Positions 1 through 64,000 of a stretch of 64,000 bases of DNA are shown here, in pieces. The notes under the pieces are model-generated. The model saw only the letters and a program-made list of their open reading frames with translations, made no database searches and was not told where the DNA came from. The stretch lies in IMG/VR virus record IMGVR_UViG_3300046777_001387, positions 19,697-83,696 of that record; one strand, written 5' to 3'. The stretch comes from a virus. Positions within the stretch are counted from its first letter, which is position 1, and each line of letters begins with the position of its first letter. Both the position numbers and the translations under genes were made by a program.

Positions 1-948
1 GTCAAGATTCCTCCCAAGACTGATAAACCGGGAGGTATTGGCAAGATTCTACCGAGTGGCTCGGGTTCTGACGCTGCAGCCACGGGTCTGCCAACTCCTT
101 CCGCACCAGCCACTGCCAATGGCTTCCGTATGGCACCGAATGGATCGTTGGTGGCTGCAGGGGCACCGGTTGTTTCCAGCTTCCGTTCGGCACTGGCAGC
201 TTCCCCAGCGTTCAATGGAATCGACTTTGGAACGGTCAGTGGTTCGGTTGCCAGCGCTGCCGGTGGGCTGAATATAAACAGTATTGCTGGAGCAGGTATT
301 GTGGGTGGCGTGGCTGGTATTGCACAAACTGTAACCACAGCAGCTTCGGATGCTCTAAGTTCGGTAATTCAGGGCAACAACTTCTTGGGTTCGCTGCAGG
401 CATTGACTTCGCCGGGAGCAATTGCTTCGCTCCCAATTTCGATGTCTTCTGCGGTTTCTACAATTACCAATTCTCTGGGATCGATTTCTGGAAAGGATAT
501 TCTGGGAATCACTCAGTCAATTCCACAAATTTCTGGAATTGCAAAGTCGGCAATTGCAACCGCACAGATGACGCTGCAGAGAACCATTCCGTTCCTAGAT
601 TTGCAGACCTCGATGCTCGAGTTCGAGGATGTTATGAATGGTATTTCTGGATACATCCAGAATCTGGATATCGTGGACCAAGTGCTTATCCAGACCGGTT
701 GCCAAGAGGTGGTGGATTTGGCACTCGCCAAGGAAGTGGTCGTCAGCCTTGTGGATACGCTACTACCACGCAGCGAAGATCGTCAGGAGTTCACCTACGA
801 AACCGGCAAGCGTCTATATCCATCGACAGAAACCGTCGCCATTCCGGTTCCAGAAGAACCCGAACCATTCGTCGAACCAGTGCAGTCAACCCCAGTCGTG
901 GAAGAATTGCCGCCTGAAGAACCACCAACCGATGAGTTGAGCGAATAA
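1..948 (+). CDS. 5'-truncated baseplate-region protein (possibly a gp5 C-terminal extension or the adjacent hypothetical), with an acidic Pro-rich tail
   Basis: Frame 1 is open from base 1, upstream of the track's ATG at 130. It lies just before the gp25/gp6 block, where gp53-gp5 sit in many T4-like genomes. No diagnostic motif is visible. Confidence 0.5.
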   Translation, partial: VKIPPKTDKPGGIGKILPSGSGSDAAATGLPTPSAPATANGFRMAPNGSLVAAGAPVVSSFRSALAASPAFNGIDFGTVSGSVASAAGGLNINSIAGAGIVGGVAGIAQTVTTAASDALSSVIQGNNFLGSLQALTSPGAIASLPISMSSAVSTITNSLGSISGKDILGITQSIPQISGIAKSAIATAQMTLQRTIPFLDLQTSMLEFEDVMNGISGYIQNLDIVDQVLIQTGCQEVVDLALAKEVVVSLVDTLLPRSEDRQEFTYETGKRLYPSTETVAIPVPEEPEPFVEPVQSTPVVEELPPEEPPTDELSE

Positions 949-949
949 T

Positions 950-2068
950 ATGGCTGAAGATAATCTATTAGCAGACAGTCTAGTGACGCTAGCCATGGGC
1001 GCTGCCAATGGCAATACAGGTCTGGAGCAAACTCTTTCCCAGATTTCCACCAATCCTCTGGGCACTGTGATTGCAGACCTAAAGTCGACCATTTCCTATT
1101 ACACGGCGAATAACTTTGCTGGACTAGACGTAGAGCTAGCGAGTATTGCGTCGAATCCTGCGATGAATACTGCCTATAACACTCTCAAGTCTGCACTGGG
1201 TGGAGGCGATGGATTGAGTGGTGCGGTGTCGTATTTGAATCGCTTTCAGGATCACACGGATCGTCTATCGGGAGTGGCACTCGCCAGCGACTCGCCATTC
1301 GCCAATAACCAGAATGATTCCACCTCAGAGTACTCGACATTCTTTGGATTAGAAGCGAATTCTTTTACAAATATTATCTCCTTCCCTGCTAATAAGTATC
1401 GCTCGGGCAAGTATCTGGTGCAGGCTTCTGCCGACAAAGAACACCAGCTGACTGAGCTATATGTAATGCACGATAATAAAAACGTATTCCTGCGCGAAGT
1501 ATTAATGGTGATGACGCAGGATCCATTCGTGGTCTTTACGGGAACGCTGGTGGATAATACAGTTAGAGTTTTGGCAAACACCGCATACAGCAATACGGAT
1601 ATGGTGGTGGATGGCACTAGGCTGCAGATTGCCACCAAGGCAAAGTCCTCGGCACAGATTTCCCAGAAGAAGATTCTCGAGCAAGCAGCAGCCATGCGTG
1701 CTTATGCACCGTCGAATAAAACCGACCACGTGGCAGCGCAGGCTGGGTCTATTCTAAAGGTGAGTCTGGTGGCGGATTTGTCGCAAAAGATTAAGGATAT
1801 TGTTCCACTAATGCGCGACCCAAGCTTTGTTTCCTCTCAGGGAGGCGAGGCTGGTGCTCTTACATTTATGGCAAACACGATAAATACGATGTGTCTAGAT
1901 TTACAGAATTCTGTGGACAACGACATTGCCAGCTATGATAATATTGCTAAGCAAATCGAGGCACTAGAAGTTTTGTACATTCTCCAAACCCACTATGCAA
2001 ACTCCAAATCTGTCGTAGAACTAACCACGACTTCCTCGGTAAAGGGCGACCTAAAGAAAGATGGCTGA
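950..2068 (+). CDS. Hypothetical virion structural protein
   Basis: 372-aa ORF packed tightly between neighbours. The 'YRSGKYLVQAS...ELYVMHD' segment resembles a small beta-domain I recall from T4-like structural proteins. Confidence 0.6.
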   Translation: MAEDNLLADSLVTLAMGAANGNTGLEQTLSQISTNPLGTVIADLKSTISYYTANNFAGLDVELASIASNPAMNTAYNTLKSALGGGDGLSGAVSYLNRFQDHTDRLSGVALASDSPFANNQNDSTSEYSTFFGLEANSFTNIISFPANKYRSGKYLVQASADKEHQLTELYVMHDNKNVFLREVLMVMTQDPFVVFTGTLVDNTVRVLANTAYSNTDMVVDGTRLQIATKAKSSAQISQKKILEQAAAMRAYAPSNKTDHVAAQAGSILKVSLVADLSQKIKDIVPLMRDPSFVSSQGGEAGALTFMANTINTMCLDLQNSVDNDIASYDNIAKQIEALEVLYILQTHYANSKSVVELTTTSSVKGDLKKDG

Positions 2069-2453
2069 GAGCACCAAAAAATATACCGATCTGGATCTGG
2101 AGTTTTTACCGCATCCAGTCACCGGTGACATCACCAAAAAGAAAGACGTCGCTGCAGTTATGACGTCGGTTCGCAACTTGTTGTTGACTTCGTTCTACGA
2201 GCGTCCATTCCAGCCTGCTATTGGATCGAATCTGAGAAGGATGCTCTTCGAACCAATTGATCGACTGACGTCGCTACAGATTCGCGACGAGATTAAGAAT
2301 GTGGTGTCAAACTTCGAGCCTCGTGTAAATCTACAGGGTATTGTCGTAGACCCAGACTATGATCGCCAACGATATGACGTCACGTTGACCTTTTTTATTG
2401 TTTCCAATCCTGATCCAATTACGATCAATCTTTTTCTAGAAAGAGTAAGATAA
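2061..2453 (+). CDS. gp25: Baseplate wedge subunit gp25
   Basis: 'YTDLDLEFLPHPVTGDI', 'SVRNLLLTSFYERPFQPAIGS' and 'FEPRV' motifs; 130 aa; precedes gp6. Confidence 0.95.
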   Translation: MAESTKKYTDLDLEFLPHPVTGDITKKKDVAAVMTSVRNLLLTSFYERPFQPAIGSNLRRMLFEPIDRLTSLQIRDEIKNVVSNFEPRVNLQGIVVDPDYDRQRYDVTLTFFIVSNPDPITINLFLERVR

Positions 2454-2454
2454 A

Positions 2455-4518
2455 ATGGCAGATTCAGACGCAAAGCTAAAAATCGCTGAGCTCGACTTCG
2501 AGCAAATAAAGAATAACCTCAAGAATTATCTGAGGTCGCAGAACGAATTTAGCGATTACAACTTTGAAGGTTCTGGTATGGCAGTTCTGTTGGATCTGCT
2601 TGCCTACAATACTCACTACATGAGTTTCTACCTGAATATGGTCGCCAACGAGATGTTTATCGACACTGCGTTGACGCGTCCTTCGGTAGTTTCCCATGCC
2701 AAGCTTCTGGGTTATACACCGGGAAGCCGAGTGGCTTCGCAAGCCACAATTAATGTGGCATTCCAAGAAGTCAGTGGTGGCGCAAACTCGGCGATGACTC
2801 TGCCAAGATTCACTCGTTTCGTCACCTCGCCAAAAGACGGAAAGAGCTATGTGTTCGTCAACACGGAAACCCGAGTAGTTTCCAAGAACAATGCTGGATA
2901 TTTTAACTTCGAAGGTGTCAAGCTAAAGGAAGGTCAGCCTGTCGGCTATACCTTTACTTACGATTCGACGAATAATCCAAAGCAGATTTTCGAGCTCCCC
3001 GATGCAGGAATCGATCTCGACACGCTAGTGGTTCAGGTGCAGCGATCCAACCAGAATGCCAATCTAGAGACGTTTGTATTGGCAGAGGACGCAACTGAGG
3101 TTCTTACTGATTCACCAGTTTATTACGTCGAGGAAAATAGAAATGGTAAGTACCAGATCTACTTCGGCGATGGAGTTATCGGTAAGCAGCTAGTGCAAGG
3201 CAATATTGTTATTGTGTCGTATATTGTAACCTCGGGCGATGCGGCGAATGGAATTCGAGTGTTTAGATTGGCAGATAATGTCAAGCCCGGATCCACACCC
3301 ACTATCACTCTGCTGACGGAATCCTCAGCGGGTCGACTCGAAGAAAGCATCGAGAATATCAAGTTCACTGCACCCAAGAGTTTTATCGCACAGAACCGTG
3401 CAGTTACCAAGAACGATTATATTGCAATGATCAATAAGAACTATCCATACTTCGACTCCGTCACCGTATGGGGTGGAGAAGAGGCAGTGCCTCCGGTTTA
3501 TGGAAAGATTTTCTTCTCGGTCAAGCCACGCGGTAACTACGAAATCACAGAAACAGAAGTCGAGTATCTGAAAAACGATGTCATTCGCCCTGTTTCGGTG
3601 CTTACGGTTACTCCAGAATACGTGCCTGCTGATTACAATTATCTAAACTTTGTTGTGGATGTTATGTACGATCCACGCAAGACAACGCTGACTGCGGGTG
3701 CAATTCAAACTGCAGTGCGTAGTGCAATTGTTGGATTTGTGGATGAGAATCTAAACACTTTCAATAATACCTTTAAAGCTTCCAAGCTTATTCGTGCAAT
3801 TGACGATGCGGATCCATCGATCGAGAATAACTCTACAAAGATCTATATTGAGAAGCGTTTCCGTCCAGAACTAAACCAGTCCAAGAGCTATCGCCTAGAC
3901 TTCTACGTTCCCCTCAAGAAAGGAACCGCGCTGGACAGAGTTACTTCCTCGCCGTCGTTTGAGATTTACGACGAATTCAATGTTCTGCGTAATGCATTCA
4001 TTGAGGAAGTTCCCCAGTCGTTCACCGGTATTGATGAGATCGAAGTGGTTACCACTGGCGATGGATACACTGACCTGCCAGAGATTATGATCGAAGGCGA
4101 CGGAACTGGTGCCAGTGCTGCACCGATTGTTGTCAACGGCAAGCTAAAGTCTATTGTGGTAACGAATCCGGGTGCTAATTATTCGGCAGCAATCGTTAGA
4201 ATTTCTGGTGGTAATGGCACCGGAGCTACTGCAAGAGCAATTCTGCAAGGCAAGAAAGGCGCGCTGAGAATCTACTACTATGACTCCAACAATATCAAGC
4301 GTGTCATCAATAATAATGCCGGAACCATCTACTATAATCAGGGATATATCGAACTAAATAATTTCGCACCAGTAAGCGTCAAGGATCCATTCGGAACTAT
4401 GGTCTTCAAGGCACAGCCGGAAACAAACGTGTTCTCAACCACTCGCAACGCCATTTTGACGGTTGATATTACGGATCCTGCTGCCATTGACATTCGAGTC
4501 GGCGCGGTAAGTTATTAA
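2455..4518 (+). CDS. gp6: Baseplate wedge subunit gp6
   Basis: 'LDFEQIKNNLKNYL...FSDYNFEGSG..VLLDLLAYNTHY', 'QNRAVTKNDY' and 'VWGGEE' motifs. Confidence 0.96.
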   Translation: MADSDAKLKIAELDFEQIKNNLKNYLRSQNEFSDYNFEGSGMAVLLDLLAYNTHYMSFYLNMVANEMFIDTALTRPSVVSHAKLLGYTPGSRVASQATINVAFQEVSGGANSAMTLPRFTRFVTSPKDGKSYVFVNTETRVVSKNNAGYFNFEGVKLKEGQPVGYTFTYDSTNNPKQIFELPDAGIDLDTLVVQVQRSNQNANLETFVLAEDATEVLTDSPVYYVEENRNGKYQIYFGDGVIGKQLVQGNIVIVSYIVTSGDAANGIRVFRLADNVKPGSTPTITLLTESSAGRLEESIENIKFTAPKSFIAQNRAVTKNDYIAMINKNYPYFDSVTVWGGEEAVPPVYGKIFFSVKPRGNYEITETEVEYLKNDVIRPVSVLTVTPEYVPADYNYLNFVVDVMYDPRKTTLTAGAIQTAVRSAIVGFVDENLNTFNNTFKASKLIRAIDDADPSIENNSTKIYIEKRFRPELNQSKSYRLDFYVPLKKGTALDRVTSSPSFEIYDEFNVLRNAFIEEVPQSFTGIDEIEVVTTGDGYTDLPEIMIEGDGTGASAAPIVVNGKLKSIVVTNPGANYSAAIVRISGGNGTGATARAILQGKKGALRIYYYDSNNIKRVINNNAGTIYYNQGYIELNNFAPVSVKDPFGTMVFKAQPETNVFSTTRNAILTVDITDPAAIDIRVGAVSY

Positions 4519-4519
4519 T

Positions 4520-7500
4520 ATGTCCAGCGTAGAAAAAACAGTTTCGGCACTGATTGAAACTCAGCTGCCTGAGTTCGTTCGCTCAGGTAGCTCGAAGTTT
4601 CAAAGATTTCTCGAGCTCTACTACACGTGGCTAGAGAATAATGGTTCGTTCCAAGGCGTAGGCAATACCACCTATCAATTTGGCAATACTGTCTTCCATA
4701 TACAAAACATCGACAAGTATCGCGATATTGATGAGACGCTAGACCCATTCATTCGCCTGTTCAAGCAGGAACTGCTCCCATACTTCCCCGAAAATACTTC
4801 GCTGGATCTGGTTAAGATTCTCAAAGGCGCAAGAGAGTTCTATGTAAAGAAGGGCAGCGAAGAATCCGTCAAGTGGCTGTTCCGAGTATTATTCGACGAA
4901 GACGTCCAGATCTATTATCCAAAGCGTCAGATTCTAATTGCTTCGGACGGAAAGTGGAAACTGCCACAGGCATTCCAGCTAACGCTAACGGGGCAAAATC
5001 TTTCCATTAACCCAAACCTGCTCGAGAAGCACAAGGGTATTGGATCTATTTCTACTGCTACTTGTATTATCGAGTCGGCAAACAAGACCATTGACAGCGT
5101 ATTTGGAAATGAGATTCTAGAAATCTATGTATCGAATGTTAGCAAAGAATTCGAAAACGGCGAAAATCTAGAAATCGAATATACTGACGAATTTGGCATC
5201 GAAAGAAGTTTCTCTGAGAAAATCATCGGTGCAATTTCTGGTATTCGTATTGACTCCAACATCAAGACCGATCCACAGCAAAGACGCAGAGGCTTGACCT
5301 ATAACGTTGGCGATCCAGTGGTGGTGTTTGGCGGTCTCGACAGCACTCCGCTAGCCAACGATGCCGTTGCGGTGGTGGGTAACGTTACGGTTGGATCGAT
5401 TGAAGGTCTAAACATTCTATTCCCCGGTTATGGTTATCGCACTTATTGGAATACTGAGTCGATTGTATATCGCTCGGAAACCGATGACCCTAACGCCAAC
5501 CAGAGCACGGACATTCGTGCGGTTGCAGCCAATTACTCTGTAAACTCCAACAGCCAATTTAACTTCTCAGAATATATCAGCGTCGATATGATGCCGATTA
5601 ATTATCTGGAAGGCGTGGCGTTGAGTGCTACGGAATATTCCATCTTCACACAGAATAACAGAAACATCGTAATCAACGTCACCGAGACTAACTCGACGTT
5701 GAAATATAATAACTTCGAAGACGTTTACGCTAACGGTGCGTCGTACGAAACTGCCAATTTCAGAGGAAAAATCCTCACCTCGAATAGCTCAGTTGGCTTT
5801 GGTGCAGGTGGCGTTGCTTGTACTGCGACTATTATTCTGTTTGCGGTTTCGAATACGGTTCCGTTGAACACGACTGGATTCCTCGTAAATCGTCCGTTGA
5901 TCGGAGCGAATACGCTAAAGCAATTCACTGTCAACAGCATCACTAACTCGCAGCTGCCTGCTAATATCGATAGCCAGATCCAACAGACACAAAACTATCA
6001 ATTAATCCAGACTGGTGGCGTTTCGCTGTTCAATATTATCAACGGTGGATACGGATTCCGTACTGCTCCGACGGTTGATGTTAGCAGTTACTTCGACACG
6101 TATGAGTCGGAAAACTACGATTATGCTCAGCAAAGAGCACTGTGGACTTCTACTAGACAGCCTATGGGTGCATTTGGATATATTGCACACGTTTATGTCG
6201 ATAATCCCGGAATCGGCTATGCCAACGGCGATAGTATTGTGGTCAGCGACAGAGGCTACGGATTCACTGGTTATGTGAACGTAAACAGTGCTGGCGCTAT
6301 CATGACCACCACTATTACTAATCGTGGTGAGGGTTATTATGGACCCAAGACTGCTCGCGTTGTTTCGGCGACGGGCACCGGTGGAGCAGTTTCAGCTTAC
6401 GGATTCGGCGAAGGTCTCAGAACCGTAACGGTGACGGGTGCAATTGGAAGAATCTCGGACGTCAGAATGAAGTCCAGAGGTTTTGATTATATCTCGGCAC
6501 CTCTAGTTTCCTTCAAGGTTGTTGATATTGTTATTGATCCAATCTTGGAAAATGAGACTCTGACCGAAGGCGAAAGAGTCTATCAGGGTGCGTCGCTGGT
6601 TAACCCAATCTTCACTGGTATTGTGAAGGAATATAACCGCACCACTAACGTGCTTAGATTGTTTAATTACTCGGGTGCGTCGTTCGGTAACTTCAATGCC
6701 TCCATTCCTTTCACCAGCGAAGGTGGCGTGAGCTTTACTGTTAATCTGACCGCCAGAGTTCCTGCTCCTACCGAATACCCAATCGCCACCCGTGCCAATG
6801 GACTACCAAATCCATGGTTCTACGGAAACGGCAGAGCCAGAGGTATTGCTGAGTTCTATAACGGTTTGATTAAGTATCCCGGATTCTTTATCAATACCGA
6901 CGGCTTCCTGAGTGCAGATAAAAAAACTCAGGACGGCAAGACCTACCACAATTATTCCTATGTGATTGAGTCTGAGAAGTCGTTGGTGGAATATCGAGCT
7001 TCGTTGCGTGATATTGTCCACCCAGCTGGCATGTCGATGCAAGCACGCACCACTTCCCAGTCAAGCATTGTGAATACGCCACAGGCGAATACGGTTATCT
7101 ACTTGAACGCGCAGAACCCTGCTTCTTCGTTGATCAATGTGCAAAACTCCTACACGACAAGAGTCAACGGAGTTTCAACCGAGTTCAATACTGCTAACGT
7201 AGGTGACTTGCTGATCATTACAGATACCACTAATCCGCTGCGTAGCCAAGTCAAGACTATTAAGACCATCGAGAGCGCAACCACGCTGAATGTCGATAGC
7301 AACTTTATCTACGTCGGTCAGGGTAGATTGACGCTGACTAACGGCAGTTCGCAGTATAGAATTACTGGAAACTCCAATAATATCTTTGAGTTCCTGCAAA
7401 TCGGCGATCAGGTTCTGTATAATATTGCTGTGGCTAATGTGTTCTCTGCACAGACCGGTACCGTTGCAGTTACTTCGGGATCGGCTCTAGTTACTGGAAC

Positions 7501-7807
7501 AGGCAGCGCGTTCAATACTCAATTGGCAGCGAATGATATTATTCGCATAAATAATCAAGTCAAGAAGGTTGTCAACATCGCTTCTGCGACAATACTGAAC
7601 GTCAATTCAGCCTTTACCGCAACCAACACCGGAATCCAAATTCAGAAGCTTGCAACCATAATTCGCGCTAATGTGACCGGTGTGATTGCTGATTATATCA
7701 ACACCGACGCTAGCGCAATTGCAAATGCCAATAATCTGGTATATAAAGTGAACCCAGATTATAAGAGCGTAAACTATGATTACGAAATCATCACTGTAAC
7801 GGAATAA
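4520..7807 (+). CDS. gp7: Baseplate wedge initiator gp7-like
   Basis: 'QLPEFVR...FLELYY', 'FYVKKGSEES..WLFRVLF', and 'YHNYSYVIES..SL.EY...L..IVHPAG'; located between gp6 and gp8. Confidence 0.85.
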   Translation: MSSVEKTVSALIETQLPEFVRSGSSKFQRFLELYYTWLENNGSFQGVGNTTYQFGNTVFHIQNIDKYRDIDETLDPFIRLFKQELLPYFPENTSLDLVKILKGAREFYVKKGSEESVKWLFRVLFDEDVQIYYPKRQILIASDGKWKLPQAFQLTLTGQNLSINPNLLEKHKGIGSISTATCIIESANKTIDSVFGNEILEIYVSNVSKEFENGENLEIEYTDEFGIERSFSEKIIGAISGIRIDSNIKTDPQQRRRGLTYNVGDPVVVFGGLDSTPLANDAVAVVGNVTVGSIEGLNILFPGYGYRTYWNTESIVYRSETDDPNANQSTDIRAVAANYSVNSNSQFNFSEYISVDMMPINYLEGVALSATEYSIFTQNNRNIVINVTETNSTLKYNNFEDVYANGASYETANFRGKILTSNSSVGFGAGGVACTATIILFAVSNTVPLNTTGFLVNRPLIGANTLKQFTVNSITNSQLPANIDSQIQQTQNYQLIQTGGVSLFNIINGGYGFRTAPTVDVSSYFDTYESENYDYAQQRALWTSTRQPMGAFGYIAHVYVDNPGIGYANGDSIVVSDRGYGFTGYVNVNSAGAIMTTTITNRGEGYYGPKTARVVSATGTGGAVSAYGFGEGLRTVTVTGAIGRISDVRMKSRGFDYISAPLVSFKVVDIVIDPILENETLTEGERVYQGASLVNPIFTGIVKEYNRTTNVLRLFNYSGASFGNFNASIPFTSEGGVSFTVNLTARVPAPTEYPIATRANGLPNPWFYGNGRARGIAEFYNGLIKYPGFFINTDGFLSADKKTQDGKTYHNYSYVIESEKSLVEYRASLRDIVHPAGMSMQARTTSQSSIVNTPQANTVIYLNAQNPASSLINVQNSYTTRVNGVSTEFNTANVGDLLIITDTTNPLRSQVKTIKTIESATTLNVDSNFIYVGQGRLTLTNGSSQYRITGNSNNIFEFLQIGDQVLYNIAVANVFSAQTGTVAVTSGSALVTGTGSAFNTQLAANDIIRINNQVKKVVNIASATILNVNSAFTATNTGIQIQKLATIIRANVTGVIADYINTDASAIANANNLVYKVNPDYKSVNYDYEIITVTE

Positions 7808-7809
7808 AC

Positions 7810-9417
7810 ATGAAATCAGTCATTACGCCACTTCTGAAGTATCAGATTGCAGAAACTCTAAAGAACGAAATGTTCTCGACGAGCGCCAATACCTATATTG
7901 GCATCGGTAGACCTATTAGATGGGGCAACGATAATACTGAGGTTGCCGGAGAGATTGAAGAGGTTTCGTATACTACGAATTACATCAATCAAGTATACAG
8001 AGATATGGTGGCAGTGAAGAAGATTACTGCCTCGGATATTGCTCTGGTTGTTCCTCGAGTGGACTGGACAACCAGCACTCGCTATGACGAATACCTAGAC
8101 CATAGAGAAATCTTCTCACACGACAGCTATACTTCTTTGGGTAATCTGACGGCATCTGCATCCTCGGGTTGCACCGCAATTAATATTGCGAGCTCGTACA
8201 ATACCAGCGTTGAGGTTGGATCGATTATTACAATCGGATCCAGAGAAGATAAAGAAGTCGTCACCGTACAAACTATCGCCACAAACACAATCCTGACACT
8301 GAACTCGGCGACTTCTACTGCATACACCAATGCAAATACGCTGGCAGTATTGCAGAACACCTATCCAAAGTTCGCCAATAACTTCTATGTGCTGAACTCC
8401 AAGGATCAGGTTTTCAAGTGCCTGTTCAATAACAGCAATGGTCTTTCGACGGTTGAGCCAACCATTGATATCGACGGTCAGCTTCCAGAGAATCCATACG
8501 TTGAGCCGGGAGACGGATATAAGTGGAAGTATCTCTACACTATTCCGTATGGCTACAAGCAAAAGTTCTTCACTAAGAATTGGATGCCAGTTCTGTCGGA
8601 CAATGCCGTTACTGCTGGTGCACTAGACGGAAGAATCGACATTATCAAGGTTGTCAACGGTGGCACAGGTTATTATCTGTCCGGACAATCTGGAAATAGC
8701 AATACTCTGCCCATTATCACTGTTGTCGGCGACGGCACCGGCGCTAACGTAACCGCAAAGGTTGCCAGTGGCGTTATTGTGGACCTGAATATTCTGAATG
8801 GTGGTTTTGGTTATACCAAGGGCACAATCGTCGTAAACGATCCTGACCAGCTAGCCAATGGCACTCCAGCTTCCTTCGACGTAAACATCAGCCCCAAGGG
8901 TGGACATGGATCTAATCCATTGAAGGAATTGGGTTGCTATACTGCGATGGTTTCTGTCGATCTAATTGGAACTGAGTCTGGACAGATTCCTGTCGGCTCA
9001 CCAACCACGGGTCAGTTTGACTTCCGTCAGATTTCTCTGATTCGTGATCCGCAGCTTGCCAATGGCAGATACGCAACCTCCAGCGTCTACAGAACAACCA
9101 CTGTTCTTACGGTTTCTGATCCCGGTATCACCAACTTCACCAATGACGAAGTGGTCAGTACCACAGCAGGGTTCACAGCAACTGTTATTGACTGGGATCC
9201 GAATAATAATCTTTTGTCCATAAATAACAAAGATGGAACTCTGTCTGTTGGCGATCAGGTATTCGGTAACGTCACCGGCGCAGTTTCAACAGTAACCGCT
9301 ATTCAAGAACCCACTCTAAGCTTGTTCACCGGCGATCTGCTATATATTGAAAACAAACTAAAAGTGATTCGCGATATTGATCAGTCGGAACAAATCAGAG
9401 TAATTCTATCATTCTAG
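7810..9417 (+). CDS. gp8: Baseplate wedge subunit gp8
   Basis: 'YIGIGRPIRW', 'VVPRVDW', 'FYVLNS...VFKCLFN', 'DGYKWKYLY', 'FRQISLIRDP' and C-terminal 'GDLLYIEN...EQIRVILSF'. Confidence 0.93.
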   Translation: MKSVITPLLKYQIAETLKNEMFSTSANTYIGIGRPIRWGNDNTEVAGEIEEVSYTTNYINQVYRDMVAVKKITASDIALVVPRVDWTTSTRYDEYLDHREIFSHDSYTSLGNLTASASSGCTAINIASSYNTSVEVGSIITIGSREDKEVVTVQTIATNTILTLNSATSTAYTNANTLAVLQNTYPKFANNFYVLNSKDQVFKCLFNNSNGLSTVEPTIDIDGQLPENPYVEPGDGYKWKYLYTIPYGYKQKFFTKNWMPVLSDNAVTAGALDGRIDIIKVVNGGTGYYLSGQSGNSNTLPIITVVGDGTGANVTAKVASGVIVDLNILNGGFGYTKGTIVVNDPDQLANGTPASFDVNISPKGGHGSNPLKELGCYTAMVSVDLIGTESGQIPVGSPTTGQFDFRQISLIRDPQLANGRYATSSVYRTTTVLTVSDPGITNFTNDEVVSTTAGFTATVIDWDPNNNLLSINNKDGTLSVGDQVFGNVTGAVSTVTAIQEPTLSLFTGDLLYIENKLKVIRDIDQSEQIRVILSF

Positions 9418-9430
9418 AGCAGGATAAACA

Positions 9431-12400
9431 ATGGAATTTAACGTAGAACCATATTATGACGACTTTACGCTAAACGCGAAAGACAATAACTATCTCAAGA
9501 TTCTATTCAAACCCGGATATTCTGTTCAGGCTCGCGAACTGACACAGATCCAGTCTATCCTGCAGAATCAGATCAAGCAGCTGGGAGATCATATCTTCCA
9601 GAACGGTTCCCCAGTTATCGGTGGAAACCTTACGCTTGACAACAAGATCACCTATCTAAAGCTCGACGAAACTTACAACAATGAAGACATCGAGCTAGAT
9701 TCTTTCATTGGTCGAATCATTGTGCGTGACTCGGATGGTGTGGTGCAAGCCAAGGTTATGGCTTCGTATTTCCCATCGGGTGGCGTGCCAACCATCATGA
9801 TCAAGTACCTCAGCGGCGCTGAGTTCTCGGATGGTGATGTGTTTAAGGTTGCCGGCACTACGCTAAAGGCAAAGGCAGTAGACAGTGCTGCGTCGGGCAA
9901 GGGAACGATTGTTTCTATTAACGACGGCATTTTCTACGTTGACGGTTATTTTGTAACTGTTGTTCCTCAGACTGCGGTCGTGGGTGCATACACTCAGAAC
10001 GCTAACGTTAAGATTGGTCTAGAAATCAGCGACGACGTTGTTGATTATGTCGTTGACTCGACCCTATTGGATCCAGCGCAGGCTTCGTTCAACTATCAGG
10101 CTCCGGGTGCAGACCGTTATCAATATAATCTAAACCTTTCGACTCGCCCACTAGAAACTGCGGTTGATGAGTCGAAGTTCTTCGAGTTGATGCGCGTAGA
10201 AAATGGCGCAATCACTAAGCTTGTTCGTTATCCAATCTACTCAGAAATCGAAAAGACTCTGGCGCGTAGAACCTTCGACGAGTCGGGTGATTATACCGTC
10301 AGCCCATTCCGTGCTTCGATTGGAAAGTCCAGCGACGATAACAAGTACATTATTAATATCGAACCAGGAAAAGCCTACGTTAAAGGTTTTGAGTTCGAGA
10401 CGCTGGGCACTCTAAAGCTAGAAGCCAACAAGCCAAGAACCACCGGCATCGACACCAGAGATATTGTTGATATTGACCTGAGCACTTCCTACGGTAATTA
10501 CCTGAAGTTCAAGAACGTTACCGGATCCAGTTCCTCGTTTGTTGATATCAGCGCACTGGAAGTTGTCGACCTTCACTGCGTACCAGTGAACGTTGTCAAT
10601 ACTTCGGATCGTTTCATCTATCAAAATACTAAGATCGGTACTGCACGAGTCAGAAATATCCAAAGAGATACCACCGGTGCAACTGAGTTCACCAGTGACT
10701 TCCGTGTATACTTCACAGATATTAGTGTACAGCCTCGTACACTTATTATGAATACCATTAGCACTGGAATCACTGCTAACACGATTAACCTGACTCCATA
10801 CGCTAGTGCCACTGAGAACGCTTACCAGAATACCACAATCACTATTCTGCCGGTCACTCTGTCGCCTATTGCTAACGTTAATGTGGCGAACGTTTTCGTT
10901 AATTCTACCAGAGTTAATGCTAACTCTACGGTCGCTAACGTATTCTACGATCCAACCACTGGCTTTGCTAACGTTGGAATTGGTACGATTATTAGAGTCG
11001 GCGATGAAGTTCGTCAGGTTGTTAATATTGGCGTTGACGGTGCGGGTAACTATCTGCTGGTCAATAGTGCCTTCACTAAGACGGTTGTTGGATCGGACTC
11101 GACCACCAATCCTCTACAAATCTTCCGTCAGAATGCTTATTCGTCTAACGTAACGAACCAGACTCGCCAGATCGTTCGCTACGACGGCACCACCAGACTT
11201 GCATACTTGGATCGTGCGTTTGATGAAAATGCTGTTCCTGTGCAAAATTCTGTCATCCAGCTGAACTTCGCGATCAAGGATCTCGAGTGCTTCATGGATG
11301 CCAACGGAATCACTGGCGTAGTTAACTGCCACGCTAACGTTTCGCTACAGTCTAAGCTGATCAACGGCGACGTTGAGATGTTCCAGCCTTATGATACTGG
11401 ATTGCTCTATAGACTGCCTGCTCCTTATATCAAGCGTGCTAGCTTGACCAATGTGGATCTAAACCACACCAAGTTCATCCAGCGTTCTGCCAGCCCTGCC
11501 GGCACGTTTGTGATCAATAACGGTAACGGTCTAGAGTCATATGAATCCATTCCTTGGTCAGTAACCAATAGCAATATTGAAGATAATCTAATTGTCTTCG
11601 TTCGTGCTGGTGCTGGAACTGGTGATAATGCAACCGGTAAAATTCTAAACCTAACCACTGCCAACGTTTCTGCATCGGGTAGCGGTATCCAGATTACTGC
11701 AAATACTCTGATCACTGATATTGACGTTTATATCAATATCAAGCAGAACGACGTTCAGACCAGCTACCTGCGTCAAAAGACCTACAGAAGCAATGCTTCC
11801 TTCTCGACTTCGCCATTTAATTATCCGCAGTCGACTGGTGCATTCTCTGCTGACTACACAGTCACGGTTCCAAACATCGGTGCAGTTTCTAAGATCAACG
11901 TTTCCAATGGTCTGATCTTTATTACTAACACCCAGTTTACTAGAATTGACTCTGGTGATGCGATTAATCTGTTCGTTCCAGACGTAACCAAGGTTCGCCG
12001 TGTTCTTAAGGGACAGGGAGAATTCGAGGCTAACTCGACCAATTATGTGGATATTACGGACCACTTCATTGTCGACTACGGTCAGAAGGACGAAATCTAC
12101 GAACACGCCAAGCTTATTCTTAAGCAAGGCTACCCAACGCCAAACGCCAAGCTGCTTGTGCACGTTGACTTCTTCGAGCACACTTATCCTGCGGGCGCTT
12201 CGTTCTTCTCGGTAGATTCGTATTCTGATGCACTGTATCAGTCTGGCGAAATTCCAATCTACACCTCTGCTCGTGGTGGTACATTCTTCCTGCGTGATTG
12301 CTTGGACTTCAGATCAACCCGTAGAATCGGCGTTGCTGACGGATCAATCCAGACCGCAAAGATTCCATCCCCCGATGCATCCACTAGCGTTTCGTACAGA

Positions 12401-13672
12401 TATTACCTACCAAGAATCGATAAGCTAGTTCTGAGCAAGAATAAAGAATTCCGAATCATTGAAGGTATTTCGGCATCTGCGCCAACTCCTCCAGATGATG
12501 AAGAAGGCTCGATGACGCTGTATAACATCTATCTGCCTCCTTATGTTTCGAATATCTCGGATATTCGCTTGAAGTATTTCGATAATAAGAGATACACCAT
12601 GAAGGATATCTCTAGAATCGACAAGAGACTAGAGGCAGTTGAGTATTATACTGCGCTGAACAATATCGAAAGCCGCGCTCTTAACGACGTCACTCTATAC
12701 GAGGACGGCACGAATAAAGAGAAGTATGGTATTATCGGCGAAAACTTTAAGAACTATAACATTGCAGACTACAAGAATAAAGACTTCAATGTTCAGCTTA
12801 AAGAAAACAATATGTCGCCATATTCTGTGTCGAGACCACACACCCTTGAGGTTGTGTCGGTTTCTAACGCTATTGAAAATGGTAAGACCGTCAGCTTGAG
12901 CTATTCGGAAACACCTGCAATTAGTCAGGGTGTGACCAGTAATAAGACTCTATCGGTTCAGCCATTCTTGTTCGCTCAGTTTATTGGAACAATGAAGCTG
13001 ACGCCAGAAATTGACTACTGGGCATCGGAAGAACTGAAGCCAGAAGTTATTCGTGGTCCAGAGGTTACAACGATCGTTAAGGAAATTAACAACAGCGTTG
13101 TGATCCATGAGAAGATTATTGAGAAGCAAATCACTGTCACCGTTCCTGCTCCTGTCAAGAACTGCGATTCGGTGATCATTATTACTCCGGGTGCTGATCT
13201 GCCAAGCGTGGTTCCAGAAGATATCGAGCCTGTGAAGAAGGACGATCCTCCGGTCGTCATTCCTCCGCAGCCAATCGATCCTCCTCCTGCAGCACCTCCT
13301 GCAGACCCAGTTGCTGTTATTCCTCCAGTGTTTGTTCCTTCGCCAACCTATGCAGAACCTCCAACGTTCCAAGAGGACGTCATGGTGGTCGGTCAGGATT
13401 GGGGTGCTGCTACGAGCACCGATACATATAGTGGACAGAATCAAGGTTGGATTGGATCCACCGAGTGGATTCCAGTTATGGATATGTCGGCGACCATGGG
13501 TCAGACACTTGTTGAACCTATGCCTTCGACCCCTGTTCAGGTCTACGATGCACCAATCGTCGCTAGCACCTCTACTGCATTCGCTGGATCTGGTCCGATG
13601 AATCTATCGCTAGGCAGCTATGATAACTACTATGCGATGTTGGCATATTATTATTCAGATTGGTATTTCTAA
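9431..13672 (+). CDS. Large virion structural protein, DUF4815/VrlC-like N-terminal part
   Basis: 'FNVEPYYDDF...YLKILFKPGYSVQARELTQIQSILQNQI', 'APGADRY', 'LARRTFDESGDY' and 'YYLPRIDKL...RYTMKDI'; ends in a Pro-rich tail. Confidence 0.85.
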   Translation: MEFNVEPYYDDFTLNAKDNNYLKILFKPGYSVQARELTQIQSILQNQIKQLGDHIFQNGSPVIGGNLTLDNKITYLKLDETYNNEDIELDSFIGRIIVRDSDGVVQAKVMASYFPSGGVPTIMIKYLSGAEFSDGDVFKVAGTTLKAKAVDSAASGKGTIVSINDGIFYVDGYFVTVVPQTAVVGAYTQNANVKIGLEISDDVVDYVVDSTLLDPAQASFNYQAPGADRYQYNLNLSTRPLETAVDESKFFELMRVENGAITKLVRYPIYSEIEKTLARRTFDESGDYTVSPFRASIGKSSDDNKYIINIEPGKAYVKGFEFETLGTLKLEANKPRTTGIDTRDIVDIDLSTSYGNYLKFKNVTGSSSSFVDISALEVVDLHCVPVNVVNTSDRFIYQNTKIGTARVRNIQRDTTGATEFTSDFRVYFTDISVQPRTLIMNTISTGITANTINLTPYASATENAYQNTTITILPVTLSPIANVNVANVFVNSTRVNANSTVANVFYDPTTGFANVGIGTIIRVGDEVRQVVNIGVDGAGNYLLVNSAFTKTVVGSDSTTNPLQIFRQNAYSSNVTNQTRQIVRYDGTTRLAYLDRAFDENAVPVQNSVIQLNFAIKDLECFMDANGITGVVNCHANVSLQSKLINGDVEMFQPYDTGLLYRLPAPYIKRASLTNVDLNHTKFIQRSASPAGTFVINNGNGLESYESIPWSVTNSNIEDNLIVFVRAGAGTGDNATGKILNLTTANVSASGSGIQITANTLITDIDVYINIKQNDVQTSYLRQKTYRSNASFSTSPFNYPQSTGAFSADYTVTVPNIGAVSKINVSNGLIFITNTQFTRIDSGDAINLFVPDVTKVRRVLKGQGEFEANSTNYVDITDHFIVDYGQKDEIYEHAKLILKQGYPTPNAKLLVHVDFFEHTYPAGASFFSVDSYSDALYQSGEIPIYTSARGGTFFLRDCLDFRSTRRIGVADGSIQTAKIPSPDASTSVSYRYYLPRIDKLVLSKNKEFRIIEGISASAPTPPDDEEGSMTLYNIYLPPYVSNISDIRLKYFDNKRYTMKDISRIDKRLEAVEYYTALNNIESRALNDVTLYEDGTNKEKYGIIGENFKNYNIADYKNKDFNVQLKENNMSPYSVSRPHTLEVVSVSNAIENGKTVSLSYSETPAISQGVTSNKTLSVQPFLFAQFIGTMKLTPEIDYWASEELKPEVIRGPEVTTIVKEINNSVVIHEKIIEKQITVTVPAPVKNCDSVIIITPGADLPSVVPEDIEPVKKDDPPVVIPPQPIDPPPAAPPADPVAVIPPVFVPSPTYAEPPTFQEDVMVVGQDWGAATSTDTYSGQNQGWIGSTEWIPVMDMSATMGQTLVEPMPSTPVQVYDAPIVASTSTAFAGSGPMNLSLGSYDNYYAMLAYYYSDWYF

Positions 13673-13689
13673 TCTTATAAGGCAAAGCA

Positions 13690-16600
13690 ATGTCATCAGA
13701 AAATATTTACGTTCAGCGTGGTAAACTAGTCACTGATTCTTCGTTGATTCCGTTCATCAGAAGACAGGACGTTGCCTTTGAGGCAGATAATCTGCGCCCC
13801 GGAAAGATCGCGAAGTTGTTCTTTGATGACATCGCGATGAATGGGTTCTCGCAGAAAGCCAACAGAATTGTTCTCGACTCAAAGAAAGTTATCTCTGTTA
13901 ACAGTAATAGCTCGTCTATTTTGGCGGGTTATTACGTTTATCAGGGCAGTTCTCCTGCGGTCACTACGTTTACTGCAAACGTTGCGGCGTATGACTCTTC
14001 GTCGACCACTCTGACTATCTCGAATATGAGTGGCAACTTTGATACTAGCGCCACTCTGTATATCCAGAACCTGACTTCCGGAATTATCACGGCACAGGCT
14101 AACGTTGTCAGCTTTATCAATGCTAACACTGCTGATATTTTCTACACCGGCGAAGGTGTTTACTCGCCAAACAATAACGTATACTTCGAGGTTCTTGGAA
14201 CTTCTGGAGAAAATATTCTCTACGTTAACCAGAACTTCACGGTTCTGAACATTGCCAATGCTGACGTAGTAGACGTTCTGAGCACGATGACTAATGATTA
14301 CCAGATCGGTGATCTGGTTTATCAGACCACTCAGGGAAAGAGAAACCCAAACCTAGCAACTTATCTGGGTCGTGTGGTTTGGTATAATCCTGCTGTCGGT
14401 GGAACTAAGCTGGTTCTTGAGACTATTCGTGGTACACTGAACACCAATAACCAAAACTTCACCACCAATCTAGACTGCAGAATCTGGAACGCAACTAACA
14501 CTAGCTCTAGAACAATTCAGGCGACTCATCCTGTAACAATTGATCTTCAAGCTAACAACATTATTATCTCGGTCGAGGATCCTTCGAAGAAGGTTAATGT
14601 CAAGTCCCATATCCACAACTCTGGTGTTATTTCTAACACGTTTGTGAATGGAACTGACATCTATATTAACTCTGCCAATGCCTCGATTGCTGTTGGTAAC
14701 TTGCTATACTTCACTGCCGGAACTGGTATGGGTCAGATCCGTAAGGTTATTGCTGTAAACGGAAATCGCGTTACGCTGAACCTTGCTCCTACTGTGAATG
14801 GAAAGACCTCTACCAAGTATTCTATCGGCAACCATGTCGTTGACGAAAACGGTACGCTGATTGGTATTCTGAATATTCCAGAAGAACCAAACTTCAAGTT
14901 CAAGACCGGCGAAAGAATCTTCACGATCACAGACGCTTCTACAGTAACTGCGTCTGAGTTCACGATGAAGGCATCTGCCAAGTTTACTGCTGGTGGTATT
15001 CTGAACAAGACTCAGAATATCGTAACCACTCCAGTCGGTCAGCCTCTGCCAGAATTTAATCTGGATAATCCTGTTGCGCCTCTGAAGCCAACGGAAAGAG
15101 CATATAACTCTATCTCGAAGCAGCAGCCTTTGACTGATTCAGACTCGAGCAATATTCCTCGCGTTCCTCTGGCGGACGGTCTGTCGCAGACATTCTTCAC
15201 TCCTAAGTCAAGAACCAATAAGGTCAATAATGGTATCTTCGTGACCTCGGTTGACCTGTTCTTCAAGAGCAAGCCAAGCGTTGCGAACGGCTCGTTGCAG
15301 CTACCTATTACTGTCAGAATCGCCCAAGTGGTCAATGGATTCCCAACTAAGAATTACATTGCCTCTTCCACAGTAAAGGCAAAGGACGTAAAGATCTCAG
15401 ACAGCCCTAGCGTTACGGACTCTGCTACTGTCACCAAGTTTACGTTTGATGATCCAGTTTATCTGGCACCGGATAGCGAATATGCATTCGTTGTTTCTTC
15501 TGAGTCGCCAGAATATGAACTGTATATCGCCGAGCTAGGTGGTGAGGTACTAGGTGCGGATCCTCCGCGTCGTATCTCGGAGCAGCCATACGCTGGTTCA
15601 CTATTCCGCGCACAGAACTCTTCGACTTGGACTCCGTACCAGAATGAAGACCTGATGTTTGTGATCAATAAGGCAGTGTTCCAGACCACGGGTTCTGTGA
15701 CTATGCGCTTCTCTGATCCTCCACTTGCATACGAAACTGTCGACAAGATTCTGCTGCACGTTAATGATCTGAGCTTCCCATCCGGCACTATTGACTTCAA
15801 GGTCAAGGGTGTTTGGAAGGCTAACCAGCAGCTAGAAAATTCTTGGAGATATATTAAGCCACAGGTTGAGTTCAACTATGGTTATCTACTAGATCAGTCT
15901 ACTAACCCAGCCTCGTCGAGCAACAATAACTCGAGAATGGTTGTTCACGGTAACGCAAACAGCTTTATCGTTATGGCTGAGTTCAATTCTACGGATACTG
16001 ACGTTTCGCCAGTGTTTAATATGGAATCTGTGTCGCTAACTACTTCGCAGTTCCTAGTTAATAACGCTGAAATGTCTAATAACATTATCTCTATCACTAA
16101 TAGAGGTATTGGTTATCTTGGTAACGCTACTGCGGTTGCTAGCTCGAACGTTCTCTACGGGTCAAGCAGCCCTGATCAGAATAACGCGGCGCAGCTGTTC
16201 AGAATCAATTATCTGAACAATAACGCCAACGTTGGTCTGTATAACGTGACCATCACCGGTGGAAACGGAAGCGGCGCGCAAGGATTTGCTGTCGCTAATA
16301 CTGATGGATCGAATACGGTTAATTATATCGTTGTTCACCCACGCGGCAGCGGCTATATCGAAAACCCAACCATTTCGATCGCGAATGGTATTGCTACGGT
16401 TAATGTTAGAGCAGCTGCTGTGGCTTCTGGTGAAACTGGTAAGTCTGGTGGCAATATTACAGCTAAATACTTAACGAGACAGATTACTCTGGATAAGCCT
16501 TCGGGTGACTTGACAGTTTATATGGACGCTATCAGCACTCCGGGAACTGATATTCAAGTTTACTACAAGGTCTTGGGATCTGAGGATCCAGAAGGATTTG

Positions 16601-16860
16601 CTGATAAGTCTTGGGTTCGTATGCATAAGGAAGTCGACAGAAAGTCGAAGAACCAGCAGAATATTATCGAGCTCAAGTTTAGATCTTACCCAGAAGGCGC
16701 AAATACCATCAACAAGCTGCAGTATACTGAGAACGGTAAGCAATACCCGATTGGTGGAACGTTTACCTCGTTCGCTATCAAGGTTGGTCTGCTAACTTCC
16801 GATACCTCTGTAATCCCTGTCGTTAAGAATCTGAGAATTCTAGCTACTCCAGAGGGATAA
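13690..16860 (+). CDS. Large virion structural protein, DUF4815/VrlC-like C-terminal part
   Basis: 'IPFIRRQDV.F.A..LRP', 'FKTGER.F..TD', 'LSQTF...GIFVTSVDLFF', 'QPYAGSLF..QN.STW...Q.EDL.F' and terminal 'FAIK...P.VKNLRILA'. Confidence 0.85.
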   Translation: MSSENIYVQRGKLVTDSSLIPFIRRQDVAFEADNLRPGKIAKLFFDDIAMNGFSQKANRIVLDSKKVISVNSNSSSILAGYYVYQGSSPAVTTFTANVAAYDSSSTTLTISNMSGNFDTSATLYIQNLTSGIITAQANVVSFINANTADIFYTGEGVYSPNNNVYFEVLGTSGENILYVNQNFTVLNIANADVVDVLSTMTNDYQIGDLVYQTTQGKRNPNLATYLGRVVWYNPAVGGTKLVLETIRGTLNTNNQNFTTNLDCRIWNATNTSSRTIQATHPVTIDLQANNIIISVEDPSKKVNVKSHIHNSGVISNTFVNGTDIYINSANASIAVGNLLYFTAGTGMGQIRKVIAVNGNRVTLNLAPTVNGKTSTKYSIGNHVVDENGTLIGILNIPEEPNFKFKTGERIFTITDASTVTASEFTMKASAKFTAGGILNKTQNIVTTPVGQPLPEFNLDNPVAPLKPTERAYNSISKQQPLTDSDSSNIPRVPLADGLSQTFFTPKSRTNKVNNGIFVTSVDLFFKSKPSVANGSLQLPITVRIAQVVNGFPTKNYIASSTVKAKDVKISDSPSVTDSATVTKFTFDDPVYLAPDSEYAFVVSSESPEYELYIAELGGEVLGADPPRRISEQPYAGSLFRAQNSSTWTPYQNEDLMFVINKAVFQTTGSVTMRFSDPPLAYETVDKILLHVNDLSFPSGTIDFKVKGVWKANQQLENSWRYIKPQVEFNYGYLLDQSTNPASSSNNNSRMVVHGNANSFIVMAEFNSTDTDVSPVFNMESVSLTTSQFLVNNAEMSNNIISITNRGIGYLGNATAVASSNVLYGSSSPDQNNAAQLFRINYLNNNANVGLYNVTITGGNGSGAQGFAVANTDGSNTVNYIVVHPRGSGYIENPTISIANGIATVNVRAAAVASGETGKSGGNITAKYLTRQITLDKPSGDLTVYMDAISTPGTDIQVYYKVLGSEDPEGFADKSWVRMHKEVDRKSKNQQNIIELKFRSYPEGANTINKLQYTENGKQYPIGGTFTSFAIKVGLLTSDTSVIPVVKNLRILATPEG

Positions 16861-16863
16861 ACT

Positions 16864-17073
16864 ATGAAACTGAGAGTCAAAGAAAACGAAAAGCTTGTCA
16901 GAGATTCTACAAACATGGCTATTTTGAACACTGATCCTGACGCTGTGAAGCGTCATGAACAGAAAATGGCTCAGCTGAGAAAGGCAAAGCAGCAGGAAGA
17001 AGAAATAAATAATCTTCGTCAGGAAATCTCCGACATCAAAAGTATGATGCAAGAACTAATCAAGAGACTCTAA
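16864..17073 (+). CDS. Small conserved hypothetical protein (coiled coil)
   Basis: 'LVRDSTNMAILNTD...EINNLRQEISDIKSMM', a small ORF type that usually follows the DUF4815 gene in T4-like phages. Confidence 0.8.
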   Translation: MKLRVKENEKLVRDSTNMAILNTDPDAVKRHEQKMAQLRKAKQQEEEINNLRQEISDIKSMMQELIKRL

Positions 17074-17076
17074 TAA

Positions 17077-19572
17077 ATGGCAAGTACAACAAATATTTCG
17101 CAAGTAGTTACCGCCAATACTTTTGGTCAGTGGAGAATCCAAACCAATCTTTTGGTTAATGATCTCAACGAGGTAACTCGCGGTGAGTTTGTGAAGCCTA
17201 CTGGTAACACAACATTTACTGTCGGAAGTCTAACTCTTGCAAACGCGACAGGAACCATGCTTACGGTTACTGCGGACGCTCGTATTTCTGGCAAGCTAAG
17301 TCTTAGAAACTACGAGCAGGACGGCGGTAACTCGTATTTGTATTCTCAGAGTCCAGATATTCAGTTCCAGAATGCTAACGTTATCTTTCAGGTTGCTGGA
17401 AATACTAGAACCAGATTCCTGTACAATAATACTTTCTCAAGCCTAGCCAACGTCAATGCCAATGGTTATATTGAGACCACTGGCACGTTTGCAAACAATG
17501 GCTTGATTATGAACGTCGCCAACGTACTTACGGTGCAAACTGCATCGGGTCAGGCGAACGTTAATGTTTCCACCAACGTAACTGTTTCAAGAAACACCAC
17601 GACGGGTAATCTGAGAGTTATTGATAGAGCCGATATTTCTTTGGCAAATATCGGCACTGCCTACGTCGACACTCTGTACGTTACTCAGCCGATTATTGCT
17701 CCTTCGGAAAGCGACACGAACCAGTATCGCCTGCGTGCTACATCGAATGATCGCGGCGACGGTTTCTTTGGTGTGAGACTGGGAACCTCGGCGAATGGTA
17801 ATGCTTGGATCAGATTCGACACTACTTCAGGCAACGTTTGGAGAGCAACTTCAAACAGCACCGAAGGAACTTATTACACGCTGCTGACTATGCAGAATGT
17901 GATAACTTCCACTGCATGCACTAGCACTTCTGATGTGGCTTCAGCTGCTTCTGTTAAGCAGGTGTATGACCTAGCGATCGCTGCCGCAGGATCTAACGAC
18001 GCTGCAAATACTGCCGCAAATACCGCAAGAGTTTCTGCTAACGGTGGAAGCTCTTTGGCAGCGCGCCAGCTAAACTTCGTCAATACTTCTACTGTATCGG
18101 TTACTGTAACTTCAGGCGCTGGTGCTGCTGCTGGTAATGCCAATATTGCTCTGAGTGTTATCGGTGCTATTGGTGCCCAAGGCGCGCAGGGCGCTCAGGG
18201 TGCCCAAGGCGCTACCGGTGCAGGAACTCAAGGTGCTCCCGGACCACAAGGTGCTGTTGGATTGCAAGGTCCACAAGGCGCTCTCGGACCGGGAACTCAA
18301 GGCGCTCCCGGACCACAAGGTGCTCAGGGCGCGCAGGGTGCTCGCGGCGGTGTGCCTTATGCATTCTCCAACTCAACCACCGATAGCGATCCTGGTAACG
18401 GAACAATTCGTTACAACAACAGCACAATTGGTTCTGTTTCTCAGTTGTTCATTGACTCTCTGGACAGAACAGGCGTAACTCAGACTGCATGGTTTAATTC
18501 TTGGGACGATAGTACGAACTCTGTAAAGGGATTTGTTACTATTAGAAGTGCCGTAGATTCTGGCGTAGTTACAAATGTGTTCAAGATCACTGGCGCTGTT
18601 ACTGCAGCAACTGGTTACCATAAGATTCCTGTGACCTATGTCAGCGGCAGTATCCCATCCAACGGATCTGAGTTGGTTATGGAGTTTTCTCCAGCCGGTG
18701 ATATTGGTCCCGGAACTCAAGGCGCTCCCGGACCACAAGGTGCTCAAGGTGCTCAAGGCGCACAAGGCGCAGTTGGTCCCGGAACTCAAGGTGCTCCCGG
18801 ACCTCAAGGTGCTGTTGGATCGCAAGGTCCACAAGGCGCTCTTGGAATAGGAGCGCAGGGTGCTGTGGGTGCCCAAGGAGCAGTTGGACAGGTTGGCGCG
18901 CAAGGTACACAAGGGGCTCGCGGCGCACAAGGTGAAAGAGGTGTTCAGGGTGCACAAGGAGCGCCAGGAACTCAAGGTGTACAAGGAGCAACTGGATTTG
19001 GTGCCCAAGGATACCAAGGCGTGCAAGGTGCTGTTGGTCAAACTGGTCCACAAGGTCAAATCGGTCAAACTGGTCCGCAAGGCGTGCAAGGTGCTGTTGG
19101 TCAAACTGGTCCACAAGGTCCACAAGGACAAACAGGAGCCTCTGGTCCAAGCACTGCAATTAATGCAACTCTAGTTTCCTCTGGAACTTATTACCTTGTT
19201 GGCGTTGGTGGATCTGGTACTAACCACACCCCAGCTGTCCAAGGAAGCATAACCTATAACGGTTCGAACGCCACGATTTATGCATATGACTTCGCTGCAA
19301 CTTCGGATGCCACGCTGAAGAACGTTATTGGTTCGATTGAAGATCCTCTGTCCAAACTACACGGCATTAATGGCGTTCGATTCTATTGGAAGTCTGACGT
19401 TGAGCAGATTAAGATGGAAGTCGGTCTGTTGGCGCAAGAAGTCGAAGCAGTTCTACCAAGTGCAGTTGTCCATAATAATGGAAACATGTACGTTCTCTAC
19501 GATAAGATTGTTCCGTTGCTAGTTGAAGCAATTAAAGAACTCGAAGCCAGAGTTAAGAAGTTAGAGGGGTAA
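17077..19572 (+). CDS. Tail fibre with collagen-like segments and a C-terminal intramolecular chaperone (peptidase S74)
   Basis: N-terminal 'NTFGQWRIQTN', Gly-X-Y blocks, and C-terminal 'TSDATLK...VGLLAQEVEAVLP..V...YDKIVPLLVEAIKEL'. Confidence 0.88.
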   Translation: MASTTNISQVVTANTFGQWRIQTNLLVNDLNEVTRGEFVKPTGNTTFTVGSLTLANATGTMLTVTADARISGKLSLRNYEQDGGNSYLYSQSPDIQFQNANVIFQVAGNTRTRFLYNNTFSSLANVNANGYIETTGTFANNGLIMNVANVLTVQTASGQANVNVSTNVTVSRNTTTGNLRVIDRADISLANIGTAYVDTLYVTQPIIAPSESDTNQYRLRATSNDRGDGFFGVRLGTSANGNAWIRFDTTSGNVWRATSNSTEGTYYTLLTMQNVITSTACTSTSDVASAASVKQVYDLAIAAAGSNDAANTAANTARVSANGGSSLAARQLNFVNTSTVSVTVTSGAGAAAGNANIALSVIGAIGAQGAQGAQGAQGATGAGTQGAPGPQGAVGLQGPQGALGPGTQGAPGPQGAQGAQGARGGVPYAFSNSTTDSDPGNGTIRYNNSTIGSVSQLFIDSLDRTGVTQTAWFNSWDDSTNSVKGFVTIRSAVDSGVVTNVFKITGAVTAATGYHKIPVTYVSGSIPSNGSELVMEFSPAGDIGPGTQGAPGPQGAQGAQGAQGAVGPGTQGAPGPQGAVGSQGPQGALGIGAQGAVGAQGAVGQVGAQGTQGARGAQGERGVQGAQGAPGTQGVQGATGFGAQGYQGVQGAVGQTGPQGQIGQTGPQGVQGAVGQTGPQGPQGQTGASGPSTAINATLVSSGTYYLVGVGGSGTNHTPAVQGSITYNGSNATIYAYDFAATSDATLKNVIGSIEDPLSKLHGINGVRFYWKSDVEQIKMEVGLLAQEVEAVLPSAVVHNNGNMYVLYDKIVPLLVEAIKELEARVKKLEG

Positions 19573-19575
19573 CTA

Positions 19576-20193
19576 ATGCCATTGCAAGGTAGCGCAAGTA
19601 CTGGCGATCCTCTAACTCTTAGAGAAATCGCCGGAGAATTTGGAAACGATGGCGGGATCAGTCTTCGAGATTATTATCGAGGAGGTCCACTTGTTTCCAG
19701 TGGCTCATCCTCAAGTATATCTACAAATCCTTCTTCTTTAACCATTCTACAGTTTTTAGGTGCTTCTGCTGTAAGTATTAACTTCAATAACTATACTATA
19801 TCTTCAGTTTCTGAGGTTTCTGGAAGTGCTACTGCAGCGTATGAAATTCATACTAATGGTAATGCATATCAAACGCTACAATACGACAGTGTAAATAGTA
19901 CGACATTGCTGCAGAGTGGAGCAATTGTTCCAGGTTCTGCCACGACGTCATATGAAGTTTACGTTATTCCGTCTACTACTGCTCTGTCGACATATGGAAC
20001 CTTGTATAGCTGGTTACCATTAACAAGTAATCGTGGATGGGGATTAACATACACTGATCCAACCTTTGGTGCTAGCGGTGGAAATGCGACCATAGTTCTA
20101 GATTTCCAACTCAGAGCAACTGGCGGATCAACAATTATCGACAACTGGCAAATTACTCTACAAGCAGCCGTTATTCCGTATCAAGGTTTTTAA
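19576..20193 (+). CDS. Putative fibre-tip adhesin/accessory protein
   Basis: Directly follows the S74 fibre; N-terminal 'LTLREIAGEFG...ISLRDYYRGG' motif; Ser/Thr-rich; AT-richer codons than neighbours. Confidence 0.65.
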   Translation: MPLQGSASTGDPLTLREIAGEFGNDGGISLRDYYRGGPLVSSGSSSSISTNPSSLTILQFLGASAVSINFNNYTISSVSEVSGSATAAYEIHTNGNAYQTLQYDSVNSTTLLQSGAIVPGSATTSYEVYVIPSTTALSTYGTLYSWLPLTSNRGWGLTYTDPTFGASGGNATIVLDFQLRATGGSTIIDNWQITLQAAVIPYQGF

Positions 20194-20205
20194 TAGAGAA
20201 GTAAT

Positions 20206-20538
20206 ATGGCATACGCAGAACTAACAATCGATCAAGGAACAACCTTTGAAACTTCCATTGATCTGACCAACGATGACGGAACCAGCGTTAATGTTGCGGG
20301 TTATGTCTTCAGCGCACAGGTTAGAAAATCATATTATTCTGTGAATCCTACTGCGAATATTACAGTTACTATCACTAATCCTGCTAGCGGCAATGTTAAG
20401 CTTTCGATTGATGCAGCCAATACGGCAAATATTAGGGCTGGAAGATACCTGTACGACGTAAAGATGACCAACACCACCGGTGTTACCACTAGAGTCATTG
20501 AGGGGATTATCACAGTAACTCCTCAGGTATCTAGATGA
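20206..20538 (+). CDS. Small Ig-like fibre adaptor protein (BppU/LtfC-like)
   Basis: 'LTIDQGTTF...GY..SAQVRKSY...AGRYLYDV...RVIEGIITVTP'; overlaps the next collagen gene by 4 nt. Confidence 0.7.
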   Translation: MAYAELTIDQGTTFETSIDLTNDDGTSVNVAGYVFSAQVRKSYYSVNPTANITVTITNPASGNVKLSIDAANTANIRAGRYLYDVKMTNTTGVTTRVIEGIITVTPQVSR

Positions 20539-22298
20539 AGATCGAGATTAAGAACCAAAATTCAGTTGGTTCTGTAAACGTCAATAACACTCCTGAAGTC
20601 GGCAAGGTCTCGATTAAGACCGGTGCTCCCGGACCCGCAGGCTCACAAGGTTCACAGGGCTTCCAAGGTACGCAAGGCTCTCAGGGTATTCAAGGCGCTC
20701 AAGGCGTCCAAGGCGCGCAGGGTGTCCAAGGTGCTCAAGGTGCACAAGGTGCACAAGGTTCGCAGGGACAGCAAGGTGCACAAGGCTTTCAAGGCGTTCA
20801 AGGCGCACAGGGTGTCCAAGGTGCTCAAGGTGCACAAGGTGCGCAAGGTGTACAAGGAGCTCAAGGCGTCCAAGGCGCGCAGGGTTCGCAAGGATTCCAA
20901 GGCGTTCAAGGAGCACAGGGAGTCCAAGGTGCGCAGGGAGTTCAAGGAGCTCAAGGTGCGCAAGGCGTTCAGGGTGCGCAGGGAGTTCAAGGAGCTCAAG
21001 GCGTTCAAGGTGCTACAGGAATTCAGGGCGCTCAAGGTGCACAGGGAGCACAAGGCGCTCAGGGTGTTCAAGGTGCTCAGGGATCACAGGGTTATCAAGG
21101 CGCTCTCAATAGATGGAAAGTCTTAACTGCAAACTATACGGCAGTAGACGGTGACCGTCTAATTGCAGACACTAGCTCTGGCACGTTTACTGTAACTCTA
21201 CCAGCCTCTCCTACTTCTGGTGATTATGTACAGATCTCAGACGGTAATGATTGGAGAACAAATAACCTTCTAGTCAATCCGAATGGATCAACTATTGAGG
21301 GTGTTTCGGATACACTGGCGCTCAATATCAAGGGTGTTACTGTAGAGTGTATCTACGACGGCACGACTTGGGAAGTTACAGCAACTACTGGTGCTCGTGG
21401 TGCGCAGGGTGCAATTGGCGCTCAAGGTGCCCAAGGATTCCAAGGTGTTCAGGGTACTGCCGGTGTTCTGGGTGGAGAAGGTCCGCAAGGTGCACAAGGT
21501 GTGCAGGGCGCCCAAGGATTCCAAGGCGTTCAAGGTACTGCAGGCGCGCAGGGTTCTCAGGGATATCAAGGTTCTCTAGAACGCTGGAAAGTTATAACTT
21601 CAACATATACTGCTTCTGATGGTGAAAGAATTCTTGCTGACACATCAGCAGGAAGCTTTACTCTAACTCTGCCAGCTGCTCCCACTGTTGGAACTTATGT
21701 GCAGATTAGTGATGGCGGCGACTGGTCAATCAACAACCTGACTGTAGGAAGAAACGGATCTTTAATTGAAGGTGTTGCTGATGATGTTCTTCTAGACTTT
21801 AAAAACGTCACAGTAGAGTTTATCTACGACGGCACGACTTGGGAAATTACTGCGACCACCGGAGCCAAAGGTTCTCAAGGATTCCAAGGCGTGCAGGGTG
21901 CAGTAGGTGCACAGGGCGCACAAGGCTCTCAAGGTCCACAAGGCGCTCAGGGCGCGCAAGGAATAATTGGCGCACAAGGCTCTCAAGGATTCCAAGGCGT
22001 ACAGGGTTCTGTCGGAAACCTGATTGAGAACCTATCAGTGGTGCAAACTGCCACTGATTATACCATGACTATCAATGATGATCTGGTTATTGGGACCAGC
22101 ACCAGCGAGATTTTTATTACTCTTCCAGACGTTGCAGCCAGAAACAAAGCCTATTATTTTCAAAATTTCGGCACTGGCTTCATGACTATTCAAACAGTTT
22201 CATCTCAGCTTATAAATAGTGATACCAAGCTAACATTACAGTTCAAGAATAGTTCTGTGAAGCTTATTTCGATAGGAACTAAGTTCCTTATCTTCTAG
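20535..22298 (+). CDS. Collagen-like fibre protein with repeated gp9/gp10-like beta domains
   Basis: Three G-X-Q blocks separated by two ~88-aa 'YTA.DG.R..ADTS.G.FT.TLPA.P..G.YVQISDG.DW..NNL' domains, plus a degenerate C-terminal copy. Confidence 0.85.
   Translation: MKIEIKNQNSVGSVNVNNTPEVGKVSIKTGAPGPAGSQGSQGFQGTQGSQGIQGAQGVQGAQGVQGAQGAQGAQGSQGQQGAQGFQGVQGAQGVQGAQGAQGAQGVQGAQGVQGAQGSQGFQGVQGAQGVQGAQGVQGAQGAQGVQGAQGVQGAQGVQGATGIQGAQGAQGAQGAQGVQGAQGSQGYQGALNRWKVLTANYTAVDGDRLIADTSSGTFTVTLPASPTSGDYVQISDGNDWRTNNLLVNPNGSTIEGVSDTLALNIKGVTVECIYDGTTWEVTATTGARGAQGAIGAQGAQGFQGVQGTAGVLGGEGPQGAQGVQGAQGFQGVQGTAGAQGSQGYQGSLERWKVITSTYTASDGERILADTSAGSFTLTLPAAPTVGTYVQISDGGDWSINNLTVGRNGSLIEGVADDVLLDFKNVTVEFIYDGTTWEITATTGAKGSQGFQGVQGAVGAQGAQGSQGPQGAQGAQGIIGAQGSQGFQGVQGSVGNLIENLSVVQTATDYTMTINDDLVIGTSTSEIFITLPDVAARNKAYYFQNFGTGFMTIQTVSSQLINSDTKLTLQFKNSSVKLISIGTKFLIF
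22211..22218 (+). promoter_or_regulatory. T4-type late promoter
   Basis: Exact TATAAATA, ~90 nt upstream of ORF 22307. Confidence 0.75.
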
Positions 22299-22306
22299 AG
22301 GTTTAA

Positions 22307-22657
22307 ATGTATCTGGAACAGACAAAACTAACCGATTCCACCGGCGCAGTAATTAATCCGGCTACAACTGACGTAAGCGATCAGATTATTCTGCTTCGTA
22401 GAATTATTAAATTGCTCGAGGCGCAGTCGGCTGTCGATCCTCAGCAACGCCAGAGAGTTACGCTTGACGCTATTTCAGCTTCACTAACTCTTGGTGCTGT
22501 CACGACAGTCGGTACTGTCACAACTGTCACAACTGTTACGACAGTTTCTTCAGTAACCAACATCGCAGCACTAAATGGTTGGAACCAGCAGATGTTTGCT
22601 GATCCAGCCAGAAACGCATACAACACTGGCATCAGAGCGCAGTTAACATTCTCTTAA
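22307..22657 (+). CDS. Hypothetical virion-associated protein with a Thr/Val repeat
   Basis: GAGG RBS and TATAAATA upstream; 'VTTVGTVTTVTTVTTV' repeat. Confidence 0.75.
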   Translation: MYLEQTKLTDSTGAVINPATTDVSDQIILLRRIIKLLEAQSAVDPQQRQRVTLDAISASLTLGAVTTVGTVTTVTTVTTVSSVTNIAALNGWNQQMFADPARNAYNTGIRAQLTFS

Positions 22658-22672
22658 TCGGAGTTTATATCA

Positions 22673-25600
22673 ATGTCACTATCGGCAAATAAGCTAATCA
22701 AACAAGTCGATCTACCAGTATGGGAGTGGACGCGCCCTCTTCCTGTTGCTCCGACAGCAGGTTTATCTTCTTCTTGCGTAGCTGATGCACCAGACTTTAA
22801 TCCGATCTCTGGTCGTTACATCTATATGCTTCTGAACGCTACCAACTTCTGGCGTTATGACACGGTTTCAGACACATACATGCAGATGGCTTCTCCCGGC
22901 ATTACGCCACTGTCTGCTACGAATATGCGTTTTGCCGGCGCTGCTGGGTATTATGGTCGCACGATTGCAGCAACATCGACTACGATGGACACTGGTCTTC
23001 CGTTCGGAAAACAGGCTATTGGATACAGAATTCGTATTATCTCGGGCAAGGGTGCAGGTCAGGAGCGCATTATCACTAATGTGAGCGACCCTATTGTTGC
23101 TGATTTTGGCGGCGCAACTTCTACTACGACATTCAGCTTGACTGATACCAATAAAAACTGGGGTGTAGTTGGAGCTACAAACAACGTTAATAACTGGATC
23201 GGTTATGTTATCAGAGTTATTGGCGGTACAGGCTTCACACAGGTTCGTAAGATTCTCCATAACAGTGCTACAGTAATTTCGGTGGCTGATACTAACATCT
23301 ATTCGCACGATACTTGGTCGTTACCAATGTCGCCAACAGCAGGTACTCCAGGATGGACCTCTCCTGGTACTGGCGCGATTTACAATATTGAATACTCAAC
23401 GATCACTGTAGATACTGCTTGGGACGTAACACCTGATAACACCTCTAGATACGTTATTCAGTCAGGTGGTATTTGGTTGGCTTCTGGCGCAACTGTTGGT
23501 AACGGTACTGTGACTCTGCAGTACTACAGCGTTCTAGAGGATATTTGGTACGCCAAGACATCTGTTAACAACATTATCCCAACTAACTTGACTGATCTGT
23601 GTATTGAGAGATTAACAGAAAACTCTACTCTCTGGTACACCGGATTAGCAACATCCGGAAGTACAACTACTCTAGTTGACGCTAACGCCAGCTGGACTGC
23701 AAATCAGTGGAGTGGTTATGAGACCACTATTTGGTCGGGAACTGGAAGAGGTCAAATAGCTGTAGTTGCCAATAATACAGGCAACACACTAACATTCACC
23801 ACTACACTAGATACTGCTCTAGACGCAACCAGTAGATATAACATTACTGGTTATGATGGTGGAATCTTCACATCCACTGCTGGTAGAATTGTATCAGATT
23901 CTTCAAAGAACTGGGCAGTGAACCGTTGGACAAACTATGCTGTGCGAATTGTCTCCGGCACCGGCGTCGGACAAACTAGACAAATCCTTTCCAATGGATC
24001 CGACAGCCTAGTTGTTTACGACTGCTGGAATGTTCAGCCAGATAACACTTCCAAGTACATTATCCAAAGCAACTCACAGGATATGTTCTTGGCTATCGGT
24101 GGTGGACAGCATACATATATGTATCGTGTCGGTGACACGGATATGCTCAGCCCAGCTAGAATCCTCGATGAGGGTATCAATGCTATAGCTTGTGCGATGC
24201 TGACTGATGGCACAAGTACCGCAACTCATGAAATCTATGAGCAAAAGCCTATTGCTATCAGTGCAATCTCTGGCACTACAACTATCACAGCTACTACTGT
24301 ACACCCCCATCAGCTAAAGGTTGGGCAGTGGGTTTCTATTCGTGGCGTCACTTCGGCAGCGGCTGACGTATACAACGTAACTGGTAAGGTTCAGATCACT
24401 TCTGTTCCTTCGCTGACAACGTTCACATATACTCCATTTGCTGCTGGTACTGGCACATATCAATATTCCAACAATATTGCGCTTGGTACAACTACTCTTA
24501 TTGATGCTGCCAAGTATTTCGCTGATCTGGCTACTGGCGGTTCTACGACTACTGTAACGTTCAGCAGAGCAACTCCGTCGAATATCAACGGATGGTATGT
24601 GTACGGTACCAATATTGCTGATGGTGCACAGATTGTAAGTGGTGCTGGAACAACAACTCTGACGCTAAACTTGACCGGTGCAGGCACTCCTTCGGGAACT
24701 ATTATCATCACTAAATGGCCAAGACCTGTGACAGCAACTTATGCTTCTGGTGGTGGTGCTGGTGTGTTCTCGGTTACACTTTCTGCGCCAATTCCAACCT
24801 ATGTTAAAGGATGGTTGGCTACAGGAACTAACATCGGTCTGAGTGCAACAGTTACTGGCGGCGAAGGCACTGCCACTCCGTTATTCTCAATTCAGTGCTC
24901 GGGCACTCCTTCTGGAACAATTACCTTTAGCTGCCCAACAAATAACTTGTTGCCAGTTACAGCGACATATAGCTCCGGATCGGGAACTTCGATTACTCTG
25001 AGCGGTAATGTGCCAAGCTATATTCGTGGTTGGCTAGTTTGCTGCTCGAACATTGCTAACGGAACTACTGTTACTGGTGGAGAGGGTACTTCTACAGTCA
25101 CGCTATCAACGCCAACAGCAGGAACTCCTTCTGGTACGGTAATATTCTATCCACCACCAATAGCGCCTGTTTTGCATTATGGAACAACTGGTATTCCAGC
25201 TTTATCTGCTACAGGCATGGTTTCTACGGGTCAAGTTTTCCAAATGGTTGCTCAGAATGCAACTAATCCGACCATCATGACTTCTATTACAGCGTCAACA
25301 ACCCCAACTGCTGGCGTCTCGAAGTATGTGCTCACCAGAAGATATGCGTTTGGACACGCATATGAAGGGCATAATATCAATTATCTTGATGGAATTGCGT
25401 TTGGTACACAGTCGACAACGACTCTAGTTGATACAAATGCTTTCTGGGCAACTGCTACAGGGTCTGGTGGATCTGCTGGTGCAACATCGTTCACTCTGTC
25501 TGCTCCAGGATCACCAATCCATAATGGATGGTACGTTTCAGGAACAGGTATCCCACTAGGCGCAAGAGTGGTGAGTGGTGCTGGCACCACTTCGATCACC

Positions 25601-26236
25601 ATTGACTTGCCGTTAACTGGTGTTGTTTCTGGTACGATTACGTTTACTGCTTGGTCTCAGTCTCTAGTTAACAGACGTCTTCGTATTTTCTCTGGAACTG
25701 GCTTCAACCAAGATCTGGTCATTACTGGCGTAACACCTGCAACAGGAACTATTACGTTTGGTGCGGCAACTGCTCCGGGTTCTGGTGTTTCTACCTACAG
25801 TATTCTACCGTTTGGTGCAACGTCAACTGGTCTTTCTCTGCAGTGGGTGTCGGACTCATCAACTATGACGAACAAGGGAAGATACCTGTTCAGATTCTAC
25901 GGTGGTGGTAATACTCTAATTGATAGATACGATATCACTACCGATAGAGTCATGCAGGTAAGAACAACCCCATCAACGGAAACCTTGAGCTCTGGTTCGA
26001 TGTATGCATACGACCAGCTAGACAGAATCTATTTCACCAAGGACGTCACGAACCGCATCTACTATCTAGATGTAAATACTATGACATTGTATGGTTCTGG
26101 TATGTTCCCATACGTTGCTGGTACTGCAGGTATCGGTAATATGATGGAAATTTTCAAGACTGCTGATGGATTGAAGTATCTGTGGGTCAATCGTAAGGCT
26201 CAGGTTGAAACGTTCAGACAGCTGCTGTTCTATTAA
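22673..26236 (+). CDS. Large beta-rich virion protein (kelch/propeller-like termini with inserted repeat domains)
   Basis: GGAG RBS; 'YIY...FWRYDT..D' and 'IDRYDIT...YAYD..DRIYF' blade-like motifs; internal 'RIISG.G.GQ.R.I' and 'GW.V.GT.I..G' repeats. Confidence 0.75.
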   Translation: MSLSANKLIKQVDLPVWEWTRPLPVAPTAGLSSSCVADAPDFNPISGRYIYMLLNATNFWRYDTVSDTYMQMASPGITPLSATNMRFAGAAGYYGRTIAATSTTMDTGLPFGKQAIGYRIRIISGKGAGQERIITNVSDPIVADFGGATSTTTFSLTDTNKNWGVVGATNNVNNWIGYVIRVIGGTGFTQVRKILHNSATVISVADTNIYSHDTWSLPMSPTAGTPGWTSPGTGAIYNIEYSTITVDTAWDVTPDNTSRYVIQSGGIWLASGATVGNGTVTLQYYSVLEDIWYAKTSVNNIIPTNLTDLCIERLTENSTLWYTGLATSGSTTTLVDANASWTANQWSGYETTIWSGTGRGQIAVVANNTGNTLTFTTTLDTALDATSRYNITGYDGGIFTSTAGRIVSDSSKNWAVNRWTNYAVRIVSGTGVGQTRQILSNGSDSLVVYDCWNVQPDNTSKYIIQSNSQDMFLAIGGGQHTYMYRVGDTDMLSPARILDEGINAIACAMLTDGTSTATHEIYEQKPIAISAISGTTTITATTVHPHQLKVGQWVSIRGVTSAAADVYNVTGKVQITSVPSLTTFTYTPFAAGTGTYQYSNNIALGTTTLIDAAKYFADLATGGSTTTVTFSRATPSNINGWYVYGTNIADGAQIVSGAGTTTLTLNLTGAGTPSGTIIITKWPRPVTATYASGGGAGVFSVTLSAPIPTYVKGWLATGTNIGLSATVTGGEGTATPLFSIQCSGTPSGTITFSCPTNNLLPVTATYSSGSGTSITLSGNVPSYIRGWLVCCSNIANGTTVTGGEGTSTVTLSTPTAGTPSGTVIFYPPPIAPVLHYGTTGIPALSATGMVSTGQVFQMVAQNATNPTIMTSITASTTPTAGVSKYVLTRRYAFGHAYEGHNINYLDGIAFGTQSTTTLVDTNAFWATATGSGGSAGATSFTLSAPGSPIHNGWYVSGTGIPLGARVVSGAGTTSITIDLPLTGVVSGTITFTAWSQSLVNRRLRIFSGTGFNQDLVITGVTPATGTITFGAATAPGSGVSTYSILPFGATSTGLSLQWVSDSSTMTNKGRYLFRFYGGGNTLIDRYDITTDRVMQVRTTPSTETLSSGSMYAYDQLDRIYFTKDVTNRIYYLDVNTMTLYGSGMFPYVAGTAGIGNMMEIFKTADGLKYLWVNRKAQVETFRQLLFY

Positions 26237-26247
26237 GGAGTTATGAG

Positions 26248-26424
26248 ATGACGCTCAATGAGATTCTAGTTATTCTTCAAAATAGAATGGTTGCTCTGAC
26301 CGAAGCCAGAAAGGGTGCTGTGGCATCCGGAGACCTTGAGAGTGTCGTTCGTATTGACGGCGACATTCTCACCACTCTAACAAGCATCGAAAGAATCGCA
26401 ACTACCATTAACGAAACCCAGTAA
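26248..26424 (+). CDS. Small helical hypothetical protein (58 aa, absent from the ORF track)
   Basis: AAGGAG RBS at ~26235-26240; ATG at 26248 to TAA at 26424; MTLNEILVILQNRMVALTEARKGAVASGDLESVVRIDGDILTTLTSIERIATTINETQ; fills the intergenic gap exactly. Confidence 0.8.
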   Translation: MTLNEILVILQNRMVALTEARKGAVASGDLESVVRIDGDILTTLTSIERIATTINETQ

Positions 26425-26426
26425 TT

Positions 26427-27971
26427 ATGCCGACTAGTATTCAGGATTATTTGTCGAGCAGCCTTCCTTTAGGTCCGCAAGGATCTCAAGGAGTGCAAGG
26501 TGCTGTCGGTCTGCAAGGACCACAGGGTGCACAGGGAGTACAGGGAGAGATTGGCGCTCAGGGCGCTATTGGAGCACAAGGTGCAGTAGGAGCTCAGGGT
26601 GCAGCGGCAGCTGTAGGTGGTTCCACAACACAACTGCAGTATAACAACGCTGGAGTTTTTGCTGGCGCTGCTGGTCTGACAACTACTGGAACAGAACTGA
26701 ATATTGTCAGTGGCGCAAAGACTACTGATACACCTGCGCTGGATGTCAGTCAGACTTGGAGCAATGCTTCTGCGACATTTGCAGGATTTAGATTAAACGT
26801 CGCAGACTCTGCAAGCTCTTCTGGTTCATCGCTAACTGACTTACAAATTGGCGGAGCTAGCAAATTCAGAGTATATAAGTCAGGAACAATTGAACTTGGT
26901 GATATGAGCTCAACTGGCACATATTTACAGCTGACATCAACAGCTATTTCTACCGGCAGAGGAGCAAGTGCTGGTTATCCTCAATTAGATATTAATGTGC
27001 CAACAAACACCAATGGTTTGGGGCTTAATGGTCGCCTCAGAGTTTCTTCCAGTGCTATTAATGCCATGGGTCCGTTTTATCTTGCCATCAGTAATAATTA
27101 TGGGACCGAAGTTGCACTGCAGGCTGATGCTTCTAATATTTTCGCTCAGCGTAACGCGACCAATGCACAAACATTTAGAGTTTACAACACATTTACAGAT
27201 ACAGGTAATTATGAAAGGATTTCTTTTGGATGGGGGTCGAATGAATTTGTTATTGCTGCTGAATCTGCTGGTAGTGGAGTTACAAGACCATTTAAGCTTG
27301 TAAACAATAATGCCCAACAGTGGTTATCTATAGGTCAGGGGTGCATTAATGGTGGATATTCAAATGAAACTTCTGCTAGAAATGGTATAACCTTAAATGG
27401 TCCTGGATTTATAGGATATGCTTCAGGAGGTGAACATTGGTTTAGTGCTGGATCTGGTAGTGGTAGTATAAGTAGTCCACCATCAGCTGGTAATGCGGTT
27501 ATAATCTCTCCCTTTGCTGTAACTAATAATACATTGACGCACAGATTTATGCCATCTAAAAAGGATCGTGGTGGTGCATATACTGGTAATGGTCATAATC
27601 TTGAAGTTGCTGGTGGTGAAGCGTCTTCTTCAGGAACAAACAGCTATGATGGTGGGCATTTATACTTGGATGGTGGAAGAAAAACTGGCGCCAATGCCAA
27701 TGGTTCTGTTTTTATTGGAACTATTAGCACCGCTAACGTTAATATCAGTAGCGTAATAACTGTCACCGAATCTAGCCTAAGAGTTGGAACTTCGTCTTCT
27801 TCACTAGTGGGCTTCTGGAATGCAACTCCTATTGTACAGCCAACCACTGGAGTTGCAGCTGCCACGATTGTGACTAATAGCGGAACAGGCGTAAATAATG
27901 CAACAACCTTTGATGGCTACACATTAGCGCAGGTTGTCAAAGCTCTCAGAAATGCTGGACTATTGGCATAA
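26427..27971 (+). CDS. Fibre protein A (short collagen neck, beta-rich body, helical C-terminus)
   Basis: N-terminal 'SSLPLGPQG', then 'GGSTTQLQYNNAGVFAG', and C-terminal 'FDGYTLAQVVKALRNAGLLA'. Confidence 0.8.
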   Translation: MPTSIQDYLSSSLPLGPQGSQGVQGAVGLQGPQGAQGVQGEIGAQGAIGAQGAVGAQGAAAAVGGSTTQLQYNNAGVFAGAAGLTTTGTELNIVSGAKTTDTPALDVSQTWSNASATFAGFRLNVADSASSSGSSLTDLQIGGASKFRVYKSGTIELGDMSSTGTYLQLTSTAISTGRGASAGYPQLDINVPTNTNGLGLNGRLRVSSSAINAMGPFYLAISNNYGTEVALQADASNIFAQRNATNAQTFRVYNTFTDTGNYERISFGWGSNEFVIAAESAGSGVTRPFKLVNNNAQQWLSIGQGCINGGYSNETSARNGITLNGPGFIGYASGGEHWFSAGSGSGSISSPPSAGNAVIISPFAVTNNTLTHRFMPSKKDRGGAYTGNGHNLEVAGGEASSSGTNSYDGGHLYLDGGRKTGANANGSVFIGTISTANVNISSVITVTESSLRVGTSSSSLVGFWNATPIVQPTTGVAAATIVTNSGTGVNNATTFDGYTLAQVVKALRNAGLLA

Positions 27972-27980
27972 GGTAATTAA

Positions 27981-30900
27981 ATGGCTGTAAGCATTCAAAC
28001 AATCACACAAAGCAGTTTGCCTGCAGGACCACAAGGTGTGCAGGGTCCTCAAGGACCAGCGGGAGCATCTTCTACCCCCGGTGGTAATAACACAGAACTA
28101 CAGTACAATAATAACGGTGTATTTGCCGGCGCTTCTGGTCTGACCACTACAGGGACAGAACTGAACATTGCTTCTGGCATCAAGACGCTGAATACTTCTC
28201 CGGCAATAAACGTTTCTCAAACTTGGGATAATTCTGGAAACACATTCACTGCAATCAGATTAAATGTCACTGACACTGCAAGCGCCACTGGTTCTTTGCT
28301 ATTTGATGGTAGGGTGGATAATGCCAGCGTGTTTACCGTCGACAAATCTGGTGGCGTTTATTCTTTGCTTGGAGCAATTTTAGGCAATAACAAATGGTCA
28401 TTAGCACAAGCTAGATTTGCTGGAAATGCTTCTTATTATATTGGTTGGGCAAGCACGAGCACAGTCAGTAACTCCACCACACCAGATACTCGATTGTATC
28501 GCGATGAAGCGTATACCATAGCCCAGCGAAATGCCACAAATCCTCAGAGTTTTCGAGTTTATAAAACCTTCACAGATGCAGATAATTATGAAAGAGGTTT
28601 CCTGCGTTGGAACGGTAATATTTTTGAAGTTGGTGACGAGGGAGCCGGCTCAGGTGTTTCTAGACAGCTGCGCCTAGTTGCAGCAAATGTCAGTTTCTCT
28701 ACCAATATCGAGGGCGGAAATTCCAGAACAAATCCAAACCTAATCAATTCGGCGTTCGCAATCACAAATACTGGTGCGTTTAACGCTAGCAATATGATCG
28801 GGTTGGTTAGTCGAGGTGAAAGTGCATATAATGCAGTTGGAGTTATTGGGTATGCTGCTAACTCCAGTACTTGGACATATAATACAACTGGATTAATGGG
28901 AGTCGCTGTTCGAAACTCTACAAGATCAGCGGTTGGCGTTTATGGTGCGATACAAAGCACCAATATTTTACCTGATTATGAGCACTATTCCCTATCTGCT
29001 GCTATTTTTGATAATGGTGGTATAACAGGCGCAAATATTATTGAAGGCAGAAGTTCGGGGACATCTAGATTTTTGGTTAGTGGAGTTGGTGCAGTTACTG
29101 CAAATAATGGCGCGATTACTGCTTCTACACCAGCATTAAACTTATTACAAGAATGGAATAATTCCGGCGTTGCGTTCACTGGATTAAAATTTAATGCTAT
29201 AGATACAGCAAGCGCAAGTGGTTCACTTTTATTAGACGTGCAGCTTGGTGGTACTAGCAGATTTAAGGTTTCTCGCACTGGCGGAATTGCTACTGGTAAT
29301 CCTTCTGGTTATAATCTAGATCTTGGTTTTACAAACAATAACTACATAACTGGTTTTTATCAAACTTCTAATCGTGGATCAATTGAGTTCGGTGCGGGTG
29401 CTGGTACAGATCTTGTTTGTAGAGCAGGAGCCTCAGGAGGAGGCACTGGAACATTTAAGATAACTGCTTATGGTGGAGTTACAGAAGTTGTCAATGATGG
29501 TAACCCCCAAATATTTCGCATCTATAACACTTGGACAAACTCATCAGACCAATTCGAACGTGGACATATTCGATGGAACTCTAACGTTCTGCAAATTGGA
29601 ACTGAGAAGGGTTCGGTCTCTGGAACGGCTCGACCACTAGAACTTCAAACTGATGGGATCACCAGAGCTACTATAGAAGCTGCAGGCACATTCAGAACTA
29701 ACACACAACCAGTATATGTCAACGCCACGTATAACACTGGAATTTCTTCTAGTGCTGATGGATATGTTCTCTCAATTTCTACCAGATACGGTACTCATAT
29801 CGACACTTCGCTTGGGCGTATCAATCTTTATTCCATTGTAAAATTTGGTGCTGCCAATTATTCACCCGGAATAACTGTTGCTCCATATGCGACTGGTCTA
29901 TCTACAGGCGATCCGATTTATGGTGGTCTATTAAACGCTTCTTCATCTACCTCTAGTCTATGGCTTTATGGTAAATATGGTGGAACTTATGCAGCTTCTA
30001 CTGGATACCATAATGGAACAGGAATTTCCATTTGGTGTGGTTTTGGTGCACAACCAACGGATGCTAATGCCAATGGCGGAAATGCTGGCAACTTCGATGT
30101 TTGGCTAAATGCTGGTGGAGCTGGTACAGGAACAGGTGTTTCTGGAAATCGTGGAAAGCTGCGTGTACTTAATGATTCTACTGACCTTGAAGTGTTCTCT
30201 GTTAACCAGCTCGGTAATGTTGTAATTACATCGGCTATTACTGGCGATAACGGAACTCTGACTTCTTCTTCACCAATTTTAGATTTATCACAAACATGGA
30301 ATGATGCAGGAACCGCATTCGTTGGTTTGCGATTTAATGTTGTTCGTACTGCTTATGGCGCGAGCAGCAGATTACTGTCTCTTACGGCTGATTCGGGCGA
30401 TCGCTTTTTTGTAACCAGCACAGGAGAAGCCACACTTCTTGGAACTCTGACCGCAGGAGCGTTTACAACCACAGGAACAGTTACTGCCGGAACAGTACTC
30501 GTAACTGGAAGCTCAAATTATGTTGCATTAAACGGCAGTTCATTTTTGCAGCTTTCTGATGGAACTTATCCTGCTCGAATGCAGGCTGATGGAAACGGGT
30601 ATAATGTCTCTTTGCGAAATGGAACGAATCCACACAGTTTCTTAGTATACAACACATTTGTCAACTCTACCAACTATGAGCGCGGATTCCTTAAGTGGGA
30701 CAGCAACACCTTCAAGATCGGCACTGAGAAAGGCAGCGGCGGAGGGACATCGCGTGCGCTGGAGCTGCAGACAGATGGTGTGACGCGAGCAGTGTTTTCT
30801 ACCGCACCTTCAGGCACAATTCCCATTGCTCGCTTTACTGGCAATTCTGGGGCGCATATTTCTATCGAAAATACTAGCGCCACAAGCTCTGGTAATGGTG

Positions 30901-31382
30901 CGTTTTGTTTTCTTGTCTCAAATCCCCCAAGCGGCGCAATGGCAAACGGCGATCGTATTGGTGGGTTTGTTTTCGCTGGCAATTCTGCCACCGGCGTCTC
31001 TAGAAACAGCGCGCTGATTGCTGCCTTTGCCACGCAGGCATGGAACGACACCACGCCGCAGGCGGGAGCCGAGCTTCGGTTTGAGACCACTAATAACGGT
31101 ACTATAACTAGAACGGTGAAGCTAACGTTGGGCAGCGCCGCAACCTTTGCTGACGCGGTCAACATCGCAGTCGGCACCTCTACCGGCACAAAGATTGCTA
31201 CAGCAACCTCCCAGAAGCTGGGCTTCTGGAATGCAACTCCAGTAGTTCAACCAACAACAGCAGTAACAGGAGCAGAACGTGTTGCCGGTGGTGGCGCAAC
31301 AGTAACTGCCACTGATACATTCGATGGATACACAATCGCACAAGTAGTCGCAGCACTGCGTAGTGCTGGACTATTAGCTTAA
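27981..31382 (+). CDS. Fibre protein B, paralog of 26427..27971 with three module repeats
   Basis: Same N- and C-terminal motifs as fibre A; three copies each of the 'SQTWN...F.G.R.N' and 'F.VYNT.....YERG...W' modules. Confidence 0.8.
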   Translation: MAVSIQTITQSSLPAGPQGVQGPQGPAGASSTPGGNNTELQYNNNGVFAGASGLTTTGTELNIASGIKTLNTSPAINVSQTWDNSGNTFTAIRLNVTDTASATGSLLFDGRVDNASVFTVDKSGGVYSLLGAILGNNKWSLAQARFAGNASYYIGWASTSTVSNSTTPDTRLYRDEAYTIAQRNATNPQSFRVYKTFTDADNYERGFLRWNGNIFEVGDEGAGSGVSRQLRLVAANVSFSTNIEGGNSRTNPNLINSAFAITNTGAFNASNMIGLVSRGESAYNAVGVIGYAANSSTWTYNTTGLMGVAVRNSTRSAVGVYGAIQSTNILPDYEHYSLSAAIFDNGGITGANIIEGRSSGTSRFLVSGVGAVTANNGAITASTPALNLLQEWNNSGVAFTGLKFNAIDTASASGSLLLDVQLGGTSRFKVSRTGGIATGNPSGYNLDLGFTNNNYITGFYQTSNRGSIEFGAGAGTDLVCRAGASGGGTGTFKITAYGGVTEVVNDGNPQIFRIYNTWTNSSDQFERGHIRWNSNVLQIGTEKGSVSGTARPLELQTDGITRATIEAAGTFRTNTQPVYVNATYNTGISSSADGYVLSISTRYGTHIDTSLGRINLYSIVKFGAANYSPGITVAPYATGLSTGDPIYGGLLNASSSTSSLWLYGKYGGTYAASTGYHNGTGISIWCGFGAQPTDANANGGNAGNFDVWLNAGGAGTGTGVSGNRGKLRVLNDSTDLEVFSVNQLGNVVITSAITGDNGTLTSSSPILDLSQTWNDAGTAFVGLRFNVVRTAYGASSRLLSLTADSGDRFFVTSTGEATLLGTLTAGAFTTTGTVTAGTVLVTGSSNYVALNGSSFLQLSDGTYPARMQADGNGYNVSLRNGTNPHSFLVYNTFVNSTNYERGFLKWDSNTFKIGTEKGSGGGTSRALELQTDGVTRAVFSTAPSGTIPIARFTGNSGAHISIENTSATSSGNGAFCFLVSNPPSGAMANGDRIGGFVFAGNSATGVSRNSALIAAFATQAWNDTTPQAGAELRFETTNNGTITRTVKLTLGSAATFADAVNIAVGTSTGTKIATATSQKLGFWNATPVVQPTTAVTGAERVAGGGATVTATDTFDGYTIAQVVAALRSAGLLA

Positions 31383-31392
31383 GGAGATTTTA

Positions 31393-31728
31393 ATGGCTAC
31401 GTTTAATCTAAGAATCACTGGCGTCTCGGCTTATCCAACAGTGGATAATCTAGAGAATGTTGTATTTGATATTCACTGGGCATATGAAGGAACAGACGGC
31501 ACCTTCTCAACTGCAATGTCTGGCACTACTATGGTTCCAGCCCCAAGTGCAGAAAATTTTGTTCCCTTCGATCAGCTGACAGAACAGATGGTCAAAGACT
31601 GGGTTATTGCCTTCACAGACGCCCAGACTTTCACCAATTTTGAGAATCTAATGACTGATTGGCTTGCTGCCCAGCATAATCCTCCCGTCGTGTATCCTCC
31701 ACTCCCTTGGGCGACGGCAAACACTTAA
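31393..31728 (+). CDS. Putative fibre assembly/accessory protein
   Basis: AAGGAG RBS; 'NVVFDIHW...FVPFDQLTE..V..W...PPLPW' pattern typical of small fibre-adjacent phage proteins. Confidence 0.7.
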   Translation: MATFNLRITGVSAYPTVDNLENVVFDIHWAYEGTDGTFSTAMSGTTMVPAPSAENFVPFDQLTEQMVKDWVIAFTDAQTFTNFENLMTDWLAAQHNPPVVYPPLPWATANT

Positions 31729-31739
31729 TTGATCGATCG

Positions 31740-31747
31740 CATAAATA
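31740..31747 (+). promoter_or_regulatory. T4-type late promoter (CATAAATA)
   Basis: Intergenic, directly upstream of the giant collagen gene. Confidence 0.75.
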
Positions 31748-31794
31748 AAGGGGGTCTGATCAGACCCCCTAGATCTTTTAAGAGTTAAAAAAGA

Positions 31795-34700
31795 ATGTCT
31801 ATTACCCTCGAAGATATCCTCCAAAGTAGCCTTCCCGTCGGTCCACAGGGCATTCAGGGAGCTCAAGGCAATCAAGGCGTTCAAGGTTCTCAAGGCAATC
31901 AAGGAGTTCAAGGTTCTCAAGGTCCCCAAGGCGCACAAGGTGTGCAAGGAGCCCAAGGCGTTCAGGGATCGCAGGGTGTACAAGGTTCGCAAGGAGTTCA
32001 AGGCGCACAAGGTGTGCAAGGAGCCCAAGGCTACCAAGGATTTGATGGTCTTAAGGGATGGACTTTAAAGACTTCTAATTATAACGCTTCTAGTAATGAT
32101 CGCATTATTGCGGATTCTAGCGGCGGCTCTTTTGTAATCTATCTTCCTACTACTCCTCCTGTTGGCTCATATGTTCAAATTACTGATGGAGCTAACTGGA
32201 ATCTCAATAGTGTCACGGTAAATTCTAGCGGAACAATTATCGAATCTGGTTTCGATGAGGTTATTCTAGATGCTGCCGGCATAACCACTGAGTTCATTTA
32301 TACTGGAACAAATTGGCAAGTCACCTCTACGCTAGGTGCAATGGGTTCCCAAGGATTTCAAGGCACTCAAGGAGCAACTGGTGCACAAGGCTCTCCCGGT
32401 CCTCAAGGTGCGCAAGGTCTCACGGGCGATAGATATGCCACTACCAGTTCTAGCACAAATACTATCGGAACTGGTTCTAAGACATTCACAGTAGAAACTG
32501 GACTTTCTTACACTCCTGGTCAAGCTGTAAAAGTTTATTATGATATTTCTAATTATATGGACGGCACAGTCGTCTCATATAATTCTGGGACTGGAAGTCT
32601 GGTATTAAGTATTTCGGCAGTGACCGGAACAGGAACATATAGTTCTTGGGTTGTTAATCTTTCCGCTATTACCGGCGCACAAGGTTCACAAGGTATTCAA
32701 GGCGTCACTGGTGCACAAGGCGTTCAAGGTTCTATCGGAGCACAGGGCGCACAGGGTTCTCAAGGAACACAAGGTCCCCAAGGTGCAGCAGGTGTGCAAG
32801 GCGCTCAGGGTGCATCGGGTGCACAAGGTGCTCAGGGTGCTGCTGGTACTCAAGGTGCCCAAGGTTCTGTGGGCGCACAAGGTGCTCAAGGATCAGTGGG
32901 TGCTCAGGGTGCTCAGGGTGCTGCTGGGACTCAAGGCGCACAGGGGACGACAGGAGCACAAGGAGCGCAAGGTTCTGCTGGAGTTCAGGGTGCACAAGGT
33001 GCTCAGGGTATTCAAGGCGATCAAGGCGCAGTTGGTCCACAAGGTTCTGCTGGTCCACAAGGTGTGCAAGGTTCAACTGGAGCGCAAGGTGTACAGGGAT
33101 CTGTAGGAGCTCAAGGCGCGCAAGGTTCAGAAGGTGCCCAAGGATCTGTTGGTGCGCAAGGTGTGCAAGGAACACAAGGTCCTCAAGGTGCAACAGGAGC
33201 GCAAGGTTCCGTTGGTGCTACCGGCAGTGAGGGTGCTGTCGGCGCTCAGGGTGCACAAGGTTCTGTTGGAGCACAGGGTTCTGTCGGAGCTCAAGGTGTT
33301 CAGGGATCTGTTGGAGCTCAAGGTGCGCAAGGTTCTGTTGGTGCACAGGGTGAACAAGGTGTCACCGGTGCGCAAGGTTCTGTTGGTGCACAAGGATCAG
33401 TCGGAACTCAAGGAGCACAAGGTGCTGCTGGAGCTCAAGGTTCTGTTGGTGCACAAGGATCTGTTGGAGCGCAAGGCGCACAGGGTGCTCAAGGTGCTGC
33501 TGGAGTGCAAGGCGCTCAAGGTGCAGTAGGTGCGCAAGGTACAGTTGGAACCCAAGGCGCACAGGGTGCTGTAGGTACTCAAGGATCTGCTGGAGCACAG
33601 GGTGCTCAAGGATCAGTTGGTCCACAAGGAGCGCAAGGCGCTACAGGAGCCACGGGCACTCAAGGTGCACAGGGCGCTTCTGGTGTACAAGGTGCTCAAG
33701 GATCTGTCGGAGCACAAGGTTCTGTCGGAGCACAAGGTGCAATTGGTCCGCAAGGCGCACAAGGTTCCACTGGAACAACTGGTTCTCAGGGTCCACAAGG
33801 AGCCCAAGGTGCCGCAGGTGTGCAAGGCGCTCAAGGTTCTGCCGGCGCACAGGGATCAGTAGGTGCTCAAGGCTCAGTTGGTCCGCAAGGTGCACAAGGT
33901 GCTACTGGAACAACTGGAGCACAGGGATCAGTTGGCGCGCAAGGTGCCCAAGGTGCTAATGGAGTTCAGGGCGCGCAAGGTGCTGTCGGAGTTCAGGGTG
34001 CACAGGGTGCTACTGGAACAACTGGAGCGCAGGGATCAGTTGGTCCACAAGGTGCACAGGGTTCTGTTGGAGCTTCTGGCGCACAGGGATCAGTTGGTGC
34101 TCAAGGTGCAGTAGGTGCACAAGGAGCACAAGGCGCACAAGGCGCTACCGGTGTACAAGGTGCACAGGGTTCTGTTGGAACACAAGGATCAGTCGGAGCA
34201 CAAGGATCAGTTGGTCCGCAAGGCGCTCAAGGATCTATCGGTGTACAGGGAGCACAAGGTGCTCAAGGCGCAGCTGGTGTTCAAGGCGCACAAGGCGCTA
34301 CTGGAGTTCAAGGTGCTCAAGGTGCAGTTGGTCCGCAAGGTGCACAGGGTGCTAATGGAGTTCAAGGTGCTCAAGGCTCAGTTGGTCCACAAGGCGCACA
34401 GGGCGCTGCTGGTGTTCAGGGTGCAGTAGGCACTCAAGGTGCGCAAGGTGCTTCTGGAGTTCAAGGCTCAGTCGGTCCACAAGGAGCACAGGGTGCTGCT
34501 GGAGTTCAGGGTGCTCAAGGTGCGGTGGGCGTACAAGGTGCAATTGGTCCACAAGGCGCACAAGGTGCTGCCGGAGTTCAAGGTGCACAGGGTGCTGCTG
34601 GTGTGCAGGGAGCACAAGGTGCTGCCGGTGTTCAGGGTGCTAATGGAGTTCAAGGTGCACAGGGTGCCATAGGCGTTCAAGGTGCACAAGGTGCTAATGG

Positions 34701-35883
34701 AGTGCAAGGCGCTCAAGGTGCCATAGGCGTTCAAGGTGCACAAGGTGCTGCTGGATTCCAAGGTGCCCAAGGCTCAGTCGGTCCACAAGGCGCACAAGGC
34801 GCACAAGGTGCTGGTGGAGTTCAAGGTGCGCAAGGAGCACAAGGTGCTGCTGGAGTCCAAGGTGCTCAGGGAGCACAAGGCGCTAATGGAGTTCAAGGTG
34901 CACAAGGTGCTGCTGGGATACAGGGAGCACAAGGTGCTGCTGGGGTACAAGGCGCTCAAGGAGCACAAGGTGCTGCTGGCGTACAAGGCTCAGTAGGCGC
35001 GCAAGGTGCAATTGGTCCACAAGGCGCACAAGGTGCTGGTGGAGTTCAAGGTGCGCAAGGAGCACAAGGTGCTGCTGGAGTTCAAGGTGCCCAAGGTGCT
35101 CAGGGAGCAGTAGGAGTCCAAGGCGCTCAGGGTGCTGCTGGTATACAAGGTGCTCAAGGAGCACAAGGCGCTAATGGAGTTCAAGGTGCTCAGGGAGCAC
35201 AAGGTGCTGTGGGCGTTCAAGGCGCGCAAGGTGCTGCTGGAGTCCAAGGCGCTCAGGGAGCACAGGGTGCAGTAGGTGTTCAAGGCGCGCAGGGTGCGCA
35301 AGGTGCCGCAGGTGTTCAGGGCGCTCAAGGTGCTCAAGGTGCAGTAGGTGTGCAAGGTGCTCAAGGAGCGCAGGGCGCACAAGGAGCACAGGGTGCAGTA
35401 GGTGTTCAAGGCGCTCAAGGTGCTCAAGGTGCTGCTGGCGCACAAGGACAATCTTTTGTGGGGGCTCAAGGAGCGCAGGGCGCACAAGGAGCACAAGGAG
35501 CGCAGGGTTCTGTCGGAGCACAAGGTGCCCAAGGATCTCAGGGTCCTGCAACTTTCCGAGTTAGCTCCACAACCTCTATCGCATCTCCTCTAGCATGGAA
35601 TAGTGACAACTTTGAAATGTATGCAGCAACTGCCCAAGCAGTTGCTCTGACCATTAGTGCTGATGCTGGAACGCCAACTAATGGTCGCAGAATTATCTTC
35701 AGATTCAAGGACAATGGAACTGCAAGATCTCTAAACTGGACAACTGGAACGTCCAAATCATTCAGAGCAGTTGGTGCAACTCTCCCAACCACAACTGTAG
35801 TCAATAAGACCGTATACATTGGTTGCATATATAACGCTGCAGACGACAGATGGGATGCTATTGCAGTATCGCAAGAAGCTTAA
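31795..35883 (+). CDS. Giant collagen-like fibre protein
   Basis: 'SSLPVGPQG' N-terminus, one gp9/gp10-like domain, a long Gly-X-Y tract, and a C-terminal globular domain '[20 protein letters not shown]...[18 protein letters not shown]'. Confidence 0.9.
32674..35550 (+). repeat. 9-nt periodic Gly-X-Y coding repeat (mainly GGN GCN CAR)
   Basis: 32674-35454 is 2781 nt = 309 triplets in phase, followed by a Phe-Val interruption and 10 more triplets. Confidence 0.95.
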
Positions 35884-35892
35884 TGACATAAT

Positions 35893-38559
35893 ATGGCTAC
35901 CTATAGAAAATTCGTAGCAATCACCGCTAATGGAACTTGGACAGTTCCTACCGACTGGAGCAATACAAGTAACAGAATTGCTTGTATTGGTGCCGGTGGA
36001 AACGGTGCAGCTGTTGCCGACGGATCAGGTTCCGGTGGTGGTGGAGGTGGAGCATATTCTGCTGTTCCCAACGTTTCACTGACTCCAGGAGCCACAGTTT
36101 ATGTGACTATTGGTGCGGGTGGAGGTGGTGCTACTGGCGCAGATACTTGGGTCAATTGGGTTTCTAATACTGCTCCAGCTGCTACAACTAATGGCGTTCT
36201 TGCTGACGGTGGTCTTAACGGTTCAGGTCTGACTGGTGGTGCTGGTGGAACAGTAGCCAACTCTGTTGGAGATGCATCTCTAGAATTTGCAGGCGGTTCT
36301 GGTGGCAACGGTAACAATACTGGCGACACCGGTGGTGGCGGTGGTGGAGCAGCAGGTCCCGGTGGTGCTGGCAAAGACGGTGGTACTGGTGGTACTGGTG
36401 CTGGCGACGGCGGCGGTGGCGGTGGTGGTGCAGGCGGTGGTTCATCAACTGCTGGTTCTGGCACAACCACAGCAACTGGCGGTGCAGGTGGTAACGGTCC
36501 TCTAGGAACGGGCAGCGGCGCTGGCGCAACTGGCACAGGTACAGGTACTGCTGGCGGTGCTGGTACTGGTGCCGGTGGTGGTGGCGGCGGTGGTACTGCT
36601 GGTGTTGGTGGTGCTGGTGGATCTGGCAGCGACCTTGGTACTATTAGCAGCGTTTCTTATGGTGCTGGCGGCGGTGGTGGTGGTAATGGCGACAACAACG
36701 CAGCCACAGGAACTCCCGGCGCTGGTAACGGCGGTCTTTATGGTGGTGGAGGTGGAGGTCGCGAAACTGGTGGTACTGGTGGATCGGGCGCGGCTGGTGT
36801 TGTTTGGATTTGGTATGATGTTATTATCGATAGCCTATACTGGATTGGTGGTTCTGGCAACTGGGACACGACTACAACTTCTAAGTGGTCGACCACTTCT
36901 GGTGGTACTGCCAACACTGCTGTTCCTGACGAGTTCTGCGACGTTATCTTTAATGCAGCGTCAGATGCAGGCTCTGCATTCACAGTGTCTATATTAGCAG
37001 GCGCTAACTGCAAGAATCTAACTGTATCTGGTCTAGATCAGACAATGAACCTGTTCCAAGGCGCGAATACTCTTAACGTCAATGGATCTCTAGTTTTCTC
37101 TGGAACAAACCAGACATATTCACTGACCACAGGAGTGACTAGATTCACGTCTCCTTCTTCAGTGAATATTGACACTGCAAATATTGCATTCGGAAATGTG
37201 GTGTTTGTGGGAAGCGGAACGTTTACTCTTAGCAATACGCTCAACACTGCCTTCGGTACGATTACACATTTAAATGGCAACATCAACGCCAACAATCGTA
37301 ACGTGAGTGCCGGCGCGTTCTTCTCAAACACAACCAATACCAGATCTATCACAATGGGTTCTGGTACTTGGGAAGTAAGATCAAACTCCGATTGCTGGGA
37401 CGTTGTTGGAACCAACCTAACGGTAACACCAAACACATCCACGATTTATTTGTCGAATACTAGTTCAGACACAAGAACATTCGCTGGTGGAACTGAGCCA
37501 TACTACAACTTACGAATTGGTGGTCCTACCGGAAGTTCAGTCACTATTGTTACAGGGAATAATACCTTTAATGAGATATCTAGCGATAAAACTGTAGCTC
37601 ACACAATTCAATTCGAAAGCGGCTCTCTAACAAAAACCAACAGTTTCATAATTAGTGGATCATCAGGAAATCTTGCTAAGATAAACTCAGCGCCTGGAAC
37701 TTCTCAAGTCACACTTTTGCAATCCAAGTTTGCAACTAACGCTAGCGGTTCTACTGTGACCGCAACCTTTGATAACGCAACTACTGCAGGTTCTGTCATT
37801 GTTGCATTTCCTGTTGGTGATGATGCTTCTTCGGCTACGTTGTCCTCAGTAAGCGACAATAGAAGCGGTTCATACACACAACAATTCGGAGACATCATCA
37901 GCAGTTCGCGTTTCGTTCTTGCAGCATTCACAAATATTGCTGGTACAAGAGGAACTGCGCACAGTGTCACTGCGACATTTACAGCTGCTGTAACTTTTAC
38001 AGGATTGATGTTGGCAGAGTTTTCCGGGGTGAATACATCTAGTATTCTAGCAGGATCAGGAAGTGCCGAGGCACCATCAGACTACGCAGTACCGTACCAA
38101 GTAATCGGTCCTTCTGTCACCCCAACTGCTAATGGTATCCACATAGCTGCATTCTTCCAAGACGGTGCCTCTAATAGTGCATTCGTTGGATCGTCTGGAT
38201 GGACAGAACAATTTGAATTGCCACTAGGACAATTTGCTGGTGCAGGGTTATATACAAGAACTGCTACTAATGGTGCGGCGCAGCAACTTACAGTCGATGT
38301 AACAAATAACGTTGTTGACGTTGGTGGTATTATTCATCTGGTGATTCGAGAAGGAGTTGGCGCTTCCGGACATACTCTAGAGAAAACTGGTGGCGGTACC
38401 ATTTCAGTTAACTATCTAGACATAGCCAACTCCTCAGCAACTCCGAGTTCAACTTGGTATGCGTATAATTCAGTAGATTCAGGAAGCAATACTGGTTGGA
38501 TTATTTCAACAGGTGGTGCAGCCACTGCTGGAAACTTCTTTATGTTGCTGTTTGCTTGA
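35893..38559 (+). CDS. Glycine-rich putative adhesin/fibre-associated protein
   Basis: N-terminal ~310 aa with many GGGGG runs (polyglycine-II-type), followed by 'YWIGGSGNWD...WSTTSGG' and a beta-solenoid-like region. Confidence 0.75.
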   Translation: MATYRKFVAITANGTWTVPTDWSNTSNRIACIGAGGNGAAVADGSGSGGGGGGAYSAVPNVSLTPGATVYVTIGAGGGGATGADTWVNWVSNTAPAATTNGVLADGGLNGSGLTGGAGGTVANSVGDASLEFAGGSGGNGNNTGDTGGGGGGAAGPGGAGKDGGTGGTGAGDGGGGGGGAGGGSSTAGSGTTTATGGAGGNGPLGTGSGAGATGTGTGTAGGAGTGAGGGGGGGTAGVGGAGGSGSDLGTISSVSYGAGGGGGGNGDNNAATGTPGAGNGGLYGGGGGGRETGGTGGSGAAGVVWIWYDVIIDSLYWIGGSGNWDTTTTSKWSTTSGGTANTAVPDEFCDVIFNAASDAGSAFTVSILAGANCKNLTVSGLDQTMNLFQGANTLNVNGSLVFSGTNQTYSLTTGVTRFTSPSSVNIDTANIAFGNVVFVGSGTFTLSNTLNTAFGTITHLNGNINANNRNVSAGAFFSNTTNTRSITMGSGTWEVRSNSDCWDVVGTNLTVTPNTSTIYLSNTSSDTRTFAGGTEPYYNLRIGGPTGSSVTIVTGNNTFNEISSDKTVAHTIQFESGSLTKTNSFIISGSSGNLAKINSAPGTSQVTLLQSKFATNASGSTVTATFDNATTAGSVIVAFPVGDDASSATLSSVSDNRSGSYTQQFGDIISSSRFVLAAFTNIAGTRGTAHSVTATFTAAVTFTGLMLAEFSGVNTSSILAGSGSAEAPSDYAVPYQVIGPSVTPTANGIHIAAFFQDGASNSAFVGSSGWTEQFELPLGQFAGAGLYTRTATNGAAQQLTVDVTNNVVDVGGIIHLVIREGVGASGHTLEKTGGGTISVNYLDIANSSATPSSTWYAYNSVDSGSNTGWIISTGGAATAGNFFMLLFA

Positions 38560-38565
38560 TAAATA
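38558..38565 (+). promoter_or_regulatory. T4-type late promoter (GATAAATA)
   Basis: At the gene junction upstream of the long tail fibre. Confidence 0.65.
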
Positions 38566-38592
38566 TGTAAGCCTAAACTACAGAAGAACCCC

Positions 38593-41500
38593 ATGGCAGA
38601 CTTCCCAGCTAATCCCACTCTCGGTATTATATTCAAAACTACTGATAACACTCAGTGGTATTTTGATGGCTATTCTTGGAAAGCAGGAACCTTCGCGCCC
38701 AATCAGGCACTGATTCACTTCGCCACTTCTGCGAATAGTGGATCTACCGTAAATGCCAACTCTCTAAATTTCATTAATACTCAGTATATTCTGGCAAACG
38801 TCCAGCCGGGACTCACAGGCAACGCGAATATATCCTTCGCTTTGCAGTATCCAGTTATTGCTAATAACGAATTGATCGTCACTGCTAACGGTATTAATTT
38901 CGTCAATAATAACTCGGTTTTCGTCAACGTTGGTACTGGTATTAACGGCAACGCTAACGTTCAGTTCGGAATCACTATTCCTACTGCAGTAAACAGTGGA
39001 ACTGTAGTTATTGCCAACAGCTTCAACTACACCAATACAAATACAGTTAATGTTACTGTTTCTTCTGGTATTGCTGGCAATGCCAATATTGCTTTTGAAA
39101 GCTATATGGTGGCTAGTGCCAATGGAGGAAGTGGAGTTAAGACAAACTCTATAAACTTCGTAAATTCTCCTAGTGTGATTGTGAATGTGTCTCCTGATCC
39201 TGCAGGAAACGCTAATGTAGGATTCTCCAGCTTCTTCCCCACATCGGCTAATAGCGGATCTACAGTAACTTCTAACGGAATCAACTTCGTTAATACTTCT
39301 AGTGTTCAGGTTAACGTTCAATCTGGCTTAACTGGTAATGCAAACATTTCGCTGGAAAGCTTTTTCCCTACATCGGCTAACAGTGGATCCACGATAACAT
39401 CCAACGGTATTAACTTCATAAACACCAGAAGCGTTCAGGTAAACGTTCAATCTGGGTTGACTGGAAATGCGAATATCTCTTTCCAGAGCTTCTTTCCAGT
39501 TTCAGCCAATACTGGAAGCACCGTAACAGCCAATGGAATCAACTTTACGAATACAGAGTCTATTCTGGTTGCGGTTCAGACTGGACAAACTGGCAACGCG
39601 AATATTTCTTTCTCTGTTGCTACTACCAGAGCAATCAACGCGGACGCCACTCTAGGTGGTACAAACTATTACGTCGTCGGTGTAGCTGCTACTGGAGTCA
39701 ATTCAGTTCCCAATGCGAATACTGGATTTTATTTCAATGGTAATACGGCAACAATACTAGGCAGCCTTGGTGTGGGAGTCACACCCACACAAAAACTAGA
39801 GGTTAATCTAACTTCTGGTGGAACAAATATGTTCCTAGCTTCTACCACACAAACTCCATCTATTGGTGGCGGTGGTCAAGGACTTAGGTTTGGTTGGAAT
39901 ACAACTTCTGCTGGACCAACGATAAGACTGCTGCATGGTGGGTCATATAGCGACGCAGGATTATTATTCTCTACTTGGACTTCTGCAGCTGAAGTTGAGC
40001 GCATGCGCCTCGACACTGCTGGCAATCTTGGTATTGGTGCATCACCCTCATATCCATTGGATGTTGTTAAAAATGGTGTTCAAGTCGGCAGCACTACAGC
40101 ATATTTGATTACTAGATTTAGCGATGCGACGCCAAATAAAGGTATACACCTTGGGTATGATAGCGGTTCTCAAACTGGTATTGTTCTCAGCGCCAGTTCA
40201 GCGGCTTCCAGTAATCTAGCTTTCTGGAATTTTGACAGTGTTTCAACCGGTTGGGCAGAGCGCGCAAGAATCACTAGCACTGGCAGACTGGGCATCGGCA
40301 CTACTAATCCAGCATACAGATTGCAAGTAAGCGATTCCTCATCCAACTTTGTTTCTGTTATTTCTGGTACTAGCGCGACAGCAGGACTTCTTCTCGGCGA
40401 CACCGACAGTGCAACTGTTGGTCGTGTTGAGTACGAAAATCTTAATAATGCGATGACAATGTTTACTAATGGTTCTGAGCGTATAAGGATAACATCAGGC
40501 GGTAATGTTGGAGTTGGTGTCAGCCCTTCTGTAAGATTGCATGTTTTGACTGGCAACTCAGGCGAGGGAGAGGTTCGTGTAGAGAACTCCAGTGCAGTTC
40601 ATTCTTCAGGAATTAATTTCTGGACTGGCACACAGAGAGGATTTGTTGGTTGGAGAGGAACCAGCTCAACTTCTCCATTCAATGTCAGTGGAATGTATCT
40701 GATCAATTTCGACAACTCTAGCCTGATTCTCGGCACGAATAATCTTGAAAGAATGCGTATCGATTCTAATGGTAATGTGGGAATTGGATCCACTCCATCT
40801 GCTTCGTATAGACTACAGATTACAAGTTCCGGTACAGTTAATGGTATTTTGGTTACTACAGGCACTGGTGGTTATCCACAAGTTACTGGAACTGATGGCA
40901 CAGTTACGCAGTTTGGAGTATATGCTGCCAATGGAATTGGTTATGCCGGAACGCAAAGCAACCATCCTTACGTTCTACTAACCAACAATACTGAAAGAAT
41001 TCGTGTTGATACAAGTGGTAATATGGGTGTAGGTATCTCGCCAGCAGCAAAACTTGATGTGCTTGGCGTGATCAGATCGACTAGTCCCGATTCCGGAACA
41101 GTTCTAGATGCGACTGCCTTGAACGGCGGAACATCTTATATTGACTCTTTCCGATCTACTGGAAGTGCGTTAGTGTTCCGCACAAATAGCTCTGGATCTG
41201 GAGTTTCTGAGAGAGTCAGAATAGATAGCAGCGGCAATGTTGGTATTGGACTGTCGCCATCAACAAATCTCGATGTTCGAAGCGTCATACGAAGCACCAG
41301 CCCTGACAGTGGAACTCTGCTTTCCGTTCAAGCCACAAACGGAGGAGCAACATACATCGATGCCTTTAGAACTGCTGGAGCCACACTGTATCTAAGAGTT
41401 ACGAACGGATCTGGAACGCTATTAGAAAGATTTACTGTTACGCAAAACGGTATAACTGTCACTGGAGGCGTTGGTGTTACACAGGGAATTTATGCTAACG

Positions 41501-42471
41501 CTACTGACATAACTGCAGCCAGAACTTCTACGGCAGGCGCATATTATTTTGGTACTGGTGGATCAAAGTATCTATTTTTCGACGGAAGCAGCTACTTGTT
41601 TGGCGATACTGGAGTTTCTATCACTTCAACAACTCTTAATGCTACAGCGATCGCAGCTTCTTCTTTAACATTAACAACAGCATTGAGTGTTGCTAATGGT
41701 GGAACTGCATCCACCACTAGAAAAGCTGCCTCGTCTAGCATAGCCAACTTTGGACAGCTAGAAAATCACGGTACATATACTGATTTTAATTCAGTGCAGC
41801 AATGGGGCGGCACATATGTACAAGGTAGCACTAACGGACCGGGAATTCCTAGTGCAGGACAGTATTACCAGTGCATGTATTCAATCGGAGCGGACTATGA
41901 TTGGGCAGGGGGTAATGCTTATGCTATGCAAATGGCTATTCCAAGAACTCCAGTTGGTGGTGCGCCATATCTGTCTGTAAGATTTAAAGAGGGTGGTGGT
42001 GCTACTTCTGGGTGGGGAAGCTGGTCGAAGATTCATGCAGGATATGCTGACACAGCGGGTTCTGTTGCCACTAGCAGTAATGTGCAGATGAGTTCTCTTG
42101 GAGTCAATACGGCTGCGTCAGGAACTGCTGGAGAAATACGCGCCACCAATAACATCACTGCGTACTATTCTGATATGCGCCTCAAAAAGTATTTGGGTGC
42201 TATTGAAAACCCATTAGAAAAATTGATGTCGCTTAAGGGTTTCTATTATACAGGTAATGAAGAGGCAGGGAAGCTAGGTTACAATACAGAGACTCCAGAG
42301 GTTGGTGTTTCTGCTCAGGATGTTCTGGAAGTGCTTCCTGAGATCGTAAAGCCTGCTCCTATTGACGATAAATACTATACTCTAGATTATTCCAGACTAG
42401 TTCCTTTATTGATTGAAGCTATCAAGGAACAGCAGAATCAAATAAACGAGCTAAAAGCCCGTTTGCACTGA
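38593..42471 (+). CDS. Long tail fibre with C-terminal peptidase S74 chaperone
   Basis: 'MADFPANPT...W.FDG..W' N-terminus, seven ~43-aa repeats, six 'ER.R..S.GN.GIG'-type repeats, and 'YYSDMRLK...VGVSAQDV..VLPE.V...Y.RLVPLLIEAIKE'. Confidence 0.9.
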   Translation: MADFPANPTLGIIFKTTDNTQWYFDGYSWKAGTFAPNQALIHFATSANSGSTVNANSLNFINTQYILANVQPGLTGNANISFALQYPVIANNELIVTANGINFVNNNSVFVNVGTGINGNANVQFGITIPTAVNSGTVVIANSFNYTNTNTVNVTVSSGIAGNANIAFESYMVASANGGSGVKTNSINFVNSPSVIVNVSPDPAGNANVGFSSFFPTSANSGSTVTSNGINFVNTSSVQVNVQSGLTGNANISLESFFPTSANSGSTITSNGINFINTRSVQVNVQSGLTGNANISFQSFFPVSANTGSTVTANGINFTNTESILVAVQTGQTGNANISFSVATTRAINADATLGGTNYYVVGVAATGVNSVPNANTGFYFNGNTATILGSLGVGVTPTQKLEVNLTSGGTNMFLASTTQTPSIGGGGQGLRFGWNTTSAGPTIRLLHGGSYSDAGLLFSTWTSAAEVERMRLDTAGNLGIGASPSYPLDVVKNGVQVGSTTAYLITRFSDATPNKGIHLGYDSGSQTGIVLSASSAASSNLAFWNFDSVSTGWAERARITSTGRLGIGTTNPAYRLQVSDSSSNFVSVISGTSATAGLLLGDTDSATVGRVEYENLNNAMTMFTNGSERIRITSGGNVGVGVSPSVRLHVLTGNSGEGEVRVENSSAVHSSGINFWTGTQRGFVGWRGTSSTSPFNVSGMYLINFDNSSLILGTNNLERMRIDSNGNVGIGSTPSASYRLQITSSGTVNGILVTTGTGGYPQVTGTDGTVTQFGVYAANGIGYAGTQSNHPYVLLTNNTERIRVDTSGNMGVGISPAAKLDVLGVIRSTSPDSGTVLDATALNGGTSYIDSFRSTGSALVFRTNSSGSGVSERVRIDSSGNVGIGLSPSTNLDVRSVIRSTSPDSGTLLSVQATNGGATYIDAFRTAGATLYLRVTNGSGTLLERFTVTQNGITVTGGVGVTQGIYANATDITAARTSTAGAYYFGTGGSKYLFFDGSSYLFGDTGVSITSTTLNATAIAASSLTLTTALSVANGGTASTTRKAASSSIANFGQLENHGTYTDFNSVQQWGGTYVQGSTNGPGIPSAGQYYQCMYSIGADYDWAGGNAYAMQMAIPRTPVGGAPYLSVRFKEGGGATSGWGSWSKIHAGYADTAGSVATSSNVQMSSLGVNTAASGTAGEIRATNNITAYYSDMRLKKYLGAIENPLEKLMSLKGFYYTGNEEAGKLGYNTETPEVGVSAQDVLEVLPEIVKPAPIDDKYYTLDYSRLVPLLIEAIKEQQNQINELKARLH
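38720..39618 (+). repeat. Seven degenerate ~129-nt (43-aa) tandem repeats
   Basis: Consensus 'SANSGSTVTxNGINFxNTxSVxVNVQxGxTGNANISF'; units starting at 39232, 39361 and 39490 are exactly 129 nt apart. Confidence 0.9.
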
Positions 42472-42479
42472 TATAAATA
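42472..42479 (+). promoter_or_regulatory. T4-type late promoter
   Basis: Exact TATAAATA, intergenic, upstream of ORF 42510. Confidence 0.85.
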
Positions 42480-42509
42480 TAACCGTTGTAATTACTATAG
42501 GAGACTATT

Positions 42510-42698
42510 ATGTCGAATGAACAGTTGGATGCTATCTCGCAGCCGGTAGAGCAGACTGCTAAGATTGATTTGAGTATCGCTGAGTTGAATGTTGTGCTTG
42601 CGGCGCTTCAGGAACTTCCTCACAGAATCGCCGATCCAGTGATTAAGAAGGTTGTTGCTCAGGCACAGTCTCAGTTGGGTCAGCCCCAGCAAGGATAA
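42510..42698 (+). CDS. Small hypothetical fibre-associated protein
   Basis: TATAAATA and AGGAG upstream; 'LSIAELNVVLAALQELP...VIKKV..QAQ.Q'. Confidence 0.8.
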   Translation: MSNEQLDAISQPVEQTAKIDLSIAELNVVLAALQELPHRIADPVIKKVVAQAQSQLGQPQQG

Positions 42699-42707
42699 AA
42701 TCTACAA

Positions 42708-43310
42708 ATGTCTTGGGATGGTCGTATATCTCAAGTATCAATCAGCGAAGTAAACAGTGCTGTTGGGTATTCCTCAACAGCACAAACTTCTTTGAATGAT
42801 ACTAGATTCAGGAACCTAGCAAACAAAACAGGTTCTGGTACAACAATTCCTATGGCAGACCTCAGATTCGGTCTGCAATTACCTCTTGTTGAATTCACGT
42901 CAAGCAATACTGCCATTCTTGAAGTAGAAGATGCTTCTGCAGTAGCAGGGTACTCTTTCGCGAGTATCTCTATCCAGTTAAATTCTAACGGAACCGGTTC
43001 TTATAATTACACTTATATTAATAACAGCCCCAGTAGTGCAAGTCAATCTTTTACTTGGTTGACTGTCGGATCGGCTAGTGATTATGAGTGTCAAATGACA
43101 GTGCACTCTGGTTCTTTATCCTCTAGCTCTGGTACTGGAACTTCATTATCTTTATCTAGCACTAGATTTTGGACTTTGAGCGCAGAAGCAAGTGGAGGCG
43201 GTGGTGTCAGCCAAGTTAACACCTTTGAGGGTACCCTAGTTATTACCAGAAGCGGCGTGGTTGGTCCGTTTAGAAGATATTCTCTTTCTGCTGGCGCTGC
43301 TTCATTCTAA
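42708..43310 (+). CDS. Putative fibre-tip adhesin/accessory protein, paralog of 19576..20193
   Basis: N-terminal 'VSISEVNSAVG...TSLND..FRNLA...IPMADLR'; its C-terminal domain aligns by eye with the 19576 ORF. Confidence 0.65.
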   Translation: MSWDGRISQVSISEVNSAVGYSSTAQTSLNDTRFRNLANKTGSGTTIPMADLRFGLQLPLVEFTSSNTAILEVEDASAVAGYSFASISIQLNSNGTGSYNYTYINNSPSSASQSFTWLTVGSASDYECQMTVHSGSLSSSSGTGTSLSLSSTRFWTLSAEASGGGGVSQVNTFEGTLVITRSGVVGPFRRYSLSAGAASF

Positions 43311-43311
43311 A

Positions 43312-43319
43312 CCTAAATA
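43312..43319 (+). promoter_or_regulatory. Late promoter variant (CCTAAATA) upstream of gp13
   Basis: Intergenic; the same variant occurs upstream of gp18. Confidence 0.65.
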
Positions 43320-43347
43320 GAGTAAATTGGGCTTCGAGCACTAACAA

Positions 43348-44112
43348 ATGGCACAACCTGCGTCAAAACAAGAACTCAAAGATTACTGCCTTCGTCGTCT
43401 GGGATTCCCAGTCGTCGACATTAACGTTGACGAAGATCAGGTCGACGATAGAATCGATGATGCGCTGCAGAAGTATGCGCTGTTCCATTTTGATGGAACC
43501 TCGAAAGAGTATCTGAGATACCAGCTTACCCAGCAGGACTACAATAACAAGTACCTGACTCTGCCAGACGCTATTGTTGGCGTTAACCGTGTGTTCCCGA
43601 TCTCCAGCGACACAGTTAACTCCGGCTCTGGATCGAACTTCAATATCTTCGACCTAAACTATCAGCTTCGCCTAAACGAGTTGTATGAGTTCACCTCGTC
43701 CTCGTACACTTACTACTGGATCGCCAGAAGCCATATCCGTATGCTGGAGATGATTCTGATTGGAGAGAACCCAGTTCGCTTCAACAAGAAGATGAACCGC
43801 CTGTACGTTGATATGAACTGGGCGAACGAAGAAGTCAAGATCGGTAATTATATCATTATCGAGTGCTCGGCTGTTCTCGATCCAAACACCTACACAAAGG
43901 TGTATAACGATAACTGGCTCAAAGAATACAGTACCCAGCTTATCAAGAAGCAATGGGGCGAGAACCTCAAGAAGTATGGTAATTACTCGCTCCCCGGCGG
44001 TATGATTATCAACGGTCAGCAGATCTATGATGAAGCTGTCGCTGATATTATTCGTCTTGAGGAACAGATCCGCGATATCTACGAAGAACCACCAACCTTC
44101 GAAGTAGGCTAA
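43348..44112 (+). CDS. gp13: Neck protein gp13
   Basis: 'ELKDYCLRRLGFPVVDINVDEDQ', 'WLKEY...LIKKQWG.NL.KY....LPGG...NGQ'. Confidence 0.96.
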   Translation: MAQPASKQELKDYCLRRLGFPVVDINVDEDQVDDRIDDALQKYALFHFDGTSKEYLRYQLTQQDYNNKYLTLPDAIVGVNRVFPISSDTVNSGSGSNFNIFDLNYQLRLNELYEFTSSSYTYYWIARSHIRMLEMILIGENPVRFNKKMNRLYVDMNWANEEVKIGNYIIIECSAVLDPNTYTKVYNDNWLKEYSTQLIKKQWGENLKKYGNYSLPGGMIINGQQIYDEAVADIIRLEEQIRDIYEEPPTFEVG

Positions 44113-44116
44113 CTAG

Positions 44117-44995
44117 ATGGCAACCTCGGTATATTTTAATAACCAAGGCGCTTCCAGAGAGCAGATTCTTCTGGAAGATATGGTCATCGAATCGATCCGT
44201 AACCACGGAATTGATATCTACTATATGCCGAGAACTTCCCAAAGCGTACTCGATACGCTGTTTGGCGATGATCCTGTCAAGTATTATGACTCAGCCTATA
44301 AGGTTGACATGTACCTCGAAACTTTTAACGACTTCGGCGGTCAGCAGGAATTCTTCTCAAAATTTGGTCTGCAAATTGAGAAGACTGCTCGTGTCGCGAT
44401 TGCCAGAAGAACCTTCGAGCGATTTGTCCCCAGCGCAGTCCGCACTCTACCAAAAGAAGGTGACCTAGTTTATTTGCCAACGCAAAGAAAGCTGATGGAA
44501 ATTCGTTTCGTAGAGCGCGATAGAAACTTCTTCCAGCTAGGAAAGTTCCAGCCATACATGTATGTGCTTTCGATGGAAACGTTCAAGTATAACGGCGAGT
44601 TTATTAATACTGGCATCGATGATATCGACTATATTGGAGACGAATCGGCTGTGTCGATTAACTATCAGTTACAGTCAAGCAACTCCTCGCTATCGTTTAT
44701 TCGTGGCGAGGTTGCATATCAGGGCGCTAACCTAGGAGCCTCGACAGCAAAGGGTATTGTTGTCAACCACGATCGTCCAAATAATGTATTGCGCCTGAGA
44801 AATATCAAGGGCAGTTTTGCAGTCAACACTGCGATCAAGGGCAGTGATTCTACTGCTCAGTTTAATCTGGTTTCATACGATGAAATGTACGATGCCACTA
44901 TTCCGAACGGTGAGGTTGGTGATAACGTTATCATCCAACAGGAAGCCGACGATATCCTCGACTTTAGTGAAAGCAATCCTTTCGGTGAGCCATAA
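44117..44995 (+). CDS. gp14: Neck/head-completion protein gp14
   Basis: 'EQ.LLED...ESI...G.D.YY.PR', 'FFSKFGLQI', 'PKEGDLVY' and terminal 'ILDFSESNPFG'. Confidence 0.95.
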   Translation: MATSVYFNNQGASREQILLEDMVIESIRNHGIDIYYMPRTSQSVLDTLFGDDPVKYYDSAYKVDMYLETFNDFGGQQEFFSKFGLQIEKTARVAIARRTFERFVPSAVRTLPKEGDLVYLPTQRKLMEIRFVERDRNFFQLGKFQPYMYVLSMETFKYNGEFINTGIDDIDYIGDESAVSINYQLQSSNSSLSFIRGEVAYQGANLGASTAKGIVVNHDRPNNVLRLRNIKGSFAVNTAIKGSDSTAQFNLVSYDEMYDATIPNGEVGDNVIIQQEADDILDFSESNPFGEP

Positions 44996-45753
44996 TGCTA
45001 TCCGGTCAGCACTATTATCATAGAGTGGTCCGTAAGCTGGTGGTTGCTTTCGGAACAATGTTCAATAACATGACGCTTGTTCGTTACAATCAGGCTAATT
45101 CGCAAGAAGTCGAACGTATTAATGTTCCTTTGATGTACGCGTCGAAGGAAAAGTTCTATATGAAGATCTCGAAGGATCCAGATCTGGTTAATCCGATGCA
45201 GTTGACTCTGCCGAGAATGGCGTTTGAGATGAACGGCATCACCTATGATCCGTTGCGCAAGACTTCTTTGTTTAATGACGTGTTTGAGCAAAGCCCAACA
45301 GCCGATCGCCTGAAGCGAATTCGTATGACTCCATATAACTTCGACTTCAACCTGTACGCTTTCGTCAGAAACACAGAAGACGGCATGCAGATTGTAGAGC
45401 AGATCCTACCGTATTTTAATCCAGACTACACCGTAACTATCGACTTCCTTTCGCTGAATAACTTTAAGCTGGATGTGCCTATCGTGTTCAACGGAATCAC
45501 CTATGATGATTCTCACGAAGGTGATCCTGAAGCCACTCGCTCTATTGTTTGGACATTGAACTTCACAATGAAAGCCTATCTGTTCGGTCAGATTGCTGAC
45601 GTTAAGCCTATTCGCAAGGTTACTGCCAACGTATACAACGACTTGGTTTCGCCAGCTTCGCAAATGGTCAATATCACCGTGCAACCAAATCCTCTTTCAG
45701 CTAACTCTGATGACGACTTTGGCTTCACCACTAACATCACTGAGTTTGTATGA
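44995..45753 (+). CDS. gp15: Tail terminator/sheath stabilizer gp15
   Basis: 'YYH...RK.VVAFGT.FN', 'VPL.YA.KEKF', 'LPRM' and 'QIVEQILPYFNP'. Confidence 0.95.
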   Translation: MLSGQHYYHRVVRKLVVAFGTMFNNMTLVRYNQANSQEVERINVPLMYASKEKFYMKISKDPDLVNPMQLTLPRMAFEMNGITYDPLRKTSLFNDVFEQSPTADRLKRIRMTPYNFDFNLYAFVRNTEDGMQIVEQILPYFNPDYTVTIDFLSLNNFKLDVPIVFNGITYDDSHEGDPEATRSIVWTLNFTMKAYLFGQIADVKPIRKVTANVYNDLVSPASQMVNITVQPNPLSANSDDDFGFTTNITEFV

Positions 45754-46169
45754 ACGAAGTAGATAAAAACCTTACATCTATTCTAGAAACTGAGTTCATC
45801 CCGCACGACGAACAACCAAAGCAGCTGCCCGCGGCGACACAGGTCCCCTCTGGTTCGGAAGTTCAGGAAGACTTCGACTACTCTAGAAAGAATTATCAGG
45901 AACTGCTAGAAAAGGGCAGCTTGGCACTAGACGGTATTCTAGAAGTCGCCAAAGAATCCCAGCACCCTAGAGCCTATGAAGTCGCCGCTACTATGATGAA
46001 GAATCTAGCGGATATGACTGATAAGCTAATGCAGCTACAGAAACAAAGAAAAGAACTAGAAGGCGGCAAGGATTCTACTATTGCTCCGACTAGCGTCAAC
46101 GTTGAAAAGGCAGTGTTCGTAGGATCTACTGCTGACTTGCTAAAGAAAATACAGAATGGAAATAATTGA
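45750..46169 (+). CDS. gp16: Terminase small subunit gp16
   Basis: 'DFDYSRKN...AKESQHPRAYEV...VFVGSTADL'. Confidence 0.93.
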   Translation: MNEVDKNLTSILETEFIPHDEQPKQLPAATQVPSGSEVQEDFDYSRKNYQELLEKGSLALDGILEVAKESQHPRAYEVAATMMKNLADMTDKLMQLQKQRKELEGGKDSTIAPTSVNVEKAVFVGSTADLLKKIQNGNN

Positions 46170-47787
46170 AAAGATAAAGAATTATTTGGGGAATCCTCAC
46201 CTAAAACGTATCGGGGTTGCCCAAAAACTTAATGAAAACCAAGTAACTGAGTTTGTTAAGTGTGCCCAAGACCCAGTCCATTTCATTCAGCACTACGTCA
46301 AGATCATCACGCTGGATAAGGGTTTCGTCAATATCCACCTGTATCCTTTCCAGAAAGAAGCTATTGAAAAGATCAATGGCAACCGGCGCGTCATTGTAAA
46401 GGCTGGTCGTCAGGTCGGAAAGACCACCATGGTTGTTGGGTATATCCTTTGGTACATTCTTTTCAATCAAGACAAGACCGTGGCGATTCTAGCCAACAAG
46501 GCTGCAACGGCACGTGAAATTCTATCCAGAATCAAAACCGCATATGAGGCTCTACCTCTATGGTTACAGCAAGGTGTGCGCACATGGAACAAAGGTGATA
46601 TTGAGCTAGAAAATAACTGCAGAGTCATGGCGACTTCTACTGCTTCTAGCGCCATCCGTGGTTTCTCTATCTCGCTTCTGTACCTTGACGAGTTTGCATT
46701 CGTTCCAAGCAATATCGCCGATGAGTTCTTTACTTCGGTCTACCCAACGATTTCTTCTGGTACTAGTTCGAAGATTCTAATTTCTTCCACGCCGAACGGC
46801 ATGAACCACTACTACAGAATGTGGACTGAAGCCACGGAGGGTAGGAATGGCTTCGAGACTATTGAGGCTAACTGGCGACAGGTTCCCGGTAGAACCGAAG
46901 AATGGGCACTTGAGCAGCGAAAGGTTCTGGGTGAGGAAAAATACTTCCAAGAAATGGAGTGTGAGTTCCACGGATCCGTTGGCACTCTAATCTCTGGAGC
47001 TATCCTAAAGACGCTAACCTTCCGCAACGCCACGATCAAGAGTGGTATTGTTGGTTTATCAGTTCACGAAGAACCTATAGAGAAACACAACTATGTTGTA
47101 GTTTGTGACACCTCTAGAGGCAAGGGTCTGGACTATTCAGCGTTCGTAGTTATTGACGTCACCAGCCTACCATACCGTACAGTTTGCACCTATAAAGATA
47201 ACGACATCTCCCCTATCGTATATCCGTCTATCATCCACAAGATGGGCAAGTATTATAACGAAGCCCACGTGCTCGTCGAAATTAACGATAACGGGCAACA
47301 GGTGGTCGATAGTCTGTTCGACGACTTCGAGTACGAGAATATTCTCTCCACGACTGCCGACGCAAGAAAGGGTGTGGTATTGACTTGGGCGACTGGAAAT
47401 AAGCGAGGCGACCGAGGCATTCGCACCACGAAGTCTGTCAAGAGGTTGGGTTGCAGTCTGCTAAAGAATCTGATTGAATCGAAGAAATTATTAGTGGAAG
47501 ACTACAATATTATCACTGAACTCTCCACTTTTATAAATAAGCGTAACAGTTATGAAGCAGATGACGGTTCCCACGACGACTTGGTTATGTGTTTGGTTTT
47601 GTTCTCGTGGATGACGAACCAACCGTTTTTCGCAGACCTCTGTAACGTGAACATTAAAGAAAAGTTGTATCGCGATCAGATGTCTCAGATAGAGGATGAT
47701 ATGTTACCACCGCCACTTTCTGGTGCAGACTTTGATGATGAAAGGTTGATTGAAGATGGTGCAGTTTGGGATGTCGTTAGAAATTAG
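46156..47787 (+). CDS. gp17: Terminase large subunit gp17
   Basis: Walker A 'GRQVGKTT', Walker B 'LLYLDEFAF', 'ISSTPNG' and nuclease motifs 'DTSRG.GLDYS' and 'HDDLVM'. Confidence 0.98.
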   Translation: MEIIEKIKNYLGNPHLKRIGVAQKLNENQVTEFVKCAQDPVHFIQHYVKIITLDKGFVNIHLYPFQKEAIEKINGNRRVIVKAGRQVGKTTMVVGYILWYILFNQDKTVAILANKAATAREILSRIKTAYEALPLWLQQGVRTWNKGDIELENNCRVMATSTASSAIRGFSISLLYLDEFAFVPSNIADEFFTSVYPTISSGTSSKILISSTPNGMNHYYRMWTEATEGRNGFETIEANWRQVPGRTEEWALEQRKVLGEEKYFQEMECEFHGSVGTLISGAILKTLTFRNATIKSGIVGLSVHEEPIEKHNYVVVCDTSRGKGLDYSAFVVIDVTSLPYRTVCTYKDNDISPIVYPSIIHKMGKYYNEAHVLVEINDNGQQVVDSLFDDFEYENILSTTADARKGVVLTWATGNKRGDRGIRTTKSVKRLGCSLLKNLIESKKLLVEDYNIITELSTFINKRNSYEADDGSHDDLVMCLVLFSWMTNQPFFADLCNVNIKEKLYRDQMSQIEDDMLPPPLSGADFDDERLIEDGAVWDVVRN

Positions 47788-47792
47788 TAAAA

Positions 47793-47800
47793 CCTAAATA
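47793..47800 (+). promoter_or_regulatory. Late promoter variant (CCTAAATA) upstream of gp18
   Basis: Intergenic; an exact TATAAATA also occurs at 47532-47539 inside gp17. Confidence 0.7.
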
Positions 47801-47841
47801 GAATAGTATTTTTCAATTCCTTATTATAGGGGAGTATACAA

Positions 47842-49572
47842 ATGGCATTTCAAGTATCACCAGGAGTGAACACTTCGGAAATTGACCTGACAACAGTTAT
47901 CCCAGCCATCAGCACTTCAACGGGCGCTGTTGCTGGAGAGTTTGTTTGGGGTCCGGTTGAGCAAATCCGTCAAATCTCAAACGAAACCCAGCTGGTTTCG
48001 GTTTATGGCAAGCCAAACAATGGCGCAGCGAGCACGTTCTTCACTGCTGCTAACTTCTTGGCTTATGGCAACGATCTTCGCGTTGTTCGTGCTGCTAACT
48101 CGGCAACCTACACTGCGTTCGCTAACCTGAAGTCGCAGCTGCAGGCTTCGATGAGCCCACAGCAGATCAAGAACGAAGACGATTACCAGATCAACTTCCC
48201 TACCGGTAAGGCAAACACTGCTTTCGGTGCAAGATATCCTGGCGATCTAGGTAACAGTCTGGCTGTTTCTGTCTGGGCAAATACCACTGCCCCATTCACG
48301 AACTGGGCATACAGTGCCTATTTCGACAAGGCACCCGGAACTTCGAACTTCGTTGCTACCAACTTCAGACCAAATGCAAACGATGAGTTGCACATTGTCG
48401 TTATCGACGAGGATGGCGCAATCACTGGTACTGCAAACACGGTTCTAGAAGTTTACTCGAATCTGTCCAAGGCAACCAATGCCAAGGACGAGACCGGTCA
48501 GAGCATCTATTATAAGGACGTTCTGTTCCGCAATTCGAAGTACATCTATTGGACTGGTCACCCAGAAGACGTTGCCGGCGTAACCACCAACTGGGGCGTT
48601 GCTGCTAATGCTTCGCACACCTTCTCGCAGCTAGGTTCGGCTACTGCCAATACGGACTTCTCGTTCCGTAACGGTGCAGACGCTGCTGTGAATAGTGGTG
48701 ACATTATCCGTGCGTATGACCTGCTGAAGAACAGCGAGAACGTTGACGTTCAGCTAGTTATGGCTGCTGGTCACAACGAAACTGTAACTTTAGACATTGT
48801 TAACAACCTTGCTGGTGCTCGTAAGGATTGCGTCGCGTTTGTTTCGCCTTCGTTGGCAAACGTTCAGTCGACCGATGCAACCACTGCAATCATCAACTAC
48901 CGTAAGAATGCTCTGGCGAATGTTTCGTCGTCGTATGCTGTAATGGACAGCGGCTGGAAGTACCAGTACGACAAGTACAACGACGTTTATCGCTGGGTGC
49001 CTCTGAACGGTGACATTGCTGGTCTGTGCGCCCGCACTGACACTGATCGCGACCCATGGTTCTCGCCAGCTGGTCTGATCCGTGGTCAGATTAAGAATGT
49101 CATCAAGCTACCTTACAACCCATCTAAGGCAAATCGCGACGAACTGTACAAGAACGACGTGAACCCAGTTGTAAGCTTCCCCGGCGACGGCACTCTGTTG
49201 TTCGGCGACAAGACCCTACTAGGTCGTCCGTCAGCCTTCGACAGAATCAATGTTCGTCGTCTGTTCATTGTTCTAGAGAAGTCGATCGCACGTGCTGCTC
49301 GTTCAAGCCTATTCGAGTTCAACGATGAGTTCACCAGAGCTCAGTTCGTTAACCTCGTTGAGCCATTCTTGAGAACTGTCCAAGGTCGTCGTGGCATTTA
49401 TGATTATCGTGTTGTTTGCGACGAAACCAACAACACCCCAGAAATCGTTGACCGCAATGAGTTCGTAGGCGACATCTATGTTAAGCCAGCTAAGAGCATC
49501 AACTTTATCCAGTTGAACTTCGTTGCTGTCCGCACCGGTGTGTCGTTCGAAGAAATTGTAGGCAAGTTCTAA
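47842..49572 (+). CDS. gp18: Tail sheath protein gp18
   Basis: 'SPGV...EIDLT', 'F.WGP', 'PWFSPAG..RG' and 'SAFDRINVRRLF'. Confidence 0.98.
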   Translation: MAFQVSPGVNTSEIDLTTVIPAISTSTGAVAGEFVWGPVEQIRQISNETQLVSVYGKPNNGAASTFFTAANFLAYGNDLRVVRAANSATYTAFANLKSQLQASMSPQQIKNEDDYQINFPTGKANTAFGARYPGDLGNSLAVSVWANTTAPFTNWAYSAYFDKAPGTSNFVATNFRPNANDELHIVVIDEDGAITGTANTVLEVYSNLSKATNAKDETGQSIYYKDVLFRNSKYIYWTGHPEDVAGVTTNWGVAANASHTFSQLGSATANTDFSFRNGADAAVNSGDIIRAYDLLKNSENVDVQLVMAAGHNETVTLDIVNNLAGARKDCVAFVSPSLANVQSTDATTAIINYRKNALANVSSSYAVMDSGWKYQYDKYNDVYRWVPLNGDIAGLCARTDTDRDPWFSPAGLIRGQIKNVIKLPYNPSKANRDELYKNDVNPVVSFPGDGTLLFGDKTLLGRPSAFDRINVRRLFIVLEKSIARAARSSLFEFNDEFTRAQFVNLVEPFLRTVQGRRGIYDYRVVCDETNNTPEIVDRNEFVGDIYVKPAKSINFIQLNFVAVRTGVSFEEIVGKF

Positions 49573-49578
49573 TAAATA
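49571..49578 (+). promoter_or_regulatory. Late promoter (AATAAATA) upstream of gp19
   Basis: Overlaps the gp18 stop codon; AGGAG RBS downstream. Confidence 0.65.
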
Positions 49579-49602
49579 GAATAAGTTCATAGGAGTATTC
49601 AA

Positions 49603-50175
49603 ATGGCATTTAACGTAGACCAATTTAGAACAGCCCTGCGATATGACGGCGCTCGTCCTAATCTGTTCGAGGTCGTTCTCAATTTCCCTAACTACGTTGA
49701 GCTTGGATCGCTAGCTGGCTCGCAGTCTCGCTTTATGTGCAAGACTGCCCAGCTTCCAGGATCGACAATGGGCGTTGTTGAAGTTCCTTACTTCGGTCGC
49801 CAGATTAAGGTTGCTGGAAACAGAACCTTTGCTGAGTGGTCGGTAACGATCATCAATGACGAGGACTTCGCGATCCGCAATGCTTTCGAGAGATGGCATC
49901 GTGGTATCAATGAGAACGTCGCGAACCTGCGTGATCGTGCGGCACTAAGCACTACTGCTCCGGGCGCGTCCTATGCAGTAGACGCTCGTATCTACCAGTA
50001 CGGAAAGACTGGTGGATCGCCTCTCAAGTCGTACAGACTTGTCGGCATGTTCCCATCGGACATCTCGGCAATCGACCTTGATTGGGGTTCGAACGATACA
50101 ATTGAAGAGTACACAGTGACCCTGTCGTACCAGTACTGGACGACACTTGATACTGCCGTATCGAGACCCGCCTAA
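49603..50175 (+). CDS. gp19: Tail tube protein gp19
   Basis: 'GARPNLFEV', 'FMCKTAQLPG', 'AGNRTF.EW.VT..NDEDF' and 'IEEYTVT..YQYW'. Confidence 0.97.
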   Translation: MAFNVDQFRTALRYDGARPNLFEVVLNFPNYVELGSLAGSQSRFMCKTAQLPGSTMGVVEVPYFGRQIKVAGNRTFAEWSVTIINDEDFAIRNAFERWHRGINENVANLRDRAALSTTAPGASYAVDARIYQYGKTGGSPLKSYRLVGMFPSDISAIDLDWGSNDTIEEYTVTLSYQYWTTLDTAVSRPA

Positions 50176-50190
50176 GTATAAGTGATATGT

Positions 50191-50217
50191 GGAGGGGAGA
50201 TTTTCTCCCCTCCTTTT
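50191..50217 (+). terminator. Rho-independent terminator after gp19
   Basis: GGAGGGGAGA-TTT-TCTCCCCTCC stem-loop followed by TTTT. Confidence 0.85.
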
Positions 50218-50233
50218 GATATGGAGCTAATAT

Positions 50234-51829
50234 ATGGCAGGAATTAATCTTTTTGGCTGGGAACTAGTTCGTAAAAAAGAACTAGAACAACAACAGCCAG
50301 CTATAGCACCACCACAAACGGACGATGGCGCATTGACCATCAGTTCGTCTAGTTTAGGTGGTTACTATGGCACATACTTAAATCTTGAGTCGGCTTTCAA
50401 GAACGAGAATGAGCTCATTTCTCGTTATCGTACCATGGCAATGCAGCCAGAAGTCGAACAAGCTGTCGATGAGATTGTGAATGAAGCTATCGTTCATGAT
50501 GAACAGGGTAAGACTGTTTCAATCATCCTAGACGATCTGCCTCAGCCGGATAATATCAAGAATATGATCCGTAATGAGTTTGATGCAGTTTTGCGTCTAC
50601 TAGATTTTTCCAACTCTGGCGCGGATATCTTCCGTCGCTGGTATGTCGACGGTCGTATCTTTTATCAGGTACAGGTTGACGAAAAGAATCCAAAGCTTGG
50701 CATCAAGGGTCTTGTATACCTAGATCCAAGAAAGACTCGTAAGGTTCGTTCGGTCGTTAGAGAAAAAGACCCACGTACTGGAGTCGAAGTTGTAAAGGGA
50801 CAGCAAGAGTTCTACGTTTACAACGATAAGGCACTATCTCAGGGCAATATGGTTATGTCCAGCCCAGTGGATAATGCGCTAAAGATTTCAACCGACGCTG
50901 TAGTCAATATCAACTCTGGACTGATGGACGTTTCCAGAAACATGGTATTGTCATATCTACACAAGGCAATCAAACCTATTAACCAGCTGCGTATGATTGA
51001 AGACGCAATTGTTGTTTATCGTTTGTCTCGTGCGCCAGAGCGTCGTGTGTTCTATATTGACGTAGGTAATCTGCCTAAGATGAAGGCTGATCAGTACCTG
51101 CGCGATATTATGACCAAGTTCCGTAACAAGATTGTATACGACGCGAGCACTGGTGAAGTGCGTGATGATCGTCGCTTTATGTCGATGATTGAAGACTTCT
51201 GGATCCCTCGTCGCGGCGAAGGTAAGTCTACGGAGATCACCACGCTACCTGCGGGTCAGAATCTTGGTGAGCTAACTGACGTCAAGTATTTCGAGCAGAA
51301 GCTTTATAAGTCACTCAACGTACCTATTTCAAGACTCGAGTCCCAACAGGGATTCAGCCTTGGACGCACTACTGAGATTACAAGAGACGAACTGAAGTTC
51401 AGTAAGTTTGTCGAGCGTCTGCGTAACAAGTTCAGCACTATCTTTGATGAGCTAATGAAGCGTCAGCTGGCACTCAAGGGTATTGCTTCGGCTGAAGAAT
51501 GGGACGAGATCAAAGAATTCATTCACTATGACTTCCTTGAAGATAACAACTTTGCAGAGCTAAAGGACGCAGAGCTAATGACTTCTCGCGTTCAGCTGCT
51601 CAACCAAGTTGCTCCTTATATCGGTCAATACTACTCCATGAACTGGGTGCGCAAGAATGTTCTTCACTTGACCGAAGAAGAAATCGAAGAGATGCAGGCA
51701 GAGATCGAAGAAGAGCAGGAGATGATGTTGCGTATCGCACAGAATCAAGTCGCTCAGCAAATCATGCAGCAATCTGGAACACCAGCAATAAATACACCTA
51801 ACCAAGCACCATCGGGTGGAGAAAAATAA
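50234..51829 (+). CDS. gp20: Portal vertex protein gp20
   Basis: 'FRRWYVDGR', 'SYLHKAIKP.NQLRMIEDA.V.YR..RAPERR.FYIDVGNLP' and 'EDFW.PRRG'. Confidence 0.98.
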   Translation: MAGINLFGWELVRKKELEQQQPAIAPPQTDDGALTISSSSLGGYYGTYLNLESAFKNENELISRYRTMAMQPEVEQAVDEIVNEAIVHDEQGKTVSIILDDLPQPDNIKNMIRNEFDAVLRLLDFSNSGADIFRRWYVDGRIFYQVQVDEKNPKLGIKGLVYLDPRKTRKVRSVVREKDPRTGVEVVKGQQEFYVYNDKALSQGNMVMSSPVDNALKISTDAVVNINSGLMDVSRNMVLSYLHKAIKPINQLRMIEDAIVVYRLSRAPERRVFYIDVGNLPKMKADQYLRDIMTKFRNKIVYDASTGEVRDDRRFMSMIEDFWIPRRGEGKSTEITTLPAGQNLGELTDVKYFEQKLYKSLNVPISRLESQQGFSLGRTTEITRDELKFSKFVERLRNKFSTIFDELMKRQLALKGIASAEEWDEIKEFIHYDFLEDNNFAELKDAELMTSRVQLLNQVAPYIGQYYSMNWVRKNVLHLTEEEIEEMQAEIEEEQEMMLRIAQNQVAQQIMQQSGTPAINTPNQAPSGGEK

Positions 51830-52732
51830 ATGGAAAATCTAGTAGAGTCTATTGTACTACAAGAAGAAGAGGCTGCTGATATTTTTGCTGCGGCTATTTC
51901 CCAAAAAGTTGCCGAGGCGCTTGAGGCTCGCAAGGCTGAGATTGCTTCGAATCTTTTTGGTGAGAAAGCAGAGCAGGTTGATGAAGCTATCAAGGGAATG
52001 TCTGCAAAGCCTGCAGCTGCTTCCAAAGCAGAAGCTCACCCATCACTACAGCGTGCAATCAATCATGCGGTAAAGAACGGATATAAGGCAACGCTTACCA
52101 ATAAGGGTAACGATGTGCTGCTTCACCATGAAAAGTCTGGTCATAAGATTGAAGCCAGTTACAATTCCAGAAGCAACATGGTAAATTTCAGCGATCACGA
52201 CAGTGGCATTTCTGGCAACGATGACGCTGACGATTTTAATCATACGGTTAAGAGCGCGGTTGCAAATAACAAGAAAAACAATAAGAGAGCTTTTGCTGAA
52301 GATGTTGAGCCGGTCGATGAGGCAATGCGTCGTGGATTTGATTGGCAGAAAGCTGCTAAAAATTCCAAAGAAATGGAAGACAAGGGTTATGAGCGCGACG
52401 GACCATACAGCTGGAAAAAGAAGGGTTCGAAGACAGAATCAGATCCTAAAGCAAAGAAAATCCCAGTTGATGAAAGAGCCGAAACCGTATCGGAGAATGA
52501 GGCTTCTCAGCAGCTAGCCATGCACAGAACCAACCTAACTAAGATGGGTGTTGCTTCTGGCGATAAGTCGAAGGTTCTTTCGGCGATCAAGAGCCACCTA
52601 GCTGGTCGTAAACTAAACACAACCCAGAGCGCAGATCTCCTAGGATATCTGAGCCAAGCTGGTGGTCTAAACAACGTCAGTGCTTCTGTTCGTAACAAGG
52701 CACTAACTGCTGCTAAGAAAGATGAAGTTTAA
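51830..52732 (+). CDS. gp67-like prohead core protein with a long C-terminal extension
   Basis: The first ~45 aa ('FAAAISQKVAEALEARKAEIASNLF') match the gp67 pattern and position; 300 aa total. Confidence 0.7.
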   Translation: MENLVESIVLQEEEAADIFAAAISQKVAEALEARKAEIASNLFGEKAEQVDEAIKGMSAKPAAASKAEAHPSLQRAINHAVKNGYKATLTNKGNDVLLHHEKSGHKIEASYNSRSNMVNFSDHDSGISGNDDADDFNHTVKSAVANNKKNNKRAFAEDVEPVDEAMRRGFDWQKAAKNSKEMEDKGYERDGPYSWKKKGSKTESDPKAKKIPVDERAETVSENEASQQLAMHRTNLTKMGVASGDKSKVLSAIKSHLAGRKLNTTQSADLLGYLSQAGGLNNVSASVRNKALTAAKKDEV

Positions 52733-52937
52733 GCAACTAAGAGAATCAATCAAGGGGGATGAGATGAATCCTCCCCCTATGCTTGTACTGCGCCGTCGTG
52801 GGTATAGATTGTTCCCAGACGGTCGCAGAGTTGCATTATACACAAACGATCAATACAAGCTTGTCTTTACCATTCCATACGAAGATAAAAACAAGAAAAC
52901 AGACTACACCACCATCAATAGCGTTAACCCATACTAG
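52722..52937 (+). CDS. Small hypothetical, probable internal head protein
   Basis: 'MKFKQLRE' N-terminus resembles T4 capsid-targeting sequences; core 'PP.LVLRR...R.FPDG.RVALY'. Confidence 0.7.
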   Translation: MKFKQLRESIKGDEMNPPPMLVLRRRGYRLFPDGRRVALYTNDQYKLVFTIPYEDKNKKTDYTTINSVNPY

Positions 52938-52947
52938 AGTCTAAATA

Positions 52948-53274
52948 ATGAATGACATTAAGTTAGCATTAAACGCTATTCTTTCAGAGAAGCTAGACTT
53001 CCTGAAAATGCACCTAGCATCAAACCTTGACGAAGCAAGAGTCAAGATTGTAAAGGCGAGAGTGCGTGGTGGCAAGATTCAGCGCCGCAAAAAGGTTTCT
53101 AACGTCAAGGGTTACACTTTGCGCGGCGGTAAACTTACTAGAATGTCCTCCAGCGAAAAGCTGAAGAGAAAAATGGGCGCGAGAAAAGCCAAGATCAAGC
53201 GTAAAGCAAAGATGGCACGCGCCCTAATTAAACGTAAAAGATCGCTTCGTAAAAGAGCATCACTAGGATTGTAA
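52948..53274 (+). CDS. gp68: Prohead core protein gp68-like
   Basis: Highly basic C-terminus ending 'KRKRSLRKRASLGL'; immediately before gp21. Confidence 0.8.
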   Translation: MNDIKLALNAILSEKLDFLKMHLASNLDEARVKIVKARVRGGKIQRRKKVSNVKGYTLRGGKLTRMSSSEKLKRKMGARKAKIKRKAKMARALIKRKRSLRKRASLGL

Positions 53275-53276
53275 AG

Positions 53277-53930
53277 ATGAAGTTAATCTCAGAGACAGTA
53301 GAAGAAGTAAAATACATCACTGAAGAAAAGAACGGAGTCAAGTCCCTGTATATTCAGGGTCCGTTCCTAGTTGCGGAAACGCAAAACAAGAACAAGCGTA
53401 TGTACCGCACTGAAACTCTCGCAAGAGAAGTCAAGCGTTACAACGAAGAATACATTAAGAACAATCGTGCTTTCGGTGAGCTAGGTCACCCAGAGAATCC
53501 TTCGATTAATCTGGATCGTGTTTCTCACCTAATCACCAGCCTCAAGCAGGAAGGTTCTGTTTGGGTTGGCAAAGCAAAGATTCTTGAAACTCCTATGGGC
53601 AAAATCGCCAAGTCCTTAATGGAAGGCGGTGCTTCGCTAGGTGTTTCATCAAGAGGCATGGGTTCGCTCAAAGAAGTAAACGGAGTGAACGTTGTGCAAG
53701 ATGACTATTATCTAGCTACAGCGGCAGATATCGTGGCTGATCCTTCGGCTCCCGGTGCCTTTGTACAAGGCATTATGGAAGGCAAAGAGTGGGTATGGGA
53801 CAATGGCGTAGTTAAAGAGATGAACATTGTTGAATACTACGATGATATCAAGAAGGCAAAAGCCAAGCAACTCGAAGACATCTCACTGAAGATCTTCGAG
53901 AACTTTTTGAATAAAATTTCAAAATCATAA
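53277..53930 (+). CDS. gp21: Prohead protease gp21
   Basis: 'LYIQG.F..AE..NKN.R.Y', 'A.GELGHP', 'GVSSRGMGS' and 'DIVADPSAP.A'. Confidence 0.97.
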   Translation: MKLISETVEEVKYITEEKNGVKSLYIQGPFLVAETQNKNKRMYRTETLAREVKRYNEEYIKNNRAFGELGHPENPSINLDRVSHLITSLKQEGSVWVGKAKILETPMGKIAKSLMEGGASLGVSSRGMGSLKEVNGVNVVQDDYYLATAADIVADPSAPGAFVQGIMEGKEWVWDNGVVKEMNIVEYYDDIKKAKAKQLEDISLKIFENFLNKISKS

Positions 53931-53934
53931 TTTG

Positions 53935-53942
53935 TATAAATA
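53935..53942 (+). promoter_or_regulatory. T4-type late promoter upstream of gp22-gp23
   Basis: Exact TATAAATA, intergenic; AGGAG RBS follows. Confidence 0.88.
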
Positions 53943-53967
53943 AGATTACCGTTTATAGGAGTTTAAA

Positions 53968-55146
53968 ATGAGCAAGTCATTACTAGAATCTGCTGCTGAC
54001 ATTCTGAATGTATCAGTAAATGGCGCAGGCAAAGATCCTATGCAGAAAGGTGCAGAAGCACAGGAAGTTGGCGGCGAGACCCCAACTGAATCTGACCTAG
54101 AGAATCTTGGCGCAAAGGCAGCAGCCCCTGTAAAGAAGGCAGCTGAACCAACGACTCAAGGCGACGCAAAGTCAGCCAAGGTTCAGGCTATGGAAGAAAC
54201 CGAAGCTGATGCTGAAGAAGTCATCGCTGAGGAAGAGGAAGTTGAGCTCACCGAAGAAGAAATCGATGAGTATCTAAACTCGCTTTCAGAAGAAGAACTA
54301 GCTGATCTAGTTGCTGAAGCCACAGCTGAAGATGAGTCAGAAGAAATCGCTGAGGAAGCAGAACTTTCTGAAGAAGAAATTGCTGAGGCACGTAAGGCAG
54401 CAATCAAGGACATGGTCCAGAAGAACATGAGTTCTTGCAAGGAAGATGTCGATGCGCTGTTCAACGGCGAGTCGCTATCAGAAGAGTTCCGCACTAAGGC
54501 AACCACCATTTTCGAAGCAGCTGTTCGCGCTCGCGTTGAGGCAGTTGTTGAGGAAGTCGTTGCTGAGAATGAGCAGGCACTAGTTGAGTCGTACAATGAC
54601 CTAGAGGCAGAAATGACCGCTAAGGTTGATGAGTACCTGAACTATGTCGTAGAGAATTGGATGGAAGAGAATCAGCTAGCAGTTGAAACCGGCTTGCGCG
54701 GTGAACTGGCTGAGGATTTCATCTCCGGACTGAAGAACCTTTTCGCTGAGCACTACATCAATATCCCAGAAGAAAAGGCTGACGTCCTAGAGGGAATGGC
54801 TGCTGCTGTAACCGAAGCTGAAGAAAAGCTGGCTGAGCAGGCTGCTATCCTAGAGAATACAGTCAAGGCACTACACGAAGCCAAGGCTAAAGAAATTCTT
54901 CGCAATGTCTGTGAAGGTCTAACCGAAGTACAGTCGTCGAAGATTAAAGCACTCGCAGAGGGTGTGGAGTTCACCTCAGAGGGTGAGTATACAGAGAAGC
55001 TCGCAGTGATTCGCGAGAGCTACTTCCCATCGAAGACCTCGAAGGGACAGGCTCCTCAGACCGTAGTTGAGACATCTGAGCAGCCAGTAGTGAATGATAC
55101 CATGTCTCACTATGTTAAGGCAATTACCAAACAACTTCCAAGATAA
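53968..55146 (+). CDS. gp22: Prohead scaffold/core protein gp22
   Basis: Very acidic; 'LSEEF..KA.TIFEAAV', 'VDEYLNYVVE.W..EN..A' and 'GLKNLF.EHY'. Confidence 0.95.
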   Translation: MSKSLLESAADILNVSVNGAGKDPMQKGAEAQEVGGETPTESDLENLGAKAAAPVKKAAEPTTQGDAKSAKVQAMEETEADAEEVIAEEEEVELTEEEIDEYLNSLSEEELADLVAEATAEDESEEIAEEAELSEEEIAEARKAAIKDMVQKNMSSCKEDVDALFNGESLSEEFRTKATTIFEAAVRARVEAVVEEVVAENEQALVESYNDLEAEMTAKVDEYLNYVVENWMEENQLAVETGLRGELAEDFISGLKNLFAEHYINIPEEKADVLEGMAAAVTEAEEKLAEQAAILENTVKALHEAKAKEILRNVCEGLTEVQSSKIKALAEGVEFTSEGEYTEKLAVIRESYFPSKTSKGQAPQTVVETSEQPVVNDTMSHYVKAITKQLPR

Positions 55147-55180
55147 TTGGAATACATTTAAAAACGGAGATTAACCAAAA

Positions 55181-56542
55181 ATGTATCTATCAGAAACTCA
55201 CGCAAACAAGTGGGCACCTGTACTTGACCACCCAGAACTCCCAAAGATCAGCGACAACTACAAGCGCGCTGTAACTGCACTCGTTCTGGAGAATCAGGAA
55301 AGAGCCCTAAGAGAAGAAGCTTCGGCTTACGGTAACATGTTCGAGGCTGTGCCAAATGCAGTCGGTTCGGGCATGTCGCCAATCAGCGGCGAAGGCAACA
55401 TCAAGGGCTTCGACCCAATCCTAATCGGACTGGTTCGTCGCGCTCTGCCAAACCTAATGGCATATGACGTCTGCGGCGTTCAGCCAATGACTGGTCCTAC
55501 CGGACTGATTTTCGCAATGCGCGCCAAGTACGCAAACACTGCAAACGGCAACCTGACTTCGGTTGAGGCTCTGTACAACGAAGCCGACACCGACTTCTCG
55601 GGTGGTCCTACTCAGGCAACCCACGACAACAACACTGGTTTCGACAAGACTGACGCTGCTGCCCAGCAGTTCGGTACTGCCAACACCGGTACTGGTGTCT
55701 CGACTGCAACTGCTGAAGATTTCGGTGGTGCAACAACCCTACAGTCAATGGGCTTCTCGATCGAGCGCGTCTCGGTTGTTGCTAAGTCGCGTGCACTGAA
55801 GGCTGAGTACACCCTCGAGCTAGCACAGGACCTGAAGGCAATTCACGGTCTGGACGCAGAGGCTGAGCTGTCGAACATTCTTTCGACAGAAATTCTGGCT
55901 GAAATCAACCGCGAAGTTGTTCGTACAATCTACGCTGTTGCTAACGTCGGTTACACCGGTCTGACCACAAACACCTTCAACCTGAACTCGACCTCGGACA
56001 CCTCGGGTCGTTGGGCTGTTGAGAAGTTCAAGGGTCTTCTGTTCGCAATCGAGCGCGCAAGCAACAAGATTGCTAAGGACACCCGCCGTGGCAAGGGTAA
56101 CATGCTGATCGTTTCGACCGACGTTGCTTCGGCACTGTCGATGACCGGTCTGCTAGATTACAACTCGGCTCTGTCAAACAACACCAACCTAGCTGTTGAC
56201 GACACTGGCAATACCTTCGCTGGTACCCTGTTCGGTCGCATCAAGGTCTACGTTGATCCATACTCGGTAACGGGTCAGGATTACGTCGTTGTTGGCTACA
56301 AGGGTGCAACCCCTTACGATGCCGGCTTGTTCTACTGCCCATACGTTCCTCTGCAGATGGTTCGCGCCATTAACCCAGACACGTTCCAGCCTAAGATTGG
56401 CTTCAAGACCCGTTACGGTCTAGTTGCTAACCCATTCGCTGATTCGTCGCAGGGTGCAAACGGCGGTGCACTTGCTGGTGCGCTGACCAATGGAACCAAC
56501 ACCTACTATCGTCGCTTCCGCGTCACCAACCTAGTTGGTTAA
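55181..56542 (+). CDS. gp23: Major capsid protein gp23
   Basis: 'LVRRA.PNL.AYD.CGVQPMTGPTG.IFAMR', 'SRALKAEYT.ELAQDLKA.HGLDAE.EL' and 'FQPKIGFKTRYG'. Confidence 0.99.
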   Translation: MYLSETHANKWAPVLDHPELPKISDNYKRAVTALVLENQERALREEASAYGNMFEAVPNAVGSGMSPISGEGNIKGFDPILIGLVRRALPNLMAYDVCGVQPMTGPTGLIFAMRAKYANTANGNLTSVEALYNEADTDFSGGPTQATHDNNTGFDKTDAAAQQFGTANTGTGVSTATAEDFGGATTLQSMGFSIERVSVVAKSRALKAEYTLELAQDLKAIHGLDAEAELSNILSTEILAEINREVVRTIYAVANVGYTGLTTNTFNLNSTSDTSGRWAVEKFKGLLFAIERASNKIAKDTRRGKGNMLIVSTDVASALSMTGLLDYNSALSNNTNLAVDDTGNTFAGTLFGRIKVYVDPYSVTGQDYVVVGYKGATPYDAGLFYCPYVPLQMVRAINPDTFQPKIGFKTRYGLVANPFADSSQGANGGALAGALTNGTNTYYRRFRVTNLVG

Positions 56543-56585
56543 TAGTCGGTAAATTATAATAATAATATCCCTTCCGGGAACCCTT

Positions 56586-56612
56586 GGGGGCTGGGCAACC
56601 AGCCCCCTTTTT
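56586..56612 (+). terminator. Rho-independent terminator after gp23
   Basis: GGGGGCTGG-GCAA-CCAGCCCCC stem with a GNRA loop, followed by TTTTT. Confidence 0.92.
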
Positions 56613-56619
56613 ATTGCGC

Positions 56620-56627
56620 GCTAAATA
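56620..56627 (+). promoter_or_regulatory. Late promoter variant (GCTAAATA) upstream of gp3
   Basis: Immediately after the gp23 terminator, so gp3 needs its own promoter here. Confidence 0.7.
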
Positions 56628-56650
56628 CTAGTGGTCATTGAGGTGTCGGA

Positions 56651-57193
56651 ATGAGCGCCATTACTCGAAATCCTACAAATAAAGACATACTGCAATCAAC
56701 GAAGTTTAAGCTAAACTTTGCTCGAATTCCAGCAACGACATACTTCTGTCAATCAGCGTCACTACCAGGATTATCACTAACCGAAGTCCCGCGCAACACT
56801 CCATTTATCGACCTGTACGTTCCCGGCGAAAAGCTACTGTACGATACACTTAATATTACATTTCTAGTAGACGAAGACCTAGTGGGCTGGCAAGAAATCC
56901 ATGATTGGATTCGCGCTATGACCTTTCCATATGACTTTGAAGAATACGTTAACCTTAAAAACCTATCCAGCGTTGCACAATCAAGAAGCATCAATAGATT
57001 ACCTCCTCAATATTCCGATGCCTCAATGACCATTTACACTAACAAAAATAACCCAAACATTCGCGTACAGTTTAAAGACCTGTTCCCAATTTCACTTGGT
57101 GGGTTGGTTTTCAACTCGTCCGACAGCGCAGAAAACATTATCACATCAGACGTAACCTTTAGGTTCTCGTACTACAATATCGAAAGACTTTGA
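56651..57193 (+). CDS. gp3: Tail completion/tube terminator gp3
   Basis: 'YFCQSA.LPG.SL', 'PGEKL.Y..L.I.FLVDEDL..W.EI..W' and 'F.DLFP.SL'. Confidence 0.92.
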   Translation: MSAITRNPTNKDILQSTKFKLNFARIPATTYFCQSASLPGLSLTEVPRNTPFIDLYVPGEKLLYDTLNITFLVDEDLVGWQEIHDWIRAMTFPYDFEEYVNLKNLSSVAQSRSINRLPPQYSDASMTIYTNKNNPNIRVQFKDLFPISLGGLVFNSSDSAENIITSDVTFRFSYYNIERL

Positions 57194-57218
57194 TTTTATA
57201 AGCATTTTCTGTTATACT
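57190..57218 (+). promoter_or_regulatory. Sigma70-type promoter for uvsY-uvsW
   Basis: TTGATT (57190-95), 17-nt spacer ending TGT, then TATACT (57213-18); extended -10. Confidence 0.75.
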
Positions 57219-57248
57219 ATGTGGGTGTTTAACTACTGACTTTACACT

Positions 57249-57701
57249 ATGAGCAAACTAATTGCACCTTCTCTTGAAAGTCTTATCGAGTCTTGGACCA
57301 AGGACTCATCTATTGATTCCACTGAGCCGGGAAAAGAAATCCTGCGCACTCCTATTCTGCATAACAAGTATAACAAGTTTCTTTCGCTGCATAACCTAGC
57401 GGCTAAGAAGGCTGCACTTGAATATGCCAAGATGCGCAAGGTTAAGTGGGCATACTATACCGGAAAGCTTTCTAACGAAGAACTGAAGAAGTACAACTGG
57501 GAACCTTTCCAGTTCGTTCTTAAGTCTGACATCAGCGTATACATAGATGGTGACGACGATCTGGCGATGCTACAGAAGAAGAAAGCTTACCACGAGGAAG
57601 CCGCTAGCTTTTGTATCAACGTGATGAAAGAACTCAACTCTCGCACATATCAGCTTAAAGCATTCATGGATTGGGAGCGTTTCATTAATGGGCAACACTA
57701 A
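57249..57701 (+). CDS. uvsY: Recombination mediator UvsY
   Basis: 'W.KDS.ID...E....P.LH.KY', 'YY.GK' and 'K....YI..D.D'; synteny gp3-uvsY-uvsW. Confidence 0.9.
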   Translation: MSKLIAPSLESLIESWTKDSSIDSTEPGKEILRTPILHNKYNKFLSLHNLAAKKAALEYAKMRKVKWAYYTGKLSNEELKKYNWEPFQFVLKSDISVYIDGDDDLAMLQKKKAYHEEAASFCINVMKELNSRTYQLKAFMDWERFINGQH

Positions 57702-57924
57702 CGAACAGCAAAGCGGCACATATATAATTCCAGAGGGAACTTGGATTGGTGGCAGTTTATCTGCCAACATCGAACCATCCAACATCTACTCGCACTATGC
57801 CGGTAAGTACTGCCTGCGTAACTCATGCTATTACTGCATCTTCCTAACAGAAAAGCCTAACTGGTTGCGTCGTGCGATGATGCTCTGGTTGTTTGGCTTT
57901 GAGTGGCAAGACCTAAATGGCTGA
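57688..57924 (+). CDS. Small hypothetical protein between uvsY and uvsW
   Basis: Overlaps both neighbours; C-terminal 'KPNWLRRAMMLWLFGFEWQD'. Confidence 0.7.
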   Translation: MGNTNEQQSGTYIIPEGTWIGGSLSANIEPSNIYSHYAGKYCLRNSCYYCIFLTEKPNWLRRAMMLWLFGFEWQDLNG

Positions 57925-59365
57925 TGTTGTTGTCGAACACTTCGACAACTCTTATGCCAAGGTTATCTGCGAACCCTCGATAGCCCAAGAGCTCTCCGAC
58001 TTCTTTACCTTTGAAGTTCCCGGAGCACAGTATTCACCCCAGTACCGTAGCAAGTACTGGGATGGAAAGATTCGCCTGTTCAATACCAAGACAGCTGTTC
58101 TGTACTCTGGTCTAGTCAACCATATCGCAGAATTCTGTAAGCTGAGCGACTACTCGTTCAAAAACAACTCTCAGTATTTTGGTACTGATATTGTTTCACC
58201 AGATTTCATCAAGACTCTTGGTCTTAAGATTGAACCCAGAGACTATCAGAAGCTAGCGTTCTCCTACGCAGTTTCCAAGAAGCGCACCGTTATTGTTTCA
58301 CCTACTGCTAGTGGTAAGTCGCTTATCATCTATACCATTGCGCGATACATGCAAAGCATCGGTAAGAAAAGAGGCTTGCTGATTGTACCAACTGTTTCTC
58401 TTGTAGAGCAGATGTATAGTGACTTTGCTTCGTATGGTTGGGACGTAGAAACTAACTGCCAGAAAATCTATCAAGGTATGGAGAAGGCACCTAATCAGCC
58501 TCTGGTCATTTCAACTTGGCAGTCTATCTTTGATATGCCCAAGAAATACTTTAGCCAGTTTGACTATGTAATCGGTGACGAGGCGCATACGTTCAAGGCA
58601 AAGTCTCTAATCTCTATCATGTCTAAGCTGATCAACTGCGACTATAGAATCGGCACTACCGGTACGCTAGATGGTACTAAGGTTAACAAGCTTGTGTTGG
58701 AAGGATTGTTTGGTCCTGCCAAGAAGATTGTTTCCACAAAAGAGCTCATTGACCAGAAGCACCTAGCAAAGTTTAGAATCGAATGCTTGGTGCTCAAGCA
58801 CCCTGAAGCTGTTTGTAAGGAACTCAAGGGTAGAACGTACCAAGATGAGATTGCCTATCTTATCGGAAGCGAACCTCGCAACAACTTCATCAAGAACCTT
58901 GCGATAAACCTTAATGGTAATACACTGATTCTTTATACCTATGTCGAAAAGCATGGTAAGATATTATTTGAAATGATTAAGAATTCGTGTTATAATAGAA
59001 AGGTGTTTTTCGTATCGGGTGAGACAGATGTGCTTGACAGAGAACAAGTGCGTCATATCACTGAGAAGGAAAACGACGCGATCATCGTAGCTTCATACGG
59101 GACGTTCTCTACCGGGATCAATATCCGTAACCTACATAATATTATATTCGCATCCCCCACAAAGAGTCGTATCAGAAGTTTGCAGTCTATCGGTAGAGGG
59201 TTGCGTCTAGGTGATAACAAAGAGGAAGCTGTTCTTTACGATATCGCTGACGACTTACGATACAAGACATACACAAACTTTACTCTGAACCACTATGAAG
59301 AAAGAGTAAAGATGTATAGCGAAGAAAGGTTTCCGTTCAAGACTCGTAACATAGGATTAAAATAA
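57917..59365 (+). CDS. uvsW: SF2 helicase UvsW
   Basis: 'WDGKIRLF', 'PRDYQ', 'SPTASGKS', 'GDEAH', 'GTTGTL' and 'QSIGRGLR'. Confidence 0.97.
   Translation: MADVVVEHFDNSYAKVICEPSIAQELSDFFTFEVPGAQYSPQYRSKYWDGKIRLFNTKTAVLYSGLVNHIAEFCKLSDYSFKNNSQYFGTDIVSPDFIKTLGLKIEPRDYQKLAFSYAVSKKRTVIVSPTASGKSLIIYTIARYMQSIGKKRGLLIVPTVSLVEQMYSDFASYGWDVETNCQKIYQGMEKAPNQPLVISTWQSIFDMPKKYFSQFDYVIGDEAHTFKAKSLISIMSKLINCDYRIGTTGTLDGTKVNKLVLEGLFGPAKKIVSTKELIDQKHLAKFRIECLVLKHPEAVCKELKGRTYQDEIAYLIGSEPRNNFIKNLAINLNGNTLILYTYVEKHGKILFEMIKNSCYNRKVFFVSGETDVLDREQVRHITEKENDAIIVASYGTFSTGINIRNLHNIIFASPTKSRIRSLQSIGRGLRLGDNKEEAVLYDIADDLRYKTYTNFTLNHYEERVKMYSEERFPFKTRNIGLK
58968..58996 (+). promoter_or_regulatory. Sigma70-type promoter internal to uvsW, reading toward gp55
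   Basis: TTGAAA (58968-73), 17-nt spacer ending TGT, then TATAAT (58991-96). Confidence 0.7.
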
Positions 59366-59763
59366 TGGAAGAACAGATTAAATTTCTAAAGCTTCGTACA
59401 GGTGAGGATATTGTTGCCTATACAGAAGACGACGGAGACTTTGTGAAGGTTAGACGTCCAGTTGTTATTATTATCGAGAACATCTTTGAAGAAGCAAGGC
59501 AGCTTCTTAATGTTAGAGAGTGGCTACCGTTGATCGTTGTTAGAGACGAATCGATCAGTCTTTCAAGAACAGAAATCGTAGCATCACTGGATGTTAATGA
59601 TGAGTTCTTGGAACAGTATAAAGAACTGTGTGAAATGTTCTTTGATACTAAGCCTACCATCAAGAAGAAAAAGAAGAAGGTTATTGATGGAGACGATAAG
59701 GTTATCTCTATGGCTGAAGCGATTGCTAGCCTAGTTGAGAAGAAAGATAAACCTATTCACTAA
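59365..59763 (+). CDS. Conserved hypothetical protein between uvsW and gp55 (possible Sm-like fold)
   Basis: 'IKFLKLRTGEDIVA...V..P...W.P' pattern and conserved position in T4-like phages; the fold call is tentative. Confidence 0.7.
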   Translation: MEEQIKFLKLRTGEDIVAYTEDDGDFVKVRRPVVIIIENIFEEARQLLNVREWLPLIVVRDESISLSRTEIVASLDVNDEFLEQYKELCEMFFDTKPTIKKKKKKVIDGDDKVISMAEAIASLVEKKDKPIH

Positions 59764-59800
59764 GAGTCTTAAAGTGGTCTCATTCATAGACCACACAGTG

Positions 59801-59829
59801 ATTATACCCATGGGATGGAAAACGGTCAA
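59801..59829 (-). promoter_or_regulatory. Antisense sigma70-type promoter just upstream of gp55
   Basis: Minus strand reads TTGACC (59829-24), 17 nt, TATAAT (59806-01). Confidence 0.75.
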
Positions 59830-59835
59830 GTAATT

Positions 59836-60360
59836 ATGGCAAAAAAACACTATATTGATAATGAATTGTTCCTCAAGGAGATGACGGCGCACCGCAAAGC
59901 TGTAAAGAAAGCAAAGAAAGATGGACTGCCGAAGCCAAGGCTTCCTGAGTACGTTGGTAAGTGCTTCATGCAGATTGCTGAAAACCTCTCACACAGACCT
60001 AACTTCCTGTCGTATACATTTAGAGATGAAATGATCTCGGACGCAGTAGAGAACTGTGTCATGTACGCAGATAATTTTGATCCTGTGAAATCGAAAAATC
60101 CATTTGCCTATTTTACTCAGATAGTTTATTATGCATTCTTGCGCAGAATTCAACGCGAGAAGAAACAACTGTACGTCAAGTACAAGTCCACTGAGATGAT
60201 CGGTGTAACTGATGAGTACGATCAGTTGGAATCTGACGATGGCATGACTCGTCAGTTTGAGATGTATGATAATATCTCAACGTTCATCGAGAACTTCGAG
60301 GCAGCTAAACGCGCAAAGAAAAAGTCGAAGGTAAATCTAGAAAAGTTTATTGAAGAATGA
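59836..60360 (+). CDS. gp55: Late-transcription sigma factor gp55
   Basis: 'HYIDN..F', 'YVG.CF..IA..LS..PNF..Y', 'EMI.D' and 'NPFAYFTQI.YYAF.RRI..EKKQ'. Start placed at the in-frame ATG 59836 (MAKKHY) rather than 59815. Confidence 0.96.
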   Translation: MAKKHYIDNELFLKEMTAHRKAVKKAKKDGLPKPRLPEYVGKCFMQIAENLSHRPNFLSYTFRDEMISDAVENCVMYADNFDPVKSKNPFAYFTQIVYYAFLRRIQREKKQLYVKYKSTEMIGVTDEYDQLESDDGMTRQFEMYDNISTFIENFEAAKRAKKKSKVNLEKFIEE

Positions 60361-61421
60361 AGCTTGTAATATTAGGTGACACACATATCGGCTGTCGTAA
60401 TGACAGTCCGGTATTTCATGAGTTGTACAAGAACTTCTATACGAAGACTCTGTTTCCGTATATGAAGGATCATGGCATTAAGGCTATCCTACAGCTAGGC
60501 GACTTGTTTGATCGCCGTAAGTATATCAACTTCTATACTCTGAAGGCATCGAAGCAATACTTCTTCGATCCGATGAAAGAGATGGGAGTTGAGTTTCATA
60601 CTCTGCTCGGCAACCACGACGTCTATTTCAAGAACACTCTTGAAGTCAACTCGACCCAGCTAGTGCTTGGTGAGTATGATAACGTGTTCATCTATGACAA
60701 TCCTACCACGATCAACTTCGATGGATTGGACGTTGACGTTATTCCTTGGATCTGCGACTCCAATGAAAAGGAAGCTGTAGAGTTTATCTCTAATTCTAAG
60801 TCAGAGTTTTGTGCAGGTCACTTCGAGCTAGCTGGCTTTGAAATGGATCGCGGCAATATTTGTCATGAGGGTTGGGACGCTGTAAAGCTATCTCGTTATG
60901 AGGTTGTGTTCACAGGTCACTTCCACCACCGTTCTATCAAGAACAATATTCTGTACGTTGGCAGTCCCGGTGAAATTACTTGGGCAGACTATGACGATCC
61001 TCGTGGGTTTCATGTGTTCGATACAGAGACCCGCGAGATTGAGTTTGTGCAGAACCCGCATACTATCTTCCGTAAGCATATCTACAATGATGAGAAGTTC
61101 TTCTACAATGACTTGAAGACCTTCGACTTTGAGCAGTACAAGGGAAAGTATGTGAAGGTGATTATCGAGAAGAAGACAAATACCTTCTTGTTCGATTCCT
61201 TCATGGATCATATCAACCGCGCTGGTCCTATTGACCTTTCAGTTGTTGAAGACTTCACAGAAATTAACTCTGTCGGTGATACAGCTGACGTTGATCAGGC
61301 TGACGACACTATCACCATCATCAATAAGGTTGTTGATGGACTTGAAATTGATTTGAATAAGTCGAAGCTGAAAGATATACTTAGAGGTGTTTACACCGAG
61401 GCGATCTCAATCGAGTCATGA
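60357..61421 (+). CDS. gp47: Recombination endonuclease subunit gp47 (Mre11/SbcD-like)
   Basis: Metallophosphoesterase motifs 'GDTHIG', 'GDLFD', 'GNHD' and 'GHFH'. Confidence 0.96.
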   Translation: MKLVILGDTHIGCRNDSPVFHELYKNFYTKTLFPYMKDHGIKAILQLGDLFDRRKYINFYTLKASKQYFFDPMKEMGVEFHTLLGNHDVYFKNTLEVNSTQLVLGEYDNVFIYDNPTTINFDGLDVDVIPWICDSNEKEAVEFISNSKSEFCAGHFELAGFEMDRGNICHEGWDAVKLSRYEVVFTGHFHHRSIKNNILYVGSPGEITWADYDDPRGFHVFDTETREIEFVQNPHTIFRKHIYNDEKFFYNDLKTFDFEQYKGKYVKVIIEKKTNTFLFDSFMDHINRAGPIDLSVVEDFTEINSVGDTADVDQADDTITIINKVVDGLEIDLNKSKLKDILRGVYTEAISIES

Positions 61422-63127
61422 TTAAATTTACACGCATATTCTGGAAGAACTTCCTATCGACAGGCAACGTTGGCGCTGAAGTATTCCTAGACAAGTATAA
61501 CAATACATTGATCGTTGGGGAAAACGGTGCCGGCAAGTCTACTATACTTGATGCGCTGACGTTCGCCCTTTTCGGTAAGCCATATCGCAATATTAACAAG
61601 CCGCAGCTAGTGAATTCCATCAACGCGAAGGAATGCCTAGTTGAGCTCAAGTTCAGTATTGCGGAGAACGAATACACTATCCGTCGAGGCATCAAGCCTA
61701 ACGTATTCGAGATTTTCCTGAACGACGAGTTAATGAATCAGGACGCTAAGGCAAAAGACTACCAAGATATGCTTGAGCGTATGATCATCAAGATGAACTA
61801 CAAGTCCTTTACACAGATTGTTATTCTTGGCGCTGCTTCGTTCACTCCGTTCATGCAGCTAGCAGCGGCTGATCGTCGTGCAGTTATTGAGGATCTATTG
61901 GATATCCAGATCTTCACTAGCATGAACATAGTTGTTAAGGATAAGCTGTCAGAACTCAAGGGACTGATTTCTGAAACCAAGATCCGGCTGGACAACGTGA
62001 AGGAAAAGATTGAACTGCATAAAGCTCACCTAGATGAGATGAAGAAGAACAATGCAGACATGGTCGAAAAGAAGAAAGCTGACATTACAACTCATGTAGA
62101 TAATCTGGCTGCGCTGAACGACCAGAAGACTCAGCTTGAGGCTGATATTGAATCGTTACTGCAGCAAGTAGTCAACTATGACAGCTTGGTTGAGAAAGAA
62201 AAGAAGCTGAATACCTTTGAAGCACGTATTGATGCGAACAAGGGCAAGCTAGAAAAAGAGATTCGATTCTATAACACCACAGACCAGTGCCCTACCTGTA
62301 AGCAAAACATCAACACAGACTTCAAGGCAGTGACCATTGAAGAATGTAACAAGACGATGGAAGAGTACAGCGATGGGCTGGCTAAACTGAAGGATCAAAA
62401 AGATGCAATCGTCGTACAAATCCAAGCAATCAAATCAACCCAGCGTAATATCAACCGTCTGGAAACAGATCTTGCTACAGTTAACAGTTCTATATCTCAC
62501 ACTAGAAGATACATACGCAAGCTTGAAGAAGAAGTTGAAGAGCTAGCCTCACCCAAGAAGATGAGTGCTGACTCTAAAGAGCAGTCTGAAAAGCTAGTAC
62601 AAGAACTGACTGATCTGCTGAATCAGCGCAAGACTGCCAACGAAGAAAAACAGTACTATGATGTCGCTGCGCAACTCCTTAAGGATGGCGGTATCAAGAC
62701 TAAGATCATCAAGCAGTATCTGCCAGTTATCAATAAGATGGTGAATAAGTATCTAGCCTCTATGGACTTCTTCGTCAACTTTAACATTGATGAAGAGTTT
62801 AAGGAAACCATCAAGTCTAGGCATCGTGACGATTTCAGTTATGAGAATTTTTCTGAAGGTGAAAAGCAGAAGATCGACTTGGCGCTGCTACTGACTTGGC
62901 GTTCTATTGCTAGACTGAAGAACAGCGTTAACACCAATTTGCTAATTCTGGATGAAACGTTTGATTCCAGCCTTGACGCTAAGGGTACTGATTCGCTGAT
63001 GCAGATTCTGCAAACTCTGCCAAACAATACAAACGTGTTCGTGATCTCGCACAAGGACCAACTGTTCGATAAGTTCACCAACGCCATTCGGTTTGAAAAG
63101 AAACAAAACTTCTCGAGGATAGTATGA
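61418..63127 (+). CDS. gp46: Recombination endonuclease subunit gp46 (Rad50/SbcC-like)
   Basis: 'GENGAGKST', zinc hook 'CPTC', 'FSEGEK', 'LLILDE' and 'VISH'. Confidence 0.97.
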   Translation: MIKFTRIFWKNFLSTGNVGAEVFLDKYNNTLIVGENGAGKSTILDALTFALFGKPYRNINKPQLVNSINAKECLVELKFSIAENEYTIRRGIKPNVFEIFLNDELMNQDAKAKDYQDMLERMIIKMNYKSFTQIVILGAASFTPFMQLAAADRRAVIEDLLDIQIFTSMNIVVKDKLSELKGLISETKIRLDNVKEKIELHKAHLDEMKKNNADMVEKKKADITTHVDNLAALNDQKTQLEADIESLLQQVVNYDSLVEKEKKLNTFEARIDANKGKLEKEIRFYNTTDQCPTCKQNINTDFKAVTIEECNKTMEEYSDGLAKLKDQKDAIVVQIQAIKSTQRNINRLETDLATVNSSISHTRRYIRKLEEEVEELASPKKMSADSKEQSEKLVQELTDLLNQRKTANEEKQYYDVAAQLLKDGGIKTKIIKQYLPVINKMVNKYLASMDFFVNFNIDEEFKETIKSRHRDDFSYENFSEGEKQKIDLALLLTWRSIARLKNSVNTNLLILDETFDSSLDAKGTDSLMQILQTLPNNTNVFVISHKDQLFDKFTNAIRFEKKQNFSRIV

Positions 63128-63684
63128 GTAAGAAACTAAAGTTTGTCAACGGGCAGATGGTTGAATATGAAATCTTTAAGCTAGTTGACCGCTATGATGA
63201 TATTCTTCGTGAACCGACAAAAGAAGTCGACTTCAATGACCCCAACGTCAACGTGCCGCATCTAGCTTTCTCGCTGGCAGAAACTCTGGGTGAACTCAAC
63301 GGACTGGGACTTTCAGCTAATCAAGTTGGACTGCCTTACAGAATGATGGCAGTAAACATGGGCGAAAAGATTTGGATCATGATCAACCCTAAAGTGATCA
63401 GCCGCAGTACTGACAGAACTGAATACAATGAAGGTTGTTTGTCGTTTCCGGGATTGTTCTTAAAGATTGGTAGACCCGAGTCAGTTGTTGTTGAGTTCCA
63501 AGCTATCGGCGGTGAGAAACTTACGCAAGAGTTCAACGGGCTGACTGCCACAGTTGTACAGCATGAGCTAGACCATTTAGACGGTATCGTGTTCACTGAC
63601 CTAGTTTCGCCCATCAAGCTTGATATAGCTAAGAGAAAAGTAAAAAGCAACATTCGAAAGTTAAAACGGCTCACCGGCACGTAA
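63124..63684 (+). CDS. def: Peptide deformylase
   Basis: All three PDF motifs are present: 'GLGLSANQ', 'EGCLS' and 'QHELDHLDG'. Confidence 0.96.
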   Translation: MSKKLKFVNGQMVEYEIFKLVDRYDDILREPTKEVDFNDPNVNVPHLAFSLAETLGELNGLGLSANQVGLPYRMMAVNMGEKIWIMINPKVISRSTDRTEYNEGCLSFPGLFLKIGRPESVVVEFQAIGGEKLTQEFNGLTATVVQHELDHLDGIVFTDLVSPIKLDIAKRKVKSNIRKLKRLTGT

Positions 63685-63695
63685 GTGGTTGATCC

Positions 63696-63721
63696 AGCAC
63701 GGGTTTTTAAAAACCCGTGCT
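63696..63721. terminator. Perfect 26-bp palindrome after def (terminator or operator)
   Basis: AGCACGGGTTTTTAAAAACCCGTGCT is its own reverse complement; only a short T run follows. Confidence 0.6.
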
Positions 63722-63800
63722 TTGAAAGTTAAAATCGCAGGAAATCACTGTGTTCGGCAGCCTCTGCCGTAAGTTGTTGATTCTATTCAGGTTTCCTCTG

Positions 63801-63829
63801 TTGCCTTTTTCTAGCCTTCGGTGTACAAT
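63801..63829 (+). promoter_or_regulatory. Sigma70-type early promoter
   Basis: TTGCCT (63801-06), 17 nt, TACAAT (63824-29); GAGGT RBS follows. Confidence 0.75.
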
Positions 63830-63856
63830 GCGGTTATCGAGTTGAGGTAACTGTAT

Positions 63857-64000
63857 ATGTCCGAGCTAGTAAAAACCAAGTCACTACTCGCCAAGCTGAT
63901 GGCGGCAGAGAATATCAACGTTCAGCACTCGAACGTTCCTACTGCCTACTTCGACCTGAGCTCGCGCACCATGGTCCTTCCTATCTGGAAGGATATGGAC
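63857..64000 (+). CDS. 3'-truncated CobT-like/putative metallopeptidase of T4-like phages
   Basis: MSELVKTKSLLAKLMAAENINVQHSNVPTAYFDLSSRTMVLPIWKDMD matches the 'LA.L.A.EN..V.H....TA.FD...R...LP.W' N-terminus of this family. Confidence 0.75.
   Translation, partial: MSELVKTKSLLAKLMAAENINVQHSNVPTAYFDLSSRTMVLPIWKDMD

Follow-up and report, generated by a model that had tools for sequence, protein, structure and literature searches.

A putative host-recognition cluster of module-built collagen fibres with predicted tip caps in an uncultured T4-like myovirus

Which fibre apparatus is encoded between the baseplate and neck genes of this virus, and how its fibres are held, is the question raised by the 64,000-nucleotide stretch of DNA analysed here (the window). 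Positions 17077–43310 hold 15 consecutive open reading frames (ORFs), all on the + strand. An earlier note read them as a branched tree of collagen-stalked fibres with interchangeable tips, standing in for T4 gp9–gp12 and wac. Inspection of the ORFs agrees with its count, the fifteenth gene being a 58-aa helical ORF (26248..26424, +) with AAGGAG ahead of its start. The explanation that we consider probable is a host-recognition cluster encoding module-built, separately anchored fibres, in which gp10-type XD1 domains act as spacers and small partner proteins as caps.

The upstream border is a VrlC-type baseplate protein encoded by two ORFs (9431..16860, +), one of 1413 aa with the DUF4815 domain (PF16075, E 1e-60) and one of 1056 aa, with phrog_358 on both halves. 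VrlC is split in two, since the 1056-aa ORF matches the C-terminal half of phrog_358, and the second half is a separate ORF in relatives too. It is followed by a 69-aa coiled-coil virion protein (16864..17073, +; phrog_473), a conserved first slot whose position is unchanged in four relatives at 44–68% identity. The neck proteins gp13 and gp14 (43348..44995, +; phrog_211, phrog_460, PF11649) form the downstream border. As the earlier note had stated, recognisable gp9, gp10, gp11, gp12 or fibritin genes were not found: tblastn of the T4 proteins gave no match on the 83.7-kb contig, which is about 47% complete, and neither did PF07880 (T4_gp9_10_N, covering the whole N-terminal region) at E up to 10.

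An island located between VrlC and gp13/14 has already been named the host recognition cluster (HRC) in pelagimyophages and cyanomyophages, which are normally without gp10-12 and wac (PMC7029224, PMC2984593). Of the proposed replacement of gp9–gp12/wac, the absence of the genes stands, but it is the normal, previously described state of such phages. The gp6 of the virus is 38–40% identical to those of Melnitz, HTVC008M and cyanophages, and the annotations of Melnitz and HTVC008M show the same layout as this island. Like the HRCs of HTVC008M, Melnitz, S-PM2 and Syn9 (Zaragoza-Solas et al. 2020, PMC7029224), the island lies between VrlC and the neck genes, lacks T4 gp10, gp11, gp12 and wac, contains several fibre genes including collagen repeats, and is hypervariable between relatives. 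It differs from them in the division of VrlC and in that its proteins are related to those of cultured phages at the level of modules at most; furthermore, neither glycosyltransferases nor metabolic genes were noted in it, in contrast to many HRCs and to one relative (G005). Its fibre genes were assigned to tail-fibre PHROGs. Judged by its sequence, the virus is an uncultured, T4-like myovirus related to Kyanoviridae, and the island is its host-recognition cluster.

At least eight large fibre-type proteins are encoded, and these are built from common modules: G-X-Q collagen, a gp10/TSP4-type XD1 beta-sandwich, a 119-aa knob, an 80-aa barrel-like domain, a 43-aa unit and the S74 intramolecular chaperone. 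This supports the view that the locus is a fibre or receptor-binding module assembled from a small, shuffled parts list. G-X-Q collagen is present in the five proteins expected (831, 587, 514, 1133 and 1362 aa), with Gln in the Y position of 49–83% of the triplets; four proteins exceed the Pfam cut-off for the collagen triple helix (PF01391), and the 1133-aa protein has just five G-X-Y triplets. Collagen-like phage fibres, such as those of rhizophage PhiM9 group 2 and of streptococcal/lactococcal adhesion devices, likewise have G-X-Y stalks broken by globular knobs, whereas the stalks found here are Gln-rich and Pro-poor, reach 927 unbroken residues (~265 nm if triple-helical) and carry knobs identified as XD1.

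Two of the fibres end in an S74 chaperone. Fibre 1 (831 aa; 17077..19572, +; Pfam Collagen and Peptidase_S74) consists, according to its segment map, of an N-anchor (residues 1–362), collagen (363–426), the 119-aa knob (427–545), a further collagen segment (546–692), a 50-aa tip (693–742) and the S74 chaperone (743–831); the N-anchor is 36–59% conserved among relatives and the distal part is variable. The 1292-aa fibre (38593..42471, +) starts with the N-anchor MADFPANP, 53–56% identical in relatives G003 and G004, and has its S74 chaperone from residue 1193 (42169–42468). The S74 domains score 43.8 and 37.3 bits against a Pfam cut-off of 22, and both open with the Ser-x4-Lys motif of the cleavage site (SDATLK at 743, SDMRLK at 1193). 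The 43-aa unit reported as common to both fibres is a 129-nt tandem repeat in the 1292-aa fibre (39229–39545), with further copies in fibre 1 and in fibres of relatives.

The 587-aa collagen fibre (20535..22298, +) has the N-anchor MKIEIKN, 83% identical in G004, two XD1 knobs (21108–21389 and 21579–21860) and a degenerate C-terminal copy (22023–22295). The N-terminal peptide that the earlier note saw in three proteins is indeed common to those of 514, 1133 and 1362 aa. In the 514-aa fibre (26427..27971, +) this peptide is followed by 45 collagen residues, a body and, at the C-terminus, a shared domain of 68 aa; a 428-aa ORF of G004 that is without the peptide has 47.5% identity to residues 80–514. 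Its 1133-aa paralogue (27981..31382, +) has the same N-peptide and C-terminal domain, with the body unit triplicated. The giant 1362-aa collagen fibre (31795..35883, +) carries an XD1 knob (32065–32334), the 80-aa barrel-like domain (32434–32673), the 927 unbroken G-X-Y residues (32674–35454) and a degenerate XD1-like C-terminal domain (35551–35880). Relatives G004 and G001 have giant collagens of 1504 and 1535 aa, respectively, in the same slot and bearing the same N-peptide.

Several other genes are interspersed among the fibres. A conserved 110-aa accessory protein (20206..20538, +; phrog_1084/phrog_3304), the gene of which shares its last 4 nt with the beginning of the following one, is found in all four relatives with 56–77% identity and in 14 of 80 gp13-linked loci. 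The slot of a small 116-aa protein without Pfam or PHROG match (22307..22657, +) holds a 108–139-aa ORF in relatives. The large, variable 1187-aa protein (22673..26236, +) is 42% identical to Pam2_66 of Pseudanabaena phage Pam2; its Atlas look-alikes are viral, with Kelch on 35% of the members of one cluster, and a Kelch-like beta-propeller is possible as a lead. The remaining ones are a 111-aa DUF7936 protein (31393..31728, +; PF25590, E 7e-21), an 888-aa protein that is rich in Gly, yet not collagen, and has no Pfam, PHROG or PDB match (35893..38559, +), and a 62-aa ORF between the 1292-aa fibre and its partner (42510..42698, +), for which a 44% match adjoins gp13 in three loci.

Comparison with T4 gp9/gp10 and the N-termini of the CBA120 tailspikes revealed similarity of the knobs by both profile and structure, in agreement with the gp9/gp10-like domains of the earlier note. 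The ~90-aa knob, of which two copies are present in the 587-aa protein and one in the 1362-aa protein, plus the two degenerate C-terminal copies, aligns to residues 61–145 of T4 gp10 (hhalign, probability 91%, E 1e-6) and to residues 74–175 of CBA120 TSP4 (7REJ), that is, to module XD1 (profile comparison, E 7e-13). Its AF2 model (pLDDT 96.6) matches the TSP4 N-terminal fragment (7REJ/7RFO/7RFV) with a TM of 0.86–0.88 in Foldseek, which also returned gp10 and gp9 (2FL8, 5IV5, 1QEX). One homologue, P0020, scores with PF07880, the match spanning its knob. The knob is a true homologue of XD1 of T4 gp10 and CBA120 TSP4, and profile homology, fold and a trimeric fibre context are common to the island and to T4 gp9/gp10 and TSP4 (PDB 5IV5, 1QEX, 7REJ). 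The known gp9/gp10/TSP4 proteins have a single XD1 after an N-terminal anchor, whereas in the island XD1 interrupts the collagen triple helix, with as many as two or three copies in one chain. One novelty is this placing of gp10-type domains like beads within collagen stalks.

In gp10 and TSP4, XD1 has been called a spacer without a trimeric binding face, and it is XD2 and XD3 that receive the partner trimers (PMC8825819). The analogy with the CBA120 branch point was therefore drawn to the wrong module, since the island knobs are XD1. The branching modules XD2 and XD3, which accompany XD1 in gp10/TSP4, were not detected in the island by Pfam, tblastn of gp10 or alternative hhalign alignments, which are weak tests, with structure models covering a minority of the domains. 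Collagen is present on neither flank of 88 of 109 homologous knobs and on both flanks of 15, and the N-termini of the proteins concerned are ordinary, diverse fibre anchors. A role of XD1 as a spacer fits these collagen-free flanks and ordinary anchors.

The islands of the four relatives are 18–26 kb in size and conserve the slot order, with N-anchors 36–83% identical per slot and unrelated distal parts. Likewise, among 80 loci examined within 10 kb of gp13, modules are shared, whole proteins never. Conserved slots and N-anchors combined with swapped distal parts suggest several independently anchored fibres rather than a tree. Each fibre type would then be fixed to the large VrlC-type baseplate or the neck via its own N-terminal anchor, as the conserved N-termini suggest. 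Because a single anchor peptide is common to the proteins of 514, 1133 and 1362 aa, these would use one type of site, in sharing or in competition. We consider it very unlikely that the collagen-stalk knobs are sockets into which the N-peptide of the 514-, 1133- and 1362-aa proteins plugs, as the earlier note had it. Three full XD1 knobs and three N-peptide proteins are present, the branching proteins gp10 and TSP4 contain a module homologous to the knobs, and the N-peptide, on a single protein in relatives, has here been copied onto two more. The copying looks like reuse of a module for a common docking site. Against the tree stand the location of the gp10/TSP4 docking surfaces on XD2 and XD3, neither of which was picked up by Pfam, BLAST or one profile, and the flanks and anchors of the homologous knobs, as befits a spacer. 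Relative G001, which has a single knob and a single protein with the N-peptide, is compatible with either a tree or a spacer.

It is also quite unlikely that fibres are joined end to end, for example the 587-aa to the 1362-aa protein, or that the fibre adjoining gp13 forms a neck or whisker structure replacing wac. When read end to end, a C-terminal XD1-like domain would meet an N-peptide to give a single, very long fibre with joints, as in T4 gp34-37. [quoted passage not shown] The 587-type protein is, however, only 258–306 aa long in two relatives and ends differently there. As to a whisker, the gene of the 1292-aa fibre and that of its partner occupy the wac position of T4, directly before gene 13.

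Each S74 fibre gene is followed by an ORF of about 200 aa, as had been observed: partner 1 (205 aa; 19576..20193, +), predicted to sit as a monomer on the mature C-terminal end of fibre 1 and cap it, and partner 2 (200 aa; 42708..43310, +; family HMM E 5.5e-14). BLAST sees no similarity between the two; profile comparison identifies them as homologues (hhalign probability 98%, E 2e-13). The family comprises 115 clusters without functional annotation, and two close relatives of partner 2 were found. The AF2 model of partner 1 (pLDDT 92) has an N-terminal region with three pseudo-repeats (SG.ISL.DI / P.SL.EYYRGG / TSG.ISL.DFYG) followed by an Ig-like beta-sandwich; across the family, a variable Ig-like domain is joined to a highly conserved attachment region.

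Fibre 1 and partner 1 were the pair chosen for complex modelling, in which one partner monomer was placed on the mature C-terminal end of the trimeric fibre with an ipSAE of 0.85; the best of three controls reached 0.00. In calibration, 58 of 80 solved complexes and 2 of 110 mismatched pairs attained 0.85; the score is a measure of model confidence, and our run, with a custom alignment and 3+1 chains, was set up differently from the calibration. Contact agreement between runs was at least 92% and partner pLDDT at least 86. The predicted interface comprises residues 733 and 737–742 of all three fibre copies and residues 7–16, 19, 27–31 and 52–58 of the partner. Gene neighbourhoods point in the same direction. 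In relatives of this phage, an S74 fibre precedes all four full-length partners and none of seven N-truncated ones. In IMG/VR, 28 of 43 distinct partners are located at most 600 nt downstream of an S74 ORF and 6 further ones follow a fibre ending at the same ..N[VI]TA[FY].. motif (34/43 in total). Against a link with fibres, the remaining 9 are not preceded by any recognisable fibre, and the N-terminal module is part of a Ser/Thr-rich protein not adjoining a fibre gene in Vibrio phage KVP40. From the model of one pair and the neighbourhoods, there appears to be a separately encoded tip piece for at least both S74 fibres; to this extent the interchangeable tips of the earlier note stand, detached from the tree.

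The resemblance of the partner to gp38 is, by analogy, one of arrangement only. In T2/T6/S16 gp37-gp38 (6F45), the fibre gene likewise ends in an S74-like self-cleaving chaperone, and a small protein from the next gene sits as a single monomer on the new trimer C-terminus, as predicted here (PMC12032242, PMC7289586); each of the two S74 regions has a match to chain A of 6F45, which was deposited under the name 'long tail fiber distal subunit'. The partner, in contrast, shows neither sequence nor fold similarity to gp38 and no polyglycine sandwich: no Pfam family, PF05268 included, matched either partner or any of 86 family members, and 6F45 is absent from the fold matches of the partner. Its distal domain is instead an Ig-like sandwich, and attachment is predicted via three short pseudo-repeats. 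A small post-fibre gene product has also been proposed to sit on the fibre tip in Alteromonas phages V22/A5, where these chaperones resemble and replace intramolecular chaperone domains (PMC10579305), whereas in the island the fibre itself brings an S74 domain and the partner is folded differently.

It seems rather unlikely that the partners serve, instead of as adhesins, as chaperones of assembly or as transient caps that cover the tip and come off no later than at adsorption. Chaperones are common just downstream of fibre genes (T4 gp38, Mu Tfa, Alteromonas V22 gp27), a transient-cap role has been proposed for the Alteromonas proteins (PMC10579305, PMC7289586), and the modelled contact is limited to the last ~10 fibre residues. 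On the other hand, the S74 fibres already bring their own folding chaperone, and the partner was modelled on an end existing only once that chaperone has departed. Moreover, strong conservation of the attachment region next to a variable Ig-like domain is what one would expect if the receptor-binding tip were swappable.

For the fibres of this virus, the XD1 knobs of the collagen stalks would thus serve as spacers or trimeric nodes, with weak sugar binding as a possible addition, rather than as sockets for branches. At the distal end, the S74 domain would cut itself off the fibre and free three C-terminal strands, which one ~200-aa partner monomer would cap via its three N-terminal pseudo-repeats, one per chain. 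The Ig-like domain would then point outward as the distal tip, either as a gp38-like adhesin or as a removable cap; receptor binding by it is a guess, because its structural neighbours are generic (Z at most 6.7). The small, widespread and unnamed partner family is predicted to cap the cut end of two fibres, and represents a novel lead.

The window derives from an 83.7-kb IMG/VR viral contig with an estimated completeness of 47%, of which it covers bases 19697-83696, and all large genes of the window are carried on the plus strand. Upstream of the fibre island (17077-43310), Pfam and PHROG matches identified the genes gp25 (starting at 2061), gp6 (2455), a gp7-like gene (4520) and gp8 (7810), as well as a 1413-aa DUF4815 protein (9431). 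A 1056-aa ORF (13690) matches the C-terminal half of the same PHROG as the DUF4815 protein, and a 69-aa virion protein (16864) directly precedes the island, while the neck genes gp13 (43348) and gp14 (44117), also identified by Pfam and PHROG, are located downstream. All of these are encoded on the plus strand. Gp6 is 38-40% identical to its counterparts in Methylophilales phage Melnitz, Pelagibacter phage HTVC008M and cyanomyoviruses; the records of these phages are assigned to Kyanoviridae and have a gene layout like that of the window. The baseplate protein VrlC/DUF4815 is a single gene of about 2000 aa in HTVC008M and Melnitz; in the window (9431-16860) it is split into the 1413- and 1056-aa ORFs, and the second half is an ORF of its own also in three related IMG/VR genomes (G003, G004 and G005).

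The region corresponds to the host recognition cluster of Zaragoza-Solas et al. (PMC7029224), where collagen repeats are among the listed domains. A near-identity DNA search with the island gave no match in cultured phages. The earlier note had placed the island in the role of T4 gp9-gp12 and wac. Searches by tblastn with T4 gp9, gp10, gp11, gp12 and wac gave no match on the contig (about 47% complete). Cyanomyoviruses without wac and genes 10, 11, 12, 34, 35 and 37 have been described previously (Clokie et al. 2010, PMC2984593). Since the absence of wac and genes 10-12 is already on record there, the replacement characterises the whole group and not one particular phage. Taken as a whole, the island is what would be expected for this phage group, and the picture of T4-like aquatic phages is unchanged.

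Every element described earlier from the sequence was recovered: the 15 genes, the collagen, the shared N-terminal peptide, the S74 pair, the 43-aa unit and the gp10-like domain. The genes comprise 14 ORFs of at least 60 aa and one 58-aa ORF (26248-26424) with an AAGGAG site in front. Collagen-like G-X-Y runs are found in the 831-, 587-, 514-, 1133- and 1362-aa proteins, with Gln in the third position of 49-83% of the triplets, scarce Pro and about 1-2% charged residues; in the 1362-aa protein 927 collagen residues are uninterrupted. The 888-aa protein is rich in Gly, yet not collagen. An N-terminal peptide (M..S[IL]....L.SSLP.GPQG, hereafter the N-peptide) opens the 514-, 1133- and 1362-aa proteins. 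Peptidase_S74, a self-cleaving chaperone domain, forms the C-terminal end of both the 831-aa protein (fibre 1, 17077-19572; domain starting SDATLK) and the 1292-aa protein (38593-42471; SDMRLK). The 43-aa unit corresponds to a 129-nt tandem repeat at 39229-39545, and further copies occur in both S74 fibres. The island is indeed modular, as modules are common to several proteins and reshuffled among relatives.

Few of the remaining proteins could be assigned. Pam2_66 of Pseudanabaena phage Pam2 shares 42% identity with the 1187-aa protein, for which the clusters of look-alikes are viral; Kelch occurs in 35% of the members of one cluster and is no more than a lead. No family match was obtained for the 888- and 116-aa proteins or for the body of either the 514- or the 1133-aa protein, phmmer against PDB sequences returned only chance-level rows for the 1187-, 1133-, 888- and 110-aa proteins, and tblastn of the fibre 1 N-terminus and the 1133-aa body against cultured phages gave no match. 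A match of fibre 1 to 8zxl, named 'spindle/axial fibril', was discarded since the alignment covered collagen repeats only, and a literature search on these names found nothing relevant. The 514- and 1133-aa proteins (26427-31382) have a 68-aa C-terminal domain in common (..GFWNATP.VQPTT..FDGYT.AQVV.ALR..GLLA), found also in a 428-aa protein of G004, and a body unit of about 200 aa is present in three copies within the 1133-aa protein. The 119-aa non-collagen knob of fibre 1 (18355-18711) is a second widespread, collagen-flanked 'bead' module; elsewhere it occurs in 35 of 80 gp13-linked loci, twice in a 699-aa protein of G004 and once in a 1883-aa protein of G005.

A different non-collagen insert of about 90 aa has two copies in the 587-aa protein and one in the 1362-aa protein, and each of these proteins also ends in a degenerate copy. 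Pfam PF07880 gave no score anywhere on the contig. A domain-restricted search retrieved 81 proteins homologous to this knob, and a profile built from 104 extracted copies matched T4 gp10 residues 61-145 (91% probability, E 1e-6, 33% identity), aligned weakly with T4 gp9 and, in a search of PDB sequences, matched CBA120 TSP4-N residues 74-175 (E 7e-13). The AF2 model of the knob (pLDDT 96.6) placed TSP4-N on top in Foldseek (TM 0.86-0.88, rmsd 1.5-1.7 Å), followed by KP1/Lilla1 baseplate proteins, T4 gp10, a tailspike depolymerase and T4 gp9. Given these profile and fold matches to gp10 and TSP4, the gp9/gp10-like domains claimed in the earlier note are therefore correctly named, with the qualification that the module is XD1.

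This qualification bears directly on the branching that had been proposed. XD2 and XD3 are the domains that bind partner trimers in gp10 and TSP4, whereas XD1 'appears to serve as a spacer' and its fold recurs in domains of CpaA and StcE that bind glycans (Chao et al. 2022, PMC8825819). In agreement with this recurrence, the knob has weak Pfam matches to StcE_b-sandwich and Phage_depo_C (E about 0.02), and 6O38 and 4DNY appear low in its Foldseek list. The proposed branching mechanism was thus built on the wrong gp10 module. Collagen is present on both flanks of only 15 of 109 homologous knobs, and knob-bearing homologues start with diverse, ordinary fibre N-terminal anchors. XD1 in the collagen stalks of the island may act as a spacer; its repetition there is a new context, and one that could matter, for this domain of gp9, gp10 and TSP4.

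A scan with gp13 yielded 455 related loci, of which 80 were kept (54-74% identity). Up to 10 kb upstream of gp13 these loci have only modules in common with the window: the 119-aa knob, the 110-aa protein (14 of the 80), XD1 (7 of the 80), the S74 end, an 80-aa domain and the N-terminus of the 1292-aa fibre. We located VrlC in four longer relatives (G001, G003, G004 and G005), fetched the missing parts and rebuilt the islands, which are 18-26 kb long and conserved in slot order. Of these relatives, G001 measures 161 kb and is 96% complete. The slot order runs from the 69-aa protein through fibre 1 (anchor MA..SNISQV.TANTF..WR), at least one partner (a small protein of about 200 aa), the 110-aa protein (56-77% identity across the four relatives), an MK[IV]EIKN collagen/XD1 protein, a protein of about 110-140 aa, a large variable protein, a small ORF, the N-peptide-bearing giant collagen (1504 aa in G004 and 1535 aa in G001), a protein of medium size, a MADFP.NP fibre and at least one further partner to gp13. 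The anchors are 36-83% identical across relatives, and the distal parts are reshuffled or unrelated. This suggests that there are several types of fibre and that each keeps a conserved attachment end of its own. Among the relatives, only the giant collagen carries the N-peptide; in the window phage the 514- and 1133-aa proteins start with the peptide as well, and their body is 47.5% identical to the 428-aa G004 protein without it. Judged from these sequences, one attachment end was probably copied onto two further proteins. With such slots and anchors, separate anchoring of the fibres on a large VrlC-type baseplate appears more probable than a tree.

The island of the window holds structural-type genes only, unlike those of G003 (locus L016), which includes non-structural genes such as short ORFs ending in KGITF-like motifs, and G005 (L088 and L031), with 2OG-oxygenase-like and glycosyltransferase-like ORFs, in both cases judged by eye. 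The last 4 nt of the 110-aa gene (20535-20538) are also the first of the 587-aa collagen/XD1 gene, which suggests translational coupling, and the two genes are neighbours in all four relatives too. The T4 late-promoter motif TATAAATA has four exact plus-strand sites (22211, 42472, 47532 and 53935), not significantly more than the 1.45 expected from shuffles; the one at 42472 is 1 nt past the stop codon of the 1292-aa fibre gene and precedes a 62-aa ORF and the second partner. Sigma-70-like and terminator-like sites were no commoner than in shuffled sequence. The 66 nt that separate the DUF7936 gene from the giant collagen gene contain a perfect 9-bp GC-rich hairpin, AGGGGGTCTGATCAGACCCCCT (31749-31770), with a T-rich tail on the minus strand.

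The partners of the two S74 fibres, 205 aa (19576-20193) and 200 aa (42708-43310), showed no similarity to each other by BLAST and no match in Pfam or PHROG. No relative could be confirmed when IMG/VR was scanned by pattern with one partner at a time, and tblastn of both against cultured phages gave no match. A HMMER scan with the 205-aa partner retrieved 115 cluster representatives, mostly of 180-200 aa; 48 of 86 scanned members matched phrog_30374, which is annotated without function. Cultured phages of Xanthomonas, Ralstonia, Burkholderia, Rhizobium and Vibrio also have the family, and candidates for carrying fibre and partner together are Xanthomonas phages phiXF1, Rb1 and RTH11, Ralstonia YL1, Burkholderia JC1 and Rhizobium IG49. 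The profile of this family matched that of the 200-aa partner and a few relatives (98% probability, E 2e-13), and the family HMM also matched partner-slot ORFs of the relatives, so that the two partners are homologues. The consensus of the family opens with three similar motifs (SG.ISL.DI..EFGG, P.SL.EYYRGG and PTSG.ISL.DFYGA), and the AF2 model (pLDDT 92) has an extended N-terminal stretch of about 65 residues followed by an Ig-like sandwich. Fold searches with this model returned generic Ig/PapD-like rows only (Foldseek best E 1e-3, VIA Z at most 6.7), and the partner profile had no match in PDB sequences or Pfam.

One partner was modelled with three copies of fibre 1 residues 645-742, the end left by cleavage before Ser743. 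The complex scored 0.85, whereas none of three controls scored above 0.00; at least 92% of contacts agreed between runs and partner pLDDT was at least 86. Residues 733 and 737-742 of all three fibre chains contact partner residues 7-16, 27-31 and 52-58, which in the model are the three N-terminal motifs, one per chain. In a calibration that differs from our run in alignment and chain set-up, 58 of 80 solved complexes attained a score at this level, as did 2 of 110 mismatched pairs, so that the model supports binding of the partner to the mature fibre 1 C-terminus, and no more.

Gene neighbourhoods support the pairing independently of the model. Among relatives of the window phage, an S74 fibre precedes all four partners that have the N-terminal region and none of the seven that are N-truncated. 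Since the 86 rows of the partner alignment were together too diverse, the IMG/VR scan with the YYRGG motif used a 15-row subset and gave 261 loci. Counting distinct partners with enough upstream sequence, 28 of 43 have an S74 ORF no more than 600 nt upstream, six follow a fibre ORF ending at ..N[VI]TA[FY].., the motif preceding the S74 cut, and nine have neither upstream. KVP40.0254 of Vibrio phage KVP40 (L170, 5938-6531) is a counter-example, with the three-motif attachment region but no adjoining fibre gene. It carries a Ser/Thr-rich low-complexity tail in place of the Ig-like domain.

The S74 parts of both fibres match chain A of 6F45, deposited as 'long tail fiber distal subunit', an entry that we take to be the S16 gp37-gp38 complex. 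The closest known arrangement to an S74 fibre with its partner is that of T2 and S16, where gp37 has a cleaved chaperone domain and carries the monomeric adhesin gp38 on its tip (PMC12032242, PMC7289586), although the partner is not a gp38 homologue. A serious rival is that the partner would act as a chaperone or transient cap, as has been proposed for Alteromonas phages (PMC10579305). The separate tips of the earlier note hold up as a prediction from the complex model and the partner neighbourhoods. We infer, with decreasing breadth, independent anchoring, a spacer role for XD1 and capping of the fibre by the partner, the last being the one that the model and the neighbourhoods support. That the partners form a widespread, unnamed class of monomeric tips, in which three short pseudo-repeats, one for each chain of the end freed by S74 self-cleavage, overcome the three-to-one symmetry mismatch, and that XD1 knobs also dock the N-peptide fibres, giving a branched, collagen-stalked apparatus with exchangeable tips, is as a joint reading very improbable.

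A testable rule follows from the partner family: downstream of a fibre ending in, or cleaved to, a ..N[VI]TA[FY].. strand there would be a protein that combines three attachment repeats with a variable Ig-like domain. If this is true, the receptor-binding tip of many S74 fibres would be a separate gene that is now annotated 'hypothetical', with consequences for host-range prediction and fibre engineering.

Follow-up and report, generated by a model that had tools for sequence, protein, structure and literature searches.

Phage fibres of collagen-like sequence have been on record since 1998, and neither of the points raised here is a new principle. C1q / collagen VIII-X and BclA of the Bacillus anthracis exosporium, the latter being Thr-rich (GXT), glycosylated and at most ~90 triplets long, are both built from a short N-terminal anchor, a collagen stalk whose variable length sets that of the filament and, at the C-terminus, a trimeric knob of jelly-roll type from which the helix nucleates. 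As read from its sequence and models, the fibre described here would have the same plan. A similar plan is found in EPclA-D of E. coli O157:H7 prophages, in which a phage-fibre domain at the N-terminus precedes the collagen and a trimerisation domain closes the C-terminus. For the EPcl proteins, experiments demonstrated trimers, rod-shaped molecules and the CD signal of collagen, and for EPclA they demonstrated the trimerisation domain adjoining the collagen (Ghosh et al. 2012, PMC3368898). The EPcl collagen is short, with 48% Pro and 36% Asp/Glu at X and 31% Lys/Arg at Y, whereas the fibre reported here has Pro at 5% of X and no Lys/Arg, and the EPcl flanking domains (PfN, PCoil and PfC) are unrelated to those of our fibre. 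Viral collagens in one published survey carry 22% Pro and 35% Asp/Glu at X and 38% Lys/Arg at Y (PMC3368898). KGD accounts for 13% of viral triplets, and KGE/KGD salt bridges have been proposed as a general device for the folding of long collagens (PMC11923368).

Two further phage proteins are relevant to the distal end of the fibre. In Pseudomonas phage Pa223 the capsid spike gp52 (PDB 9ny6), which stands on the capsid three-fold axes, is homotrimeric: a short attachment peptide at the N-terminus leads into a fibrous middle, a triple beta-helix of ~10 nm in place of collagen, and the C-terminal knob has what the authors of that work call a canonical TNF fold (bioRxiv 10.1101/2025.06.11.659172). 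Mycobacteriophage Cali (Bixzunavirus) gp111, a 272-aa protein without collagen that is encoded beside a head-decoration gene, has C-terminal ~100 residues 47.5% identical to the knob of our fibre, and its homologues were found in 232 Mycobacterium phage records. Among animal proteins, the fibrillar collagens retrieved have uninterrupted runs of 337–341 triplets, against 309 here, but they also have a COLFI C-propeptide, 16–24% Pro, 22–31% charged residues and hydroxyproline, none of which is present in our fibre.

The fibre gene (P0001, 31795..35883, + strand) is open for 1362 codons (1362 aa) and lies in the window, the whole 64,000-nucleotide stretch of DNA analysed, which belongs to an uncultured T4-like myovirus contig from a freshwater metagenome (~47% complete). 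With a probability of roughly 0.75, it encodes a homotrimeric collagen-type virion fibre of this phage that assembles by the mechanism set out below. Rather than representing a new kind, the fibre stands at the extreme of a class of phage collagen fibres that is common but has been little studied.

Collagen segments, composition and relatives

The fibre protein matched Pfam Collagen (PF01391) at 506.3 bits (gathering threshold 27.2, E = 8.5e-156) and the tail-fibre PHROGs 6320, 819, 5073, 28263 and 1806 (E 6e-254 to 2e-140), whose scores come mostly from the collagen repeats and so carry little information beyond "phage collagen". Four collagen segments, all on the + strand, comprise 355 triplets (~0.3 µm). 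Segment 1 (31840..32064, aa 16-90) has 25 triplets, 22 of them with Gln at Y, and segment 2 (32335..32433, aa 181-213) has 11; both are absent from the initial annotation of this DNA. Segment 3 (32674..35454, aa 294-1220) is an uninterrupted run of 309 in-phase Gly-X-Y triplets, and segment 4 (35461..35550) adds 10 triplets beyond a two-residue Phe-Val break (G-Q-S-F-V-G, 35455..35460), which is likely a kink or hinge near the knob. The count of 309 triplets and 927 residues given in the initial annotation is exact. Its coordinates for the run, 32674-35550, have the right start but the wrong end, since they extend past the break and take in the short segment 4. At 0.286 nm per residue, the 927 residues come to ~265 nm if triple-helical, in agreement with the animal-collagen length claimed for them.

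The run had been described as Gln-rich, Pro-poor and nearly uncharged, which the counts bear out. Ala fills 183 of the X positions (59%), followed by Val (45), Ser (42), Pro (16) and Thr (15), and Gln fills 201 of the Y positions (65%), followed by Val (44), Ala (26), Thr (16), Ile (7) and Asn (6). Every Pro is in a GPQ triplet and none is at Y, so that Pro makes up 2.6% of X+Y and imino acids 1.7% of all residues; the charged residues are one Asp and three Glu, with no Lys or Arg. An animal fibrillar collagen was rejected as a candidate on the basis of this Pro content and its confinement to X, together with the lack of a PF01410 match. GAQ (122), GVQ (43), GSV (29) and GAA (22) are the four commonest triplets, as first noticed, and GPQ follows with 16. 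A difference in vocabulary between the early and late parts of the run was likewise recovered when it was divided into thirds (GSV 13/14/2, GAA 5/4/13, GVQ 8/12/23). The differing ends of the helix fit separate expansions, and the change along the gene is gradual.

This composition, with Gln at ≥50% of Y, Pro ≤5% and charge ≤5%, recurs in many IMG/VR fibres and in no fewer than 13 of the proteins retrieved, the query among them, and gives no support to the earlier proposal that the chemistry is anomalous and that a special stabiliser is needed. It is seen in dozens of fibres of uncultured phages, whose totals reach 499 triplets; among them are P0237 (3351 aa, 499 triplets, no Pro, Gln at 77% of Y), L086 (2568 aa, 456 triplets) and L117 (2004 aa, 428 triplets). 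A near-longest relative, P0124, has 264 triplets. Like our fibre, P0237, L086, L117 and P0148 have Gln at 50–80% of Y, Pro at ≤ ~3%, charge at ≤ ~5% and the same beta-barrel bead. The total collagen content of these uncultured-phage Gln-type fibres equals or exceeds that of our fibre, but beads cut it into segments of ≤189 triplets. The 309-triplet run is the longest of the Gln type found, the second being 163 (P0148). It is not a record for non-animal collagen, as an exhaustive HMMER search returned Thr-type runs of 377 and 317 triplets. Our fibre and its many uncultured-phage relatives form a large class outside the charge-rich picture of the published surveys.

Terminal domains, beads and place on the virion

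A 15-residue N-terminal tag (31795..31839, +), proposed to be a virion-docking peptide, begins three ORFs of the window in all. The other two, at 26427 and 27981, are paralogous fibre genes upstream (26427..31382, +; 514 and 1133 aa), in which the tag is followed by a short collagen segment. The tag also begins the positional orthologue (L163:5562-10076, 1504 aa) in a related phage, G001, the one syntenic phage found, which is more distant and was reached through the tag. That protein shares the syntenic fibre-island place and a collagen shaft, but the remainder differs: its collagen has G-T-Q alternating with G-T-D/N/L in blocks of 82 and 158 triplets around a ~590-residue globular domain, and its C-terminus is different. 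A tblastn search of isolated phages with the 24 N-terminal residues gave no match. Phage receptor-binding fibres usually combine a conserved anchor with an exchangeable distal part, and for phage biology the locus is a case in which shafts and tips change freely behind a constant 15-residue tag, the proposed anchor.

Two beads interrupt the N-terminal part of the shaft. Bead domain 1 (32065..32334, +, aa 91-180) is probably a beta-sandwich, with sub-threshold Pfam matches to phage depolymerase and StcE beta-sandwich domains and a poor fold model (pLDDT 40-60). Bead domain 2 (32434..32673, +, aa 214-293) is a small beta-barrel modelled by AF2 with pLDDT 94-98; it is present in 77 IMG/VR loci and is widespread between the collagen segments of phage fibres. 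Its best PDB match was a baseplate domain of phage JBD30 (8rk3_o, Z 8.2, rmsd 2.8, 76 residues aligned), a Z value typical of a common fold.

The C-terminal knob (35551..35880, +; 110 residues, all-beta, AF2 pLDDT 96.9) was found in 80 IMG/VR loci and 236 phage records, on very different shafts, and is 46–81% identical across unrelated fibres. It has no Pfam family, including no Pfam C1q match, and a PDB sequence search gave nothing better than E 0.03 (carbohydrate-binding modules). In structure the knob resembles trimeric domains of phage spikes and fibres: its best PDB matches were the capsid-spike knob of Pa223 (Z 8.3, rmsd 2.9, 99 residues aligned, 10% sequence identity) and a KP1 baseplate protein (Z 8.1), values near the background of the aligner used. 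The gp10-like domain of CBA120 TSP4 (residues 78-181) followed with Z 7.1-7.5, Foldseek gave T4 gp9 (1qex) at E = 0.2 and gp10 (2fl8) at E = 1.2, and no TNF or C1q entry was among the top 50 structural matches.

Modelled as a homotrimer, the knob reached an ipSAE of 0.97, against 0.02 for the best of three controls, with at least 95% of contacts agreeing between runs and a pLDDT of 97. In calibration the mark was reached by 20 of 30 true pairs and one of 23 single chains, counts that apply to a trimer only roughly because two copies were used, and the model may owe part of its pass to solved trimeric knobs that it resembles. In or beside the modelled interface lie K86, Y89, N95 and D102, which are invariant or nearly so. 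On this model, we propose that the knob is both the trimerisation and registration nucleus and the distal tip. It is unusually conserved for a receptor-binding tip, and its role may be limited to nucleating the fold or to offering another protein a place to dock.

From these features we infer triple-helix formation, its direction, the docked end, the site on the virion and the function of the fibre. The beta-sandwich knob would fold and trimerise first, setting the register of the three chains. The triple helix would then zip from the C- to the N-terminus, which is the accepted folding route of collagens (PMC11923368), through 10 + 309 triplets, the beta-barrel bead, 11 triplets, the beta-sandwich bead and 25 triplets. 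Finally, the N-terminal tag would dock the finished fibre in a virion socket, and the two tag-bearing paralogues would use the same socket. The product would be a thin, semi-flexible filament of ~0.3 µm with the knob at its far end, added to a T4-like particle. A candidate tape-measure gene of 954 aa implies a tail of ≤ ~140 nm, so the earlier suggestion that the fibre is longer than the tail is probably right; the filament would probably also exceed the whole particle, and would most likely make the first, long-range and reversible contact with the host.

The gene order around the locus is gp6-gp7-gp8, two phrog_358 proteins, the fibre island (17077-42471) and gp13-gp14-gp15-gp17-gp18-gp19-gp20...gp23. 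The fibre gene therefore sits inside the virion structural module, between the gp6-gp8 baseplate genes and gp13-gp23. Four further ORFs of the island encode G-X-Q collagen. The MCP is up to 58% identical to those of T4-like cyanophages and pelagiphages, and a megablast search of phage records with the fibre flank gave no match.

It is possible, though on balance doubtful, that the fibre belongs to the neck or head and not to the baseplate or tail, as a whisker functionally analogous to T4 fibritin or as a head fibre, and that it acts as a long environmental sensor or primary adhesin on the collar or capsid. Upstream of gp13 and gp14, the gene occupies the slot that gp9-gp12 and wac have in T4. 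The knob also makes a place on the head or neck possible, since its best structural match is the distal knob of a capsid spike (bioRxiv 10.1101/2025.06.11.659172) and its Cali homologue is encoded next to a head-decoration protein; the protein of Synechococcus phage S-BM3 to which bead domain 1 is weakly similar (30% identity) is annotated as a "putative hoc protein". These resemblances are, however, all weak or positional. The island is contiguous with baseplate wedge genes, it includes fibres with endosialidase-chaperone (Peptidase_S74) C-termini typical of tail fibres, and a tag common to three paralogues suits multiple baseplate sockets. The fibre has no fibritin-type coiled coil or foldon. 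A protein of the T4 fibritin (wac) type was itself rejected, given the Gly-X-Y shaft and the 110-residue all-beta C-terminus; only the position upstream of gp13 is alike.

Stability of the helix

No special stabilising mechanism is indicated for the helix. To our knowledge, its imino-acid content is far below that of any collagen of measured stability. Host-guest work by Persikov and Brodsky reportedly ranks Ala at X and Gln at Y with the most favourable of the uncharged, non-imino residues at those positions, and Xu and colleagues are said to have described a Gln-rich C. perfringens collagen in 2010. On the proposed mechanism the helix would need no exotic stabiliser: Ala at X and Gln, Val or Ala at Y are intrinsically favourable among non-imino residues, the very long helix is anchored by a trimeric knob, and a modest melting temperature suffices for the freshwater life of the phage. 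We also propose that so proline-poor a helix would zip without delay from prolyl isomerisation. The recurrence of the same composition in many unrelated phage genomes favours an intrinsic property over a dedicated enzyme. The 309 triplets include no KGE or KGD salt-bridge triplet, which, like the low imino-acid content, is a point against the proposed helix.

Tentatively, and at somewhat less than even odds, the fibre can be seen as a natural homotrimeric collagen of ~0.3 µm that folds and remains folded with essentially no imino acids and with neither charge pairs nor modification, helped only by its Ala-X/Gln-Y triplets and trimeric knob, and that serves as a fishing line longer than the particle. 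If so, it would be a clean counter-example to the need for Pro/Hyp, salt bridges or glycosylated Thr in long triple helices, a minimal collagen that zips free of prolyl isomerisation, and a line beyond particle size with a larger capture radius in dilute fresh water. With a run of 927 residues free of breaks and a trimerisation knob that is compact and can be modelled, it would be a convenient natural test of the extent to which Gln and Ala alone can sustain a triple helix.

We consider it unlikely that the helix is stable only after modification (Thr/Ser glycosylation or Gln modification, by enzymes encoded off this half-genome or by the host) or through side-by-side bundling. The very low imino content and the absence of charge pairs would be in keeping with such aid, and it is accepted that glycosylated Thr stabilises some of the collagens of bacteria (PMC11923368). 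Thr, however, occupies just 31 of the 618 X/Y positions (5%), and the absence of Pro at Y excludes hydroxyproline and leaves classical prolyl 4-hydroxylation without a substrate. Recombinant, unmodified EPclA is stable at 42 °C, though it is rich in Pro and charge (PMC3368898). A search for modification enzymes (Pfam PF13640, 2OG-Fe(II) oxygenase, and PF00535, glycosyltransferase 2) found nothing on the 83.7-kb contig, a negative result that says nothing about the whole phage since the contig covers about half of it.

Array DNA and its assembly

The DNA of the array is imperfect, with TRF units matching at 57–84%. The longest exact internal repeat in the fibre gene is 64 bp, and 53 of ~4000 31-mers recur. 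DNA segments encoding identical 12-residue peptides are 84% identical on average, indicating that it is the protein sequence that is conserved.

Independent k=31 Logan contigs, all from a single freshwater data set that is filed under two runs and is probably the source sample, tile the whole fibre gene with zero mismatches, one piece covering 32820-34563. Contig depth over the gene is 13-23x against ~17x on the flanks, except for a spike to 108x over the (GAQ)n stretch at 35268-35424, where the words are evidently common to other collagen genes in the sample. Mismatch-free tiling at flank-like depth makes inflation of the array unlikely. Its length rests on one short-read assembly and is supported but not proven, as no single Logan contig spans the gene. 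Close strains for a comparison of triplet number were not found in IMG/VR with the downstream 888-aa neighbour or the upstream DUF7936 protein as query.

It is very unlikely, in our estimate, that the 309 triplets arose in assembly, whether by the joining of pieces from different collagen genes or strains or by inflation of a shorter array. In favour of such an artefact are the depth spike, several alternative joints at low depth, the missing single contig and the want of close strains for comparison. Against it, hardly any 31-mer of the gene recurs, neither the reading frame nor the Gly phase is interrupted at any junction, and the triplet vocabulary shifts smoothly along the gene. Least probable of all is that the Gly-X-Y region of the proposed homotrimeric fibre is no triple helix but a flexible disordered spacer or another Gly-dependent fold: the scarcity of Pro does lower its polyproline-II propensity, but a disordered spacer needs no Gly at every third position over 927 residues with zero indels, Gln at Y and Ala at X are selected and not random, a knob predicted to trimerise is attached directly, and collagen segments punctuated by small trimer-compatible beads are a family-wide design. 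Directly 5' of the fibre gene lies a terminator-like hairpin with a T tract (31749..31770, +), itself preceded by CATAAATA (31740-31747, +).

Collagen segments and integrity of the array

The window makes up the 3'-terminal 64 kb of an IMG/VR virus contig (83.7 kb; CheckV completeness approximately 47%), and its large ORFs are all on the + strand. A script-based count revealed four in-phase Gly-X-Y segments in the 1362-residue product of ORF 31795–35883 (+): 25 triplets at aa 16–90, 11 triplets at aa 181–213, 309 triplets at aa 294–1220 (window 32674–35454), and, after a Phe-Val break, 10 triplets at aa 1223–1252, ending at 35550. The residues at X in the 309-triplet run included Ala (183), Val (45), Ser (42), Pro (16), and Thr (15), and those at Y included Gln (201), Val (44), Ala (26), Thr (16), Ile (7), and Asn (6). 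All 16 Pro residues were at X, each in GPQ, and none at Y. The run contained one Asp, three Glu, and neither Lys nor Arg, and Thr occupied just 5% of the X and Y positions. By successive thirds of the run, GSV occurred 13, 14, and 2 times, GAA 5, 4, and 13 times, and GVQ 8, 12, and 23 times. These counts bore out the whole observation of the initial annotation, which had described 309 Gln-rich, Pro-poor triplets without Lys or Arg and a triplet vocabulary that shifts between the early and late parts, and added the two N-terminal segments and the break ahead of the final ten triplets.

Gln codon usage was compared across five collagen-coding stretches (window 17077–35883). The CAA share was 69–91% in four of them and 50% in the fifth, the short collagen stretch of ORF 26427 (10 Gln codons), versus 31% across 14 non-collagen genes. 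In the non-collagen genes it climbed to just 42% where the next codon begins with G, indicating that avoidance of G runs accounts for only part of the bias.

TRF detected only imperfect repeats in the array DNA (57–84% matches); the longest exact internal repeat was 64 bp, and 53 of approximately 4000 31-mers recurred. The DNA encoding identical 12-residue peptides (210 pairs) averaged 84% identity, indicating that most of the array is old in DNA and conserved in protein. Recent duplications are suggested by several perfect 64-bp copies within the final third. Of the gene's sampled words, 95% were present in a single freshwater metagenome data set, which is filed as two runs and is probably the source sample. 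Independent k = 31 contigs from this data set tiled the gene without mismatch at a depth of 13–23× versus approximately 17× in the flanks; one piece covered 32820–34563, and no contig spanning the whole gene was found among them. The array length of 309 triplets is supported, not proven. Over the (GAQ)n-coding stretch at 35268–35424 the depth rose to approximately 108×, versus approximately 17× in the flanks; these words are common to other collagen genes of the same sample.

Terminal domains and the proposed trimeric fibre

The best reading of the protein is a trimeric virion fibre. Its first 15 residues form a tag that is followed directly by GPQG and also opens ORFs 26427 and 27981, two upstream fibre genes. 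A regular-expression search over all fetched loci found the tag on one more phage contig, the related uncultured phage G001. G001 has a syntenic fibre island in which the tag-bearing gene (L163:5562–10076 (−), 1504 aa) occupies the matching position, and its product has G-T-Q-based collagen in blocks of 82 and 158 triplets, a globular middle of approximately 590 residues, and a C-terminus unlike that of the window fibre. In this pair, the whole shaft and tip have been swapped behind a fixed anchor. A constant N-terminal peptide ahead of an exchangeable remainder typically marks the virion-proximal end of phage fibres. The two tag-sharing paralogues in the window (26427–31382; 514 and 1133 aa) also have a common C-terminal motif, ...FWNATP.VQPTT...FDGYT.AQVV.ALR..GLLA, which was found again in G001 (L163:10483–11769).

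Between the collagen segments, the domain at aa 214–293 was modelled as a small beta-barrel (pLDDT 94–98) and was present in the same setting in 77 IMG/VR loci; its best PDB match was a JBD30 baseplate domain, with a Z of 8.2 that lies within the common-fold range. The domain at aa 91–180, for which the fold model was poor, is probably a beta-sandwich.

The last 110 residues (the knob) matched no Pfam family. Knobs with 44–81% identity ended approximately 80 IMG/VR fibre proteins with highly varied, mostly non-collagen shafts. The knob was also present in 236 phage records, nearly all (232) from Mycobacterium phages; the homologue in Cali (a Bixzunavirus), gp111, adjoins the head-decoration gene. 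The knob model was an all-beta domain (pLDDT 96.9), and its best structural matches were trimeric phage domains with Z values barely exceeding the usual background of the aligner: the C-terminal knob of the Pa223 capsid spike (Z 8.3, rmsd 2.9, 99 residues aligned), a KP1 baseplate protein (Z 8.1), 6o38 (Z 7.5), and the gp10-like domain of CBA120 TSP4 (Z 7.5).

A three-copy model gave a homotrimer with an ipSAE of 0.97, versus 0.02 for the best of three controls, a pLDDT of 97, and contacts that agreed by at least 95% between runs. In the calibration, which was done with two copies, the mark was reached by 20 of 30 true pairs and one of 23 single chains, and similarity to already solved structures may have contributed to the pass of the knob. 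The most conserved residues (K86, Y89, N95, and D102) lie within or beside the modelled interface, suggesting that trimerisation is what is conserved. Conservation this strong is more in keeping with a folding nucleus than with a variable receptor-binding tip, although the knob may bind a common ligand or dock another protein, as gp10-like domains do.

In the proposed trimeric fibre, the tag would dock the protein to the virion, at the baseplate, neck, or head, and would hold the knob approximately 0.3 µm away. The 355 triplets amount to approximately 305 nm (355 × 3 × 0.286 nm), to which the three small domains are added. A candidate tape measure of 954 aa implies a tail of at most approximately 140 nm, so that the fibre would be about twice as long as the tail. 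Such a long, thin, semi-flexible filament would widen the capture radius in dilute water.

Stability of the helix

In one survey of viral collagens, X was 22% Pro and 35% Asp/Glu, and Y was 38% Lys/Arg and 13% Gln (PMC3368898). KGD makes up 13% of all viral triplets, and KGE/KGD salt bridges have been proposed to assist the folding of long collagens generally (PMC11923368); a 2026 preprint reports that KGE stabilises extended helices little. The published viral collagens are charge-rich, whereas the window helix lacks Lys and Arg and, having no Pro at Y, offers no substrate for classical hydroxylation. Ala at X and Gln at Y are reportedly among the most favourable non-imino uncharged residues in the host-guest series of Persikov, Ramshaw, and Brodsky, with Val, Ala, and Ile at Y also favourable to a lesser degree. 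For a Gln-rich collagen of Clostridium perfringens, a melting temperature close to 37 °C has been reported (Xu et al. 2010). The Tm of bacterial collagens levels off past approximately 150 residues (review, PMC7824840). Favourable residues, length, the covalently attached trimeric nucleus, and cool freshwater would together make ordinary physics enough for a stable helix. The run has just 16 Pro among its 927 residues, so prolyl isomerisation should not be what limits zipping.

The interpretation in the initial annotation is therefore partly supported: the additional source of stability that it called for is not required, whereas its suggestion that the fibre outreaches the tail agrees with the length estimate.

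Relatives and genomic setting

Run length and composition were scored in four samples: relatives retrieved through the bead domains; the best word-index matches to the collagen region among proteins of 749–2384 aa and 2385–5000 aa; IMG/VR loci; and an exhaustive HMMER search of 1.84 billion representatives. A make-up with Gln at 50–80% of Y, at most 5% Pro, and at most 5% charge was common among uncultured-phage fibres. Examples were P0237 (3351 aa, 499 triplets), L086 (456 triplets), L117 (428), and L103 (417), in which the collagen, split by bead domains, never runs for more than 189 triplets at a stretch, whereas the window fibre has its 309 in one segment. Among phage collagen-like fibres, to which it belongs, the window fibre stands out as the longest uninterrupted Gln-type, Pro-poor, uncharged helix found, followed by 163 triplets in P0148.

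As an overall record, 309 triplets was ruled out by two almost uncharged, non-animal Thr-type proteins (GST/GAT/GPT) from the exhaustive HMMER search, P0359 (377 unbroken triplets) and P0361 (317); animal fibrillar collagens among the matches had 337–341. The shared chemistry and the longer Thr-type runs make the window fibre an extreme member of an abundant class and no new kind. This chemical class is large, experimentally untouched, and outside the published picture of viral collagens.

PHROG scans gave the gene order gp6, a gp7-like protein, gp8, two large phrog_358 proteins, the fibre island (17077–42471), gp13, gp14, gp15, terminase, sheath, tube, portal, scaffold, and major capsid protein. 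The major capsid protein had at most 58% identity to those of T4-like cyanophages, pelagiphages, and the Methylophilales phage Melnitz; the phage represents a freshwater lineage new to the T4 superfamily. Four further ORFs of the island contain G-X-Q collagen, and its final ORF has a C-terminal endosialidase-chaperone domain, which is typical of tail fibres. The next ORF after the collagen gene (35893–38559, 888 aa) opens with a Gly-rich stretch resembling polyglycine; it matched no Pfam or PHROG family, and a pattern search found no IMG/VR relative.

Upstream of the window, L164:10135–12999 (−) encodes the 954-aa protein, which adjoins a gp26-like baseplate hub and has a lysozyme-like domain at aa 646–814; it is a candidate fusion of a tape measure/gp29 with a cell-wall hydrolase. 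Within 31740–31780 lies a strong terminator-like hairpin, AGGGGGTCTGATCAGACCCCCT, followed by a T tract, between a DUF7936 gene and the collagen gene, and CATAAATA, just ahead of it, differs from the T4 late-promoter box by one base. These elements suggest two possible routes for transcribing the giant collagen gene: read-through, or initiation at a late promoter of its own, which would place the hairpin in the leader.
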